Notes under the pieces: generated by a model
What the model saw: the letters and a program-made list of their open reading frames with translations, nothing else
Databases searched by the model: none
What the model was told of the DNA's origin: nothing
From: a virus
Lineage: Duplodnaviria > Caudoviricetes
Direction: 5' to 3' (one strand)
IMG/VR virus record: IMGVR_UViG_3300024325_000006
Coordinates: 1-41,577 of that record
Length of the DNA: 41,577 nucleotides
In this document: positions 1 through 41,577 of the stretch, one piece after another
Position numbering within the stretch: position 1 is the stretch's first letter
Layout of the letters: each line of letters opens with the position of its first letter
Program-made: the position numbers and the translations under genes

Positions 1-131
1 CACGGTCAGGGTCAGGGTCACGGTCACGGTCATGGTCACGGTCATGGTCATGGTCAGGGTCAGGGTCAGGGTCAGGGTCAGGGTCACGGTCAGGGTCAGG
101 GTCACGGTCATGGTCATGGTCAGGGTCAGGG
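1..131 (+). repeat. GGTCA[G/C/T] hexamer array (22 variable positions); 3' part of the first Ser-X peptide gene, which ends GVY* at 138-140
   Basis: Perfect 6-bp periodicity, TCA-NGG codons, then GTT TAT TAA as in the paralog at 163-420. Confidence 0.95.
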
Positions 132-162
132 GTTTATTAAACATGTGTGAAAGTAGGCCGAT

Positions 163-420
163 ATGCAAGCAGCTCTACTAGGTAGTCCGACCGTCATTTG
201 GTCAGGGTCACGGTCAGGGTCACGGTCATGGTCACGGTCAGGGTCACGGTCAGGGTCAGGGTCACGGTCATGGTCACGGTCATGGTCATGGTCATGGTCA
301 GGGTCAGGGTCAGGGTCAGGGTCACGGTCATGGTCATGGTCAGGGTCATGGTCATGGTCAGGGTCACGGTCAGGGTCAGGGTCACGGTCATGGTCATGGT
401 CAGGGTCAGGGGTTTATTAG
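163..420 (+). CDS. Leader + (Ser-[Gly/Arg/Trp])n repeat peptide, 85 aa
   Basis: 12-aa leader MQAALLGSPTVI resembles [12 protein letters not shown] at 41414; both lead into the repeat in the same frame and the GVY end is shared. Confidence 0.7.
   Translation: MQAALLGSPTVIWSGSRSGSRSWSRSGSRSGSGSRSWSRSWSWSWSGSGSGSGSRSWSWSGSWSWSGSRSGSGSRSWSWSGSGVY
199..411 (+). repeat. GGTCA[G/C/T] hexamer array, 36 variable positions
   Basis: Direct reading of the sequence. Confidence 0.95.
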
Positions 421-427
421 GATTGTC

Positions 428-574
428 ATGGACAAAGAAAAAGATCAAACAATGGTGCGTATACCCTCTGAGCTTATTCAGAGGGTGCGTATCCTTGCAA
501 ATAGGGAGAAGCGTACAGTGCCTCGACAGGTGGAGTATTTGTTGAGGAAGGCGCTGGAGGAGGAGAATGTTTAA
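428..574 (+). CDS. Arc/ribbon-helix-helix-like DNA-binding protein, 48 aa (not in ORF track)
   Basis: Hand translation MDKEKDQTMVRIPSELIQRVRILANREKRTVPRQVEYLLRKALEEENV; strand-helix-helix pattern typical of Arc. Confidence 0.7.
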   Translation: MDKEKDQTMVRIPSELIQRVRILANREKRTVPRQVEYLLRKALEEENV

Positions 575-827
575 CATCATCGGCGGTTACTTTGATATAA
601 AACGCGCTCAGCGTAGGCAGCAGGAGCTTGAGATTGCATATCTTGATGCGGATTTGGAATTAGCAAAGATCGAGAATAAAATTTTAGCTTTAGAAAAACC
701 TAAAGTACGTCCTTACGTCGCAAGAGAATTTGCTCTGCAACGGGCGTTTTCTCGAATGGGTTTTAACACTAAAACCACCCAAGAATGTATTGACGCAGGC
801 CGCTTATGGGCGAAGGGGGAGAAATGA
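567..827 (+). CDS. Hypothetical protein
   Basis: GGAGGAG RBS, overlaps the upstream stop. Confidence 0.65.
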   Translation: MFNIIGGYFDIKRAQRRQQELEIAYLDADLELAKIENKILALEKPKVRPYVAREFALQRAFSRMGFNTKTTQECIDAGRLWAKGEK

Positions 828-862
828 CGCTCTTTATCGGTGGATAGGGTATAATTGACGAC

Positions 863-990
863 GTAGAGCGTAAAACGGGGAGGCGTGTGTGAATATCCGG
901 GAATAGCACACAATGTAGGCGAAGACCCTACCCTCGCGACCATAACGCGGGGTGGCGCAAAATACAGACGCACCTCCGTTTGCTCTCTAC
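863..990 (+). ncRNA. Circularly permuted tRNA-like RNA (YrlA/Y-RNA-like topology)
   Basis: TATAAT 850-855; T arm 915-931; acceptor 932-938/946-952 closed by ACCATAA; D arm 955-971; closing stems 879-883/973-977 and 863-868/985-990. Confidence 0.65.
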
Positions 991-1008
991 CACTAATTTG
1001 AAGTGTAA

Positions 1009-2613
1009 ATGACCCCCCAAGAAATCCAAACCCTGATACAATCCAGTCCTCTCGCCTGGATTGTATTCAACAAAATGGTCAACGAAAACCAAGAGGCCAT
1101 TGAGTTTGACAACCACCGTTTTATGATCGACTTCTATGCCGATGATTCAGACGATATCGTAAGCAAGAAGTCAGCTCAGGTGGGTTTTAGCGTTGCAGCC
1201 ATCATAAAGAGCCTACACCGCGCTAAGTTCATGAAAGACAACATCATATACGTTTTACCCACTAAAGACGTGGTAGATGGCTTTGTAGTGCCTAAGGTGA
1301 ACCCCTTGATTAGTTCTAACCCTTCGATACACAGTATTGTCAGTGATGATTCTAAGTCGCTTAAGAAAGTCGGTGATCGCTTCCTGTACTTCCGTGGGGG
1401 CTTTAACGATCGGCAAGCCATTAATATCTCCGGTGACATTCTGGTGATTGATGAGTATGACCGTATGCCCGAGATGACTGTGGTCAATACCTTTGACAGT
1501 CGTTTGCAGGCTTCTAAGCATCCCAAGCGTTGGCGTTTCTCTAACCCGAGCCAGATAGGCTTTGGTGTAGATGGACTTTACAATGATTCTAACCAGCTGC
1601 ACTGGTTCGTGAAGTGTTCACACTGTGGCCATGAGTGGTATATGGACTGGACGAAGGATGACCAGAGCCATTACGTAGACAGAGAGCGCAAGATTTACGC
1701 TTGTGGCAAGTGTGACAAAGAGATCACGGACAATGATCGTCGTATGGGAAGATGGATAGCCAAGTACCCGAGCCGTACGAGGCATGGCTATTGGTTCTCC
1801 CAGATGATGGCCCCTTGGGTTAGTGCGCGCCGCATCATTGAACAGTACGAGGAGAGCAATGTTGAGTTCTTCCATAACTTTGTGCTTGGGAAAGCGTATA
1901 CACCTAAGGACATGGATGTCAGTCGTGAGGCCATTCTACGGGCTTGTGCTCCAAGCAACATTCAGCGCACACAAGTAGCTATTGGTGTGGACCAGGATGC
2001 CAGCGGCCAGTACTATGTGTGCATGACCCCAGACGGTATCTTCGACCATGGATATGTTGATAGCTGGGACAAGATAGAGCACCTTAAGCTTATGTACAAT
2101 GCAGTAGTGGTGTGTGACCCTAACCCCTATCCGACTATGCCCAAACAGATGGCCAATAAGTATAGCGACTGGTATCTGTGTTACTTCAAGGTATTGGATA
2201 GCCTCTCGCCCATTCAGTGGAAGAACCAGGAACAGATTGTATATGCCGACCGCACCCGTATCTTAGATACCAGAGCTAATGAGATCACTCAAGCTCGCAT
2301 GCTATACCGTGAGCGGCCTTACCAGCTGGAGGACATCATCACCCACTGGAAGAATTTGTATCGAACGACTGAAGAGAAAGAAGACGGTAAGGTGCGTAGT
2401 ATCTGGATCAAGGTGGAAGACCGGCAGTCTGATTATCCCTTTGCCGAAGTATATGCCCGTATAGGCCTTACGCAGCTTCTGGGAGGCGGTGGTACGCTCC
2501 TGGAGCCTGAGCAAGGTCCTGGGCCTAAGATGACGAATGTATCAACTGATGGCAACAAGCTTAGTGTGGATTTTGGTGGTATACTAAAGGATACTTATGA
2601 CGAAATGCAGTGA
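1009..2613 (+). CDS. terL: Terminase large subunit, lambda GpA-like
   Basis: KSAQVGFS Walker A variant, LVIDEYD Walker B, CSHC/CGKC zinc motif, IGVD nuclease motif; precedes portal. Confidence 0.92.
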   Translation: MTPQEIQTLIQSSPLAWIVFNKMVNENQEAIEFDNHRFMIDFYADDSDDIVSKKSAQVGFSVAAIIKSLHRAKFMKDNIIYVLPTKDVVDGFVVPKVNPLISSNPSIHSIVSDDSKSLKKVGDRFLYFRGGFNDRQAINISGDILVIDEYDRMPEMTVVNTFDSRLQASKHPKRWRFSNPSQIGFGVDGLYNDSNQLHWFVKCSHCGHEWYMDWTKDDQSHYVDRERKIYACGKCDKEITDNDRRMGRWIAKYPSRTRHGYWFSQMMAPWVSARRIIEQYEESNVEFFHNFVLGKAYTPKDMDVSREAILRACAPSNIQRTQVAIGVDQDASGQYYVCMTPDGIFDHGYVDSWDKIEHLKLMYNAVVVCDPNPYPTMPKQMANKYSDWYLCYFKVLDSLSPIQWKNQEQIVYADRTRILDTRANEITQARMLYRERPYQLEDIITHWKNLYRTTEEKEDGKVRSIWIKVEDRQSDYPFAEVYARIGLTQLLGGGGTLLEPEQGPGPKMTNVSTDGNKLSVDFGGILKDTYDEMQ

Positions 2614-2930
2614 TGAATGAGCTTCAGCGTCACATACTTCTTAAGCGCCAGATTCGCCTCGAGGTTAGAACGGTTGAGGCTGTTCCAGATAAACGATATC
2701 GTTGCCTTGTAACACTCATTCGAAGTGACCGCCCCAAGTATTGGACGTTTAGCTGCGTAAATAGTAGCTGTAAAGCAAATATTGTGGAGATACAGAATCT
2801 CGATGTCATAGGTATGGATGACTTTTATGACCCTCAGAATCTAAATAATACTGGCATTGGGCGTCATTGCAAAGGTACACAATCAAATGGCCTAGCGTGC
2901 CCCTACACTTATTTTTTTCACGTTCAGTAA
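2610..2930 (+). CDS. Cys-rich putative zinc-ribbon protein (Mu Com-like regulator candidate)
   Basis: CVNSSC...HCKG...ACP; position between terL and portal. Confidence 0.45.
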   Translation: MMNELQRHILLKRQIRLEVRTVEAVPDKRYRCLVTLIRSDRPKYWTFSCVNSSCKANIVEIQNLDVIGMDDFYDPQNLNNTGIGRHCKGTQSNGLACPYTYFFHVQ

Positions 2931-2933
2931 GAA

Positions 2934-2974
2934 TGCTATAATCTAGCTAAGGAAAGCCCTACATAGGGCTTTTT
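2934..2974 (+). promoter_or_regulatory. Late promoter + leader terminator hairpin, copy 1
   Basis: TGCTATAAT-N7-AGGAAAGCCCT-ACAT-AGGGCTTTTT. Confidence 0.8.
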
Positions 2975-3009
2975 ATTGTCCTAAAACCTACGTAACAGAT
3001 ACGGATTTC

Positions 3010-5139
3010 ATGAACCCCACCAATCCATATAGCCAGAAGCAGAACGTTTTAGAAGAATCTTTTACCGAATTGCATACAGATGCCAAAGACTTTGAAGAGC
3101 TTAGCCTCAGCATGTCCGATGATGATTTGGACAAGATGCTTATTACCTCGCTCGAGACAGATCGTGATCACTGGAACAGGAAGCCCTGGAATCTTCAGGA
3201 GACTGATGTGGTCAACACGGCATTTTTATTGGGGGACCAGATTAATGATAGAGAGTATTTGGCAGGCGAGACAAGGTATCAGGATAATCGCTTGTATAGT
3301 TCAACGCGTGCAATCCTAAGCTATGCGACCGGCCAATTGGCTAAACCGGATATCACACCCAGTCGTGGAGACGAGATATACCTTAAAGGTGCTCGTGACA
3401 TTGGATCGGCTTTATACCAAGATTCAGCTGATGATCATGTAGATTTGCAAGTGCGTGCTGCAGTGCTGAATCTTATTAGCCGTAAACGAGCCTATATTAA
3501 GCTTCGCTATGATCCAAATATTAGTGCCTTTGGCAAGGTGATTAGTGAGGTATGTAATCCTGAGGACATTATACTGGGGCGTTACTCGGCTTACATGAAA
3601 AATCCAGAGAAGATCTATCATCGGCTACGCTGCTCTGTCGGTGAACTTTGTGCCCGCTTCCCCGATAAAGAGGCACAGATTAAAGATGCTTTCTCAGTAC
3701 GTCGTGGTGTATATACGCAAGTCTCTAAGATGATCGAGTACTTTGAATGCTGGTTCACTTACACCGGCGATGATCTAAAGCCCAAAGAAGGTGTTTGTTG
3801 GTTCATATACGAGAAACATTTGATCCTTGATAAGATGCCGAATCCCAATTGGATCTATCTCAAGACGCGGAAGAAGGAAATGGAGGCAAATGTTACTCTT
3901 ATACCTCCAAAGCCATTCGTAATCTTTAACCATATTAATACTGGGCATTCAGCTATTGATGAAACCTGTTTGATTGAGCAGGCGTTACCACTACAGCGTA
4001 TGCTTAACAAGCGTTTGCGACAGATTGGCGAGAACGCTGATTATGTAAACGGCCGTTGGGTATATTCCAAGAAGGCTTTTAGTCAAGAAGATGCACGAGG
4101 ACTCATCAATAAGGGTGCGCGGACGCTTGGGGGTGTGGATCGTGAGGATGTGACTGGCGCTCTTATGAATGTGGCCCCCAACCAATTGGGTCAGTGGGTA
4201 GAGAATACCGTATTTGACTACCGTAATGAGATCGACGGGCTAATGGGTACCCCCTCCCAATTTAAGGGTTCTGATCCGACAACTCATGACACCCTTGGCC
4301 GCGATCTTCTTCTTAAGCAACAAGCTGGCGCTTTACAAGATGATCTTGTGCGTGCGGTATCGGTTGCCATGAGTCATTACTATGAGATTAAGCTCCAGCT
4401 TTGGCGCGTGAATTATACCGATGACTATTGGTTCCAGACTAAGGGTGGAGATGGTAAGTACGAGTTTATCTTGATTAATGGTGATAGGATTGACACGAAT
4501 GTTAAGGTGGGCGTGCAGGTTGATAGTACATTGCCTCTTGATAAAGCAAGCATCCGCCAGACCGCTATGGACTTGGCAAATCAGAATAAGATCGATTACA
4601 AAACTCTCATGGAAGATCTCGGCTTGCCTAATCCTGATGTTCGGGCCGAGCGTTACCTCAAGAGTGTTATTGACCCAATCAACTTCTTGAAATCCGTGGA
4701 AGTGGGTCAGATTAATGCTGAGGCTGAGTCCGATATTCAATTACTCATCATGAACAAGACTCCGGAAGAACGTGACAACTACGATGAGAATTACTTCAAC
4801 TACTACAATAAGGTTCTAGCTAGTAACCGTTTCCAGAAACTGCAAGGTACAGATCCACAGGCTGCACAGCGTGTCACAATGTTCTTGGCTGCAATCCAAC
4901 ACACTATGATGCAGTCACTTAACATCTCTGAGTCACTTATGGATCAAGCTGGCATTGTTAATGACCCAATGCCGATGCCCATCCCGAAGACTAGTATACG
5001 CATTCAAGGACAACTTGATCCTAACCAGAGTGCTCAAATGGCTGGGGTCCAACCTGATGCACAGCCACCAAATGTCCCTGGTCCAGCAAATCCCCAGAGT
5101 ACATCCGCACCTGCTCCTCAAGCTCCGCCAGTTAAATAG
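3010..5139 (+). CDS. Portal protein (P22-like size)
   Basis: 709 aa, follows terL, helical with Pro/Gln-rich tail. Confidence 0.8.
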   Translation: MNPTNPYSQKQNVLEESFTELHTDAKDFEELSLSMSDDDLDKMLITSLETDRDHWNRKPWNLQETDVVNTAFLLGDQINDREYLAGETRYQDNRLYSSTRAILSYATGQLAKPDITPSRGDEIYLKGARDIGSALYQDSADDHVDLQVRAAVLNLISRKRAYIKLRYDPNISAFGKVISEVCNPEDIILGRYSAYMKNPEKIYHRLRCSVGELCARFPDKEAQIKDAFSVRRGVYTQVSKMIEYFECWFTYTGDDLKPKEGVCWFIYEKHLILDKMPNPNWIYLKTRKKEMEANVTLIPPKPFVIFNHINTGHSAIDETCLIEQALPLQRMLNKRLRQIGENADYVNGRWVYSKKAFSQEDARGLINKGARTLGGVDREDVTGALMNVAPNQLGQWVENTVFDYRNEIDGLMGTPSQFKGSDPTTHDTLGRDLLLKQQAGALQDDLVRAVSVAMSHYYEIKLQLWRVNYTDDYWFQTKGGDGKYEFILINGDRIDTNVKVGVQVDSTLPLDKASIRQTAMDLANQNKIDYKTLMEDLGLPNPDVRAERYLKSVIDPINFLKSVEVGQINAEAESDIQLLIMNKTPEERDNYDENYFNYYNKVLASNRFQKLQGTDPQAAQRVTMFLAAIQHTMMQSLNISESLMDQAGIVNDPMPMPIPKTSIRIQGQLDPNQSAQMAGVQPDAQPPNVPGPANPQSTSAPAPQAPPVK

Positions 5140-5182
5140 GGTTGTGGTATAATAAACAGATCATACTGACAAAGGAGTACTA

Positions 5183-6133
5183 ATGGCTGAAGATAAACCA
5201 GCACCCACAGAGGAGCAAATCAAGGCAGCTAATGAAGCCCAAGAAGCTAAATGGCAAGGTGATTTTAAAGAGGAAGACCTGACAATTCCTTACAAACGGG
5301 AGAACAAGAGTGAATCTGCGAAGGGAAGCAAAGATTCTACTGGGAACAATACTGGAGGAGGTGGTGATTCAAACGAAGAAGATGAAGAAGAGGATAACTC
5401 GCCTAAGGAAGTCGAACAATACTCAGAACCCGCACCAGCCCTGACCGTTGAAGATCCTGGAGATTATAAACCTGCTGATTACTCTTTTGAGGTGACACTT
5501 AAAGATGGCAAGACGGTCAAAGTTACAACACCCGAAGAAGCAGAAAAGTTGGCAGATGATCCTGATAACTTCGAAACCCCCAAGCAACTCATGGACTTCA
5601 TCAACAAGCAGAACAAGATGCAACGTAATCTTGACAGGGATTATGAGAAGTGGGAATCACAGCACAAAACATTTACTGAACAGCTCAAAACTGAAACAGA
5701 TAGGCGAAAAACGGTTGATAACTATGTTGCCGAGTTCCAGTATTTAGTTGATAAAGGTAAATTACCGCCAGTTGCTAAGGAATATCTGGATGCCGATTGG
5801 TCTGATCCTGAAGTTGCTAAACAACCCGGGGTTAAAGAGCAAATGGCCCTCCTTAACTATATGATTAAGGAAAATAATGTACGAACTAAAGCTAATATAA
5901 AGCCTCTTACCTCAGTTGTGGATGCCTATTACGCTTGGAAAGAAGATGAAGGCGAACAAGAGAAGGCGAAAGAGGCCGAAGAGGCTAAGAAGGCCGCTGG
6001 CGAAGCTCGCAAGACTGCAAGTGCTCGTGTGGCTGGCGTATCTCCCGCGCAACAGGGTAGTTATGTACCTAAGGGTATCGCCGTTGGTAATCCCAACGTG
6101 TTTAAACGCGGTGCTGCCGTTTGGGATGACTAA
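5183..6133 (+). CDS. Capsid scaffolding protein
   Basis: Acidic, coiled-coil, between portal and capsid; TGGTATAAT upstream and AAAGGAG RBS. Confidence 0.65.
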   Translation: MAEDKPAPTEEQIKAANEAQEAKWQGDFKEEDLTIPYKRENKSESAKGSKDSTGNNTGGGGDSNEEDEEEDNSPKEVEQYSEPAPALTVEDPGDYKPADYSFEVTLKDGKTVKVTTPEEAEKLADDPDNFETPKQLMDFINKQNKMQRNLDRDYEKWESQHKTFTEQLKTETDRRKTVDNYVAEFQYLVDKGKLPPVAKEYLDADWSDPEVAKQPGVKEQMALLNYMIKENNVRTKANIKPLTSVVDAYYAWKEDEGEQEKAKEAEEAKKAAGEARKTASARVAGVSPAQQGSYVPKGIAVGNPNVFKRGAAVWDD

Positions 6134-6141
6134 AAATATAC

Positions 6142-6205
6142 TTGCAATGTGATATGACATAGTTTATTCTGTCAACAGGATAGCCCTGCGAGAGCGGGGC
6201 TTTTT
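6142..6205 (+). promoter_or_regulatory. Late promoter + leader terminator hairpin, copy 2
   Basis: TTGCAA-17-TATTCT-N6-AGGATAGCCCTGC-GAGA-GCGGGGCTTTTT. Confidence 0.8.
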
Positions 6206-6229
6206 GTTTTTAGAAACTAAGGAGAATTT

Positions 6230-7303
6230 ATGTCAGCCACTGCACAAAACGACAGGGTAAACAACATCACCTTACAGGACTACAATGCTTCTGTAGTAGA
6301 CACGATCAACAAATCGAGCGAGATCATGAAGCGCGTTGTGTCTCGCCCTGAACGATGGAATGGTCGAAGCTATAGTTCGCCGATCTTCACCAATAACTCA
6401 CAGCTTGGCACGAGCTTCAAGGGGACTGAGACCTTTGATACCGCAATTGACTACAATACGGCACAAATGACTTGGTTCCCTACTGGTTATGCTCAGCCAG
6501 TTGGCGTGTCGGTTGTTGAACGTTCGATTAATGCCACGCCGAGCGGTGTCGTTGACCTTTACAAGTCTTCCTACCAGTACGCTCAGAACTCGATGATTAC
6601 CGCCTTGGGTCAAATCTTCTACGGTTTTGGTAACGGTAATGACTTTGATGGTCTTGGTGTGATTGTCGATGATGGTACTACCACTTCTACTTACGCTGGT
6701 TTGAGTCGTACGACCTATCCATCGATCAATGGTTTTGTCAGTGCCGCATCTGGTGGTGTACTTGATCTGGATCTTATGGCTTCCGCTGATGATGGTGCTA
6801 CTATTTCTGGTAATGAATCAGAGACACCAAATGTCATCATGGCTACTCAGACCGTCTGGAGCCTATATGAGAGCCTTTTGAGCCCTACCGTAACAGCTCG
6901 CTATGAAGCACAAGGCGGATCATTTGTTGATGGTTCTACGGCCGTTAAACAGAGTGTTAGTCAGAGCGACGCTCTTTGGCTCAAGGCTGGTGCCACAAGT
7001 GTTAGCTTCCGTGGTAAACCACTTGTGCGCGACCAGAAATGTACTGCTGGGCAGATGTTCGGTCTCAACGAGAATTGGTTCTACTTTAAGAGCCTGAAGA
7101 TGATGGGTCTGGACATGATCGCCACCGCTGAAGATGTAACCGCCGGTGCATATGAATCTTACAAAGTATCTGCCTTCCAGTTCCGTGAGCCTTTGATGCC
7201 AGTTAACCAATTGGCCGAGGTTGGTATCTTCGTAATGTACGGTCAATTTTACTGCGAGAATCCCAATCGTAACTTCAAAATTACGGGAATCACCACCACT
7301 TAA
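6230..7303 (+). CDS. Major capsid protein (HK97 fold expected)
   Basis: 357 aa after scaffold; FYGxG..DFDGL and C-terminal YGQFYCENP pattern. Confidence 0.82.
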   Translation: MSATAQNDRVNNITLQDYNASVVDTINKSSEIMKRVVSRPERWNGRSYSSPIFTNNSQLGTSFKGTETFDTAIDYNTAQMTWFPTGYAQPVGVSVVERSINATPSGVVDLYKSSYQYAQNSMITALGQIFYGFGNGNDFDGLGVIVDDGTTTSTYAGLSRTTYPSINGFVSAASGGVLDLDLMASADDGATISGNESETPNVIMATQTVWSLYESLLSPTVTARYEAQGGSFVDGSTAVKQSVSQSDALWLKAGATSVSFRGKPLVRDQKCTAGQMFGLNENWFYFKSLKMMGLDMIATAEDVTAGAYESYKVSAFQFREPLMPVNQLAEVGIFVMYGQFYCENPNRNFKITGITTT

Positions 7304-7332
7304 ATAATAGAAAGGAACGAGGAGAATATACT

Positions 7333-8067
7333 ATGGGTTTATCCGCATCAATTCAAATCACCGACCAAGATATCTATCAGCAACAGTCCGTAGCACCCGC
7401 TGAACGTATTGGTCAGGTGGCCACTACACCAAGCGGCAAGATGTTCGCACTTGCTAAAGCTGGAGGAGCATTAACAGCTGGTCAGATTACTGAACCAGTT
7501 GCCGTGACCGCTAACTATGCCACTCGTACGCTTACAACGGCAGTTGCACAGTATGCCAATCAAGTGACGGTTCCTCTTGGTACAACCGCCTCTGCTGACG
7601 CTTTTATCGGCTTTTGGCTAGTAGTCACTGATGGCACAGGTAAAGGTCAAGGTGCCTATTACATTACCGGTAACACAGCCGCGACCGCTGGTAACAGTAA
7701 TACCACCATTGTTACGGTTAGCGGTGCAATCAATATCGCTCTTGATACAACCAGTGTTGTGGGTATTTACCCGAATCAAGAGGTGACTGTTATCCAGCAC
7801 ACCGCTGTAGTTGCCATCCCTTGCGCTGGTGCTCCAGTTATCAACATCACTTCTGGTAACTACTTCTGGAATCAAATACAAGGTATGGCCTCAATCCTTA
7901 GTGATGGTGCTATTACCAAGAATGTTCAAGGTATCCCATCTGATGCAACTGCTGGTTCTGTAGAGATTCGAGTAGACGCTACAATAGTCCCTCCTGTTGG
8001 TTATGCTCCAGAGCTTACTGTTACGACCAAGTACTCACCATTCGTTCTAACACTTGAAGGTTTGTAG
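7333..8067 (+). CDS. Capsid decoration/minor capsid protein
   Basis: Beta-rich A/G/T protein after the capsid gene with GNYFWNQIQG motif. Confidence 0.55.
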   Translation: MGLSASIQITDQDIYQQQSVAPAERIGQVATTPSGKMFALAKAGGALTAGQITEPVAVTANYATRTLTTAVAQYANQVTVPLGTTASADAFIGFWLVVTDGTGKGQGAYYITGNTAATAGNSNTTIVTVSGAINIALDTTSVVGIYPNQEVTVIQHTAVVAIPCAGAPVINITSGNYFWNQIQGMASILSDGAITKNVQGIPSDATAGSVEIRVDATIVPPVGYAPELTVTTKYSPFVLTLEGL

Positions 8068-8075
8068 GTTTTATC

Positions 8076-8597
8076 ATGACCCATCTATATATTGAAAAAT
8101 ATCGCGAAGAAGTACGACTTAAAGGTATCCAGACTAAAAAACCTGTTCTTTTGTCCGGTAGCGCCGCTACTTTGAGTGTAGGTGGGACGTCGACCTTCAC
8201 CGGTGTAGCTACCTTCACCGCTACTCCAGTCTTTAGTGGGGGTCAAGTTCGGTCCAACATACAGTTAAGTGCTCTAGTAGGGGCCACAGTTGTCCTTACG
8301 GCTGCTGACTCAGGTGCGGTACTTATTAATCGTTCCACGTCAGGAAGCCCATCTTGGACATTACCTACCAATGTTGCAGGATTATTCTATACCTTCTACG
8401 TGCGTGATGTCACCACTGGCTTTACAGTTACTGGCGGTACTATTAAGGCCAAAACTTCCTCCACTGGCACCGCCATTAGTGGTACGACTCTGACGAATAC
8501 CCAAGCTACTGCGGTAGTTGGCGACACGATAACGCTACTGGCTGATGGGACAAACTGGATAGCCACTACTCAGTCTGGCATCTTTGCGGCGACATAA
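8076..8597 (+). CDS. Virion structural protein (small fibre-like)
   Basis: T/S/G-rich, WTLP...DGTNW pattern. Confidence 0.5.
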   Translation: MTHLYIEKYREEVRLKGIQTKKPVLLSGSAATLSVGGTSTFTGVATFTATPVFSGGQVRSNIQLSALVGATVVLTAADSGAVLINRSTSGSPSWTLPTNVAGLFYTFYVRDVTTGFTVTGGTIKAKTSSTGTAISGTTLTNTQATAVVGDTITLLADGTNWIATTQSGIFAAT

Positions 8598-8607
8598 GGG
8601 AGATTAT

Positions 8608-8850
8608 ATGTCTGACACACACATTAATGCTTATTTTGAAGAGGTAGCTCAGGCCGAAAAGCGGGTACTCCAAGCGCATGCCGAATGGGAGACCGCTAAG
8701 AATCAATTAGAGGCTAAGAAAAAAGAAGTTGGTTATGAAGAACTCGAAACTGAACCTACACAAAAACCTGAAAAGGATATTGCATCGGTAGATAATGAAA
8801 AGAGTGATGCCGATTCAAGGTCTAAGAGCATCTTTCATAAAAATAGGTAA
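8608..8850 (+). CDS. Hypothetical protein
   Basis: AAGGGAG RBS before ATG 8608. Confidence 0.6.
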   Translation: MSDTHINAYFEEVAQAEKRVLQAHAEWETAKNQLEAKKKEVGYEELETEPTQKPEKDIASVDNEKSDADSRSKSIFHKNR

Positions 8851-8867
8851 TTCGTCTATACAATATT

Positions 8868-8892
8868 GACCGCCTCTCTTGAGGCGGTTTTT
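8868..8892 (+). terminator. Intrinsic terminator
   Basis: GACCGCCTC-TCTT-GAGGCGGTT-TTT. Confidence 0.75.
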
Positions 8893-8925
8893 GTTTTATT
8901 TGCAACATATGCTATCATTCCGCAT

Positions 8926-9147
8926 ATGGATATCACAGAGTTAGAGGTTCGTATAGCTGCTACCCAGCAGCTTTTTGATGAGAAGGAAGCAGAACGCCAA
9001 AAGTACCTAAAACTCGCCGAGGAGTGTTTTATAGAAGTTACCCAACTACAGGGTGAATTCCGTGTTTTAAACAGATTATTGGAAGAAATAAATAAAAGGG
9101 TTGACCCAAATACCATAACGGTCCAGCCCGAGGAGGAAAGTAACTAA
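8926..9147 (+). CDS. Hypothetical coiled-coil protein, probably leaderless
   Basis: TGCTATCAT (8910-8918) lies 7 nt before ATG 8926. Confidence 0.6.
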   Translation: MDITELEVRIAATQQLFDEKEAERQKYLKLAEECFIEVTQLQGEFRVLNRLLEEINKRVDPNTITVQPEEESN

Positions 9148-9791
9148 TGGCTATCGTTGGCCCAGGTGCAGCTCAAGAGCAAGAACTAGATATTAAACCT
9201 TTGCTCGAAGGTGCGAGCGAGTATGAGTATGTTACCATTCTGAACCCCTTAACCGATGACTTTGCAGTTAGGGTTGCACAGGATATACCGGTAAATGTGC
9301 CTTACACGGCAAAGACCCAAGAAGGAACAATTATAGATGAGGGACAATTAGGATCGGTTTTTGGTGCCTCTTTGAGGAACAAGGACTTTAAGGGGCGTAG
9401 ACATGTATTTATGGATACGATCATTGAAGCTGGTAAAACTATTATTTTAAAGGGCAGTGAGGCTCAGGTGGCGGTTAGACAACTTGTTAATGAAATATTG
9501 CAGCGAGAGGGGCACTCACGTCTTATGGCCGATCCTACGCTGCGTAAACAGGTGGAAGAACGCATTATCCAGAGTAGAGGACCAATACAAGATCTTATGG
9601 ACAGGTCTATACAGACTCCCCGAAATCAGATAGATGAAGCAATAAGCAGATCGAATGAGGCACGAGATGAAGAAGCCTTCCCCGAACTTAGACAAGAAGC
9701 TGGAGGCGCAGCGACAGAAGTTGCTAATACTTCAAGCGGAAGTCAAGAACAGCGAAGACCAGTGGGCCGTCCAAAAAAAGCAAATAGCTGA
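9147..9791 (+). CDS. Hypothetical protein
   Basis: GAGGAGG RBS, coupled start/stop; C-terminal GRPKK. Confidence 0.7.
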   Translation: MAIVGPGAAQEQELDIKPLLEGASEYEYVTILNPLTDDFAVRVAQDIPVNVPYTAKTQEGTIIDEGQLGSVFGASLRNKDFKGRRHVFMDTIIEAGKTIILKGSEAQVAVRQLVNEILQREGHSRLMADPTLRKQVEERIIQSRGPIQDLMDRSIQTPRNQIDEAISRSNEARDEEAFPELRQEAGGAATEVANTSSGSQEQRRPVGRPKKANS

Positions 9792-10443
9792 GGACACTCG
9801 AGTAACAATCGAGACTTCTAGGAAAGCGCTTGTTGATGCTACTGTAGAAGCCAAGGCTCAACTTGACACGCTTTGGAAGCAGATAGAGAGCGGGCGTCAA
9901 CAATTCGAGGCCCTCAAGAAAGAGCAGACTGCCGAGATAGTTGCCCTTGATCAGTCCATTAGTGATCTTGAGCATGAGCAAAAGGTCCTGTCCCATACCA
10001 ATGCTACTCTCATGGATGACAATCGTGCTCTTGAAAGCGACATATCTGTTAGACAAGAGAGAGTTGATGAGCTCAAAACGACTAACGAGAAGCTATCCGT
10101 TAACATAGCTGAACTGAATGTCCAGCAAGAACAAGTTGAGGATAAATTGGTGCACTGCCAATTGCAGCTTAAGGCCATTAAAGAGGAAATTCAACGTTTA
10201 GAGAGCCATATCGAGACCCAAACAGAGCAATTTAACAAAGATATAGCTATTTTGGAGCAGCGGAAAGAGTCTTTGACTCAAGAAATAGTCGAAAACCGCA
10301 TCAACGATGATAAAGTACGAGAGAACCTCGCCACGTGGTCTGCGAAGCTGAACGAATTAGACAAGAATCTTCGTATTAGAGAAGCAAAAGTCAGCGAGCA
10401 GGAAAAATCGATCGTAAGGAACTATAATTTGCTCCACACATGA
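9655..10443 (+). CDS. Coiled-coil protein (start uncertain)
   Basis: Heptad-rich 262-aa ORF. Confidence 0.65.
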   Translation: MRHEMKKPSPNLDKKLEAQRQKLLILQAEVKNSEDQWAVQKKQIAEDTRVTIETSRKALVDATVEAKAQLDTLWKQIESGRQQFEALKKEQTAEIVALDQSISDLEHEQKVLSHTNATLMDDNRALESDISVRQERVDELKTTNEKLSVNIAELNVQQEQVEDKLVHCQLQLKAIKEEIQRLESHIETQTEQFNKDIAILEQRKESLTQEIVENRINDDKVRENLATWSAKLNELDKNLRIREAKVSEQEKSIVRNYNLLHT

Positions 10444-10483
10444 TACAATTAACCCTAGGATAGCCCTGTAACTGGGGCTTTTT
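10441..10483 (+). promoter_or_regulatory. Late promoter + leader terminator hairpin, copy 3
   Basis: TGATACAAT-N7-AGGATAGCCCT-GTAACT-GGGGCTTTTT. Confidence 0.8.
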
Positions 10484-10491
10484 ATATTATC

Positions 10492-10782
10492 ATGGCAGGA
10501 AGAGGCTCCCAATCCCCGAATCAGCGTGAAGGTCTCAGTGCTATATCGAGTATTACTGGCGATAATGAATATGTCTATAGTACTGATCATGCACTCAATG
10601 TTACCATAGATGGCTCACTCATAACTGAGCCTTTCGATTATATTAGTGGTTCATATCCCAACTCGACTACAGAGGTTTATACCTACAAATTAGGGGGTTC
10701 AGGTGGTGTCACTGTGGCCACAGTGACAGTAGTGTATGTCGATTCCACCAAAGAAGAAATAAGCTCAGTGACAAAGGTATAG
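10492..10782 (+). CDS. Hypothetical virion protein
   Basis: First ORF of the fibre cluster. Confidence 0.65.
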   Translation: MAGRGSQSPNQREGLSAISSITGDNEYVYSTDHALNVTIDGSLITEPFDYISGSYPNSTTEVYTYKLGGSGGVTVATVTVVYVDSTKEEISSVTKV

Positions 10783-10785
10783 TGT

Positions 10786-12771
10786 ATGGGTTTTCGTTTT
10801 AACCCCATTACTGGACAGCTCGATCTCGTTTCTTCTGGTGGAGGTTCAGGTGTAGGTAATGCTAGTGTCACGGTGGCGGCTTTCGGGAGCACTCTTCCGG
10901 CTGACTTTGTGTGTGCTTCGGCTGCGGGCAATCAAGTAGAGATCAACCAGGCAATAGTTGCTGCAAATGCCTTGCCTACGGGTGGAGTCGTATACCTTCG
11001 TGCTGGCAATTATGTCGTGTCTGGGAACGGGATTGTGCCACTCTCTAACGTGACGCTCGTGGGTGAGTTTGGGGCCACCATACTAAGACATGATGGCAGT
11101 GCAAGCAGCTATACAGGGATTGGTATTCGGCCTGTGATTCATGATAACGGTTCGCCATTCGATAATTTCGGAGTCGAGAACCTCACATTTATAGGTAACA
11201 ACGCTAGCTCTAGCACCTCCTGTTCTATCTATCTGACTGGTAGTAATGACCCTGATAGCCCCGGTGCCCCAATCATCTCTAACTTCTTTATGCATAATGT
11301 TACGATCAAGGACAATACCTCATTACCTATTAGGCTCTTTGGTTTAAGTGGGAAGCTCAACGTACTTGCTTGTGAATTCAACCACAATGCTGATGCTGGA
11401 TTTGGTTGGAATGAAGAGGTTATTTTTATGAGTAATCACTCTATTGATAGTAAAGACAATGGTTTCTCAATCAGTCGAGGTAACCAAAAAGTTATTTGTG
11501 TGGGAAATACAGTGGAGAACCCCACATTTTGGGGTATATGGCTGTCTGGCTTTTCTAATGAGCTAGGCCCCACGGAGCTTGTGTGTAACGGTAACGTGGT
11601 TATAAACTCCAAAAATTCAGGCATTGGCCTTAAGGGCTCTCCAAGCAAAGGTTCGATATGCGGTAACTACATCGATCAAAATCACAATCGCCCTTCGAAC
11701 AGTGATATTGATGGCATACAAATCTATGGAGACAGCAGCATACTACGGGCTAGCCAACTGGCGGTTAGTGGCAATACTATCATCAACGCTGCCCGGGCCG
11801 GTATATCTGTTTCTGATGCCGATAACGTGTCCATAACAGGCAACCTTATCCTTGATCCTGGCACCCAGTTTTTTGCTGATGGGACAACCCCCATCCTATC
11901 AAGTGATACGACGACAAACGCCGGCGTTTTGTCTACCCATCTTAGTAATAACAATATATGGGTGGATGGCAACGCCATATACGACACGCGCACTATTCCT
12001 TTCTGCAATTGGGATATCTGGAAGATACAAAGCACGGCTTCTGGTCTTGTCTCTGGTACCAACTACAGTTTGGGGATGAGAAACCAACGGAACAGTCTTG
12101 AGTTGATAAATATACCTGTTGAAGCTGGTAATCCGGTGGTTTTAGATGTCAACGGCCCAGATACCAACATTGACGTCCAACTGAACATTCAAGGGGCGGG
12201 CCAGTTCATAGTGCATGCCGCGAATGGTGGTGGAGTCAATAGTGAGACGGCCGCTGTTGGTACCAATGCCCAATCAGTATATCGGATGAGCGCTGGTGCA
12301 GCTTCGACGCCTATTGGTCAATTGACTTCTACAAGAATTGATGCCTCAACGAGCTCCATAGTCGCTCTCAGCCCGCTCCAGAATGGCAGCCTGGCTTCAG
12401 TCACCACAGGTGCTCCATTCTATGTGCAGGGCTCTGACAGCGCTAGCAATGCTTGGATAGGTCTAAAAGCCGGTATCGCCTTTAAACGTACTACCGTATC
12501 CGATGTGGGGTACACAGTGAGCCGTGGCGATTACATAGTCGCTTATATCACTCTGACAAGCACTCATACTGTCACATTGCCAGATGCTACGTTGTTAGCC
12601 GGACGCTCGTATATAATCAAAGATGAGAACGGCCTTGTGACAAGTTCAATCAACATTGTCATTGCTACCACTGGTGGCCAGACTATTGACGGTTCATCGA
12701 CCATAACTATCAAAGTGCCATATACAGCCATAGCGGTATATAGTAATGGTACAAACTGGAGCATAATATAA
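10786..12771 (+). CDS. Tailspike/fibre with right-handed beta-helix (pectin lyase-like)
   Basis: GGVVYLRAGNY entry motif and repeated I/V-x-GN-x-I/V rungs. Confidence 0.8.
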   Translation: MGFRFNPITGQLDLVSSGGGSGVGNASVTVAAFGSTLPADFVCASAAGNQVEINQAIVAANALPTGGVVYLRAGNYVVSGNGIVPLSNVTLVGEFGATILRHDGSASSYTGIGIRPVIHDNGSPFDNFGVENLTFIGNNASSSTSCSIYLTGSNDPDSPGAPIISNFFMHNVTIKDNTSLPIRLFGLSGKLNVLACEFNHNADAGFGWNEEVIFMSNHSIDSKDNGFSISRGNQKVICVGNTVENPTFWGIWLSGFSNELGPTELVCNGNVVINSKNSGIGLKGSPSKGSICGNYIDQNHNRPSNSDIDGIQIYGDSSILRASQLAVSGNTIINAARAGISVSDADNVSITGNLILDPGTQFFADGTTPILSSDTTTNAGVLSTHLSNNNIWVDGNAIYDTRTIPFCNWDIWKIQSTASGLVSGTNYSLGMRNQRNSLELINIPVEAGNPVVLDVNGPDTNIDVQLNIQGAGQFIVHAANGGGVNSETAAVGTNAQSVYRMSAGAASTPIGQLTSTRIDASTSSIVALSPLQNGSLASVTTGAPFYVQGSDSASNAWIGLKAGIAFKRTTVSDVGYTVSRGDYIVAYITLTSTHTVTLPDATLLAGRSYIIKDENGLVTSSINIVIATTGGQTIDGSSTITIKVPYTAIAVYSNGTNWSII

Positions 12772-13139
12772 TGACGTACTTCCCCAATAACCCAAATGGA
12801 CAGGCCATAATGGCCAACAGTGCTCCAGTTACAATCGCTAGTGACCAAAGCGCTGTTCCAACTTTTCCTAAATCCTCAACAGCTACTCTCACCAATGTCA
12901 ACAGCTCGGCAACAACTGTGACTGTCCTGGCTTCTAATGCCTCTCGTAAAGGCGCACAGATATTTAACGATTCGACACAGGTACTCTATTTGAAGTTTGG
13001 GGCAACAGCCTCTACGTCATCCTACACCGTGCAGTTGGCAGCATCAGCCTACTATGAAGTCCCAGCTGGCTATACTGGTATCATAGACGGTATATGGGCA
13101 AGTGCTAATGGTGCTGCTCGAGTAACAGAGGAAACATAA
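12771..13139 (+). CDS. Small virion protein
   Basis: Translationally coupled, beta-rich. Confidence 0.6.
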   Translation: MTYFPNNPNGQAIMANSAPVTIASDQSAVPTFPKSSTATLTNVNSSATTVTVLASNASRKGAQIFNDSTQVLYLKFGATASTSSYTVQLAASAYYEVPAGYTGIIDGIWASANGAARVTEET

Positions 13140-13151
13140 CAGAGGATCAAT

Positions 13152-13313
13152 ATGCCACTTTACAACCCACCACTCAAATCTGTCCAAGCATACACACCGA
13201 GCAATGTCACCCCTAATCGTACCTACAACCCTACAACCTCTACCTCTAGCCAGGATAAGCAGACCCTAGGCACACTTATACAAGACCTAAAAACAGCTGG
13301 TCTTTTAAAGTAA
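13152..13313 (+). CDS. 53-aa protein with head-fibre-like C-terminus (not in ORF track)
   Basis: GAGGA RBS; ends LIQDLKTAGLLK. Confidence 0.55.
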   Translation: MPLYNPPLKSVQAYTPSNVTPNRTYNPTTSTSSQDKQTLGTLIQDLKTAGLLK

Positions 13314-13358
13314 ACAGACTAAAATATATCCTAGAGGGGTCCTAATAGAGAGGACCCT

Positions 13359-13889
13359 ATGACAACTGGGGACATCACAGGAAATATTACAATTGGGGCA
13401 AAACAGTGGGTACGCGTCAATGCTACAAACGATGATTTTGAGGCATGTGTTATCTATGATCAGCCAGATTGGAATCAAAGCAACGGTTCGGCCCTCGATT
13501 ACATTAAGAACAAGCCAAGCATTAATCCCCGTTCATTCTCTAATTCTTCTCGATCGCTCAATACTGTTTTCCAGCCTTCGGCCACGAGAGACGCTCAGGT
13601 TAGCTATTCAGTAGATATATCTACGAGTGTTTCTCTATCTGGAGGAGCTGTTGGCACAGTTTTTCTTGAATATGCCGATGATAGTGGTTTCGCTACCAAT
13701 GTAGTTGAAGTTGGTCGCACAGTGAACGGCAATACTGGAACATTGGTGGTCGGTTTAACCTTAAATCAGACTTCTACAGCCCAAGTGAATGGTATGATCC
13801 CAGCAGGTAAGTACGCCCGCATTCGCACGGCGAACACAACGGGAACACCGACGTTTACATTTCGTAGCGCACAAGAGGTATTGCTCTAG
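13359..13889 (+). CDS. Fibre-like protein; RBS sequestered in a hairpin
   Basis: QPDWNQ...DYIKNKP fibre motif; GGGTCCT 13337-13343 pairs AGGACCC 13351-13357. Confidence 0.6.
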   Translation: MTTGDITGNITIGAKQWVRVNATNDDFEACVIYDQPDWNQSNGSALDYIKNKPSINPRSFSNSSRSLNTVFQPSATRDAQVSYSVDISTSVSLSGGAVGTVFLEYADDSGFATNVVEVGRTVNGNTGTLVVGLTLNQTSTAQVNGMIPAGKYARIRTANTTGTPTFTFRSAQEVLL

Positions 13890-13911
13890 AAAAACAGTGA
13901 TATACTAGGCA

Positions 13912-14008
13912 TGTCTCTCACATATAGACCCCTTTGTGAGAGACAAAAGCGTGCGATGCTAGCGGTATAGAAGGGGTCCGCAGAAAATGCATACCGCTAG
14001 TATCACGC
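13912..14008 (+). ncRNA. Two-hairpin kissing-loop RNA candidate
   Basis: TGATATACT 13898-13906; 11-bp and ~18-bp stems; loop segments GACCCCTT and AAGGGGTC are complementary. Confidence 0.6.
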
Positions 14009-14017
14009 CTTATAATT

Positions 14018-14057
14018 TGGTAGAATAAGATCAGGATAGCCCTCTCGAGGGCTTTTT
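14018..14057 (+). promoter_or_regulatory. Late promoter + leader terminator hairpin, copy 4
   Basis: TGGTAGAAT-N6-AGGATAGCCCT-CTCG-AGGGCTTTTT. Confidence 0.8.
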
Positions 14058-14076
14058 ATATTAATAAGGAGATATT

Positions 14077-14403
14077 ATGGCCAACAATAACGCTCCATTG
14101 CCCAGAGACGGTAATCATGAGCCAGTACCTCTTGTACCTTCTCGTACGGCCTTGGCAACTACTGTCGATACAACTATCTCTAGTTCTACTACCGTAACAC
14201 TTAATGCTTCTACCACCTTTATTGAGGTGAATGCCCTCAGCCAAGGAATCTACATGAAGTATGGCGCGACTGTTTCGTCCGCTTCTTTTGATGAATATAT
14301 TCAGGCAGGGTCAGTTCGGCATTACTTTATACCCCAGGGGACCACCCAAGTCTCATTCGTTGAGCAAGCAGCGAGCGGTACATTAATCGTTATCGAGAAG
14401 TAA
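14077..14403 (+). CDS. Small virion protein
   Basis: AAGGAG RBS, beta-rich. Confidence 0.65.
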   Translation: MANNNAPLPRDGNHEPVPLVPSRTALATTVDTTISSSTTVTLNASTTFIEVNALSQGIYMKYGATVSSASFDEYIQAGSVRHYFIPQGTTQVSFVEQAASGTLIVIEK

Positions 14404-14404
14404 G

Positions 14405-15838
14405 ATGGCCAGTCGCTTTTGGGTCGGAGGTACGGGCGCCTGGGATGCTTCCGATACAACGCACTGGGCTTCTAGCTCCGGAGGTGCAGGTGGCCAAACA
14501 GTGCCAGGAGCGTCAGATACGGTGACTTTCGATGGTAGTTCAGGTGGTGGCACCGTAACTGTTAATACCAACTTTAGTGTTGTATCTGTCACTATGGGTG
14601 CTTTTACTGGAACCCTTGACTTTGCTACCAACAATAACAGCCCGACAATGGGATCATTTAGTACTACTGGCTCAGGTACCAGAACTCTCAATATGGGTTC
14701 GGGTATATGGACTCTGACTGGTAACGCCGCAACTATATTGAACATGGACATTACAACTAACTTTACCCTTAACTCAGGTACGTGCGTGATCAATGCTACA
14801 TATTCTGGGAGCACGGGCACGAGGACGTTTTCGTTCCCCGGAGTTGCAAAACCATTGTATGATTTCAAAGTATCTGCCGGGTCAGACACAGTAACAACTA
14901 CGGCTCATACGGTTCAGTTTAATGATGTCAACTTTACTGGTTTTACCGGCACTTGGACCCCAGCATCAATGACCGTAATGGGTAATTTCACTCTTGGAAC
15001 GGGTATGTCCGTGACCACAAACTCGAATGCCACCACCTTTTCTGCGACCTCTGCCAAAAATATCACCATGAACGGTGTGCAATACAATATCCCAATGACT
15101 TTCAATGGAGTAAATGGCTCTTGGACGCTCAAGAGTGATTTAAATCTTGCAGGCGCAACCGCCAGGGCTATAACATTGACCAACGGAACAATTGATGCCG
15201 CAGATAGTGGTAGCAACCACAACGTAACCTGTGGTTCTGTCTCAGCTTCAAATTCAAATACTCGAAGCATTGTTATGGGTAATGGCACTTGGGAGTTGCA
15301 AGGAACAGGTACCGTCTGGACAACAGCTACAACCACTGGGCTTACGATCACACCAGGCACATCCACAATAAAGATTACTGATTCAAGTAACACTAATAAC
15401 ACCTTTGCTGGTGGCTCTACGTTCGGGAATATCTGGTGGGCTCGTGGGGCTAGTACTGCCACCAACACCCTAACAGGAACAAGTACTTTTATTGACTTCA
15501 AAGACACTGGATCGGCAGCTCATACCATCACCTTCCCTAATGTCACGACAACGGTCACCACTTTCACTGTTTCGGGTAGTGTTGGTAATTTGATCACTCT
15601 AGCGCGTACGGGTGGATCGGGCACCTTCACCCTTTCCAAGTCTTCGGGCACGGTGGTTAGGGATTATCTTTCTATCAGCAATTCAACTGCCACTGGTGGT
15701 GCATCTTGGTATGCTGGTGCCAACTCAACAGATGGAGGGGGCAACTCAGGCTGGATATTCTCGGTTCCACAACCTATTATTAGCACGGGTGGCGGGACAA
15801 GTTCGATTTCTAACTTAGCAGCATTGAGGATAGGATAA
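14405..15838 (+). CDS. T/S/G-rich beta-solenoid fibre/adhesin-like protein
   Basis: RFWVGGTGAW start, repeated short strands, GGNSGW near the end. Confidence 0.65.
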   Translation: MASRFWVGGTGAWDASDTTHWASSSGGAGGQTVPGASDTVTFDGSSGGGTVTVNTNFSVVSVTMGAFTGTLDFATNNNSPTMGSFSTTGSGTRTLNMGSGIWTLTGNAATILNMDITTNFTLNSGTCVINATYSGSTGTRTFSFPGVAKPLYDFKVSAGSDTVTTTAHTVQFNDVNFTGFTGTWTPASMTVMGNFTLGTGMSVTTNSNATTFSATSAKNITMNGVQYNIPMTFNGVNGSWTLKSDLNLAGATARAITLTNGTIDAADSGSNHNVTCGSVSASNSNTRSIVMGNGTWELQGTGTVWTTATTTGLTITPGTSTIKITDSSNTNNTFAGGSTFGNIWWARGASTATNTLTGTSTFIDFKDTGSAAHTITFPNVTTTVTTFTVSGSVGNLITLARTGGSGTFTLSKSSGTVVRDYLSISNSTATGGASWYAGANSTDGGGNSGWIFSVPQPIISTGGGTSSISNLAALRIG

Positions 15839-16032
15839 TGTCAGTAGATACCCCGCAAACAGTTTGGCGTGACACAAATGGGCTCACAGAATACGGTAGC
15901 GATGGCCCCAACTACGTCATTGATACAACGGATTTTTACCTAGTAGACCCCAGTGGATTTTATATAACCGATACCGGAGTCACAGCTACCTTAATCCCCG
16001 GAACTGTATGGTCGGAGGATGATTCAGTATGA
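15838..16032 (+). CDS. Hypothetical protein
   Basis: Coupled to neighbours on both sides. Confidence 0.6.
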   Translation: MSVDTPQTVWRDTNGLTEYGSDGPNYVIDTTDFYLVDPSGFYITDTGVTATLIPGTVWSEDDSV

Positions 16033-17021
16033 GCGTTACAGATACCCACGTAATTGGCGATTACACTGCTGCGATAACCATCGACGGCGCAACCCACTTC
16101 CTGCTCATCCAGCCCGGCGGTGCCTCTACGGCTTACAAGAAGATTAGCCGCAATGTTTTGCTTGGGGTTACTGGTCAACCTATGGATATATCTACCAGTC
16201 AGAATGTTACAAATAAGACCTTGGACAACAGTAATATACTGACATTGCGAGACGATCGTTTCACACTTCAGGACAATGTCGATACTACTAAACAGGCACA
16301 ATTTCAACTCTCAGGCATCACCACAGCCACTACGAGAACATATGTACTACCTAACCGAAGTGACACCCTTGTTGATTTAGGAAGCACACAGACACTCACC
16401 AGTAAAACACTCACATCGCCCATTATCACAGGAGGTAGTGTAACTGGTACTACAATCACTACCGATGCCATTGTTGGGCAAAGCGTCGCCAATTCGGGAA
16501 CTGTCTATGGGATGTCCATAACAAGCGCAAAAGTTGGTACCAATGGTGTAGTAACCACTAGCATTACTGATTCTGCTGTGACGCCGGCAAAACTTCTTAC
16601 TGGAACTGGTTCAAGTTGGACATGGCAAAGTTGGACGCCAACATGGACGAATGTGAGTGGTGGTACAACGACATTTGCAAAGTACACACAGATCGGAAAA
16701 ACGATCATCTTTAGGGTTAAATATACCCTTGCTGGCGCTAATGTATCGGGAGCAATTATCTTCTCGACTCCTACAAGTATAAATAGTGATCTTACTACTT
16801 CTTTGACGGATATCGTCACGAGCAGTGCTATGCTTACTGATACAAGTGCGGGATTTTACTTCCCTTCGACAGTTGTGTGGCAGAGTAGCACAACATTAGG
16901 TATATATCCATCCAGTGCCTCCGGTACTTATATGTCTCTTGTAACGGCTAGCTCGACTGTTCCATTCACATGGGCGACTACCGACGTTATAGAAGCGTGG
17001 GGAATATATGAGGCAGCCTGA
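16029..17021 (+). CDS. Tail fibre protein
   Basis: QTLTSKTLTSP repeats, SAVTPAKL, WQSWTP...KYTQIGK tip domain. Confidence 0.7.
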   Translation: MSVTDTHVIGDYTAAITIDGATHFLLIQPGGASTAYKKISRNVLLGVTGQPMDISTSQNVTNKTLDNSNILTLRDDRFTLQDNVDTTKQAQFQLSGITTATTRTYVLPNRSDTLVDLGSTQTLTSKTLTSPIITGGSVTGTTITTDAIVGQSVANSGTVYGMSITSAKVGTNGVVTTSITDSAVTPAKLLTGTGSSWTWQSWTPTWTNVSGGTTTFAKYTQIGKTIIFRVKYTLAGANVSGAIIFSTPTSINSDLTTSLTDIVTSSAMLTDTSAGFYFPSTVVWQSSTTLGIYPSSASGTYMSLVTASSTVPFTWATTDVIEAWGIYEAA

Positions 17022-17948
17022 ATGAGCCTTACTTGGACACAAATGGAGAGAAAGTTCGTACGTTTGGCTCGGGATACTAGTAATGGAGCCCTCGTACAAG
17101 GTCAGGAGGATATGAACACTGGCTATCATATGTTTAACGCTAAGTTCGGACGTTATTACTCACGTAAACAGCAATTTACCGATGTAGTTACCGGCCAGAG
17201 TATTTACCAAACACCTGTAGACAGTATTCGTATCATTGGTATGACGGTTAAGACCGCCGATGGGACCAATACTTATTCACCTCCGATCAAAGAGATACGC
17301 AGTGAGTATGAATGGCGACTTATTAAGACTGTGCCGAACTATTCATCAAGCTGGATTACCTATTACTATGTTCTCGGTAATGACGAGATTGAGGTATGGC
17401 CAGTACCTTCTACGGATATACCTAATGGCATACGCTATTATTATCAGCCGCAGGATCACGACCTATCTGTTGAGGATGTTGTATCAAGTGATCTGTCTCC
17501 AGCTCAGACCTGTGTAATGGTTAATGGCGATGTAACCGTGACAAGCACGGGGAGCACTTTTACAAGCGAAATGGCCGGTCTTTGGTTCAGACTCAATGGA
17601 ATTACTGATTTGACATGGTATGAGATTGTAGACGTCCCTACGTCATCTACATTGACGCTTAAGAGTCCTTTCGTCGGTTTGAGTGGTTCAGGGTTAAACT
17701 TTACTATTGGGCAACTCAGCATTATACCTAATGAGTATCAAGATGCGCCTATTAACTATGCCCTCTATCTTTTCTTTTCAGGAAAAGGAAATGAGCAGAG
17801 GGCCACCTTGCATAAAGGACTTTTTGATACAGCAGTATCAGATGCAGTTTCATCTTATAGCCTCAGTACTGAAGGCAACGTTATTAATGATTCAGATAAT
17901 TACATTAGTCCATGGGTCTTGACACCTTTGCCGGGCATAACTCCATAG
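17022..17948 (+). CDS. Head-tail adaptor-like protein
   Basis: IEVWPVP...YYY and IPNEYQDA motifs; precedes large beta-rich tail protein. Confidence 0.6.
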   Translation: MSLTWTQMERKFVRLARDTSNGALVQGQEDMNTGYHMFNAKFGRYYSRKQQFTDVVTGQSIYQTPVDSIRIIGMTVKTADGTNTYSPPIKEIRSEYEWRLIKTVPNYSSSWITYYYVLGNDEIEVWPVPSTDIPNGIRYYYQPQDHDLSVEDVVSSDLSPAQTCVMVNGDVTVTSTGSTFTSEMAGLWFRLNGITDLTWYEIVDVPTSSTLTLKSPFVGLSGSGLNFTIGQLSIIPNEYQDAPINYALYLFFSGKGNEQRATLHKGLFDTAVSDAVSSYSLSTEGNVINDSDNYISPWVLTPLPGITP

Positions 17949-17955
17949 GTTGCAT

Positions 17956-19956
17956 ATGGGATATCGAGCGTACGTTTACAATTCATGGGTTGGCGGCCAA
18001 GCTGTCGACAAGAAGATTGGTATCGGCAACTCTTTTGCCGACTCCCAAAGTTTAGACTTTCGTAAGTCTCCATCTCAGATAAGTGTTTTGCCAGGTGTTA
18101 CGAGAACAGACAGCAATGTCGTTACAGGACTTGTGCAGAATGAGGTAATGACTGAGACGGGTAGAACGTATTCAGTTGACTCTACTGGCAATGTGTATAC
18201 TTGTAGCCCTTCTGGTACTTGGAGTCTATTTGGGAACATAGGTCAGAGCGGTACGTTTGGCATTAATTATAGACAAGATCAAGACGCTATATATATACCC
18301 GGTATCACGACAGTAAGTTCAATTACTAGTGTTTCGGGCACACCTGTCCTCAATCCTGGTTTTTATGGTGAGTCACAGTCGACCTACAACAACAGTTCTG
18401 ATGCCGGTTTTAACGTAAACTCTGATCAAGCAGGCGGGGCACTGACTACAACTATCCTCACTTCATATAATGATGATGTCTCCACCCAGGAGCGCTTTTT
18501 CCAGACAGATATCCAGCCAATATCTAAAATAGGGGTCAATATAGTCACTAAGGGTACTGGTGATTGGACATTAACCGTTCATGATGGTCTCAATAAGCAA
18601 TTAGCAACTAAAACGGTTACCAGCGCTAATCTAACTGTTGGCGTCAACTACTTTGTTTTTTCTACTCCTGTTCAGGTCAATGTTGGACCAAATGCAGCCC
18701 AAACCTATCACTTTCACCTTACGAGCACTGTGGCTGACGGTACCGTATCCTCAACAGTATCTAATGACCTATCAAGTTGCGACATGCAGCTTTGGGCCAA
18801 CCGGTTAGTGGAGACCAAGAATGGCATCCATCCGCAAGTAACTTTCCAGCAGTTCGAATGCATAGGCAACGGGCGTTATTTAAGCGTCTGGGAAAACCTC
18901 GGTGAAGCAGCGCCCTCTAATTCAGCGTGGCAGCGCCAAAAACTGAGTTTTCCACCCGGGTATGAGGTTTGTGGGTTAACAGTATTTAACGAATACCTAG
19001 TGATTGCTACTGAATTTGTTACTACAAGTAATTCGGCCCAGCAAGGTATTATCTTTTATTGGGATGGTCTATCTGATACCTACAACTATTTCACTCGTAT
19101 ACCAGAGGGTAGTCCAGAATCAATACATGAATACGAGAATGCTGTCTATTATGTGGCCGGTGGTAACTGGTACATAATCACCTCTGTTGCGGCAACCCCC
19201 CAGAAGATCCGACGCCTTCCTGGATCTGAGAATGTCTACACTAGTAGCAATACACCAACTAGAGTTTATCCGAACATGGGTACTGTTCGTTATGGTATTC
19301 ACCTTCTGGGGTGGCCAAGCACAACTTCTAATACTGATATACCATATGGGGTGTATTCTTGGGGCAGTGTTGACTATTCGCAGCCAAATTCCTTCGGCTA
19401 TTCGTACATCTTAAGTACAGGCTCTCAGGCAGTAACGGGTAGCAACAACCTTACCATTGGGATGGTGAAGAATTTTGGCAATATACTTCACATCTCTTGG
19501 CGTGATGACGGTTCAGGGACACCGACCTATGGTGTGGATGTAGTGGATGCAAGCTCCAAGCCAGCGCCTTTCGCGAAGTGGGAATCACTTATATACGACG
19601 CTGGTATGGTCACCAAAGAGAAGCAGGTGAGCTACATAGAGGCTTCCTGGCTCGATATACAAGATGGAGTGAGTATTGTCCTCAAGTACTCGATAAATAG
19701 AGGCCCTTGGGTCTATTCTAGTGGTTCTACATCCAACGTAGCTGGTGGGTTTAGCAATAACAATCTCTGGCAACCAGACAATGAACCAAATTATGGGCGC
19801 TTGGATATTGGCAACAACGATGGTTCGATAGAAGAACGGTTTAACGAACTACAGGTTGGGGTAGATATATACTGCGATAGTACAGTAACAGCTCCCCCTG
19901 TTATTATTGGAGTAAGTGCCATCTTTGACCCCCTATCTACGGAGGCGCTTCAATAA
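17956..19956 (+). CDS. Tail nozzle/tubular protein
   Basis: ~667 aa, beta-propeller-like, podovirus synteny. Confidence 0.55.
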   Translation: MGYRAYVYNSWVGGQAVDKKIGIGNSFADSQSLDFRKSPSQISVLPGVTRTDSNVVTGLVQNEVMTETGRTYSVDSTGNVYTCSPSGTWSLFGNIGQSGTFGINYRQDQDAIYIPGITTVSSITSVSGTPVLNPGFYGESQSTYNNSSDAGFNVNSDQAGGALTTTILTSYNDDVSTQERFFQTDIQPISKIGVNIVTKGTGDWTLTVHDGLNKQLATKTVTSANLTVGVNYFVFSTPVQVNVGPNAAQTYHFHLTSTVADGTVSSTVSNDLSSCDMQLWANRLVETKNGIHPQVTFQQFECIGNGRYLSVWENLGEAAPSNSAWQRQKLSFPPGYEVCGLTVFNEYLVIATEFVTTSNSAQQGIIFYWDGLSDTYNYFTRIPEGSPESIHEYENAVYYVAGGNWYIITSVAATPQKIRRLPGSENVYTSSNTPTRVYPNMGTVRYGIHLLGWPSTTSNTDIPYGVYSWGSVDYSQPNSFGYSYILSTGSQAVTGSNNLTIGMVKNFGNILHISWRDDGSGTPTYGVDVVDASSKPAPFAKWESLIYDAGMVTKEKQVSYIEASWLDIQDGVSIVLKYSINRGPWVYSSGSTSNVAGGFSNNNLWQPDNEPNYGRLDIGNNDGSIEERFNELQVGVDIYCDSTVTAPPVIIGVSAIFDPLSTEALQ

Positions 19957-20504
19957 TGCCTGATATTTATACTGGTAAGTCGACAAAAAGCATTGTCGGG
20001 CCTGGTACCAATATCCCGGGGACCATCGCTACCAGTGATATATCTCGTGTTCTGCCAAGACAGATATCCACTGGAGCTTTAAGAGGAACTCAGAACGTTG
20101 GTTATGGTGGAGTTAAGATAGATGGATCCAACGATAGGATTGTGCTTGGCACTTCAGGACAGTCTGGGACTGGCACAGTAGGGAGTATTGTACTCGACGG
20201 AGCCAACAGTGAGATATCTGTCAGCAATAACATAAGTATAAATGGTGAATCAGATGCCATAATCGTCACTAATACCGACGGCTCTAAAGTTGGTATGGGC
20301 AAGATACCTGGATCCGGCGACTTTGGGTTCTTCGCTCTGGATAACCAAGGCCGTGTACTTATGAAGATCGTTGGTAGCACCCAATACGTCTATGATTATG
20401 CGAATGGTGGCGTGAATGTCATGCAGATTATGAAGTTGCCAGATGGATCGTATGGTTGGGCTGTGGCGGCAACTGGTCAAAACGTTTCGGCAGGATTTAG
20501 CTAA
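19956..20504 (+). CDS. Tail-associated protein
   Basis: Coupled, Gly-rich beta repeats. Confidence 0.55.
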   Translation: MPDIYTGKSTKSIVGPGTNIPGTIATSDISRVLPRQISTGALRGTQNVGYGGVKIDGSNDRIVLGTSGQSGTGTVGSIVLDGANSEISVSNNISINGESDAIIVTNTDGSKVGMGKIPGSGDFGFFALDNQGRVLMKIVGSTQYVYDYANGGVNVMQIMKLPDGSYGWAVAATGQNVSAGFS

Positions 20505-21226
20505 TGACTGTTACCCAGCCCAGCAAGATCAACATGGCGGTACCCCAATATAGGATAGATCAGATTATAGGTATTCATACCGGATCATTTGCAATAGCCG
20601 CTCCTACAGCAATATCCACCCCTAAAACGGCAAGTGATACTTTCCTAACAGGGTTCAATGACACCTGTCTAATCCAGGGCATTTTCTCCGTTGATGGCGG
20701 GGTATCCTGGAATGATTTTGGATCCTATAAGCCCAATCTTTCTACGCCTGCCCAACCGGTTTTGCAGACTGTTACATGCCAAGGATGGGTCACACCAACA
20801 GGTACATTTGAAGCATATGCCCAGAATTTTTATGATAATGTCCACTCCACGGGAACAGCGTATACTGTTAGCTATAAAGTAGTATTCCTGGCCAAGGATG
20901 ATCAGGGAGCCATTACTCCCATACCGACTGCTGAGCTTCTAAACTATGTATCTTCCTATAATTTCCAGAAGATATTCTTAAGTGGTAGGTTCACTAATGC
21001 TGGTACTCCAATCGTCATCGCTCATAACCTGGGATATGTCCCAAAAGTTAGGGCTTGGGGTACTTCGACATCAGTTACCCCTTACCCAACTGGCAGCATG
21101 TTATCTTATGATTGGTTTGGTGGCTCAAATTTTAATATAGAGGTCGACACTAATAATGTTACTTTTGATTCTATTACTGGGTACGGTACTGTCAATATTG
21201 ATTACCGTATTTACCTGGATAGCTAA
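20504..21226 (+). CDS. Tail-associated protein
   Basis: IAHNLGYVP motif. Confidence 0.55.
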   Translation: MTVTQPSKINMAVPQYRIDQIIGIHTGSFAIAAPTAISTPKTASDTFLTGFNDTCLIQGIFSVDGGVSWNDFGSYKPNLSTPAQPVLQTVTCQGWVTPTGTFEAYAQNFYDNVHSTGTAYTVSYKVVFLAKDDQGAITPIPTAELLNYVSSYNFQKIFLSGRFTNAGTPIVIAHNLGYVPKVRAWGTSTSVTPYPTGSMLSYDWFGGSNFNIEVDTNNVTFDSITGYGTVNIDYRIYLDS

Positions 21227-21227
21227 G

Positions 21228-21614
21228 ATGATCATACCTAAGAATCTAGCAGCAGCTGGGGGTCTGGATGGCTTTAAGAACTATCTCTCTTCCAGTTTTT
21301 CGGTGAGTGTTCCAACGCAGAGCTTAGCTGCGGGCAACTTTCTGTCCTTCACCGCCTCCACACCACTCAATAACGCCAATTCAGTATCCCAGGTCCAGAT
21401 TCAATATTCGGGCATATCGAGCAGTTATTACATAATGAATGGTCTTGTGAATACTTTCTGGAATAGTGGTCAGTATGAGATAGAATCGTACTACTATTTC
21501 GATGCTACTAACCTTAATGTCTTTAGTGTGATTGTTAACCAGACAGCTGGGTCCATAACCATACCTAATATAACAATCAACTGCCGTGGCTTTTTGTTTA
21601 TCGCGCCCTTCTAG
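21228..21614 (+). CDS. Hypothetical tail-associated protein
   Basis: ATG follows the upstream stop. Confidence 0.55.
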   Translation: MIIPKNLAAAGGLDGFKNYLSSSFSVSVPTQSLAAGNFLSFTASTPLNNANSVSQVQIQYSGISSSYYIMNGLVNTFWNSGQYEIESYYYFDATNLNVFSVIVNQTAGSITIPNITINCRGFLFIAPF

Positions 21615-21654
21615 TGGTATAATCCCAGTAGGATAGCCCTGATCAGGGCTTTTT
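21615..21654 (+). promoter_or_regulatory. Late promoter + leader terminator hairpin, copy 5
   Basis: TGGTATAAT-N6-AGGATAGCCCT-GATC-AGGGCTTTTT. Confidence 0.8.
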
Positions 21655-21671
21655 ATTATATAGAGGTATCT

Positions 21672-22493
21672 ATGCAACCAACCAACTCAGCACAGGCACT
21701 CTCGGCGCTTCAAGCGGCACAAGCGAGTGCGCAAGATCCAAATAGCATTTTGAACGCACAGCGCCAGCAATTAGGCGTGGATAATGCTCAACAAACAGTC
21801 ACAGGTCTAAGGGGAGCAATCAACAACAGTACGAAACTTTTGAGTCAAGTCGCTCCATCTGTCATGGGACGTACCGGTAGTTCGCTGGTAACCAATGCGC
21901 AAGCCAGTAAACAGATACAAAACGAACAAGCACCTATCTCCCAGAGACTTACCCAGGAAGGAACGGATTACAACCAAGCAAACTCTGACCTACAGAATCT
22001 GCAACAGCAGGCCCAACAGGCTGCTAGTGGTATTTACGCTGGCCAACAGGATAAACTCAGTTATGCTCAGAATCTCTATAATACGTTGTACCAACAGGAA
22101 CGCGACGCCCAAGCTGCAAGGCAAGCTGAAGCCGATCGGCAAGAACAGATTAGAGAGTTTAACGCTTCCCGTGCTTCTAAGTTGAGTGGGAGTGGTGGCT
22201 TCAATCTTGGTGGTGCTGTAGCGACCGCTCCTAAAGCCGTCAATCCGAACCAACCGCAGGCACAGAAAGAACTTACCGCTCTATTCAAGAGTAACAATGT
22301 CCAAAGTATTGCTGATAATATTAACGGCATTATGAAAAGCGCTAAGAACGGCAATGGCTATGATCAACTTAAGCTTCAGCTACTCGGTCAGTATGCAGAT
22401 AGCCCATATGGGAACATCATAAGCAGAGCACAACAACTACTTAAAAATAGAACTGCTCTGAAGAGTGGTGCATCTGGCGCGGGTAGGGCCTAA
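21672..22493 (+). CDS. Putative DNA ejection protein
   Basis: Gln/Ala-rich helical protein after the tail genes. Confidence 0.5.
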   Translation: MQPTNSAQALSALQAAQASAQDPNSILNAQRQQLGVDNAQQTVTGLRGAINNSTKLLSQVAPSVMGRTGSSLVTNAQASKQIQNEQAPISQRLTQEGTDYNQANSDLQNLQQQAQQAASGIYAGQQDKLSYAQNLYNTLYQQERDAQAARQAEADRQEQIREFNASRASKLSGSGGFNLGGAVATAPKAVNPNQPQAQKELTALFKSNNVQSIADNINGIMKSAKNGNGYDQLKLQLLGQYADSPYGNIISRAQQLLKNRTALKSGASGAGRA

Positions 22494-22495
22494 CC

Positions 22496-24553
22496 ATGGA
22501 CCCCGATTCATTCGCACAAATACAATCTCAGGTAGAGTCGAGCTTTAAGCCAGTTGCAACAGCTCCAAAGAGGCCCAAAGGGCCAGGCGGTATTGCTGGG
22601 TTCCTTACAAATGCTCTTCCGTCCATTGGTGGTGGTCTTGGTGCTGTTGCTGGTATCCCTCTTGACATCTTTGGTGGTGCTGGTTCTATCGCCGGAGGTG
22701 CCGTAGGCGCCGGTCTTGGTGAGACACTTAAACGGAAGATTCTTGGGGAGAAGCTGGACGCTAAACAGATTGGTATCCAAGCATTGGAGGGTGGAGCTTC
22801 GGCTGCTATTAATCCCTTTAAGTTACTTAAAGGAGCTTCTGCAGCGACAAAGTCATTTGTTAAGGGCGGCGCACAGACTGCTGGCAACCTTACCGAGGGT
22901 ACCACTGAAAAAACCGGTGGCCAATTCCTGAAAAACCTTACAACTCAAGGACAGCAAGCTCAAGGACGTGTGGCTGGGATAAGCGCCGGTAGTAAGGTGG
23001 CTGGTAAGGAACTAGCGCCTCAAGATACTGAGCGCATGCTTAATACCTTGCGAGAAGAAGGCATTAAAACAGGCAATGCCAACAATACCTTTAGAGATCT
23101 TACCGAAAAACTGCAAACATATGGCAAACAGATTGATGATCACTTTAAGGCCAACGATGCACCTCTTCATACAGATGATACGCAGCAGATCGCCAATAAT
23201 TTTTTATCTGGTCTCAAGACTACAGATCCTGGTGTTCTCAAGGAAGCCCAAATATTAGCCGATGACCTCCAAAAGAACGTAAAGAGTACAAGAGATTTGT
23301 GGAAGTTTCGCAGAACCCTAGATGGTCGCATTCCCGACTCCAAGTTTATGGATGCTGCTACAAGCAACAAGGTTACTGCATTGAAACAGATGCGACAGTA
23401 TATCAGTGATGAGCTTGGTAATGTGCCTGGTATGAAGAACTATCATGACCTATCAGAGATTAAACCCTTTATATCAGCTGAGGCAAAGAGACTTAACAAT
23501 CCTGGTGGTGGGGTTTTTGGTCGTTTACTGGCCAGCGGACCTGTACAAAAAACGGAAAATGCTATTGGCAAAGGAACAGAAACATTAGCACAAAGGCTTA
23601 GCAAAGGTGAACCACCTCCACCGATTGAAAGAGGAGTTGTAGATGAGACCCAACCATTGAAAGTTGCTTCTGCCGGTGCACCACCGCCTCCTCCAGGTGA
23701 TATACCTGATGAAGTTTTGCAATCGGCTTCTGCAGCTACCAAAACGCTACCAGAAACACCTACACCTGTTGGTACGGGTTTTTTGGGCCAAGTATTAAAA
23801 GGTGCAAAATCAGTCGCTACTCTCCCGGCGCGTATGGTCGCAGCTCCATTAGCATTTCCAGGCCAAAGTGCTGGTGCTGTGTTGAAACAAGAGGCTGCTC
23901 GGGGCTTCGGCCTACCAGCTGCCGTCGCCCAAGGGCAGCAGAATGCCAATGACCAATCTGGAACTGCCATCAACGCTGCAGATGCCCTCATAAAGTCCAA
24001 TGCAGGGAATCAACAAGCTAGTACCGATCCATTTGATCCATCTAATGTCCAAGCCAATGCTCAAGCTATTCTACAACAAGGAGGTACTCTCAAGGATGTT
24101 GGTGATTACCTTGCTACTGTAAAGGCTTACCAAGCCCTTACAACCCCTTCTGGGCAGAATCTTAATGCTTCACAGCAGCAGCAGGCCAACAACGCTATAA
24201 GTGGCCTGCAGGATATCCAGAGCTTGTCTGAGATGCTATCGAAAGACCCCAGCTTGACCTTAAAGAGTGCACTGCCAGGCGGTAGTATCACTCAACGTCT
24301 AGCTGGCACGACTGACTATGAGGCAGCAAAGAATAACATTGTTGATGTTATCTCACGTTTGCGTTCCGGAGCAGCCATTAGCGCATCTGAGGAGAAGCTG
24401 TATAAATCACTCTTGCCGGCAGCTGGTGACTCTGCCGAGAGTGCCAATAGTAAGCTGAGTCGTTTGGCTAATCTATTGAACAGTTTTGCCAATCCTCAAG
24501 GTGGTGGGGGTTCTGATGTGACTGATTTGTTGGCTAATGCAGGTGTGCAATAG
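22496..24553 (+). CDS. Putative large DNA ejection protein
   Basis: Gly-zipper hydrophobic N-terminus, 685 aa, helical. Confidence 0.55.
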   Translation: MDPDSFAQIQSQVESSFKPVATAPKRPKGPGGIAGFLTNALPSIGGGLGAVAGIPLDIFGGAGSIAGGAVGAGLGETLKRKILGEKLDAKQIGIQALEGGASAAINPFKLLKGASAATKSFVKGGAQTAGNLTEGTTEKTGGQFLKNLTTQGQQAQGRVAGISAGSKVAGKELAPQDTERMLNTLREEGIKTGNANNTFRDLTEKLQTYGKQIDDHFKANDAPLHTDDTQQIANNFLSGLKTTDPGVLKEAQILADDLQKNVKSTRDLWKFRRTLDGRIPDSKFMDAATSNKVTALKQMRQYISDELGNVPGMKNYHDLSEIKPFISAEAKRLNNPGGGVFGRLLASGPVQKTENAIGKGTETLAQRLSKGEPPPPIERGVVDETQPLKVASAGAPPPPPGDIPDEVLQSASAATKTLPETPTPVGTGFLGQVLKGAKSVATLPARMVAAPLAFPGQSAGAVLKQEAARGFGLPAAVAQGQQNANDQSGTAINAADALIKSNAGNQQASTDPFDPSNVQANAQAILQQGGTLKDVGDYLATVKAYQALTTPSGQNLNASQQQQANNAISGLQDIQSLSEMLSKDPSLTLKSALPGGSITQRLAGTTDYEAAKNNIVDVISRLRSGAAISASEEKLYKSLLPAAGDSAESANSKLSRLANLLNSFANPQGGGGSDVTDLLANAGVQ

Positions 24554-24819
24554 TGAAAATTGGGCATTTAAGACTATTGTTAACCAAAGATATACATACT
24601 CTTGAGTATGACGCTGGTTCTCAGTATAAGTTTCACCTATTTTGGGCGTGGCTGTGGTTTATGGCCATTGTAGCTATACCATTCATACCAAAAGCTTGGG
24701 GACATTCGATACCGGCGTTAATTATCCAGGAAGTTTCACTCTGGGCCAATTTTGCAACGCATTTTGGGGCCATGAGTGCGGCGTTAGCGGCTAAAAGTCA
24801 AAATAAGGAGGTTATATGA
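24553..24819 (+). CDS. Small membrane protein
   Basis: Two hydrophobic segments; coupled GTG start. Confidence 0.5.
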   Translation: MKIGHLRLLLTKDIHTLEYDAGSQYKFHLFWAWLWFMAIVAIPFIPKAWGHSIPALIIQEVSLWANFATHFGAMSAALAAKSQNKEVI

Positions 24820-25073
24820 ATACTATAAAGAAGACTGGCAGTTTTGAGGGATCCAGTAATAAGCTTGGAGGGGGTGGTCGGTTTAAACAGATGGTGGCTA
24901 GCGGGAAATCGCCAGCGCTAGCAGCATTTATATCTCGTAAGATTTATGGGAAAAAGAAGACTCAGCAGATGGCTGCGGCTGGAAAAAAGAAGTCCAAAGA
25001 CGATTCGTCTACTGTTATGACATCAAAAGTTCCCAAAGGTATAGTCGTGGGCAACCCTAAAATGGTAAAATGA
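24816..25073 (+). CDS. Small basic protein with scaffold-like C-terminal motif
   Basis: AAGGAGG RBS; Lys-rich; VPKGIVVGNP. Confidence 0.7.
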   Translation: MNTIKKTGSFEGSSNKLGGGGRFKQMVASGKSPALAAFISRKIYGKKKTQQMAAAGKKKSKDDSSTVMTSKVPKGIVVGNPKMVK

Positions 25074-25110
25074 TAGCATAATTTAAAACAGCCCGCTGGA
25101 GGGGCTGTCT

Positions 25111-25710
25111 ATGTCTATAATATCAAATTCAGGTAGATTTTCTAAAGGTTGGACAGGTACAAAAGTTTGTGTAAAGTGTAATAAAAACTTTCAAGCTAAT
25201 TCTGGTGTTCATAAGATATGTCAGGAATGTAAGAAGTGTTTGCATTGTGGCAACTACTTAATTGGTAAACCATATAATAGAAAATTGTGTAATTTGTCGT
25301 GTGCTTCAAAATGGAGATACATGAACCTCTCAGAAGTTAGAAGAAATCTTGCTGATGGAATTAAACATCCGAACCGTGGCAAAGGAATTAGTAGGTATAG
25401 AACCGGCCTACCTAGGCCAGATCATGCTGGCGAAAAGAATGCTAATTGGCGGGGTGGAACATCCGGTGAACGTCAAAAAGTTATGGCGAGCATTCCTTAT
25501 AAGCAATGGCGAAAAGCTGTTTTTGATCGTGATGATTATACTTGTCAAATATGTTTTAAGAGAGGAGGGACATTACAGGCTGACCACATAAAACCTTATG
25601 CATTATTTCCGAAACTTAGGCTTGATATAAAAAATGGTAGAACTTTGTGTAAATCTTGTCATATGAAGACTGATACATGGGGACAAAATGTATATAAATA
25701 CTCAGCTTAA
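25111..25710 (+). CDS. HNH endonuclease
   Basis: NWRGG, RDDYTCQIC, ADHIKP, NGRTLCKSCH. Confidence 0.9.
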   Translation: MSIISNSGRFSKGWTGTKVCVKCNKNFQANSGVHKICQECKKCLHCGNYLIGKPYNRKLCNLSCASKWRYMNLSEVRRNLADGIKHPNRGKGISRYRTGLPRPDHAGEKNANWRGGTSGERQKVMASIPYKQWRKAVFDRDDYTCQICFKRGGTLQADHIKPYALFPKLRLDIKNGRTLCKSCHMKTDTWGQNVYKYSA

Positions 25711-25920
25711 CAATCTGCGCGTTTCGTCTGACAAGTTTTTAGCTTGTTCAGGAAAAGCTTTGTAATAGTCCACCTGATTGCGCTGCAAGAGATCCTTACG
25801 GTGCTTCATCTTCATATTCTCACGTCGTTCCCTTGCAGCTGTTTCGTTGGGGGTTATGGTGGGGGCGTGTTCATCTGAATAGATGATCTTGTCGTTTACG
25901 ATTCGGGCTATTTTATTCAT
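25702..25920 (-). CDS. Hypothetical protein
   Basis: Coupled member of the minus-strand operon. Confidence 0.6.
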   Translation of the reverse strand: MNKIARIVNDKIIYSDEHAPTITPNETAARERRENMKMKHRKDLLQRNQVDYYKAFPEQAKNLSDETRRLLS

Positions 25921-26153
25921 AATCTACCGCCATTGAGCTTTTTCATCATTTGTTCGTGAGCGTAGATCGCCTCTGCTACCTCGTCACTAGGGTCTATGAT
26001 CGTGCTCCTAGGTGTTTCCTCAACCTTCTTATCCACCTTAGATTTTACCACTTCCGCGAGTTCCTCTACTTGTTTCTTGAGACCTCGGAGGTAGTAGCCT
26101 AGGAGGAAGGTGACTATGGAGGATAGTAGGAGGGTGGGGATTAGCCAGAACAT
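25917..26153 (-). CDS. Single-pass membrane protein
   Basis: N-terminal hydrophobic helix. Confidence 0.65.
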   Translation of the reverse strand: MFWLIPTLLLSSIVTFLLGYYLRGLKKQVEELAEVVKSKVDKKVEETPRSTIIDPSDEVAEAIYAHEQMMKKLNGGRL

Positions 26154-26160
26154 TTAGTTA

Positions 26161-26511
26161 TCAGTTATTTCTATCAATCCATTCAAGGCGTGTCATTTCT
26201 TGACCACGACCCTTTACGGGCCAAACAACTTGCGTACCTTCTGGGGCACAATCCCAAGCAGCAACAATCTCAAAGTCATTCTTGAGTATTCCTCCGATGG
26301 TAGGAATGAACTCTTTAAGTTCAATTGCTGTACTAACCCCATCTCCATCTCTGGTAAATATTGTTATCCAGCGTAATCTTCCATATAAGCTATATTGTGG
26401 TATAACTTCTGACCAATGTTGTCGTAATGCACTGATAAGCTCAACAATATCTTCGCGATCTTCGACGTCGGTATACATAAAACCGGTAGTAAGCACATGC
26501 CTCTGACTCAT
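26161..26511 (-). CDS. Hypothetical protein
   Basis: Directly follows groEL. Confidence 0.65.
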   Translation of the reverse strand: MSQRHVLTTGFMYTDVEDREDIVELISALRQHWSEVIPQYSLYGRLRWITIFTRDGDGVSTAIELKEFIPTIGGILKNDFEIVAAWDCAPEGTQVVWPVKGRGQEMTRLEWIDRNN

Positions 26512-28077
26512 CTATTTTTCCGTATTCTCAAATACTAAAGCCATCCCCACCTTAATACTCTCTGCCGCCATCCCACAGGCATGAGTGATCACTTCACGAA
26601 CTACCACATACGGATCAACCACACCCGCTTTGACCATATCCACGAGTTTATCGTCCTTCTTAAGATTGAATCCATGGCCTTTTGGAGCACGTAGGGCCTC
26701 GTCTAGCTTGAGTTCGGCTGGTAGATTGGCATTGATTAGCAGTTGTTGGAAAGTTGCTCTGAGAGCCTTCTTAGTGATGTCAGATACCTTCAGCTTGCTG
26801 AGCTCCAACAATGTAACACCACCTCCAGCAACAATTCCCTCAGCATATGCATGTCGAGTAGAGTTAATAGCATCTTCTACACGAAATTCAGTCTCTTCTC
26901 GTGTGCTATCTGTAGCACCCCCAATCTTAAAGATCGCGATTTTCCCCTCTAGCTTGGCTACCCGATCCTTGAGCTTCTCAGCAACCGCTGGTACTTCCTC
27001 CGCCTCAATCTGATCCTTAATAGTAGCCACTCGATCCGTGACCGCAACCGTCTCGTTATCCGCAAACAGTGTAGATTCTGACTTGTTAGCAATCACTTTA
27101 TCCACTGATCCAATGAACCGCACCCCAAAAGTGTTAAGACTGTGATTCTCTGTGAGCAGTTCACACCCCGCATAGATAGCGATATCCTCAAGTAAATACT
27201 TGCCAAGCTCCCCATACATAGGAGGAGTCTTGATGATCACTGCATCCAGCTGGCCAGCGTTAATGCTGTTTACGATTGTAGTGTACGCAGCGTCTTCAAT
27301 GTTACCAACGAACAGAATTCGTGGGATATTAGTCTGCATCTGTTCCTTGGTCATTCCCTTGGCTACCATGATACGATTCAGTATCTCAATAGCATCTGCG
27401 GCAGAACTTAACCGTTTGCTCGATACAACAACCCAAGGATCGATAAGCTCCTTTTTTCCGGCCTGCAACGCAGTAAAACCAGACTGGAGGTAGTATCCGT
27501 CGACATACTCACGCTCTATCTCTGTGATGGGCGCTTTCTCGGTTAGAATACCGCCGTCTTCACCTACGTATAGAATAGCCTCAGCGATGAGCTGACCAAG
27601 CAACGGATCGCCCGAGGATACCGTAGCTACTTCCTTAAGCTGTTCGTCTTTTACAGGGATGACAAGCTTTTTCAGCTCGTCAAGGAGGATATAGCTATCT
27701 TTCTTGATGGTTTCGCTTACGTCCATGGGGTGTTGACCAGAGGCAATGGCTTGTACAGCGTTTTTGAGCAGGTTGTAGGTCAGAACTACCGTGGCACTTG
27801 AACCATCCCCAGACACATTATTAGCTGCTCTTGAGGCTTCTGCGAGCGCCTGAGCACCCATATTCTTAGGACGGTCTGAGAAGAACACCTGCTCTACGAT
27901 GGTCACTCCATCTCTCGTATACGTCGGCCTCCCAAAACCACGCTCAAGCAGAACGTTCTTACCCTTTGGGCCATACGTGACACTTACCGCATCGTGGGCG
28001 GCTTTAGCACCTTCCATGAACTTTTGGCGTAACTCATCTTCGTAGATTAGGATGCGCCCTTCCTTAGCCTCGGCCAT
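26512..28077 (-). CDS. groEL: Group I chaperonin, divergent GroEL
   Basis: TYGPKGKNV, TRDGVT, GDGSSA (for GDGTTT), LEDIAI, RVEDA, IVAGGG, GVVDP. Confidence 0.95.
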   Translation of the reverse strand: MAEAKEGRILIYEDELRQKFMEGAKAAHDAVSVTYGPKGKNVLLERGFGRPTYTRDGVTIVEQVFFSDRPKNMGAQALAEASRAANNVSGDGSSATVVLTYNLLKNAVQAIASGQHPMDVSETIKKDSYILLDELKKLVIPVKDEQLKEVATVSSGDPLLGQLIAEAILYVGEDGGILTEKAPITEIEREYVDGYYLQSGFTALQAGKKELIDPWVVVSSKRLSSAADAIEILNRIMVAKGMTKEQMQTNIPRILFVGNIEDAAYTTIVNSINAGQLDAVIIKTPPMYGELGKYLLEDIAIYAGCELLTENHSLNTFGVRFIGSVDKVIANKSESTLFADNETVAVTDRVATIKDQIEAEEVPAVAEKLKDRVAKLEGKIAIFKIGGATDSTREETEFRVEDAINSTRHAYAEGIVAGGGVTLLELSKLKVSDITKKALRATFQQLLINANLPAELKLDEALRAPKGHGFNLKKDDKLVDMVKAGVVDPYVVVREVITHACGMAAESIKVGMALVFENTEK

Positions 28078-28508
28078 TACTTTGTCTCCTGTATTGTCAT
28101 ATTAGTAGTGCCACAAGCGAATGGATTGTTGGCAAAATAAAAGTACGGGGGGATGTCCACCTTAACTTTGGTACCACTGCCAACATATTTTTTAATAGCT
28201 CGACCTGCTTTACTGTCGGTCTTCACACAGAACTCTGGCTGCGCGTCGGTACCGGCATTTTGGCTAAAACGGATATGCGCCGTGATATAACCAACCCTAT
28301 AACTGTATGAATAGATATACCCGGTCAGCTCTTGGCTGCCAATTGAAAAATGAAGAGATAGCCAAAATGTGATAAATACCAGGATTCCACTGACAAAAGA
28401 CATTAGCCACCCAACAGATCGCCAATCCTCATTTTCGTGCCAACCTAAAATACCTATTACCAATCCCGTGAGTGCCACTAAACCAAAAATTATTGCTGCG
28501 ATTAACAT
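28077..28508 (-). CDS. Membrane protein with two TM helices
   Basis: Hydrophobic N-terminus; coupled to groEL. Confidence 0.65.
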   Translation of the reverse strand: MLIAAIIFGLVALTGLVIGILGWHENEDWRSVGWLMSFVSGILVFITFWLSLHFSIGSQELTGYIYSYSYRVGYITAHIRFSQNAGTDAQPEFCVKTDSKAGRAIKKYVGSGTKVKVDIPPYFYFANNPFACGTTNMTIQETK

Positions 28509-28693
28509 TATTTCTTCTCCGTGATTATAATTGTAGGCTCAGCACTACTATCCCAGGAAGGTACCATCTCGTATATACATTTCCCAGTGTTTATCAATTT
28601 CATTAACCAATCTAGGGTCGGCTCGTTAATGGGAGATAAGTCAGGGTCATTGCTGATGTCAGCGACGATTTTAGCATGTACCGTGATCTTCAT
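28508..28693 (-). CDS. Hypothetical protein
   Basis: Coupled on both sides. Confidence 0.55.
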   Translation of the reverse strand: MKITVHAKIVADISNDPDLSPINEPTLDWLMKLINTGKCIYEMVPSWDSSAEPTIIITEKK

Positions 28694-29073
28694 TATTTCT
28701 CCAATCCGAAGCTACCCGCCCCATCACTATGCACATTCCACGCTGAACTATCCGGATCATCCTCAGCGATAAGGCTAGTCAACTTCACAAAAGCGTACTT
28801 CTGCCCATCCTTCTCAATAATGTTCCCCCGTTCGGCAAGAGCCGTCCAAAAAACCCTTTTACCTATTCTAGACTTCCAGTAGTCATACAGTTCATCAAGT
28901 TCTTTTCGAGCCATGAAGCTGGCCTCAAAATAGAACGACCAAGCACCGAAATACATAAACTTATCTGGTAAACTCACCAAAATACCGCTTTCTGCCGTAT
29001 CTTTTTCAGTACCGCCAAAGCCAAACTGGTCTATTGCCAACTGGATCATGGCAAGGTCATTGAGTGCTTTCAA
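28693..29073 (-). CDS. Divergent GroES-like co-chaperonin
   Basis: MKALND...TAESGIL start and DGQKYAFVKLTSLIA end resemble GroES PLxD/T.GGI and DGEEYLI..SDILA; AGGAG RBS, TTG start. Confidence 0.6.
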   Translation of the reverse strand: MKALNDLAMIQLAIDQFGFGGTEKDTAESGILVSLPDKFMYFGAWSFYFEASFMARKELDELYDYWKSRIGKRVFWTALAERGNIIEKDGQKYAFVKLTSLIAEDDPDSSAWNVHSDGAGSFGLEK

Positions 29074-29087
29074 TATATTTCTCCTAT

Positions 29088-29174
29088 AAAAAAGTCCCCA
29101 CCAGCACCTCGAAGCATTGATGGGGACGTTATTACAGATGAAGGCTTCGAGGTATTCACCCTATCAGTATACCA
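29088..29174 (-). promoter_or_regulatory. Promoter and attenuator-like leader of the chaperonin operon
   Basis: TGGTATACT; 10-bp terminator stem + T6; 10-nt upstream segment complementary to the terminator loop. Confidence 0.65.
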
Positions 29175-29212
29175 TTTGCTTTTTTTACTACAACCCCATA
29201 AGCTTAACTTAA

Positions 29213-29944
29213 ATGACTTACTCAAGATCAGACATTAGTAATATTGTTGATGAGATAGTCGAGCAATATAGAGGCCAACGGATATCTTATTTCGGTTCAT
29301 TCCTCGGTGATGCTCGAGTACCAGTTCTCTATTACGTAGATAAACTCCGAGACACATCTCCAGCACCAGCTATGTACAATAATCGCCTTGATGGATGGGG
29401 CATAGAGTTTCCAATTGGCCTTATGTCTCTTTTTACCCATGAGGAGTATCAGACAGATAAAGCATATCCTAAAGGTACGATACTTATATGGAATACACCC
29501 CATATAGCTATAGTTGTAAGTTCAGACGGGACCAATACGGTAAAAGTTCTCGAACAAAATGCTGAGTTAGATGGCAAACCCTGTGGCGTAAGAGATAGGA
29601 CGGTCAACGGGCAACGACGTATTTGTACCTACGCCTTAGTGCCCATATTCAGCGACCAAGAACCTATACGACAAATTGTCATCAGGCCGGCCCCTTCACC
29701 ACATCCCTATAAGCCCCCCATGGCTCCTCTAAAGTTACCTGTTAAAGAACGGAAAATCTACATACGTAACCCCGTGCCAGGATTCTCGGCTTATACTAGA
29801 GCTACTAAGCATGATGGATCGATAGCCATGGTTCCAACCGGTAACTATTACATTTATCGAGAACTAGGTGGCATGCTGAACATACATAAAGATAGAAATA
29901 CTCCAGGCTACTGGATCGATCCTGCCGACATACAAAGCATGTGA
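29213..29944 (+). CDS. CHAP-like domain protein, catalytic Cys apparently absent
   Basis: PKGTILIW..PHIAIV...VLEQN, Pro-rich linker, C-terminal GYWIDP domain. Confidence 0.6.
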   Translation: MTYSRSDISNIVDEIVEQYRGQRISYFGSFLGDARVPVLYYVDKLRDTSPAPAMYNNRLDGWGIEFPIGLMSLFTHEEYQTDKAYPKGTILIWNTPHIAIVVSSDGTNTVKVLEQNAELDGKPCGVRDRTVNGQRRICTYALVPIFSDQEPIRQIVIRPAPSPHPYKPPMAPLKLPVKERKIYIRNPVPGFSAYTRATKHDGSIAMVPTGNYYIYRELGGMLNIHKDRNTPGYWIDPADIQSM

Positions 29945-30068
29945 TACTATATGGCTATGTGTTACGAAATCGGAACTCATATTGCTTTCTCTAATAAACC
30001 AAATGAGACGGTTAAACGGCGTCTTTATGAGGTGGGTGAGCATATTGTATTCGTGATGAGTAGGTCAT

Positions 30069-30578
30069 GTGATGCCGAAATCATCGCTGTACGGTAAACC
30101 CAGGCAGTTACGACGTACTAGAAATATAATCGCTCGTGGCTTGAAAGATATTGCCACCGGTAGATCATCTGGGAGATACCCGGCTCTTGATGTAATATTT
30201 AACAATAATAGAAAGGGACACTCCTTGGACCCTGACACGATCTGTACTCCCGACTGTCCACACCGGAACCCAGAGATTATCCAGGATATCAGACCCCAAA
30301 CGGGAGAACGGCTTGCTGTTGTGGAGCACAGGATTGACGAACTCAAGGAGGAGTTTGAGCAGCATCGCGGCGAATCAATACGTGCCGGTGCGCTATTCGC
30401 TACCAAATCCGAGCTAAAAGTCATTGATAAACACATCGACCGTGATATAGCGCCGGCTATCGAACGACTCGCCTCAAGAAGTACGCTCAAAACTGCTGCT
30501 TTGGTAGTCAGCATAATCGGTCTTATGGTCTCCATGGCATACAACGTCATCAATTTGTATAAATTATTCCAGTCATGA
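30069..30578 (+). CDS. Coiled-coil protein with C-terminal TM helix (lysis-associated); start uncertain
   Basis: Overlaps the endolysin start. Confidence 0.5.
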   Translation: MMPKSSLYGKPRQLRRTRNIIARGLKDIATGRSSGRYPALDVIFNNNRKGHSLDPDTICTPDCPHRNPEIIQDIRPQTGERLAVVEHRIDELKEEFEQHRGESIRAGALFATKSELKVIDKHIDRDIAPAIERLASRSTLKTAALVVSIIGLMVSMAYNVINLYKLFQS

Positions 30579-31246
30579 GAATCCCTTCCAGCAATGCTAT
30601 CCGTCTCCTTTTTGGCGCAACTGAATATCCGTATAGTATTGCTTCTCCCCATGAGGGCGTAGACTTCTTACCAGCGCCTGACAATAGAATATATGCACCT
30701 TTCAGTGGTACCGTTATCTTGAAGCCTAACAATGGTCCAGATGGCAACGGACTGTATATGTATAATGGCAAGGATCAATTTCATGGCCTGCTACACACTT
30801 CGAGTTATCTAGTACAAGATGGCCAACACGTTACAGAAGGCGACCCAGTTGCCATTATGGGGTATTCTGGATATGTAGTGCCATCCGGCCCTTTGGGCAG
30901 CCATCTTCATTGGTGTGTGAAGCAGAATGGTACTTTTATCAATCCATTATCATTACTAATAGGAGGTAAAGGCTCCTTAGAAGAACCAATTACTATGCCA
31001 ACAGACGCACAAGTGGATCAGGTGATCAGCATGTGGAACCAGATAGCCTACGGAGTTCCAGCAAGTGCGGCGGTGTTTAATAACCTACGCCCCCAGCTTA
31101 AAAAGGACTTTTTTGGCACAATGCTTCAACTACTCAAGAACGCGGATACCGCCAAGGATTCGCTCAAGAATAACCAAATGAAAGGCAACTGTACGGCTGA
31201 AGAGCGTCAGTTGCTCGATCTTTTAAAGAAAGTAAGTAAGGAATAA
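30575..31246 (+). CDS. M23-family peptidase endolysin
   Basis: HEGVD (HxxxD) and HLH (HxH) zinc motifs. Confidence 0.88.
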   Translation: MRIPSSNAIRLLFGATEYPYSIASPHEGVDFLPAPDNRIYAPFSGTVILKPNNGPDGNGLYMYNGKDQFHGLLHTSSYLVQDGQHVTEGDPVAIMGYSGYVVPSGPLGSHLHWCVKQNGTFINPLSLLIGGKGSLEEPITMPTDAQVDQVISMWNQIAYGVPASAAVFNNLRPQLKKDFFGTMLQLLKNADTAKDSLKNNQMKGNCTAEERQLLDLLKKVSKE

Positions 31247-31248
31247 CC

Positions 31249-31497
31249 ATGAACGATTTTTTTACCAGCCTCATCCGTAGTTATGTACCTCTCATTGTAA
31301 GCTCCGTAGGGGCCTTTTTCGCCGCTCGTGGTGCTAAACTTGATGATCAGGCTATTGCTGGCCTTACGGCCGTTCTATCGGGCTTATTTTACGCTATATA
31401 CTATGGGCTGGTCCGACTATTCGAGAAATATGTATCTCCAAAGTTCGGTTGGCTCTTAGGATATCCCAAAGCGCCTAGCTACCAAAAAGAACAATAA
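31249..31497 (+). CDS. Holin-like membrane protein
   Basis: Two hydrophobic helices after the endolysin, GWLLG..KAP.Y end. Confidence 0.65.
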   Translation: MNDFFTSLIRSYVPLIVSSVGAFFAARGAKLDDQAIAGLTAVLSGLFYAIYYGLVRLFEKYVSPKFGWLLGYPKAPSYQKEQ

Positions 31498-31576
31498 AAA
31501 GATCCGCTCTCCTTCACGGTGGTGATCCAGAGAGCGGAACTAATCAAAGGCGTCATCTGCGGAAACGTGATGACGC
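31496..31576 (-). ncRNA. Candidate trans-acting sRNA with CCUUUGAUUAGUU seed
   Basis: TGATATAAT 31589-31581; hairpin-linker-terminator; linker complementary to a repeated RBS leader. Confidence 0.6.
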
Positions 31577-31586
31577 TTTTATTATA

Positions 31587-31808
31587 TCATAAGTTGTTTT
31601 TAGACTTCAACTCTTCCTTGTGCACTTCTATCCAATGTAACATCGTACTTCTGTCTACTTTGAAAGCTCTGGCTAAGTTGGAAGGATTAACCTTGCTGTT
31701 GTAGAGCTTACAAAACGCTTCATAATCCCAACCATTATGGCGATTCGATGTGTTGTCAAGATACATCTTAAGACCTTGCCGGCGAATGGAGGGAGGAAGA
31801 AATCTCAC
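31587..31808 (-). CDS. Small HTH-like protein (start uncertain)
   Basis: PSNLARAFKVDRSTMLHW helix-turn-helix pattern. Confidence 0.55.
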   Translation of the reverse strand: MRFLPPSIRRQGLKMYLDNTSNRHNGWDYEAFCKLYNSKVNPSNLARAFKVDRSTMLHWIEVHKEELKSKNNL

Positions 31809-32092
31809 TTGAACGCCTTCATCTTACGGGCATAAGTATTTATGTTCACGGGTCTACAGCTACGACGGTTACAGGTACATAACATATCATGATTATAGTG
31901 TATGTGTTTATTCATAAATTTGCGCTCAAAATACAGATATACTCCTTCGACCATGTAATACATAGTGGCTGCGAATTGGGTCCGTGAGAACGCCTTAAAC
32001 ATCCTCACCAAGTCTTCTGCTGTTTGCTGATTAATCTTTTCCATATTTCTTCCGTACAGTGTCCCAATTATTATTCCAATAATAAGGTCCAT
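31805..32092 (-). CDS. Hypothetical protein
   Basis: Preceded by AACTAATCAAAGG leader and TGGTATATT on the minus strand. Confidence 0.6.
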   Translation of the reverse strand: MDLIIGIIIGTLYGRNMEKINQQTAEDLVRMFKAFSRTQFAATMYYMVEGVYLYFERKFMNKHIHYNHDMLCTCNRRSCRPVNINTYARKMKAFK

Positions 32093-32155
32093 ATTACCTA
32101 CCTTTGATTAGTTGATATATGTGTGCATACAAAATATACCACACTACAATATGTG

Positions 32156-32216
32156 TTGACAATACAGTTATGTTTTGCTAGGATGAGAGAGTAAAGCTAA
32201 TCAAAGGAGCTCTATG
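32156..32216 (+). promoter_or_regulatory. Sigma70 promoter + CTAATCAAAGGAG leader driving a 19-aa ORF (32214-32273)
   Basis: TTGACA-17-TAGGAT. Confidence 0.7.
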
Positions 32217-32442
32217 AAACAAGAACTATTAACGCAGTTGATCCGTGAAGGAAAACTGGTAACCATAAAGTGAACATACGAGTTGTGAAGAAGAAAGAGA
32301 AAATGAACATAGAAGTCAAAGTTAGTAGACCGTGGTATTTAGAGTATATTAAGTATTAACTGGCTGCCGGGACCATATCCCGGCATGAAGCCTCCGGATC
32401 GGTGCCCACCCCCTGTCCGGAGGCTTTTGATATAATGAGGGG

Positions 32443-32558
32443 GCAAACGAAAGTTTGTATGCTGACGAGGCAGAAAAACCGCCGACCATTTGAGCACTTC
32501 ACCCTTGGAATAATAGGGAGCCTGTCAGAGGAGAGCTTGAACCGGTGGTTTTTCTTTT
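32443..32558 (+). ncRNA. Pseudoknotted/attenuator-like leader RNA
   Basis: TGATATAAT 32428-32436; 13-bp stem 32472-32484/32543-32555 + T tract; 32462-32471 pairs 32520-32528. Confidence 0.5.
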
Positions 32559-32814
32559 GTGTTAAGCAAAACCAAATTTACTTACATTTCGTGGATCACA
32601 TGTTAAGTTGGCCAATATGTGGACAAACGCATGACGCTTGTGGTATTATGCCAGTAATTCTTAGAACAGTAATCAATTCTGAGAATAGTCGCTCAGCTAT
32701 AGATGGGTGCAAATTGTCCATAAACATAAAAGTAAATGCCCCCTAGTGATAGGAGGCATTGAGAACAGTAATCTCTACTATCCTATCACGGGGGGTTTGA
32801 AAGGTCAAGCCCAA

Positions 32815-33117
32815 ATGAGCACAGAATCGGTCGAGGATACTCTTAAGAAATCATATGATCATAAGAAGTTAAACAAGTTTAACTTTCATAAGAATCTTAA
32901 GACTCATAAGAGTCTAAGTGAAGTAGACAATTTGGTAAATACGATTATTGAGCGATATGGTAATCCACAATTTACGCCCCTTTACCGTAAAGCCGCCTGG
33001 TATTTGCCAGAGGCCACTATAATTACACTTATGGAAAAAGCGGAGAATGCGGATACATCGTGTAATTATTTTGTTAAGTGCGCTAAGAATGCTTTGAGAA
33101 AGTTGGAGACAGTATGA
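32815..33117 (+). CDS. Putative replication initiator-like protein (could start at GTG 32707)
   Basis: Internal octamer repeat array; small helical C-terminal domain. Confidence 0.4.
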   Translation: MSTESVEDTLKKSYDHKKLNKFNFHKNLKTHKSLSEVDNLVNTIIERYGNPQFTPLYRKAAWYLPEATIITLMEKAENADTSCNYFVKCAKNALRKLETV

Positions 33118-33593
33118 ACGACCTAGAAGAAACCAATGCCCAACCTATACCACACGACAAACTGGGCTTAGATCTACACGAGATAATCCTTAACTATTAC
33201 CGAATTTTACATGGTGCTGCGATAGAGTCGGGCGATAATTTCTCGGATGCAGTAATGGACTTTACCGAAGAAATCAAACAAGCCTTCAAAGAGGCCGGAT
33301 GGCTGGAACCTGGTATCGCCAACATTAATGGTATACCCCTAGCTACACCAGAAGGTCGGGCAGTAGAGGCTGCTGTTCACAATGGTAGGATAATGTTGAT
33401 TACTCCTCTTGAACATCACAGATCCCAAGAGGAGATATTACATAAACTTCCTGTTATTATGACCGGTCAGGAGTGGTACGACCGTTTCGAAGTATGTCTA
33501 CCTAAAGAGGTTCTTATGCCCGACGGGACCCTCGGCTACTACAAAAGCGATCTGTTAAAGGCCACTCAGGAAGCTGCGGGGTTAGAAGAATGA
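33114..33593 (+). CDS. Hypothetical protein
   Basis: GGAG RBS, coupled. Confidence 0.65.
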   Translation: MNDLEETNAQPIPHDKLGLDLHEIILNYYRILHGAAIESGDNFSDAVMDFTEEIKQAFKEAGWLEPGIANINGIPLATPEGRAVEAAVHNGRIMLITPLEHHRSQEEILHKLPVIMTGQEWYDRFEVCLPKEVLMPDGTLGYYKSDLLKATQEAAGLEE

Positions 33594-33738
33594 ACATCAA
33601 CTATCTACGCTATATTCTGGATGAGTTGACCATCACGAAATAAAAACACCACCTACGTGCCATTCGGCATTTCAGTGGTTCATATGTATTATACCATGGG
33701 TCATAGAAGTTTTTGAGTTGTATTCTGGAGCCTAACTA

Positions 33739-33800
33739 TTGACTTAAAGACCGTCTTTTGCTACCATGAGGTAGACAGCTAATCAAAGGAGCAAGTCATG
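33739..33800 (+). promoter_or_regulatory. Sigma70 promoter with palindromic operator + CTAATCAAAGGAG leader
   Basis: TTGACT-17-TACCAT; AAAGACCGTCTTT in the spacer. Confidence 0.7.
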
Positions 33801-33962
33801 AAACTATTTACCAATTTAAGAGTTGCCTACGCCCTCTGGAACCACAGACGCAATGCGTATGGACATCGTGGGAACGTGATCAACTACATTGCGCGGCAGA
33901 CACCACACTACATAGTGTATAAATGCAGTTACTGTAATACGCATATTGAGGTGCGGGTATGA
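33798..33962 (+). CDS. 54-aa protein with CxxC (not in ORF track)
   Basis: Hand translation MKLFTNL...KCSYCNTHIEVRV; strong RBS. Confidence 0.6.
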   Translation: MKLFTNLRVAYALWNHRRNAYGHRGNVINYIARQTPHYIVYKCSYCNTHIEVRV

Positions 33963-34098
33963 TGGACTATTTCAACAAAGTGATCAAACCAGCTAGTGAT
34001 AAGCTGGGGGAGATGCTTAATCAAGTAGAACAATATCAATGTCAGAGTTGGGCAGATGTAGGTGCTATTTATGATTGTACTTGTGGGGAGTGTGAGTT

Positions 34099-34460
34099 AT
34101 GAGAGAAATTAAATTTAGGATTTATTCACCGTCTCAAGCATACCAAGGCATGATTACTTCGGTGATCCATATCTAAACAACGAATATAACCATCTTGCAT
34201 TTCAGACTGAGCAAACAGAAGTCGATACAGCGACAGATGAAGACTGGATAATCATGCAATACACCGGTCTAAAAGACAAGAACGGTGTGGAGATATTTGA
34301 GGGGGATCTAATCCAAAAAACTAACTCTCAAACTGGTCAAAAGACTGCAAAGTCTGTCGTTACTTATAATGCTAGATCTGCTAGGTTCGCTGGTTTGTCA
34401 TTTGGTACAAGTATGAATATGGAAGTAATTGGTAATATTTACGAGGGGCAAAAATCATGA
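34099..34460 (+). pseudogene. Frameshifted YopX-family gene
   Basis: MREIKFR frame stops at 34174-34176; MQYTGLKDKNG..IFEGD..VIGNIYE is in another frame. Confidence 0.65.
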
Positions 34461-35494
34461 GCCTCCTAAAACCCGCCTCTAACCAAACCGCCTACCTAAA
34501 AGCCGGAATCCTCGGCTTCCAAGGTAGCGGCAAGAGCTACACCGCTTCACGCATAGCCGTTGGCCTAGCTAAAATGGTCAACAAGAAGAACCCCCGGGTA
34601 GCTTTCTTCGACACAGAAAAGGGTTCTGACTTCTTAGTACCCTACTTCAAGCAGGAAGGTGTAGAACTAGACGTTGCTAAGTCCCGTACATTCGTGGATC
34701 TCTTGGCCTTCATGAGTGAAGCCGAGAAGAACAAGTATGACGTGGCGATCATAGACTCAGTGTCACATATCTGGCGTGAGCTCATGGAGAGCTACCAGAA
34801 CAAGCTGCGCCGGCAGAATGGGCTGTTGTTCCAGGACTGGCGTAAGGTCAAGGGTGAATGGCAGCGATTCACGGATATGTTCATTAACAGCAAGATTCAC
34901 ATTATCGTGCTTGGTCGTGCTGGATACGAGTATGACTTCGATACTGATGAAGCTGGTAAGAAAGAACTGGTTAAGACCGGTACCAAAATGAAGGCCGAAG
35001 CTGAGTTTGGGTATGAGTCGGATATACTGCTAGAAATGGAACGTATTAAGAGCGGTAAGAAGACGATCAACCGTTGCTACATCCTCAAGGATCGTACTGA
35101 TACGATAGATGGCAAAGAGATCGACTTCCCGACTTTCGATAGCTTCAAGACAGTGATTGAGCATTTGAACATAGGCGGTGAGCATTATGGGGTTGATACT
35201 ACCAGAAGCTCCGAGCAGATGTTCGATGATCCCGATAAGTCCTGGTCTAAGGAACGTGAAGCCCGTGAGATCGCTTTGGAGGAGCTAAAGCAAGAGTTTA
35301 TACTCAACGACCTCAACGGCACGTCTACGCCCATTGTGAAGCGTCGTACGGAGCTTCTGATCGAAGCGTATGGTACGAGTGCCTGGTCTGCGATACAGGG
35401 TATGCAGTCTGCGGATATTCGGGATGGGATTTTGAGGATTCGGGCCACTGTGGGCGAAGAGCGTCAAAGGGCCGTAAAAGCTGAGCAGTCATGA
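34457..35494 (+). CDS. Sak4-like/AAA recombination ATPase
   Basis: GFQGSGKS Walker A, FFDTEKGS, IIDSVSH Walker B, YESD. Confidence 0.8.
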   Translation: MSLLKPASNQTAYLKAGILGFQGSGKSYTASRIAVGLAKMVNKKNPRVAFFDTEKGSDFLVPYFKQEGVELDVAKSRTFVDLLAFMSEAEKNKYDVAIIDSVSHIWRELMESYQNKLRRQNGLLFQDWRKVKGEWQRFTDMFINSKIHIIVLGRAGYEYDFDTDEAGKKELVKTGTKMKAEAEFGYESDILLEMERIKSGKKTINRCYILKDRTDTIDGKEIDFPTFDSFKTVIEHLNIGGEHYGVDTTRSSEQMFDDPDKSWSKEREAREIALEELKQEFILNDLNGTSTPIVKRRTELLIEAYGTSAWSAIQGMQSADIRDGILRIRATVGEERQRAVKAEQS

Positions 35495-35721
35495 CGAAGT
35501 CTAAATCAGGTATAGCTCTGGGGGAGTTGGACTACACGGTGGTCAAGACGGACATACTACGGGGTGTTAAAGAGTACCCATTCCCCGAAGATATGGACGA
35601 GCTCGTGTATCTGAGCGTTGAAGATTTTAGCTTTACCATAGACGACAAGAAGGTGGTGCTCAAAAAGACTCCCGATGTTGACGTGATTAGTGGTATCGTG
35701 ATCCACTACCGAGCACTATGA
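35491..35721 (+). CDS. Hypothetical protein
   Basis: Coupled. Confidence 0.55.
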   Translation: MTKSKSGIALGELDYTVVKTDILRGVKEYPFPEDMDELVYLSVEDFSFTIDDKKVVLKKTPDVDVISGIVIHYRAL

Positions 35722-35723
35722 TA

Positions 35724-35784
35724 TTGCATAAAGACCGTCCTTAAGCTATACTGGTAATGTAAACTAATCAAAGGAGATAACATG
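35724..35784 (+). promoter_or_regulatory. Sigma70 promoter with operator + CTAATCAAAGGAG leader
   Basis: TTGCAT-17-TATACT; AAAGACCGTCCTT in the spacer. Confidence 0.7.
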
Positions 35785-36015
35785 GTAACACCAGAGGAGT
35801 TTCTAACCGAACTCGAACGGGATTGGGTGAGAGCTGACCCCATGGACCGTCATAAGATTGTGATGGGGTATGCTTCACTTATGCGGTCTCGTGAGACTGA
35901 GATGCGTGAGGTGGAGCGTATGGATATTGTTGCTCATATGACCATTGGAGAAGACGGATTGTATTTGGATCAGGATTTGTGTGATTGGATGAAGGATGAG
36001 CATGAGAGAAATTAA
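35782..36015 (+). CDS. Hypothetical protein
   Basis: Strong RBS. Confidence 0.65.
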   Translation: MVTPEEFLTELERDWVRADPMDRHKIVMGYASLMRSRETEMREVERMDIVAHMTIGEDGLYLDQDLCDWMKDEHERN

Positions 36016-36361
36016 GTTTAGAGCGTGGGATAAAAATACAAAAACCTTAATTCGTGATGTTTTTGTTCTTACTCCAGGCGCTACAATCATCAATGGTAGG
36101 GGGCTAGCTCATGATTGTGTTCTTATGCAATACACCGGCCTGAAAGACAAGAATGGTGTGGAGATTTATGAGGGGGATATACTGCAAATTGTAGGCGGCA
36201 CAATGCGGGCGCTGGCCACTGTTAGGTTCGATGAAGGTTCTTTTCTAGTAAATAATCCAGTTGGTGGAGACTTAACGCTGCGTGATGCCCAACTTATACC
36301 ACATGCAACCATCGAAATTATCGGCAACATCTACGAGCATAAGGAGCTTTTGCATGGGTGA
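36002..36361 (+). CDS. YopX-family protein
   Basis: MREIKFRAWD...MQYTGLKDKNGVEIYEGD...IIGNIYE. Confidence 0.9.
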   Translation: MREIKFRAWDKNTKTLIRDVFVLTPGATIINGRGLAHDCVLMQYTGLKDKNGVEIYEGDILQIVGGTMRALATVRFDEGSFLVNNPVGGDLTLRDAQLIPHATIEIIGNIYEHKELLHG

Positions 36362-36782
36362 CAGATACTTAACCAAACCAACGCATAAAAATGCCACTAA
36401 CACCGTCAAAGCTAAGTGCGAGAACTGTCTCGTAACTTACTGGGAGACTGCCAGTAGTTACAACCGAAAGAAGCGACACTTTCACAGCGCCGCCTGCTAC
36501 GCCATGTATCGGGAGTTTCACCTTCCACGAGAGGAGCAGAACGCTTACGGTACGGGACACAGTCCGGAGGAACGGGCAAAGCGCCGAAAAGCTCGCTCTA
36601 CCCTCAACCACCACCTACGCGATAAGGGTTTAGAACGTCCGAGCTGCGAAGTCTGTGGCGCAAAGGCCGAAGCTCACCATGATGACTATGACAAGCCGCT
36701 AGATGTTCGATGGCTTTGCTTTAAGCACCACCGCGCACATCATAAAGCAGTCCACGAAAACCCGGAGCTCCTAAATGCCTAA
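36354..36782 (+). CDS. Zinc-binding HNH-like protein
   Basis: CEVCG..AEAHHDDY..PLDVRWLCFKHH; AAGGAG RBS before ATG 36354. Confidence 0.75.
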   Translation: MGDRYLTKPTHKNATNTVKAKCENCLVTYWETASSYNRKKRHFHSAACYAMYREFHLPREEQNAYGTGHSPEERAKRRKARSTLNHHLRDKGLERPSCEVCGAKAEAHHDDYDKPLDVRWLCFKHHRAHHKAVHENPELLNA

Positions 36783-36942
36783 AACCGCTCCCCGCTACAC
36801 CATCCAACGCAGCCTCAAGATGCGCCCAGACACCTACCAGGATCTTCTGAGTGCTGCAGAGGATAGGGGTATGAAATACGGGAGATTGTTGAGGGTTATT
36901 GTGGAGGAGTGGTTGGAGGGGTATATGGGGAGGAAGGGATGA
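36775..36942 (+). CDS. RHH-like DNA-binding protein, 55 aa (not in ORF track)
   Basis: QRSLKMRPDTYQDLLSAAEDRGMKYGRLLRVIVEEWL. Confidence 0.6.
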   Translation: MPKTAPRYTIQRSLKMRPDTYQDLLSAAEDRGMKYGRLLRVIVEEWLEGYMGRKG

Positions 36943-37241
36943 AGGATGTAGACGATAGAGACATCCTAGAACAGGCCAGGCGGACTCTCTTGAATGTTGA
37001 TATGTGTTCTGACCAGAAATCTAGGCTAGAGATATTAATACGTATCTTCACAGCTCACAAAGCCGCTCTCCGCTCCCTAGAAATAACTCGGCTGGAGGCA
37101 CAACGCCAACAGTTAATAGATTTGTTTGGTGAGAACAGACCGAAACCGGGGGATGATTATTACACTATCCCCATTGAATGGTTGAGTAATCGTCTAGTAG
37201 TGCTCCAAGCAGCCCTAGATAAGCTCAAGGATGGTGTATGA
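36939..37241 (+). CDS. Hypothetical protein
   Basis: GGAGG RBS, ATGA coupling. Confidence 0.6.
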   Translation: MKDVDDRDILEQARRTLLNVDMCSDQKSRLEILIRIFTAHKAALRSLEITRLEAQRQQLIDLFGENRPKPGDDYYTIPIEWLSNRLVVLQAALDKLKDGV

Positions 37242-37420
37242 GCAAACGTATAACACTTGAAGACGACGAACTGGAACTAATTATTAACTGGCTTGAATGT
37301 GTTGGAAATCCTGTTAATCTTGAGAGTCATTTCTATACACGCAAGTGGTCGGAACTGGCGACCAAGCGTTTACTTGCTAAGCTTCAGCCAAAACCAAAGG
37401 ATCAGTCCAATGCCAAGTGA
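37238..37420 (+). CDS. Hypothetical protein
   Basis: ATGA coupling. Confidence 0.55.
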   Translation: MSKRITLEDDELELIINWLECVGNPVNLESHFYTRKWSELATKRLLAKLQPKPKDQSNAK

Positions 37421-37880
37421 ACAGACTGACAAACTCATAAATATTAATAATAAAACTAAATCCAAAGACATAAAGAAGATTATAGACCAAGTTATACCCA
37501 GTTGTGGCGAGATAGGCTGTCGTACATGCGAGAAACGACATGTTGAGTTGGCGGAAGCGCTCAAGGATTATTACCACCAACAACTAGAAGCCAAGGTTAT
37601 CGAAACAGCCAAAGCTTACGGCGGCTGCACGAATTGTTACGGCAAGGGGTACGCCACAGTAAACGACCGCTGGCATGGTCACGACACTGATACTGATATA
37701 GGCAGTCCAGGCGGTCACGTGAGTGGTGGCAACCCTAACGCTATGAAGTACTGCAAATGCGATCGTGGCAAGCAGCTCAAAGCCCTCATCGCCAGAGAGC
37801 TGAAGGCGAAGGGGCCGCGCTTTCTATGCGACCATGACGAAAATCTATACCGAGCAACTATTGACGAAGTGCTGGGTTGA
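37410..37880 (+). CDS. Cys-rich hypothetical protein
   Basis: AAGGA RBS; CRTC, CTNCYGKG, CKC. Confidence 0.6.
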   Translation: MPSEQTDKLININNKTKSKDIKKIIDQVIPSCGEIGCRTCEKRHVELAEALKDYYHQQLEAKVIETAKAYGGCTNCYGKGYATVNDRWHGHDTDTDIGSPGGHVSGGNPNAMKYCKCDRGKQLKALIARELKAKGPRFLCDHDENLYRATIDEVLG

Positions 37881-38258
37881 GCAATGAGTAGAATGAAGGT
37901 TAACGAGCTTCATATGGGTCAGCTCACCCAGCCCGATACATTGGAGGGAGGAGATGTGTGATGAACAATAGCGCAATAAATCTCTTGGTCAAAGCAGTAA
38001 GACTCATATCTTACATTACAGCCCTCATAGTGTTTTTGCTCTTCATGCTCTACCCCATTGCTGCGATCACCGGCTGGCAGTATCATCTGGACTTAGGATT
38101 TACGCTCTGGAGGAAGCCATGACCTACAGCACCTGCCCAGAGTGCGGCAATCCTCGGGTGTTTCTGGTATGGGATCAGGACCTGGGCGGAACATGGACTG
38201 GCGGGTGTAGGTATTGTGGGTCTATCTTATTTCTTGATAAAGGTGAGGTTGTATTCAT

Positions 38259-38543
38259 ATGAGCAAGTCGCAACACTACACAACCCTCATTAAAAATTCG
38301 CCCGCTCTGCAGGCCGCAATTGAGGATGCCCAGCTTTCGGTTGACATCTCCATGCAAATTGCCAAGCTTCGCCAGGAGAAGGGATGCAGCCAAAAGGAGC
38401 TGGCCGAGCTTGCCGGCATCCAGCAATCAAATATCTCAAGGCTCGAGAGCCCCGGCTACCAAGGATACACGCTCAAAGTCTTGAGCAAGGTAGTGCGCGC
38501 CCTGGGGGGCAGGCTTAAGGTTGAGATAGAGGACGCATCTTGA
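38259..38543 (+). CDS. XRE-family HTH regulator
   Basis: LRQEKGCSQKELAELAGIQQSNISRLE. Confidence 0.88.
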   Translation: MSKSQHYTTLIKNSPALQAAIEDAQLSVDISMQIAKLRQEKGCSQKELAELAGIQQSNISRLESPGYQGYTLKVLSKVVRALGGRLKVEIEDAS

Positions 38544-38642
38544 CATTGTGCGTGCACTTTGCTACGATGTAAGTAGTTCAAACGAAGGTAAAAGTTATAC
38601 AACGCCTTGACCGCTGAACGAAAGATATAAACTAATCAAAGG

Positions 38643-38743
38643 GTAGAACGTAGTCGTGCTGGCGATAATATGCCGGAATTCTAGATGACATAGGCGATGG
38701 GGAATAGACTCACCATTATTATCGCCTGCACCATACGTTCTAC
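38643..38743. other. 101-bp palindromic insert flanked by AAAGG direct repeats
   Basis: GTAGAACGTA/TACGTTCTAC termini; AAAGG at 38638-38642 and 38744-38748. Confidence 0.55.
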
Positions 38744-38754
38744 AAAGGAGCACT

Positions 38755-38871
38755 ATGCGTACACCAAAAGTAAAACACTTTAAAGACGAATCAAGCCTCA
38801 CGGCATTCGTGGACAAGACAATCGGCAAGAGACGAGCAGTCAGTATTCAAGGTCTGACCGTCTGCTACTAA
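38755..38871 (+). CDS. 38-aa hypothetical protein (not in ORF track)
   Basis: AAAGGAG RBS; TTGACA-17-TACGAT promoter at 38540-38568. Confidence 0.55.
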   Translation: MRTPKVKHFKDESSLTAFVDKTIGKRRAVSIQGLTVCY

Positions 38872-38901
38872 CAAGATTGAGAGCTTGTCAGTTAGGTAGT
38901 A

Positions 38902-39054
38902 ATGGCACATAAGTATACGGTTGTGAACGTGCGCATTGCCGCGAACCTTTTAGATGAGGTTCGCGCTTTGCCTCTCCCTGGATATCTCAAGTCAACCACC
39001 AAGAAAGTGGACTATTTGCTACGCAGAAGTTTGGAGAAAAAGTATGAACGATGA
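38902..39054 (+). CDS. RHH-like protein, 50 aa (not in ORF track)
   Basis: TVVNVRIAANLLDEVR...KKVDYLLRRSLE, similar in pattern to 428-574. Confidence 0.55.
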   Translation: MAHKYTVVNVRIAANLLDEVRALPLPGYLKSTTKKVDYLLRRSLEKKYER

Positions 39055-39316
39055 CCCTTTCGCCGGCATAGACACCCTGAACCTTCCAGAAAGGCCCTCT
39101 AAGGGTTTTATCGACGAAGTTGGTAAGTTAGTCGTTCAAGAGCCTGAAACGGCCAACGAGAGCCTCATACGTGGTGTAAAACGGCAAACAATTGAAACAT
39201 TCGTACAGTACATCAAAGAACAATGTTCTGGAGAGGCCCATGCTGACATGAGTGTATCGTTTAGTATGACGTTTGAAGAATTGGAAAGTATTAAGGGGAG
39301 GTTTTTGGAGAAATGA
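39044..39316 (+). CDS. Hypothetical protein
   Basis: GGAG RBS before ATG 39044. Confidence 0.55.
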   Translation: MNDDPFAGIDTLNLPERPSKGFIDEVGKLVVQEPETANESLIRGVKRQTIETFVQYIKEQCSGEAHADMSVSFSMTFEELESIKGRFLEK

Positions 39317-39325
39317 GGGATTGAT

Positions 39326-39550
39326 ATGACAGGGGCACAAAGAGCTATTAATAAGCATCTGAAAGTGTATGGGCTAAAGATGTCCAAGAAGATTGGTTCT
39401 AGTTTTCTATCTGTTACGTATGACAGGAGGATGGTGTACTCGTTGGAGGATTTATATAAACTCATCGGTGAAGGGTTTAGCATTGATACAAATATTTGTG
39501 CCTTTTTGTTTGATGCGTTTATGTTGGAGGGGAAGAAATCTGAGAGATAG
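39326..39550 (+). CDS. Hypothetical protein
   Basis: GAGG RBS. Confidence 0.55.
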   Translation: MTGAQRAINKHLKVYGLKMSKKIGSSFLSVTYDRRMVYSLEDLYKLIGEGFSIDTNICAFLFDAFMLEGKKSER

Positions 39551-39732
39551 AGTCAAAGAAAGGTTTTTGAAAAGATGAATGAGCAAGAACTACGGGAAAA
39601 GATAGCTAAATATGTGGAGCAAGCCAAAGGATATGGTTATGCTATGACTACCGATGATGCGGTTACCGCCATCTTTGCAGCTTTTGAAAACGCGGGGTAT
39701 AGGGTCATCAGTCAAGAAAGGAAGGACGTATA

Positions 39733-39936
39733 ATGGGCGGCACGGCTAAGGGTGGTAGAAGGTCATATGAGACTATAGTAAAGAAGTACGGTGCCGATCA
39801 TTATAGCCGTATCGGCCGTATGGGAGGGACTGCTAAGACTAAAACTCCTAAGGGGTTCGCTGGCCGGCCAGATCTTGCGAGCATCGCTGGGACTATTGGA
39901 GGAAGGAACTCTCGTAGACGCAAGGTGGTACACTAG
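39733..39936 (+). CDS. KGG-repeat-like small basic protein
   Basis: KGG / IGRMGG / AGTIGG repeats. Confidence 0.65.
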   Translation: MGGTAKGGRRSYETIVKKYGADHYSRIGRMGGTAKTKTPKGFAGRPDLASIAGTIGGRNSRRRKVVH

Positions 39937-39957
39937 AGGTATAAACGGAGGATTGAT

Positions 39958-40134
39958 ATGAGTCTATCTACATTACTTCTAGCGTTATTACTTTTCTTAA
40001 TGGCTGCAGGCTGGTTAGGATGGTTTGCCGTATCAGGTACATTCTTAGGGATTGTGGCATTACTAACGGCTCTCTTCTTGTTGCTTGAGGGTACTACTGT
40101 GGTTAGTTGGAAAGTGCCGGTGCGTAGGGTATAA
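39958..40134 (+). CDS. 58-aa two-TM membrane protein (not in ORF track)
   Basis: TGGTACACT promoter, GGAGG RBS, highly hydrophobic. Confidence 0.65.
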   Translation: MSLSTLLLALLLFLMAAGWLGWFAVSGTFLGIVALLTALFLLLEGTTVVSWKVPVRRV

Positions 40135-40167
40135 TAAGGGAAGTCAATACGACTAACCGCCAGTAAT

Positions 40168-40188
40168 GAGCACCTTCGGGTGCTTTTT
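40168..40188 (+). terminator. Intrinsic terminator
   Basis: GAGCACC-TTCG-GGTGCTT-TTT. Confidence 0.8.
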
Positions 40189-40318
40189 GCTATACTAGGG
40201 GTGCAGCACCCACTTTGAGCAATCTTGGTGGGTTTTTGCTTGTAAGAATTATTACGCTTGTGGTAGTATCTAAGTAAGTTTTGTGGCTAATAATCCTAAC
40301 CACAAAGCCCTTGATAAC

Positions 40319-40361
40319 AAAAAACGCCCGGTTGGGCGAGTTTTGCTGTGGCTAATAATCT
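40319..40361 (-). ncRNA. Candidate ~43-nt antisense RNA
   Basis: Minus-strand TTGACA(40395-40390)-17-TAATCT(40372-40367); CGCCC hairpin + T6. Confidence 0.55.
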
Positions 40362-40678
40362 TTTATAGATTAGCAAGCCAAACACAGGTTGTCAACAGTA
40401 ATAATCGAAAACCAGCAATAAAGTGCTGACAGGAGTGGTCTCTCTGGCTTAAATGGCGAATGAGACCCGACTTACTTAGCACTTTAGGTTACACGCAACG
40501 ACTGATTTGGAGACAGACACCAACTGCCAACGAGCCACTAGGGTTAGCAATGGATCAGGAGTTACTAAAACGATTGTTGTCATAGTGCTATGGAGCCCAA
40601 CACAAGTAGTAGGGAGGGAGGTTTAGTGGTATAAATAGGGTATGGAAAAATCAGGTGAAAATCAGGTGAAGGGGTTAT

Positions 40679-41038
40679 ATGCCATTTCCTAACCCCGATA
40701 CACAATTTAAACCAGGTCAATCTGGTAACCTCAATGGTAAGCCTAAGGGCACGAAACATCTCTCCACTTGGATACAGGAACTCGTAAACGATGAAGAATT
40801 TGTTACTGAGAACGTCAATGGACAGGAGTACAAGGGTGCTCCCATTGGAGCGATAATTAAAGTGGCGATTAAAAAATCGTTGGACGGTGATAGTAAATGG
40901 GCTGAATGGCTTGGTAAGCATGGATACGGCATAAAGACTGAAACCGACATCACAACCAAAGGCGAAGCCCTAAACACCTCCCCCGATCCCGCAACAGCTG
41001 CCGCCTTCGCCGACTATCTCAAAGGTAAGAAGCAATGA
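40679..41038 (+). CDS. terS: Terminase small subunit
   Basis: TQFKPGQSGNLNGKPKG N-terminal motif and DITTKGE end; upstream of terL on the circular map. Confidence 0.75.
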   Translation: MPFPNPDTQFKPGQSGNLNGKPKGTKHLSTWIQELVNDEEFVTENVNGQEYKGAPIGAIIKVAIKKSLDGDSKWAEWLGKHGYGIKTETDITTKGEALNTSPDPATAAAFADYLKGKKQ

Positions 41039-41087
41039 TCTGGTTCATACTCATACTCATTGTGATACTCCTTCTTGTGTTTCATGC

Positions 41088-41147
41088 TTGACCCTGGTGT
41101 TACATTTTGCTACACTATGTATACAAACTAATTAAGGAGCTCACATG
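41088..41147 (+). promoter_or_regulatory. Sigma70 promoter + variant leader AACTAATTAAGGAG
   Basis: TTGACC-17-TACACT with TG extension. Confidence 0.7.
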
Positions 41148-41405
41148 AGTAAAGTCCTAGAAGAAGGCAAAAAGGTATTTATCAGAACCGTAACCTACCA
41201 CATGGTTGGTAAGATCGAAGCTATCAAAGATGGCATGATTGAGCTTTCTGAAGCTTCATGGATCGCAGACAGCGGTCGCTTCTCGAATGCTCTCAAAGAA
41301 GGTACTTTAAGCGAAGTAGAACCCGTTGGTGATGCTTGTGTAAGCCTAGGCGCTCTTGTTGACGCTTTCCCTTGGACGCACGAACTTCCCACTAAGCAGA
41401 AATAG
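41145..41405 (+). CDS. Sm/SH3-like small beta-barrel protein
   Basis: KKVFIRT..YHMVGKIEAIKDGMIELSEA resembles the Sm1 motif. Confidence 0.55.
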   Translation: MSKVLEEGKKVFIRTVTYHMVGKIEAIKDGMIELSEASWIADSGRFSNALKEGTLSEVEPVGDACVSLGALVDAFPWTHELPTKQK

Positions 41406-41413
41406 GTAGCTGT

Positions 41414-41577
41414 ATGACCGCAGCAATCTTAGCTAACCCCAATACGCTTTGGTCATGGTCATGGTCACGGTCAGGGTCAGGGTCAGGGTCAGGGTCAGGG
41501 TCACGGTCAGGGTCACGGTCATGGTCATGGTCAGGGTCACGGTCAGGGTCAGGGTCACGGTCAGGGTCATGGTCAGG
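41414..41577 (+). CDS. 5' part of leader + (Ser-[Gly/Arg/Trp])n peptide, probably continuing at 1-140
   Basis: [12 protein letters not shown] then [10 protein letters not shown]... to the window end (array from 41450). Confidence 0.7.

Follow-up and report, generated by a model that had tools for sequence, protein, structure and literature searches.

The stretch of DNA analysed here (the window; IMG/VR record IMGVR_UViG_3300024325_000006, 41,577 nucleotides, from a member of the Caudoviricetes) carries five copies of a compact promoter-hairpin element, here called a gate, among its terminase, portal, capsid and tail spike genes (Table 1). In each, a -10 box is followed by AGGA(A/T)AGCCCT at a distance of 7, 6, 7, 6 and 6 nt for gates 1-5, and then by a loop of 4-8 nt and the 3' arm (A/G)GGGCTTTTT. 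All five lie on a single strand where the original prediction had placed them, and all read as it described. An extended -10 TG is present at four of the five sites. When the whole record was scanned, a strict gate pattern gave five forward, no reverse and no control matches; a loose pattern matched five times on the + strand and once on the - strand, compared with a mean of 0.53 and a maximum of 4 in 200 dinucleotide shuffles. No Rfam 15 covariance model matched the gate elements at E<=1. Taken by itself, such a hairpin is widespread as a terminator, and a -10-like hexamer occurs at that spacing in only 15 of 119 viral loci matching AGGAWAGCCC..GGGCTTTTT (20 of 124 if the five window sites are included).

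Table 1. Gates and associated features of the window
Feature	Position	Strand	Remarks
Terminase large subunit	1009..2613	+	likely co-transcribed with the candidate factor; the two genes overlap
Four-cysteine protein, leading candidate factor	2610..2930	+	all-beta, predicted zinc-binding, no known family; overlaps terminase stop
Gate 1, before portal-scaffold	2934..2974	+	TG-extended -10 TATAAT 2937-2942, predicted start 2949, GG 2951, stem 2955-2970, U-tract
Portal protein, gated	3010..5139	+	PHROGs
Gate 2, before major capsid gene	6142..6205	+	-35 TTGCAA 6142-6147, 17 bp, -10 TATTCT 6165-6170, GG 6178, stem 6182-6201, U-tract
Major capsid (major head) protein, gated	6230..7303	+	PHROGs
Internal control: ordinary terminator, then ungated extended -10 promoter	8868..8928	+	leaderless start 8926; no GG motif
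Gate 3, before 96-aa gene and tail spike	10441..10483	+	-10 TACAAT 10444-10449, GG 10458, stem 10462-10479
Tail spike, gated	10786..12771	+	family match
Gate 4, before 108-aa/477-aa genes and adaptor block	14018..14057	+	-10 TAGAAT 14021-14026, GG 14034, stem 14038-14053
Gate 5, before 273-aa/685-aa genes	21615..21654	+	ejection proteins by position only; -10 TATAAT 21618-21623, GG 21631, stem 21635-21650
72-aa basic protein, second candidate factor	25702..25920	-	end of groES-groEL operon; tracks motif, yet kept in ungated phages

The promoters, which the original prediction called late, are of the ordinary sigma-70 type, and their lateness is suggested only by the genes downstream. Its portal and capsid assignments stand, and a tail spike lies behind gate 3; the labels 'second fibre' and 'ejection' found no significant database match and describe position only. 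The 108-aa and 477-aa genes behind gate 4 gave no family match, and an SU10-type adaptor lies further downstream.

A motif search in relatives found the gate unit throughout the clade, with 3-8 copies in each of 11 related phage records. Defined as a -10 box, 6-11 nt, a GG-N-AGCCC hairpin and a U-tract, it was counted 102 times over 37 records or loci, each whole record having 3-8, and it heads the capsid gene in all 32 cases examined, the copy in locus L202 being an atypical long form. TAnnnT lies 6-11 nt 5' of the GG in 97 of the 102 copies, and transcription is predicted to begin with an A in 43 of 59. The stem follows after only 5-6 bases, such that the terminator begins at +6/+7, and loops of 3-9 nt vary freely. 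The outer stem pair covaries among 96 copies (A-T 61, G-C 14, T-A 9, C-G 6), and 179 of 192 outer stem pairs are Watson-Crick, compared with a shuffle maximum of 116, although these counts lean towards the model in that the detector demanded GG and CC and the pairs were taken from predicted folds of related sequences. The U-tracts are strong, with 6-7 T in 8 for 88 of 96 copies. The order of promoter and terminator and the predicted RNA length of 28-32 nt in the window (median about 29 nt in the clade) agree, at the level of sequence, with the abortive RNA of about 25-30 nt that had been proposed. For gates 1-5 the predicted RNAs would begin at 2949, 6177, about 10456, 14033 and 21630. Among prokaryote genomes (596 Gb), the motif gave only 14 single, scattered contig matches, with 1-2 sites per genome in five of those, and a host origin of the motif was rejected on these grounds.

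The claim that the 5' leader is conserved in a sequence-specific manner, while the loops differ, was also upheld. Identity at positions GG+2 to GG+7 is 0.85 within genomes and 0.64 between them (p=0.0005), and at GG+3, considering only the eight closest records, 0.62 within and 0.26 between (p=0.0002). Within-genome identity in the promoter spacer is no higher than between-genome identity (p=0.17-0.69), and this comparison revealed no shared factor-binding element between -35 and -10. Specificity, as judged from these alignments, is located in the first ~10 transcribed bases and takes the form of a genome-specific dialect. The dialects also follow descent. A second, promoterless copy of the motif reached p<0.05 in 3 of 28 capsid leaders, where 1.4 would be expected by chance; in locus L196 a second copy can be recognized by eye, with the ribosome-binding site in the partner arm.

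Genomic context bears on whose transcript the hairpin ends. A co-oriented upstream gene is present for 49 of 61 gate copies, but eight of the 61 are divergent from groES and have no such gene, and these can therefore stop only the RNA of their own promoter; the possibility that the hairpins only end upstream transcripts thus fails. In the same genomes, none of seven ordinary terminators whose promoter lies downstream carries the motif.

The four-cysteine protein encoded between terminase and gate 1 has cysteines C48, C53, C86 and C96 that are invariant or nearly so, and R28, Y29, R30, R37, R40, W44, Y100 and F102 are kept at 79-100% in both alignments. Structure searches placed neither of the two models in a known fold (best Z 2.8 and 3.3), which makes RNA binding a guess; DnaJ domains are among the weak top matches (Z at most 3.3), and the common best match is the viral protein A0A6J5LDH5, although the alignment of the second model contained members of the first family. 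The family profile matches the MW202566 protein weakly (probability 3.7), and L250 matches that protein at E 0.01. A Mis18/Yippee identity, suggested by a weak sequence match (E 0.03), was not confirmed by the fold and was rejected. We also discarded a promoter of the gene's own: a TG-extended -10 near the terminase end at 16 of 28 loci coincides with conserved codons and was not counted.

The nearest annotated phage is TM7 phage DolZOral124_53_65 (MG269973; capsid 39.9%, portal 29.5%), which, like the window phage, encodes GroES/GroEL and a KGG-repeat protein but, unlike it, has neither gates nor a four-cysteine gene before the portal. Its lineage lacks both the portal gate and the four-cysteine gene between terminase and portal at 23 of 23 loci, and its capsid promoters are ungated in six of six; both features are found in the sister locus L254 and in the outgroups L250, L251 and MW202566. 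By this distribution, gates and four-cysteine gene appear to have been lost together, which is a single loss event in one clade of near-identical loci. We note that distant homologues might be missed, as G017 and MG269973 each carry another small four-cysteine ORF elsewhere, and that G020 has eight gates and no match to the four-cysteine profile, its record breaking at the terminase-portal junction. In a Mantel test corrected for capsid and portal, motif distance did not correlate significantly with the four-cysteine protein (partial r 0.23, p=0.13; 0.12, p=0.14); among 21 genes tested, it was tracked by the 72-aa, 244-aa, 214-aa and scaffold proteins (p=0.001-0.008). Megablast of positions 1-22000 against annotated phages gave no match, scans of prokaryote genomes with the capsid and scans with the MW202566 capsid found no relatives, and a search with the KGG protein returned only itself. 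As the capsid scan found no relative in prokaryote genomes, a Saccharibacteria host is deduced from MG269973 alone, and we regard it as probable.

Taken together, these observations make it highly probable that the gate is a real regulatory terminator. Host RNA polymerase, starting from a sigma-70-type promoter sequence with a hairpin 5-6 bases on, likely yields a dead-end RNA of ~28 bases before each block of particle-building genes until a phage factor permits passage, with termination predicted at about +28 to +32. In our estimation, the chance that the gate is opened by a phage factor which acts on the leader in a sequence-specific way is slightly better than even, and it is about even for the reading that we prefer, in which a phage protein recognizes the leader RNA and brings about local antitermination. 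Such a protein, most likely the product of 2610-2930, would bind the GG-N-AGCCC leader and prevent the hairpin from closing, acting on RNA rather than DNA and gate by gate rather than processively. The identification of the factor with the four-cysteine protein is tentative; it is likely produced at an earlier stage by way of the terminase transcript, which is ungated and would likewise end at gate 1. Counting against leader binding is the very short time available before the hairpin closes at about +28.

The least improbable alternative, though an unlikely one, is that no trans-acting switch exists. The hairpins would then be constitutive attenuators with some leakage, serving to terminate transcripts that arrive from upstream, to fix the stoichiometry of the modules and to leave read-through mRNAs with a protective hairpin at the 5' end. 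AGCCC/GGGCT stems are indeed common in ordinary terminators, most copies do have a co-oriented gene upstream, and the related lineage makes virions without gates, but attenuators of this kind leave unexplained the genome-specific dialect and its unpaired GG, the eight groES-divergent copies and the motif-free terminator-then-promoter order elsewhere in the same genomes, and the strength of the U-tracts also speaks against them. We place behind it, as likewise unlikely, a global antiterminator that binds RNA polymerase in the manner of P23-45 gp39 or Xp10 p7 and opens all gates without regard to sequence, the motif arising from within-genome copying or start-site strength. Phage proteins of such action are known (according to the accessible text of PMC3351154 and, for p7, PMC9371919), the short binding window would be sidestepped, and the 72-aa and 214-aa core proteins, encoded in other transcription units, are without assignment. 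Yet the genes for both are still present in the ungated lineage, the dialect is kept over only about 10 bases amid unrelated sequence contexts, and ordinary terminators in the same genomes do without it.

Third in our ranking, and improbable, is antitermination of the Q or AlpA type. Four of the five window copies have NAGGAT at about -1 to +5, resembling the CACGAT that PalpB carries at -1 to +5 (in the accessible text of PMC9371919); AlpA of Pseudomonas aeruginosa also acts at two promoters, and at one of them, that of PA0807, a terminator is predicted to start at +26 (in the accessible text of PMC7969949); and the candidate gene lies directly upstream of gate 1. However, the pause-like hexamer (A2 with T6) seen in those four window copies is found in just 16 of 102 copies in the clade, -10-like hexamers of any kind in the initial transcript are at the shuffled level (23 of 97 compared with 23.5), no common spacer element exists, the four-cysteine model is all-beta without a helix-turn-helix, and the Q families PF06530, PF03589 and PF06323 match none of five records, the general family searches of the genes likewise giving no Q protein, which leaves room for a divergent or AlpA-like protein. 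With no conserved pause hexamer, shared spacer element or Q-family gene, the likeness to lambda Q that had been proposed does not hold in mechanistic detail. It is quite improbable that a late phage factor shifts initiation into the hairpin loop, the GG motif being a promoter element and late RNAs lacking the 5' arm: the window NAGGAT does resemble a -10 hexamer 6-7 bases before the loop, but the clade does not keep it as a -10 hexamer, its spacing from the real -10 ranges between 6 and 11 nt, and the core genes include no conserved sigma or activator family. Bacillus pyrG attenuation depends on a GGG run at +1 and reiterative slippage. Nucleotide sensing of this style, in which slippage-added G residues pair with the CCC arm, is very improbable here, for although GG lies close to the start and the 5' arm contains CCC, there are just two G residues, usually preceded by A (the predominant predicted +1), and the -10-to-GG distance is variable.

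In the late switches known so far, an antiterminator is loaded at a single promoter by way of DNA elements and a pause. If local antitermination at the leader is correct, a gate of about 28 transcribed bases, placed before every virion module and read via the RNA 5' end, would be a new timing mode for phage expression; it would also provide phages with probable Saccharibacteria hosts with a first regulatory model, and the natural dialects GGATAGCCC, GGATTTCCCC and GGCCACCGCC could serve as orthogonal switches. A more speculative proposal, on which we place less weight than on the four-cysteine protein as factor, is that an undescribed small zinc-ribbon family reads the first ten nascent-RNA bases and blocks a terminator that closes by about +28. 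Such an attenuator, with neither a competing RNA structure nor a DNA loading site and with a private dialect for each phage, would be the late-gene timer of a family of probable Saccharibacteria phages, some of which would additionally use the motif to expose ribosome-binding sites. We found no description of the gate element in the accessible literature.

Local RNA-level antitermination at a leader terminator is the mode of BglG, LicT and SacY, whose RAT is a competing hairpin of ~30 nt. The proposed action at the gates is alike in this respect, but only 5-6 bases precede the stem, which leaves no room for a competing helix, and no such protein family was found. The lambdoid pR'/tR' systems with Q (lambda, 21 and 82, as far as the accessible text of PMC6606751 describes them) share with the gates an always-on sigma-70 late promoter, an intrinsic terminator and the need for a phage factor; they have a single promoter, a QBE in its spacer, a -10-like pause element and read-through that is processive, whereas here there are 3-8 separate promoters with a terminator from +6/+7, and neither a QBE nor a conserved pause nor a Q gene was found. 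AlpA resembles the gates in having more than one target promoter, a terminator close behind each and a regulator gene beside a target promoter, yet it is a helical protein that reads DNA between -35 and -10 and needs a sigma pause (accessible text of PMC7969949 and PMC9371919), in contrast to specificity in transcribed bases and a candidate that is a predicted beta zinc ribbon.

Phage Mu Com is comparable to the proposed factor: small and zinc-binding, it recognizes a short RNA motif and opens an inhibitory hairpin in mom mRNA (accessible text of PMC6483171). Zn_ribbon_Com (PF10122) matched none of five records at E<=10 and is also absent from all 24 entries of one family list, from 25 of the 32 of a second and from a third; membership of the Com family was rejected. 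The candidate does share a four-cysteine, predicted zinc-binding arrangement, and the loops lack a CC(N)2-3GAG motif. The pattern GA-N3-CC can be read in the gate leader and equally in the SELEX core GAG(N)2CC and in the mom site (accessible text of PMC6483171), a likeness of four bases only. Com, in that account, activates translation by binding CC(N)2-3GAG in a loop, whereas the gate hairpin is a terminator with freely varying loops.

All five promoter-hairpin elements of the original prediction lie exactly where it had placed them. Within the window record, a strict pattern for these gates (-10 box, hairpin with GG-N-AGCCC, U-tract) had five matches, all of them on the + strand, and none in a reversed control; a loose pattern had six, where 200 shuffles averaged 0.53. 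Transcripts predicted to start at the seventh base after the -10 hexamer (+1; set by convention rather than measurement) would enter the hairpin at +6 or +7 and reach the U-tract's eighth base at +28 to +32. The window, a complete virus record of 41.6 kb, also encodes terminase, portal, capsid, tail spike, an SU10-type adaptor and GroEL. No close DNA relative was found among annotated phages; at the protein level TM7 phage MG269973 comes closest (capsid, 39.9%; portal, 29.5%), and we therefore infer a Saccharibacteria-type host. MG269973 also carries GroES/GroEL and a KGG-repeat gene. Both ends of the record lie in a tract of hexamer repeats (163-545 and about 41420-41577), which is open in several frames that encode Ser/Gly/Trp or Val/Arg/Met repeats. 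The long intergenic stretch ahead of the small terminase gene contains two more promoter-like hexamers (40110-40240), each followed by a hairpin and T-run lacking the GG motif.

Coordinates of the gates and associated features
Feature	Record	Position	Strand	Remark
Gate 1	window	2934-2974	+	
Gate 2	window	6142-6205	+	
Gate 3	window	10441-10483	+	
Gate 4	window	14018-14057	+	
Gate 5	window	21615-21654	+	
Four-cysteine protein gene	window	2610-2930		candidate factor
72-aa protein gene	window	25702-25920	-	second candidate
Leader before groES-like gene (28693-29073)	window	29174-29086	-	second, different leader
KGG-repeat protein gene	window	39733-39936		resembles one annotated in TM7 phage MG269973
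Herpetosiphon/Chloroflexia copy	L209	3001-3039	-	also L208, L213, L214, L216, L218

The motif search in related genomes that had been proposed as a check found the element repeatedly. Relatives were gathered by capsid and zinc-protein scans, giving related loci plus ten more near-whole records, and a detector requiring TAnnnT, GG, CC, a hairpin and a T-rich tail returned 104 matches on the structural-gene strand versus 16 on the opposite strand. After exclusion of nine plus-strand matches that fell within coding regions or formed long, weak folds, and of five in two duplicate loci, omission of the 16 minus-strand matches, and addition of 12 elements from earlier outputs, the set comprised 102 elements across 37 records or loci, with three to eight per whole record. 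The genes behind them encode portal, capsid, fibre-like, adaptor and putative ejection proteins, and some lie on the lysis side. Because the detector itself demanded GG and CC, orthologous position provides the unbiased test: the unit was found in 32/32 distinct capsid leaders (28 matched together, plus G010, L141, L142 and L196 from the element set), L202 being an atypical long form. A -35 box accompanies 23 of 26 capsid promoters versus 11 of 71 other copies, and 41/97 copies have an extended TG. A TAACAG(A/G) box at 2993-2999 lies between gate 1 and the portal start, which has no clear ribosome-binding site; 12 of the 13 matches to this box behind elements are in portal leaders, and it is also kept in G003, which lacks a portal gate.

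The element reads as an RNA terminator rather than an operator. Loops range from 3 to 9 bases, stems tolerate G-U pairs, and a U-tract flanks the hairpin on one side only (88/96 copies have 6-7 T in 8). The outer stem pair covaries on both sides (A-T, 61; G-C, 14; T-A, 9; C-G, 6), and 179/192 outer pairs are Watson-Crick versus a shuffle maximum of 116, a comparison that is not a probability because the copies share ancestry and their pairing was taken from fold predictions. The original prediction would have fallen had the hairpins ended only upstream transcripts, but 8 of 61 copies in whole records, divergent from groES, have no co-oriented upstream gene; the terminator would thus act on the RNA of its own promoter. 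The ordinary order, terminator then promoter, is also used in these genomes after the capsid operon (window 8868-8928), and the motif occurs in 0/7 such terminators. Three conserved genes (about 73, 214 and 262 aa; 8910-10443) lie behind an ungated promoter whose transcript has a leaderless start at 8926, a layout shared by several relatives. The stem alone is widespread in unrelated terminators, but across 596 Gb of prokaryote genomes the whole unit matched at only 14 scattered places; the element is not a general host signal. One copy of the promoter-GGATAGCCC-terminator layout is kept in five Herpetosiphon genomes and a Chloroflexia MAG, before a gene that reads like a glycosyltransferase.

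Specific recognition of the element, as originally proposed, is supported by the leader bases, although neither a conserved pause nor a shared spacer site, the features expected from lambda Q, was found. Among 59 copies, likeness at GG+2..+7 is 0.85 within versus 0.64 between genomes, and at the two bases before GG it is 0.63 versus 0.46 (both p=0.0005); the -35 region and spacer show no within-genome excess (p=0.17-0.69). The effect persists within the eight closest records. Dialects include GGA(T/C/A)AGCCC, GG(A/C)AGCCC and GCGGATTTCCCC, with AGGCCACCGCC in G020. A second, promoterless motif copy occurs in 3/28 capsid leaders at p<0.05 (1.4 expected), and a second hairpin spans the ribosome-binding site in L196, L201, L206, L199 and G008; together these lend modest support to reading at the RNA level.

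The leader before the groES-like gene has an extended -10 promoter and ten bases (29153-29144) that could pair with the loop (29115-29106) of a terminator-like hairpin (29127-29094). This pairing covaries in 8/10 records (three by script, five by eye), and the leader probably works as a pseudoknot, or as an antiterminator switch, controlling the phage groES-groEL operon.

About 20 genes are conserved through 11 records, the upstream genes of G001 being supplied by its duplicate locus L126. The leading candidate for a gate factor is the 105-aa product of the gene between terminase and portal, which has four conserved cysteines and conserved basic and aromatic residues, a confident all-beta predicted model (pLDDT 82.5) and 56 relatives among 1.8 billion representatives; sequence and structure searches found no named family or fold. 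It is favoured by a natural experiment. In the MG269973 lineage, which forms a single clade (support 1.0) nested within the gated phages, an ungated portal promoter comes straight after the terminase in 23/23 loci (of 29 scanned loci, 26 were examined; L246 shows a hairpin but no U-tract), capsid promoters are ungated in 6/6, and the four-cysteine profile has no match in whole records, this co-absence being a single loss. The 72-aa and 214-aa candidates are retained there. In L254 and in the outgroups L250, L251 and MW202566, a four-cysteine gene precedes portal and a promoter-terminator leader precedes capsid, the homology of their proteins to that of the window resting on position, cysteine pattern and weak scores. 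On the other side, motif distance tracks the zinc protein less closely than it does the 72-aa, 244-aa, 214-aa and scaffold proteins, although dialects also track descent, and G020 (L255-L257), with eight gates of a third dialect (AGGCCACCGCC type), two in tandem before portal, gives no match to the four-cysteine profile; its record is cut at the terminase-portal junction, and a 51-aa four-cysteine ORF directly follows portal. The basic 72-aa protein, with CxxC motifs in G008-G010, L250 and MW202566 that are lost in the window's clade, appears to be a degenerating zinc ribbon. Downstream of its gene in G006 (about 5750-5800 in the analysis orientation, - strand), a promoter precedes a longer hairpin and T-run beginning AGGCACAGCGCC, possibly an opposite-strand gate.

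We propose that the consensus promoters are likely fired by host polymerase from entry, releasing RNAs of ~28 bases, while the four-cysteine protein, whose gene probably shares an ungated transcript with terminase, accumulates. It would then bind the emerging GG-N-AGCCC leader and block pairing of the 5' arm, so that each module is read; speculatively, titration of the factor by the short RNAs could make the delay sharper. Each module has a separate gate, which suggests local rather than processive action. The chief mechanistic weakness is the brief interval before the hairpin closes. Searches of the openly accessible literature and of Rfam found no prior description of the element. Judged from sequence, the gates are real and conserved, and they appear to represent an undescribed variant of antitermination-gated late expression for which there is a testable candidate factor.

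Com of phage Mu recognizes CC(N)2-3GAG within a loop (PMC6483171); gate loops lack this motif, and membership of the four-cysteine protein in the Com family was ruled out by profile. The proposed analogy with lambda pR'/tR'-Q did not hold in mechanistic detail: the pause hexamer is present in 4/5 window copies but only 16/102 overall, -10-like hexamers are not enriched (23/97 vs 23.5), there is no shared spacer element, and three Q families have no match in 5/5 records. Whereas Q and P. aeruginosa AlpA depend on a pause element resembling a -10 box together with a DNA site in the -35/-10 spacer (PMC6606751, PMC9371919, PMC7969949), the specificity of the gates appears to lie instead in the bases around GG.

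Follow-up and report, generated by a model that had tools for sequence, protein, structure and literature searches.

A candidate small-RNA gene whose seed is complementary to a leader tag shared by early genes of an uncultured soil phage

The window analysed here is a whole 41.6-kb virus record (41,577 nucleotides). A unit on its minus strand is, with moderate probability and judging from the sequence, the gene for an antisense repressor, a predicted RNA of ~80 nt that would act in trans on early leaders of the phage itself. The tag shared by these leaders, its position, its complement, the fold around that complement and an equivalent arrangement of different sequences in three relatives were read from the DNA itself. 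The earlier note on this DNA had proposed a multi-target antisense repressor; the proposal gained from relatives in which other tags are accompanied by matching complements, but lost from four tag-bearing relatives in which no unit was found.

The predicted minus-strand RNA and its surroundings

The window encodes a terminase, a P22-like portal, a major head protein and GroEL. A plus-strand lysis cassette ends at 31497; beyond it lie the short operon 32092-31587, which reads leftward, and, from 32214, a rightward region of small ORFs. An HTH_3 protein is encoded at 38259-38543, and further small DNA-binder-like ORFs are present. The sequencing runs that matched 30500-36500 were DNA from soil metagenomes, no RNA run being listed among them, and the phage is uncultured; fragments from four DNA runs were all identical to the window, none of them covering the small-RNA unit. 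Capsid or terminase alignments revealed no prophage relative in genome_contigs, the names of homologues gave no pointer to a host, neither an integrase nor an antirepressor was found among 35 ORFs scanned, and an AAA-protein search found no relative. The features around the unit are:

31249..31497, plus strand: last ORF of the lysis cassette, 82 aa, holin-like by position, phrog_10742
31496..31576, minus strand: predicted ~80-nt small RNA, with a 5' hairpin, a seed linker and an intrinsic terminator
31538..31550, minus strand: seed CCUUUGAUUAGUU, exact complement of the leader tag
31546..31584, plus strand: predicted lysis-operon terminator, the same 5' hairpin read on the plus strand, with a GAAA tetraloop and a U-tract
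31581..31610, minus strand: predicted small-RNA promoter, TTGAAG-18-TG-TATAAT, overlapping the stop of ORF 31808-31587
31587..32092, minus strand: leftward operon with ORFs of 95 aa and 73 aa; its 3' end contains the predicted RNA and its leader is a target

At the sequence level, a promoter of its own and an intrinsic terminator were found around a non-coding unit in the 50-150 nt range. An extended -10, TGATATAAT (31589-31581, minus strand), stands 18 nt from a -35 TTGAAG at 31610, and its TG belongs to the TGA stop of ORF 31808-31587. It is followed by a hairpin (31576-31550), the linker CCTTTGATTAGTT (31550-31538), a terminator hairpin (31538-31503) and a U-tract from 31502, the first and last base of the 13-mer being shared with the flanking hairpins. 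Re-reading of the sequence and folding (z = -5.5 for the minus strand) confirmed the extended -10, the hairpin-linker-hairpin build and all of their coordinates as given in the earlier note. The description of the linker as largely single-stranded held for the half that would pair with the Shine-Dalgarno (SD) sequence, where CUUU was unpaired at about 1.0, but not for AG and the last U, which are predicted to pair with the tail (unpaired 0.06-0.13). An accessible seed complementary to target translation starts was therefore found with its 5' half open and its 3' half partly paired. Opening it would cost 2.5-7.8 kcal/mol on the minus strand versus 10.0 on the plus strand.

The same letters can also be read as a pair of convergent, overlapping terminators that use the tag as a spacer. 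Folding is more stable on the plus strand than on the minus strand (-42.0 versus -32.7), and the plus-strand fold carries a GAAA tetraloop. The convergent-terminator reading counts against the small RNA, as does the overlap of the -10 with a stop codon. The terminators account for both hairpins without a small RNA, but not for the 13/13 tag between them. On the plus strand the AAAGG of the tag is paired within the terminator (unpaired at most 0.14), which disfavours the alternative raised previously, that the plus-strand copy serves as a decoy. The 3' UTR of the 82-aa lysis ORF would be cis-antisense to the whole predicted RNA. These overlapping terminators had been missed in the first reading, as had two points described below: a hairpin that links the 38630 tag to its SD, and the Sm/LSm fold predicted for one target.

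A leader tag at early gene starts

The 13-mer tag, ARCTAATCAAAGG, has six exact copies in the window, at 31538, 32113-32101 (minus strand), 32195, 33777, 35762 and 38630, versus 0.004 expected under Markov models of order 1-3; the claim that a motif complementary to the linker recurs at these sites was thereby upheld. One copy with a single mismatch lies within terL (1315-1303), and a variant at 41126 differs by a C>T change and lacks one A. Four exact tags and the variant cover the SD of promoter-proximal genes, and every sense copy outside the small-RNA unit is tied to a gene start. The leaders are:

32101..32162, minus strand: promoter and tag before ORF 32092
32156..32273, plus strand: promoter, tag 32195-32207 and a 19-codon ORF from 32214, head of the early region
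33739..33962, plus strand: promoter, tag 33777-33789 and a 54-aa ORF
35724..36015, plus strand: weaker promoter (-35 TTGCAT, 3/6), tag 35762-35774 and a 77-aa ORF
38540..38871, plus strand: promoter, ancestral-type AAACGAAGG at 38580, tag 38630-38642, 101-nt hairpin, SD and a 38-codon ORF from 38755
41088..41405, plus strand: promoter, variant tag 41126-41137 and an 86-aa ORF with a predicted Sm/LSm fold

Four of the rightward cassettes have the start of the tag, or of the variant, 9-10 nt past the -10 box and its end in the SD; the distance from the -10 is 19 nt in the leftward cassette and 61 nt for the 38630 copy. The non-random element is this spacing from -10 to motif (9-10 nt in 4/6). 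The earlier note had given each target its own sigma70-type promoter, and promoters were indeed called, but the one before 35762 is weaker and the window as a whole shows no excess of promoter-like sites (21 found versus 25.7 expected). At 41126 the indel variant keeps the duplex. The argument that all deviations are G-U compatible is weak, with two independent changes, both transitions. At 38630 a hairpin (38643-38743, 101 nt, -42.8 kcal/mol) parts the tag from an AAAGGAG SD and the ATG at 38755, and the sequence reads as a standard leader when the hairpin is left out. The hairpin has 10-bp terminal inverted repeats and flanking AAAGG direct repeats, and may be a MITE-like insert or an RNA switch; no further copy was found among the loci compared.

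When the seed was compared with 330 start regions, the four exact leaders ranked 1-4 and the variant 7th. The best duplex was with the 32092 leader (14 bp, -18.9). In accessibility-corrected energies from an RNAup-like script, the window RNA reached -11.5 kcal/mol on its own five leaders (range -5.6 to -13.9), the 41126 variant being the weakest site (-5.6). The exact small-RNA unit was absent from viral_contigs; a 15-nt form of the tag occurred at at least 120 loci in 33/64 parts of the collection, none multi-copy among the matches listed.

The gene behind the variant tag, ORF 41145-41405, had 566 homologues and no Pfam family. Its model (pLDDT 92, 59 sequences) matched Sm/LSm chains in Foldseek (best E 6e-4, the 1 match under 0.001), and VIA gave Z 8.9 and an rmsd of 2.1 over 67 residues, the best 30 rows being Sm/LSm-type chains. 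The product is thus predicted, from the modelled structure, to have an Sm/LSm fold. With tblastn it was found in 1/16 relatives, and not in G006, G012 or G014; being absent from these unit-bearing relatives, it is not required for the RNA design, and a role of the modelled protein as a pairing chaperone is speculation. The T4 early proteins GoF, MotB.1 and Frd.2 also have a predicted LSm-like fold (PMC12152347). The likeness to ORF 41145 is one of predicted fold only, and a link to a phage small RNA is found in neither, as far as the accessible text of that paper goes. On the 3' side of ORF 41145 we observed hexamer tandem repeats, GGTCAG/C/T, at 41415-41577/1-420, reading Ser-Gly/Ser-Arg/Ser-Trp; the pair of Sm/LSm-fold ORF and hexamer repeat is kept in G031 (L337).

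Other tags and matching RNAs in relatives

The comparison covered 31 related virus records, complete or almost complete where possible. No exact copy of the window tag was present in 17 relatives searched, G031 included. Other shared leader tags were taken forward in seven relatives (G002, G006, G012, G013, G014, G015 and G017). Those of G014, G012 and G006 are of the AAACGAARGG type, and each of these three genomes has a promoter-led structured RNA that exposes the complement of its own leader tag; the window retains one ancestral-type copy, at 38580.

In G014 the tag AATAAACGAAAGG lies in five leaders, each followed by CAATGAC after 4-6 variable nt. Two paralogous cassettes (105+ and 39950+, 86% over 378 nt) each specify a promoter-led predicted RNA of 77 nt that exposes GUCAUUG in its loop and, in its bulge, CUUUCGUUU, and these RNAs would pair with both the SD and CAAUGAC (start codon) across the variable spacer. 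Differences between the paralogues fall between the pairing blocks and none inside them. Three substitutions in the terminator stem exchange G-U and Watson-Crick pairs and preserve the stem on the seed strand alone, and from the sequence these changes appear to fix the seed strand in G014. The units of G012 and G006 were found by a seeded scan with leader sets fixed beforehand. An extended -10 unit in G012 (26717-), with seed UUUACCCUUUCG, forms 8, 12 and 11 bp with three leaders, and one in G006 (353+) forms 8 bp, including one G-U, with two leaders; both have the G014 build of outer stem, inner hairpin and bulged seed. The window RNA is built differently from the other four, so that the likeness is one of design and does not imply homology.

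On the seed/target covariation to which the earlier note had looked, the outcome was mixed: cognate seed/tag pairs are present in 4/8 tag-bearing genomes, with RNAs that are not alignable to that of the window, and the other four show none. No unit was found in the tag-bearing G002, G013 and G017 (complete) or G015 (half-complete), and the closest relative, G001, had neither a unit nor a shared tag. The G010 homologue of the 73-aa ORF lacks a comparable 3' element. When the collection was scanned for the G012/G014 layout, 26 loci were returned, with G012 and G014 and no new member, and a scan of 125 terminase loci again gave G014 only. Rfam gave no match for the right end of G014. In a terminase tree of 32 rows (G003, G027 and G031 were left out, having no usable sequence) the four unit-bearing genomes fell within one weakly supported nine-row group (85/99), together with G001, G002, G013, G029 and G030; unit-bearing and tag-only genomes were not separated on the tree (3 changes, shuffled mean 2.9). 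A 'unit' at 39532 in G013 proved to be a leader read on its other strand and was dropped, and the first, G-U-tolerant unit screen was discarded as too noisy.

Specificity was compared across these RNAs. Three RNAs scored best on their own leader sets, with -17.9 for G014a, -15.1 for G014b and -13.8 for G012, and the G006 RNA was not specific (-8.7 on its own set versus -9.0 on that of G012). The window RNA scored -1.9 to -6.6 on six other leader sets, and the four other RNAs -1.9 to -4.0 on the leaders of the window; no cross-reaction is predicted between the window and G014 pairs. In a pooled control, 219 strong-promoter units from 32 records were run against 8 leader sets, and 5/75 cognate versus 18/1677 non-cognate combinations passed. 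Of the five cognate passes, three belong to candidates and two overlap each other at a single unrelated place in G006; of the 18 non-cognate ones, 10 belong to candidate RNAs on homologous tags and 8 are background. Neither the window's own unit nor G014b, when paired with its own leaders, reached the thresholds of this control.

Several further elements were observed. A second extended -10 unit in the window, at 33693-33640 (minus strand), is divergent from the 33762 promoter; with its outer stem, inner hairpin and U-tract it resembles the G006 RNA, without a seed. At 13901-14060 (plus strand) an extended -10 precedes two strong hairpins (-40 kcal/mol; CCCCTTTG loop in one), and this stretch is possibly another small RNA. 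A promoter-led, conserved, RNA-like element, CCGCAGCTTA...AGCGCTGCGG, occurs at G011:4230+, G012:22109- and G013:9354+. The otherwise distant G014 and G015 share a near-identical promoter-led non-coding stretch (7519- and 4984+, respectively), and two unrelated, larger phages (L377 and L385) have up to seven AGAAAACGAAAGGGG leaders within 20 kb.

Proposed mechanism, rival readings and known systems

If the unit is an antisense gene, its RNA would either be transcribed by host sigma70 polymerase, starting from the extended -10 at 31586, or arise as the 3' end of the leftward operon. The open CCUUU half would nucleate on AAAGG and zip over 12-13 nt, and the duplex would cover half of the SD and leader positions from about +3 to +16, blocking ribosome loading. 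Translation of the first gene of each cassette, in five or six early transcripts, would drop. The operon that carries the RNA would be among the targets, giving negative feedback; the Sm-fold gene would also be repressed, at the weakest site; and at 38630 the RNA would block a standby site beside the hairpin-bridged SD. Late in infection the 3' end of the lysis mRNA, crossing the unit in the opposite sense, would titrate the RNA. The most likely purpose would be to cap early, probably host-toxic, expression after a first burst or in a carrier state. A broader and more tentative view, to which we give well under even chances, is that this would be the phage RNA counterpart of a repressor and its operators: the tag would join a gene to the regulon, one seed would silence all members, seed and tag would drift together to give immunity-like specificities (AACUAAUCAAAGG here, AAACGAARGG in relatives), a self-encoded Sm-ring chaperone would stand under the tag, the lysis mRNA tail would act as a sponge, and the same logic would hold for the start-associated SAS tags of cluster K phages.

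The tag might instead be an asymmetric DNA operator or stoperator just past the transcription start, bound by a phage repressor, with the 31538 copy as one more operator between terminators. The fixed 9-10 nt from the -10 box in four promoters, the position of all seven sites downstream of promoter-like sequence, the sense orientation of the 31538 copy for the lysis transcript, and the presence of the HTH_3 protein and other small DNA-binder-like ORFs as candidates fit this reading; we consider it unlikely, as an indel is tolerated at 41126, the tag always ends in the SD, and the reverse copy in G014 matches the start codon too, across variable spacers. Better operator candidates are words shared by promoter spacers, AAAGACCGTC at 33746 and 35730 in the window and GTAAGCG in the G006, G012 and G013 promoters, which may be DNA operators. 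Equally unlikely, in our estimate, is that duplication of a single promoter-RBS cassette gave rise to the leaders, the 31538 copy being a leftover spacer between two terminators with no pairing role. Homologous promoter spacers between cassettes, hairpins that are both explicable as terminators, and shared tags with no detected antisense unit in 4/8 genomes are consistent with it, but a neutral copy would hardly lie exactly between the stems at 13/13 identity with flanks that have nothing in common, three relatives show the same placement of a different sequence, and the G014 paralogues diverge around the pairing blocks and not within them.

Leaders can also be recognized by proteins, as by T4 RegA. 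A single-stranded site for an RNA-binding protein, for example the phage Sm-fold protein, with the plus-strand copy in the lysis mRNA tail as a decoy, would suit the unstructured, A-rich tags and the variant tag in the leader of ORF 41145 itself. This we regard as quite improbable, for AAAGG is paired in the plus-strand terminator, the ORF is found in so few relatives, its 88% identical G031 homologue has a different leader, and a shared fold alone indicates no function. The best duplex, with the 32092 leader, joins that leader to a seed in the 3' UTR of its own operon, and pairing might then be mainly in cis, the leftward mRNA tail folding onto its own leader (32113-32101) and the other matches being by-products of cassette duplication. 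A dedicated extended -10 precedes the window unit, however, and the units of G006, G012 and G014 are led by promoters of their own, with transcription running away from the neighbouring leader, which leaves cis pairing with the lowest probability of these readings, a very small one.

The antisense reading has partial parallels among known phage RNAs. The CI RNA of P4 is a small phage RNA that controls development by pairing with phage mRNA, and P22 sar and lambda OOP act in this way as well. The latter two are so described in the available text of one review of the subject (PMC12197685). As far as these accounts go, sar, OOP and P4 CI have one target operon each and mostly overlap their own gene, whereas the window seed is common to several distant leaders. 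The C4 antisense RNA of P1/P7 is described as about 77-80 nt long, with unpaired segments that pair in trans near a phage RBS and a specificity that shifts by seed/target co-variation (PMC5320573, PMC12197685). The window RNA is similar in size and in trans pairing near a phage RBS, and the two-block pairing of G014 resembles the a'/b' design of C4; on the accessible descriptions the window RNA would work like C4 and is not a member of its family. Rfam found no family at gathering score in the window, hence no C4 match. C4 has three stem-loops with a' and b' loops, is processed by RNase P and targets the ant operon, whereas the window RNA has two hairpins and one linker seed, a predicted promoter and terminator of its own, and five or six promoter-proximal leaders as targets. 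No phage small RNA with one seed for many of its own leaders was found in the literature searched, which excluded most subscription journals, bioRxiv and supplements.

The closest parallel to the tag is SAS of cluster K mycobacteriophages, a 13-bp asymmetric tag over the RBS of non-structural genes (PMC3203893). Pope et al. noted a single reversed copy, off gene starts, in four K1 phages and gave the role of SAS as unknown (PMC3203893), and it was still called unknown in 2024 and 2025 (PMC11373665, PMC12699233). The accessible text of these papers proposes no antisense RNA (PMC3203893, PMC11373665, PMC12699233). Judged by those descriptions, the window tag and SAS have in common the 13-bp asymmetric form, the position over the RBS of non-structural genes and a lone copy off a start, while the SAS consensus, GGGATAGGAGCCC, and the tag of this GroEL-bearing phage are unrelated in sequence, host group and structure. 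In Anaya we found the reversed SAS in the loop of a hairpin, within a non-coding element that follows a conserved promoter. This ~300-nt structured element (L304:31750-32040; also L307-L316), at the right end of cluster K genomes, matched 193 records of mycobacteriophages. Of the aligned K elements, 5/12 kept the exposed 10-nt anti-SAS, and three K elements gave no Rfam match. By analogy, the antisense reading of SAS is a lead, and the window case gives a direct test for a tag described in 2011 and, in the sources available, unexplained since.

As they are described in the text available, C4, sar and OOP control one operon each; one seed for every early cassette would, if true, make an RNA-only regulon, portable with its promoter-leader cassettes and re-specifiable by few base changes. 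The window and G014 pairs, with their predicted lack of cross-reaction, might also yield a compact orthogonal translation switch.

The late region of the window has a cassette of a different kind, in which a -10 box, about 9 nt and a conserved AGGA..GCCC/GGGCT-U-tract terminator stand directly before structural genes. It has 5 copies in the window (2937-2980, ~6178, 10458, 14034 and 21631; plus strand) and occurs in the relatives G001, G002, G003, G005 and G010, with 5 copies each in G001 and G010, which suggests antitermination-type late control.

What the first reader, a model, noticed from the sequence alone, without database searches (positions are those of the whole stretch)
41088..41577. 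Sm-like protein + tandem leader-(Ser-X)n peptide operon between terS and terL
Seen: own promoter, an 86-aa Sm1-motif-like ORF, then two paralogous peptides (41414 to 140 across the junction; 163-420). They have related 12-aa leaders (M-x-AA-I/L-L-xx-P-xx-L/I-W), strictly alternating Ser with only Gly, Arg or Trp, and a GVY end. An Arc-like gene and the tRNA-like RNA follow. Leader conservation at protein level argues the repeats are translated. Inference: the leader may dock the peptides on the Sm-like partner. RS/WS/GS tracts recall RNA-binding, condensate- or amyloid-forming low-complexity domains, and may relate to the many RNAs of this genome or to anti-defence.
Basis: partly seen in the sequence, partly recalled or inferred. 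Interest (0 to 1): 0.82.

Follow-up and report, generated by a model that had tools for sequence, protein, structure and literature searches.

The report
Phage Sm-fold protein with Ser-X microproteins
An uncultured phage carries a gene for a small protein predicted to have the Sm/Hfq fold, followed by two tiny genes for positively charged chains in which serine alternates with arginine, tryptophan or glycine; this pair recurs in many uncultured phages, the Sm protein likely binds the chains and controls their clumping into a condensate or fibre, and the pair's function is untested.

Summary
Real and widespread. The 86-aa ORF (41145-41405) folds confidently as Sm/LSm (pLDDT 91; Foldseek E 5e-4; Z 9.0) but lacks the usual uridine-pocket residues. 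It heads a family of about 1,800 clusters at 50% identity. A Ser-X tract lies next to it in 90 of 96 homolog loci, and 44 of 49 fully flanked tracts found by DNA pattern alone have it beside them. The Ser frame is under selection: in a frame-free test 81 of 81 N-GG-xyz repeat units have a Ser codon, all six being used, and starts are coupled to the Sm stop in 59 of 68. Corrections: peptide 1 is out of frame across the literal junction (assembly break); the leader is conserved only in a subset; no tRNA was found. Two sister Sm families pair strictly with acidic (Gly-Tyr/Asp/Ser)n peptides, and two single-genome in-frame fusions exist. Best model: the Sm protein binds a sticker-spacer microprotein and controls its self-assembly. 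Binding is untested because the complex queue was full. I found no paper on it; this scan noted the same module at least eight times before on other DNA.

The parts
41088..41116 (+). sigma-70-like promoter (TTGACC-17-TG-TACACT)
   Evidence: 9 of 12; count not above chance; similar -35/-10 at similar spacing in L001
41134..41139 (+). Shine-Dalgarno AAGGAG of the Sm-fold gene
   Evidence: sequence
41145..41405 (+). 86-aa Sm/LSm-fold protein ('family A'), net charge -3; family-invariant R14 T17 W39 D42 G44 R45 F46 E57 E59 D73 W77 H79 L81 P82
   Evidence: AF2 pLDDT 91; Foldseek 6ppq_G E 5e-4; VIA Z 9.0 to SmAP1; 566 homologs; 1,822 clusters; conservation; 31 synonymous vs 10 non-synonymous codon changes against L001
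41414..41577 (+). Ser-X microprotein 1, 5' part: leader [13 protein letters not shown] plus (Ser-[G/R/W])n, cut by the record end
1..140 (+). Ser-X microprotein 1, 3' part (Ser frame 3-140, ends SGVY-TAA); junction not in frame as assembled
   Evidence: order and spacer homologous to intact L001
163..420 (+). Ser-X microprotein 2, 85 aa, leader MQAALLGSPTVIW, ends SGVY, net +9
   Evidence: AF2 single-sequence model low confidence, pLDDT 53, three beta-strands
428..574 (+). Arc/RHH-like 48-aa gene: neighbour, not a conserved part of the module
40679..41038 (+). upstream flank: putative small terminase (DUF5681)
   Evidence: E 2.8e-11; the terS role is inferred from position
1009..2613 (+). downstream flank: terminase large subunit

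Best explanation
This is a mobile two-part phage module: a conserved protein with a predicted Sm/LSm fold and one or more coupled genes for (Ser-[Arg/Trp/Gly])n microproteins, in which the Sm protein likely binds the microprotein and likely nucleates or controls its self-assembly into a condensate or labile beta-polymer that would sequester host molecules during infection. SHOWN: the fold (as a prediction), the two-way genomic linkage, selection on the Ser frame and on keeping Arg and Trp, near-random and variable order and length, and strict pairing of each Sm family with its own peptide alphabet. INFERRED: (1) the invariant acidic and aromatic residues (D42, E57, E59, D73, W39, W77, with R14 and R45) read Arg/Trp side chains of the repeat body, and the hydrophobic leader may add a beta-strand anchor; (2) the peptide works by composition (aromatic stickers, Gly/Ser spacers, charge), not by sequence; (3) the hexamer unit Ser-codon + NGG is kept by slippage and homogenisation, so one variable base shuffles R/W/G; (4) the benefit to the phage is sequestering or shielding, possibly against host defence.
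For: Linkage: Ser-X tract adjacent in 90 of 96 loci; reverse search 44 of 49 fully flanked tracts, and all 60 hits on the same strand; no other neighbour family in more than 10 of 94 loci. Frame: 81 of 81 N-GG-xyz units carry a Ser codon (TCG 40, AGC 16, TCT 15, TCA 7, AGT 2, TCC 1), and 72 of 81 keep G, T and only one Arg base. Ser-frame start within -8..+25 of the Sm stop in 59 of 68, against 10 and 4 for the other frames. Composition is held while order is not: R and W absent from 0 of 93 bodies (the filter required four S-R or S-W pairs, not both kinds), medians R 0.39, W 0.27, G 0.26; like-with-like neighbours are under-represented (WW 131 vs 170 expected). Cognate pairing: DUF6948 is followed by an acidic Gly-[S/Y/D] peptide in 46 of 47 and by Ser-X in 0; 68 of 68 Gly-X tracts have DUF6948 or a third family upstream. 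The conserved charges are opposite: family A keeps four acidic residues, DUF6948 keeps R, R, R, K. Fusions: L308 385-1044, a DUF6948-type domain with its Gly-X tract in one ORF; L295 6567-7145, a Ser-X tract in frame with a weakly Sm-like domain. Tandem Sm-Sm proteins (P0121, P0153, P0162, P0280) suggest oligomers. Several peptide copies per Sm gene (up to 7 counted) fit a stoichiometric material. LSm domains bound to peptides are among the fold matches (6f9w, LSM14 with a 4E-T peptide).
Against: No expression, assembly or functional data. Each fusion is a single genome and may be a recent frameshift or assembly slip; the L295 domain is only weakly similar (hhalign probability 2%). Orphans exist both ways: G009 has family A with no tract, and G006 (47 kb, rated complete) has three Ser-X ORFs and no detectable family A or DUF6948 gene. 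Loss of invariant Sm residues does not track repeat decay (rho -0.14, p 0.24, n 76). The whole-domain net-charge difference between the families is small (median -1 vs 0, rows not independent). The peptide model is low-confidence.
Confidence: 0.4

Rival explanations
1. Toxin-antidote or host shut-off pair: the Arg/Trp-rich peptide poisons ribosomes, nucleic acids or membranes, and the Sm protein neutralises or times it.
For: Coupled two-gene layout. 58 of 286 homologs carry an N-terminal beta-alpha extension resembling half a ribbon-helix-helix (only sub-threshold hits, DUF7557 E 0.002-0.01). Arg dipeptide repeats PR20 and GR20 inhibit E. coli 70S peptidyl transfer at 44 and 164 nM (PMC9120013, passages).
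Against: The sister modules use acidic Gly-Tyr/Asp peptides, which would not share this target. Peptide genes expand to many copies per Sm gene. G006 carries peptides without a detectable antidote. The same paper found E. coli lysate translation resistant below 5-10 uM.
Confidence: 0.2
2. Decoy substrate: the peptide is a dense array of Ser (or Tyr/Ser/Asp in the sister type) that soaks up a host defence kinase or other modifying enzyme, and the Sm protein presents or protects it.
For: Strict Ser at every second place; copy expansion; accessory and early-gene neighbourhoods. Arg-Ser repeats as kinase substrates is recalled knowledge.
Against: No defence gene or host target identified; the invariant residue in the sister module is Gly, which cannot be modified; the need for Trp is unexplained.
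Confidence: 0.12
3. The functional object is the repeat RNA or DNA (GG every six bases, unstructured, G-quadruplex-prone), bound by an Sm ring; the peptide is a by-product.
For: X codons are NGG in 89% of 2,669, although CGG, AGG and GGG are minor codons in this genome. The tract folds far less than shuffles (-47.9 vs -78.8 +/- 4.9 kcal/mol). The Gly-X tracts also have GG at period 6.
Against: The three bases after GG switch between the disjoint TCN and AGY boxes and are always Ser (81 of 81). Starts and stops bracket the Ser frame. NGG is explained by Trp fixing TGG plus homogenisation of units.
Confidence: 0.1
4. The Sm protein is an Hfq-like RNA chaperone serving phage non-coding RNAs, and the peptide is a detachable RS-like tail that helps it (closest to the first reader's RNA idea).
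For: Best fold matches are Sm/LSm/Hfq. Borg Sm proteins carry tandem-repeat disordered extensions in cis (PMC9879509, passages).
Against: Loop-3 positions 28-30 are variable and Arg at the Sm2 'RG' position occurs in 18% of 149 representatives. The protein is acidic in 81-87% of homologs. No tRNA or Rfam RNA in the window; tRNA in 3 of 60 loci.
Confidence: 0.1

Closest known systems
Sm/LSm/Hfq superfamily (S. pombe Lsm7 6ppq_G; archaeal SmAP1 1loj, 1i8f; peptide-bound LSM14 6f9w)
   Same: Bent five-stranded barrel: Foldseek E 5e-4, VIA Z 9.0, rmsd 2.1 over 67 residues.
   Different: No N-terminal helix in the model; helix inserted at 46-52; conserved C-terminal WxHxLP tail; uridine-pocket and Sm2 Arg positions not conserved; no sequence-level hit to PDB chains or to Pfam LSM/Hfq.
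DUF6948 (Pfam PF22253) phage proteins with downstream (Gly-Tyr/Asp/Ser)n ORFs, and a third family (e.g. Rheinheimera phage Barba9A gp018 + gp017)
   Same: Same layout of a small Sm-like gene coupled to an alternating-dipeptide ORF; structural matches in BFVD (A0A6J5MA76 E 5.9e-4; Barba protein A0A7G9VS44 E 9.7e-4); both module types lie within about 1.5 kb in L081, L088 and L100.
   Different: No PF22253 hit for this protein; profile comparison probability 1.3%; partner peptide is acidic Gly-X rather than basic Ser-X; conserved residues are basic rather than acidic. These families have no described function either.
Eukaryotic SR proteins, Arg-Gly tails of SmD1/SmD3/SmB/LSm4, and [G/S]Y[G/S] low-complexity domains (recalled, from no call)
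   Same: Arg-Ser dipeptides, aromatic stickers with Gly/Ser spacers, association with Sm-fold proteins.
   Different: Here the repeat is a separate microprotein with no RRM, a quarter of the X positions are Trp, and it is phage-encoded; homology is not shown.
Borg Sm ribonucleoproteins with tandem-repeat disordered regions (PMC9879509; passages read)
   Same: Mobile-element Sm protein associated with a fast-evolving DNA tandem repeat.
   Different: Borg repeats are N-terminal and in cis, 4-17 aa units, present in 5-6 of 19 proteins, and the Sm1/Sm2 motifs are intact.
C9ORF72 dipeptide-repeat proteins poly-GR and poly-PR (PMC9120013; passages read)
   Same: Hexanucleotide repeat encoding an Arg-containing dipeptide polymer.
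   Different: Pathological and uniform, with no dedicated partner gene; the phage peptides are mixed R/W/G, have their own start and are under selection.

Membership tests
Sm/LSm/Hfq superfamily | Sm fold (bent five-stranded barrel) | tested here: met
   (predicted model)
Sm/LSm/Hfq superfamily | N-terminal alpha-helix before strand 1 | tested here: not met
   DSSP shows coil at 1-9, the only helix at 46-52; 58 of 286 homologs have a beta-alpha extension further upstream
Sm/LSm/Hfq superfamily | Conserved loop-3 uridine-pocket residues and Sm2 Arg-Gly (motifs recalled) | tested here: not met
   positions 28-30 variable; position 68 Arg in 18%, Leu in this protein
Sm/LSm/Hfq superfamily | Hexa- or heptameric ring | not tested
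   no oligomer model obtained; tandem Sm-Sm proteins hint at oligomers
Sm/LSm/Hfq superfamily | Single-stranded RNA binding | not testable with these tools
   needs an assay
DUF6948 (PF22253) | Profile match over the cut-off | tested here: not met
DUF6948 (PF22253) | Remote homology or shared fold | tested here: inconclusive
   BFVD structural hits E 6e-4 to 4e-3; Atlas score 0.89, 14% of members; hhalign probability 1.3%; one cross-hit E 8e-5
DUF6948 (PF22253) | Downstream (Gly-Tyr/Asp/Ser)n partner (defined here) | tested here: not met
   partner is Ser-X in 90 of 96 loci
Type II toxin-antitoxin systems | Small coupled two-gene operon | tested here: met
Type II toxin-antitoxin systems | DNA-binding autoregulatory antitoxin domain | tested here: inconclusive
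   partial RHH-like extension in 58 of 286, sub-threshold hits only; absent from this protein
Type II toxin-antitoxin systems | Toxicity neutralised by the partner | not testable with these tools
   needs an expression assay
RiPP (leader-core peptide with tailoring enzymes) | Conserved modifying enzyme, protease or transporter beside the precursor | tested here: not met
   no neighbour family in more than 10 of 94 loci within 3 kb
SR proteins | RRM domain joined to the RS domain | tested here: not met
   peptides consist of leader and repeat only; no Pfam hit

The most novel reading that the evidence does not exclude
Phages carry an undescribed class of split systems, 'Sm reader + dipeptide-polymer microprotein'. 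At least three Sm-fold families each read their own alphabet (basic Ser-R/W/G or acidic Gly-Y/D/S) and build condensates or labile amyloid inside the bacterium to shield the phage or trap defences: a viral counterpart of the Sm-plus-RS/RG/GYG chemistry of eukaryotic RNA granules, tuned by a one-base-variable hexamer repeat.
Probability: 0.3. Interest if true: 0.9.

Novelty: categorically new. Interest (0 to 1): 0.72.

Why it matters
About 1,800 protein clusters at 50% identity belong to this Sm family, yet only 1 of 50,697 annotated phage records has it, so it has escaped study. Stand-alone alternating-dipeptide genes are usually dismissed as microsatellites or wrong frames; here they are under clear protein-level selection and have a dedicated partner. 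If the partner reads the polymer, it is a new use of the Sm fold and a minimal two-gene model for how low-complexity sequences are chaperoned or condensed. The sister module exists in cultured phages (Barba9A gp018/gp017), so the class is directly testable.

Tried and rejected
Complex prediction (two Sm copies plus peptide): never ran because the queue was full, so there is no verdict on binding. No hit for the Sm ORF in Pfam (one chance hit, E 0.09), PHROGs, NCBIfam or PDB sequences; none in plasmids. Artefact or neutral microsatellite: rejected. Gly-X and Val-X frames and minus-strand frames: rejected, because the residue varies by locus and starts and stops do not bracket them. Diversity-generating retroelement: rejected, because adenines in TCA/AGC/AGT stay fixed while one other base varies; I did not search for a reverse transcriptase. 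tRNA beside the module: not found; a 17-nt probe found nothing in viral contigs. Bridging the junction with public contigs failed because repeats are skipped. No RNA holder listed. Fusions among 286 retrieved homologs: 1 sequence with a short repeat, probably a wrong-frame extension; no relatives of the L295 fusion. The tree of 95 Sm rows was a quick tree and mostly unresolved, so no co-evolution claim is made. Literature: 'DUF6948' 0 papers; searches listed nothing on this module (listings only). Subscription journals and bioRxiv supplements are not covered.

Full report
OBSERVATION. The window is a whole 41,577-base virus record classed as linear. It breaks inside a hexamer repeat. At the right end lie a promoter-like site (41088-41116; 9 of 12 matches; 3 sites found against 2.0 +/- 1.8 by chance), AAGGAG, the 86-aa ORF 41145-41405, and a peptide ORF that starts at 41414 and runs off the end. 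At the left end lie a Ser-frame tail (3-140), a second peptide ORF (163-420), an Arc/RHH-like ORF (428-574) and terL (1009-2613). All tracts use only TCAGGG, TCACGG and TCATGG. There is no terminal repeat, and a direct join throws peptide 1 out of frame. Locus L001 holds the same Sm-peptide-peptide order intact with a homologous spacer, so 1-140 is very probably the tail of peptide 1. Public contigs do not bridge the repeat. ARAGORN and Rfam find no RNA gene; 865-995 folds with z -2.5.

THE PROTEIN. It has no Pfam, PHROG, NCBIfam or PDB sequence match. It has 566 homologs by word search and 1,822 clusters at 50% identity by profile, but only 1 of 50,697 annotated phage records carries it; that record also has an adjacent Ser-X ORF. 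It is under purifying selection: 31 synonymous against 10 non-synonymous codon changes to L001, and the 6 differences listed for run X4 all fall at third positions (positions checked by hand). The AlphaFold2 model from 82 sequences has pLDDT 91. Its best matches are Sm/LSm proteins (Foldseek E 5e-4; VIA Z 9.0, rmsd 2.1 over 67 residues), and among viral models DUF6948 proteins and a Rheinheimera Barba protein. It departs from canonical Sm: no first helix, a helix at 46-52, a WxHxLP tail, variable loop-3 positions, and Arg at the Sm2 position in 18% of 149 representatives. Instead it conserves R14, T17, W39, D42, G44, R45, F46, E57, E59, D73, W77, H79, L81 and P82 at 85-99%. The canonical motifs used for this comparison are recalled.

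LINKAGE. Of 106 fetched loci I dropped 10 repeats of the same contig. In the remaining 96 a Ser-X tract lies directly downstream (66), upstream (19) or on both sides (5). Of the 6 without, three are cut by contig ends, one has the peptide 600 nt away, one is degenerate and one (L035, G009) has none in its genome. In reverse, a DNA pattern search for TCG-NGG tracts (80 of 122 loci examined) found the Sm gene within 1.2 kb in 44 of 49 fully flanked loci and 16 of 31 cut ones, always on the same strand. One more has it about 2 kb away. G006 has three tracts and no detectable partner; G005's tract is frameshift-ridden. No other neighbour family occurs in more than 10 of 94 loci. Homologs occur in contigs binned to Saccharimonadota, Planctomycetota, Actinomycetota, Acidobacteriota, Bacteroidota and others. 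The host of this phage is unknown.

THE FRAME. After dropping two more near-duplicate loci, a frame-free search found a period-6 tract near the Sm gene in 83 of 94 loci. 81 are N-GG-xyz, and xyz is a Ser codon in all 81, from both codon boxes and all six codons. 72 of 81 keep G, T and only one of A or C at the variable base, that is one unit each for Gly, Trp and Arg. The Ser frame starts within -8..+25 of the Sm stop in 59 of 68 downstream tracts (other frames 10 and 4) and stops within 6 codons of the tract end in 47 of 63 (others 15 of 59 and 19 of 61). Bodies have a median of 50 aa and +0.19 charge per residue; order is close to random, with runs slightly avoided. Paralogs share leaders and differ in body. 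The NxN[TV]L leader occurs in 21 of 114 ORFs across four Ser-codon types; other leaders are short and hydrophobic and a few are nearly absent.

SISTER MODULES. DUF6948 genes (47 distinct, retrieved through one shared motif and so a biased set) are followed by acidic Gly-[S/Y/D/N/F] peptides in 46 and by Ser-X in none; their conserved charged residues are mostly basic. In reverse, 68 of 68 Gly-X tracts with enough upstream DNA (of 80 examined, 120 found) have DUF6948 or a third family upstream. The third family occurs in 119 annotated phage records, 115 of them Rheinheimera Barba phages; in Barba9A, gp018 is followed by a Gly-Y/N/D peptide, gp017. Both module types lie side by side in L081, L088 and L100 without swapping partners. 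Two single-genome in-frame fusions were seen: L308 and L295. Both are weak evidence.

MECHANISM. What both alphabets share is not charge but strict alternation of a small residue with aromatic or charged residues, the pattern of sticker-spacer and beta-polymer-forming sequences (recalled knowledge). Each alphabet travels with an Sm family whose conserved surface charge is opposite to it. I therefore commit to direct binding of the peptide by the Sm protein (about 0.6) and to control of its assembly into a condensate or labile polymer that sequesters host molecules (0.4 overall). Rivals are a toxin-antidote pair (0.2; PR20 and GR20 inhibit 70S ribosomes, PMC9120013, passages), a decoy substrate (0.12), an RNA-level element (0.1) and an Hfq-like chaperone (0.1). 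Against the best model stand the orphans, the lack of correlation between Sm decay and repeat decay, and the absence of any functional data. The complex prediction could not be run because the queue was full.

NOVELTY. No paper on the module appeared in eight searches (listings only). The nearest was the Borg Sm proteins with repeats in cis (PMC9879509, passages). Subscription journals and preprint supplements were not visible. This scan had already noted the same module or its Gly-X sister in eight earlier reports on other genomes. Those are not independent evidence; they agree with what was tested here. As anatomy the system fits no described class, and its function is unshown: interest 0.72.

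Noticed in passing
L295:6567-7145 (G007:C1:34000-42115): Leader plus Ser-X tract in frame with a C-terminal ~95-aa weakly Sm-like domain; an internal SD-like stretch and GTG could also start the domain alone. Candidate natural fusion; no relatives found.
   Followed up: partly
L308:385-1044 and 1159-1455: DUF6948-type domain fused in frame to its Gly-X tract, followed by a duplicated stand-alone Gly-X copy; looks like a recent frameshift fusion.
   Followed up: partly
L088:2358-2621; Rheinheimera phage Barba9A gp018/gp017 (L421): Third Sm-like family (IVVLxRGWV...IRxWGTxxGLGxL) paired with Gly-Tyr/Asp/Asn peptides; present in cultured Barba phages and Rhodobacter phage RcapNL; no Pfam search was run on it.
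   Followed up: partly
G006:C1:29972, 39971, 42142: Three dispersed Ser-X ORFs sharing the leader IHSEPAY in a genome rated complete, with no detectable family A or DUF6948 gene: peptides acting alone, or a still more divergent partner.
   Followed up: partly
window 865-995 (+): Structured non-coding stretch before terL (z -2.5) ending near ACCA; not a tRNA by ARAGORN or Rfam; no match for a 17-nt probe in viral contigs.
   Followed up: partly
P0121, P0153, P0162, P0165, P0280: Proteins with two tandem copies (one partial) of the family A Sm domain.
   Followed up: no
112-115-aa homologs such as P0019, P0040, P0073: N-terminal acidic beta-alpha extension resembling half a ribbon-helix-helix, in 58 of 286 retrieved proteins.
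   Followed up: partly
L001 around 3250-5500: The relative carries the same cassette behind what looks like a different small-terminase gene (label recalled, not searched), suggesting the terS-terL gap is an insertion hot spot.
   Followed up: no
L012, ORF starting about 728 nt after the Sm start: 106-aa ORF resembling the anti-CBASS Acb2 family by recalled motif; not searched.
   Followed up: no
window 33735-33800 (+): A second promoter-like site (TTGAC... then AAGGAG) ahead of a small ORF, similar in layout to the one before the Sm gene.
   Followed up: no
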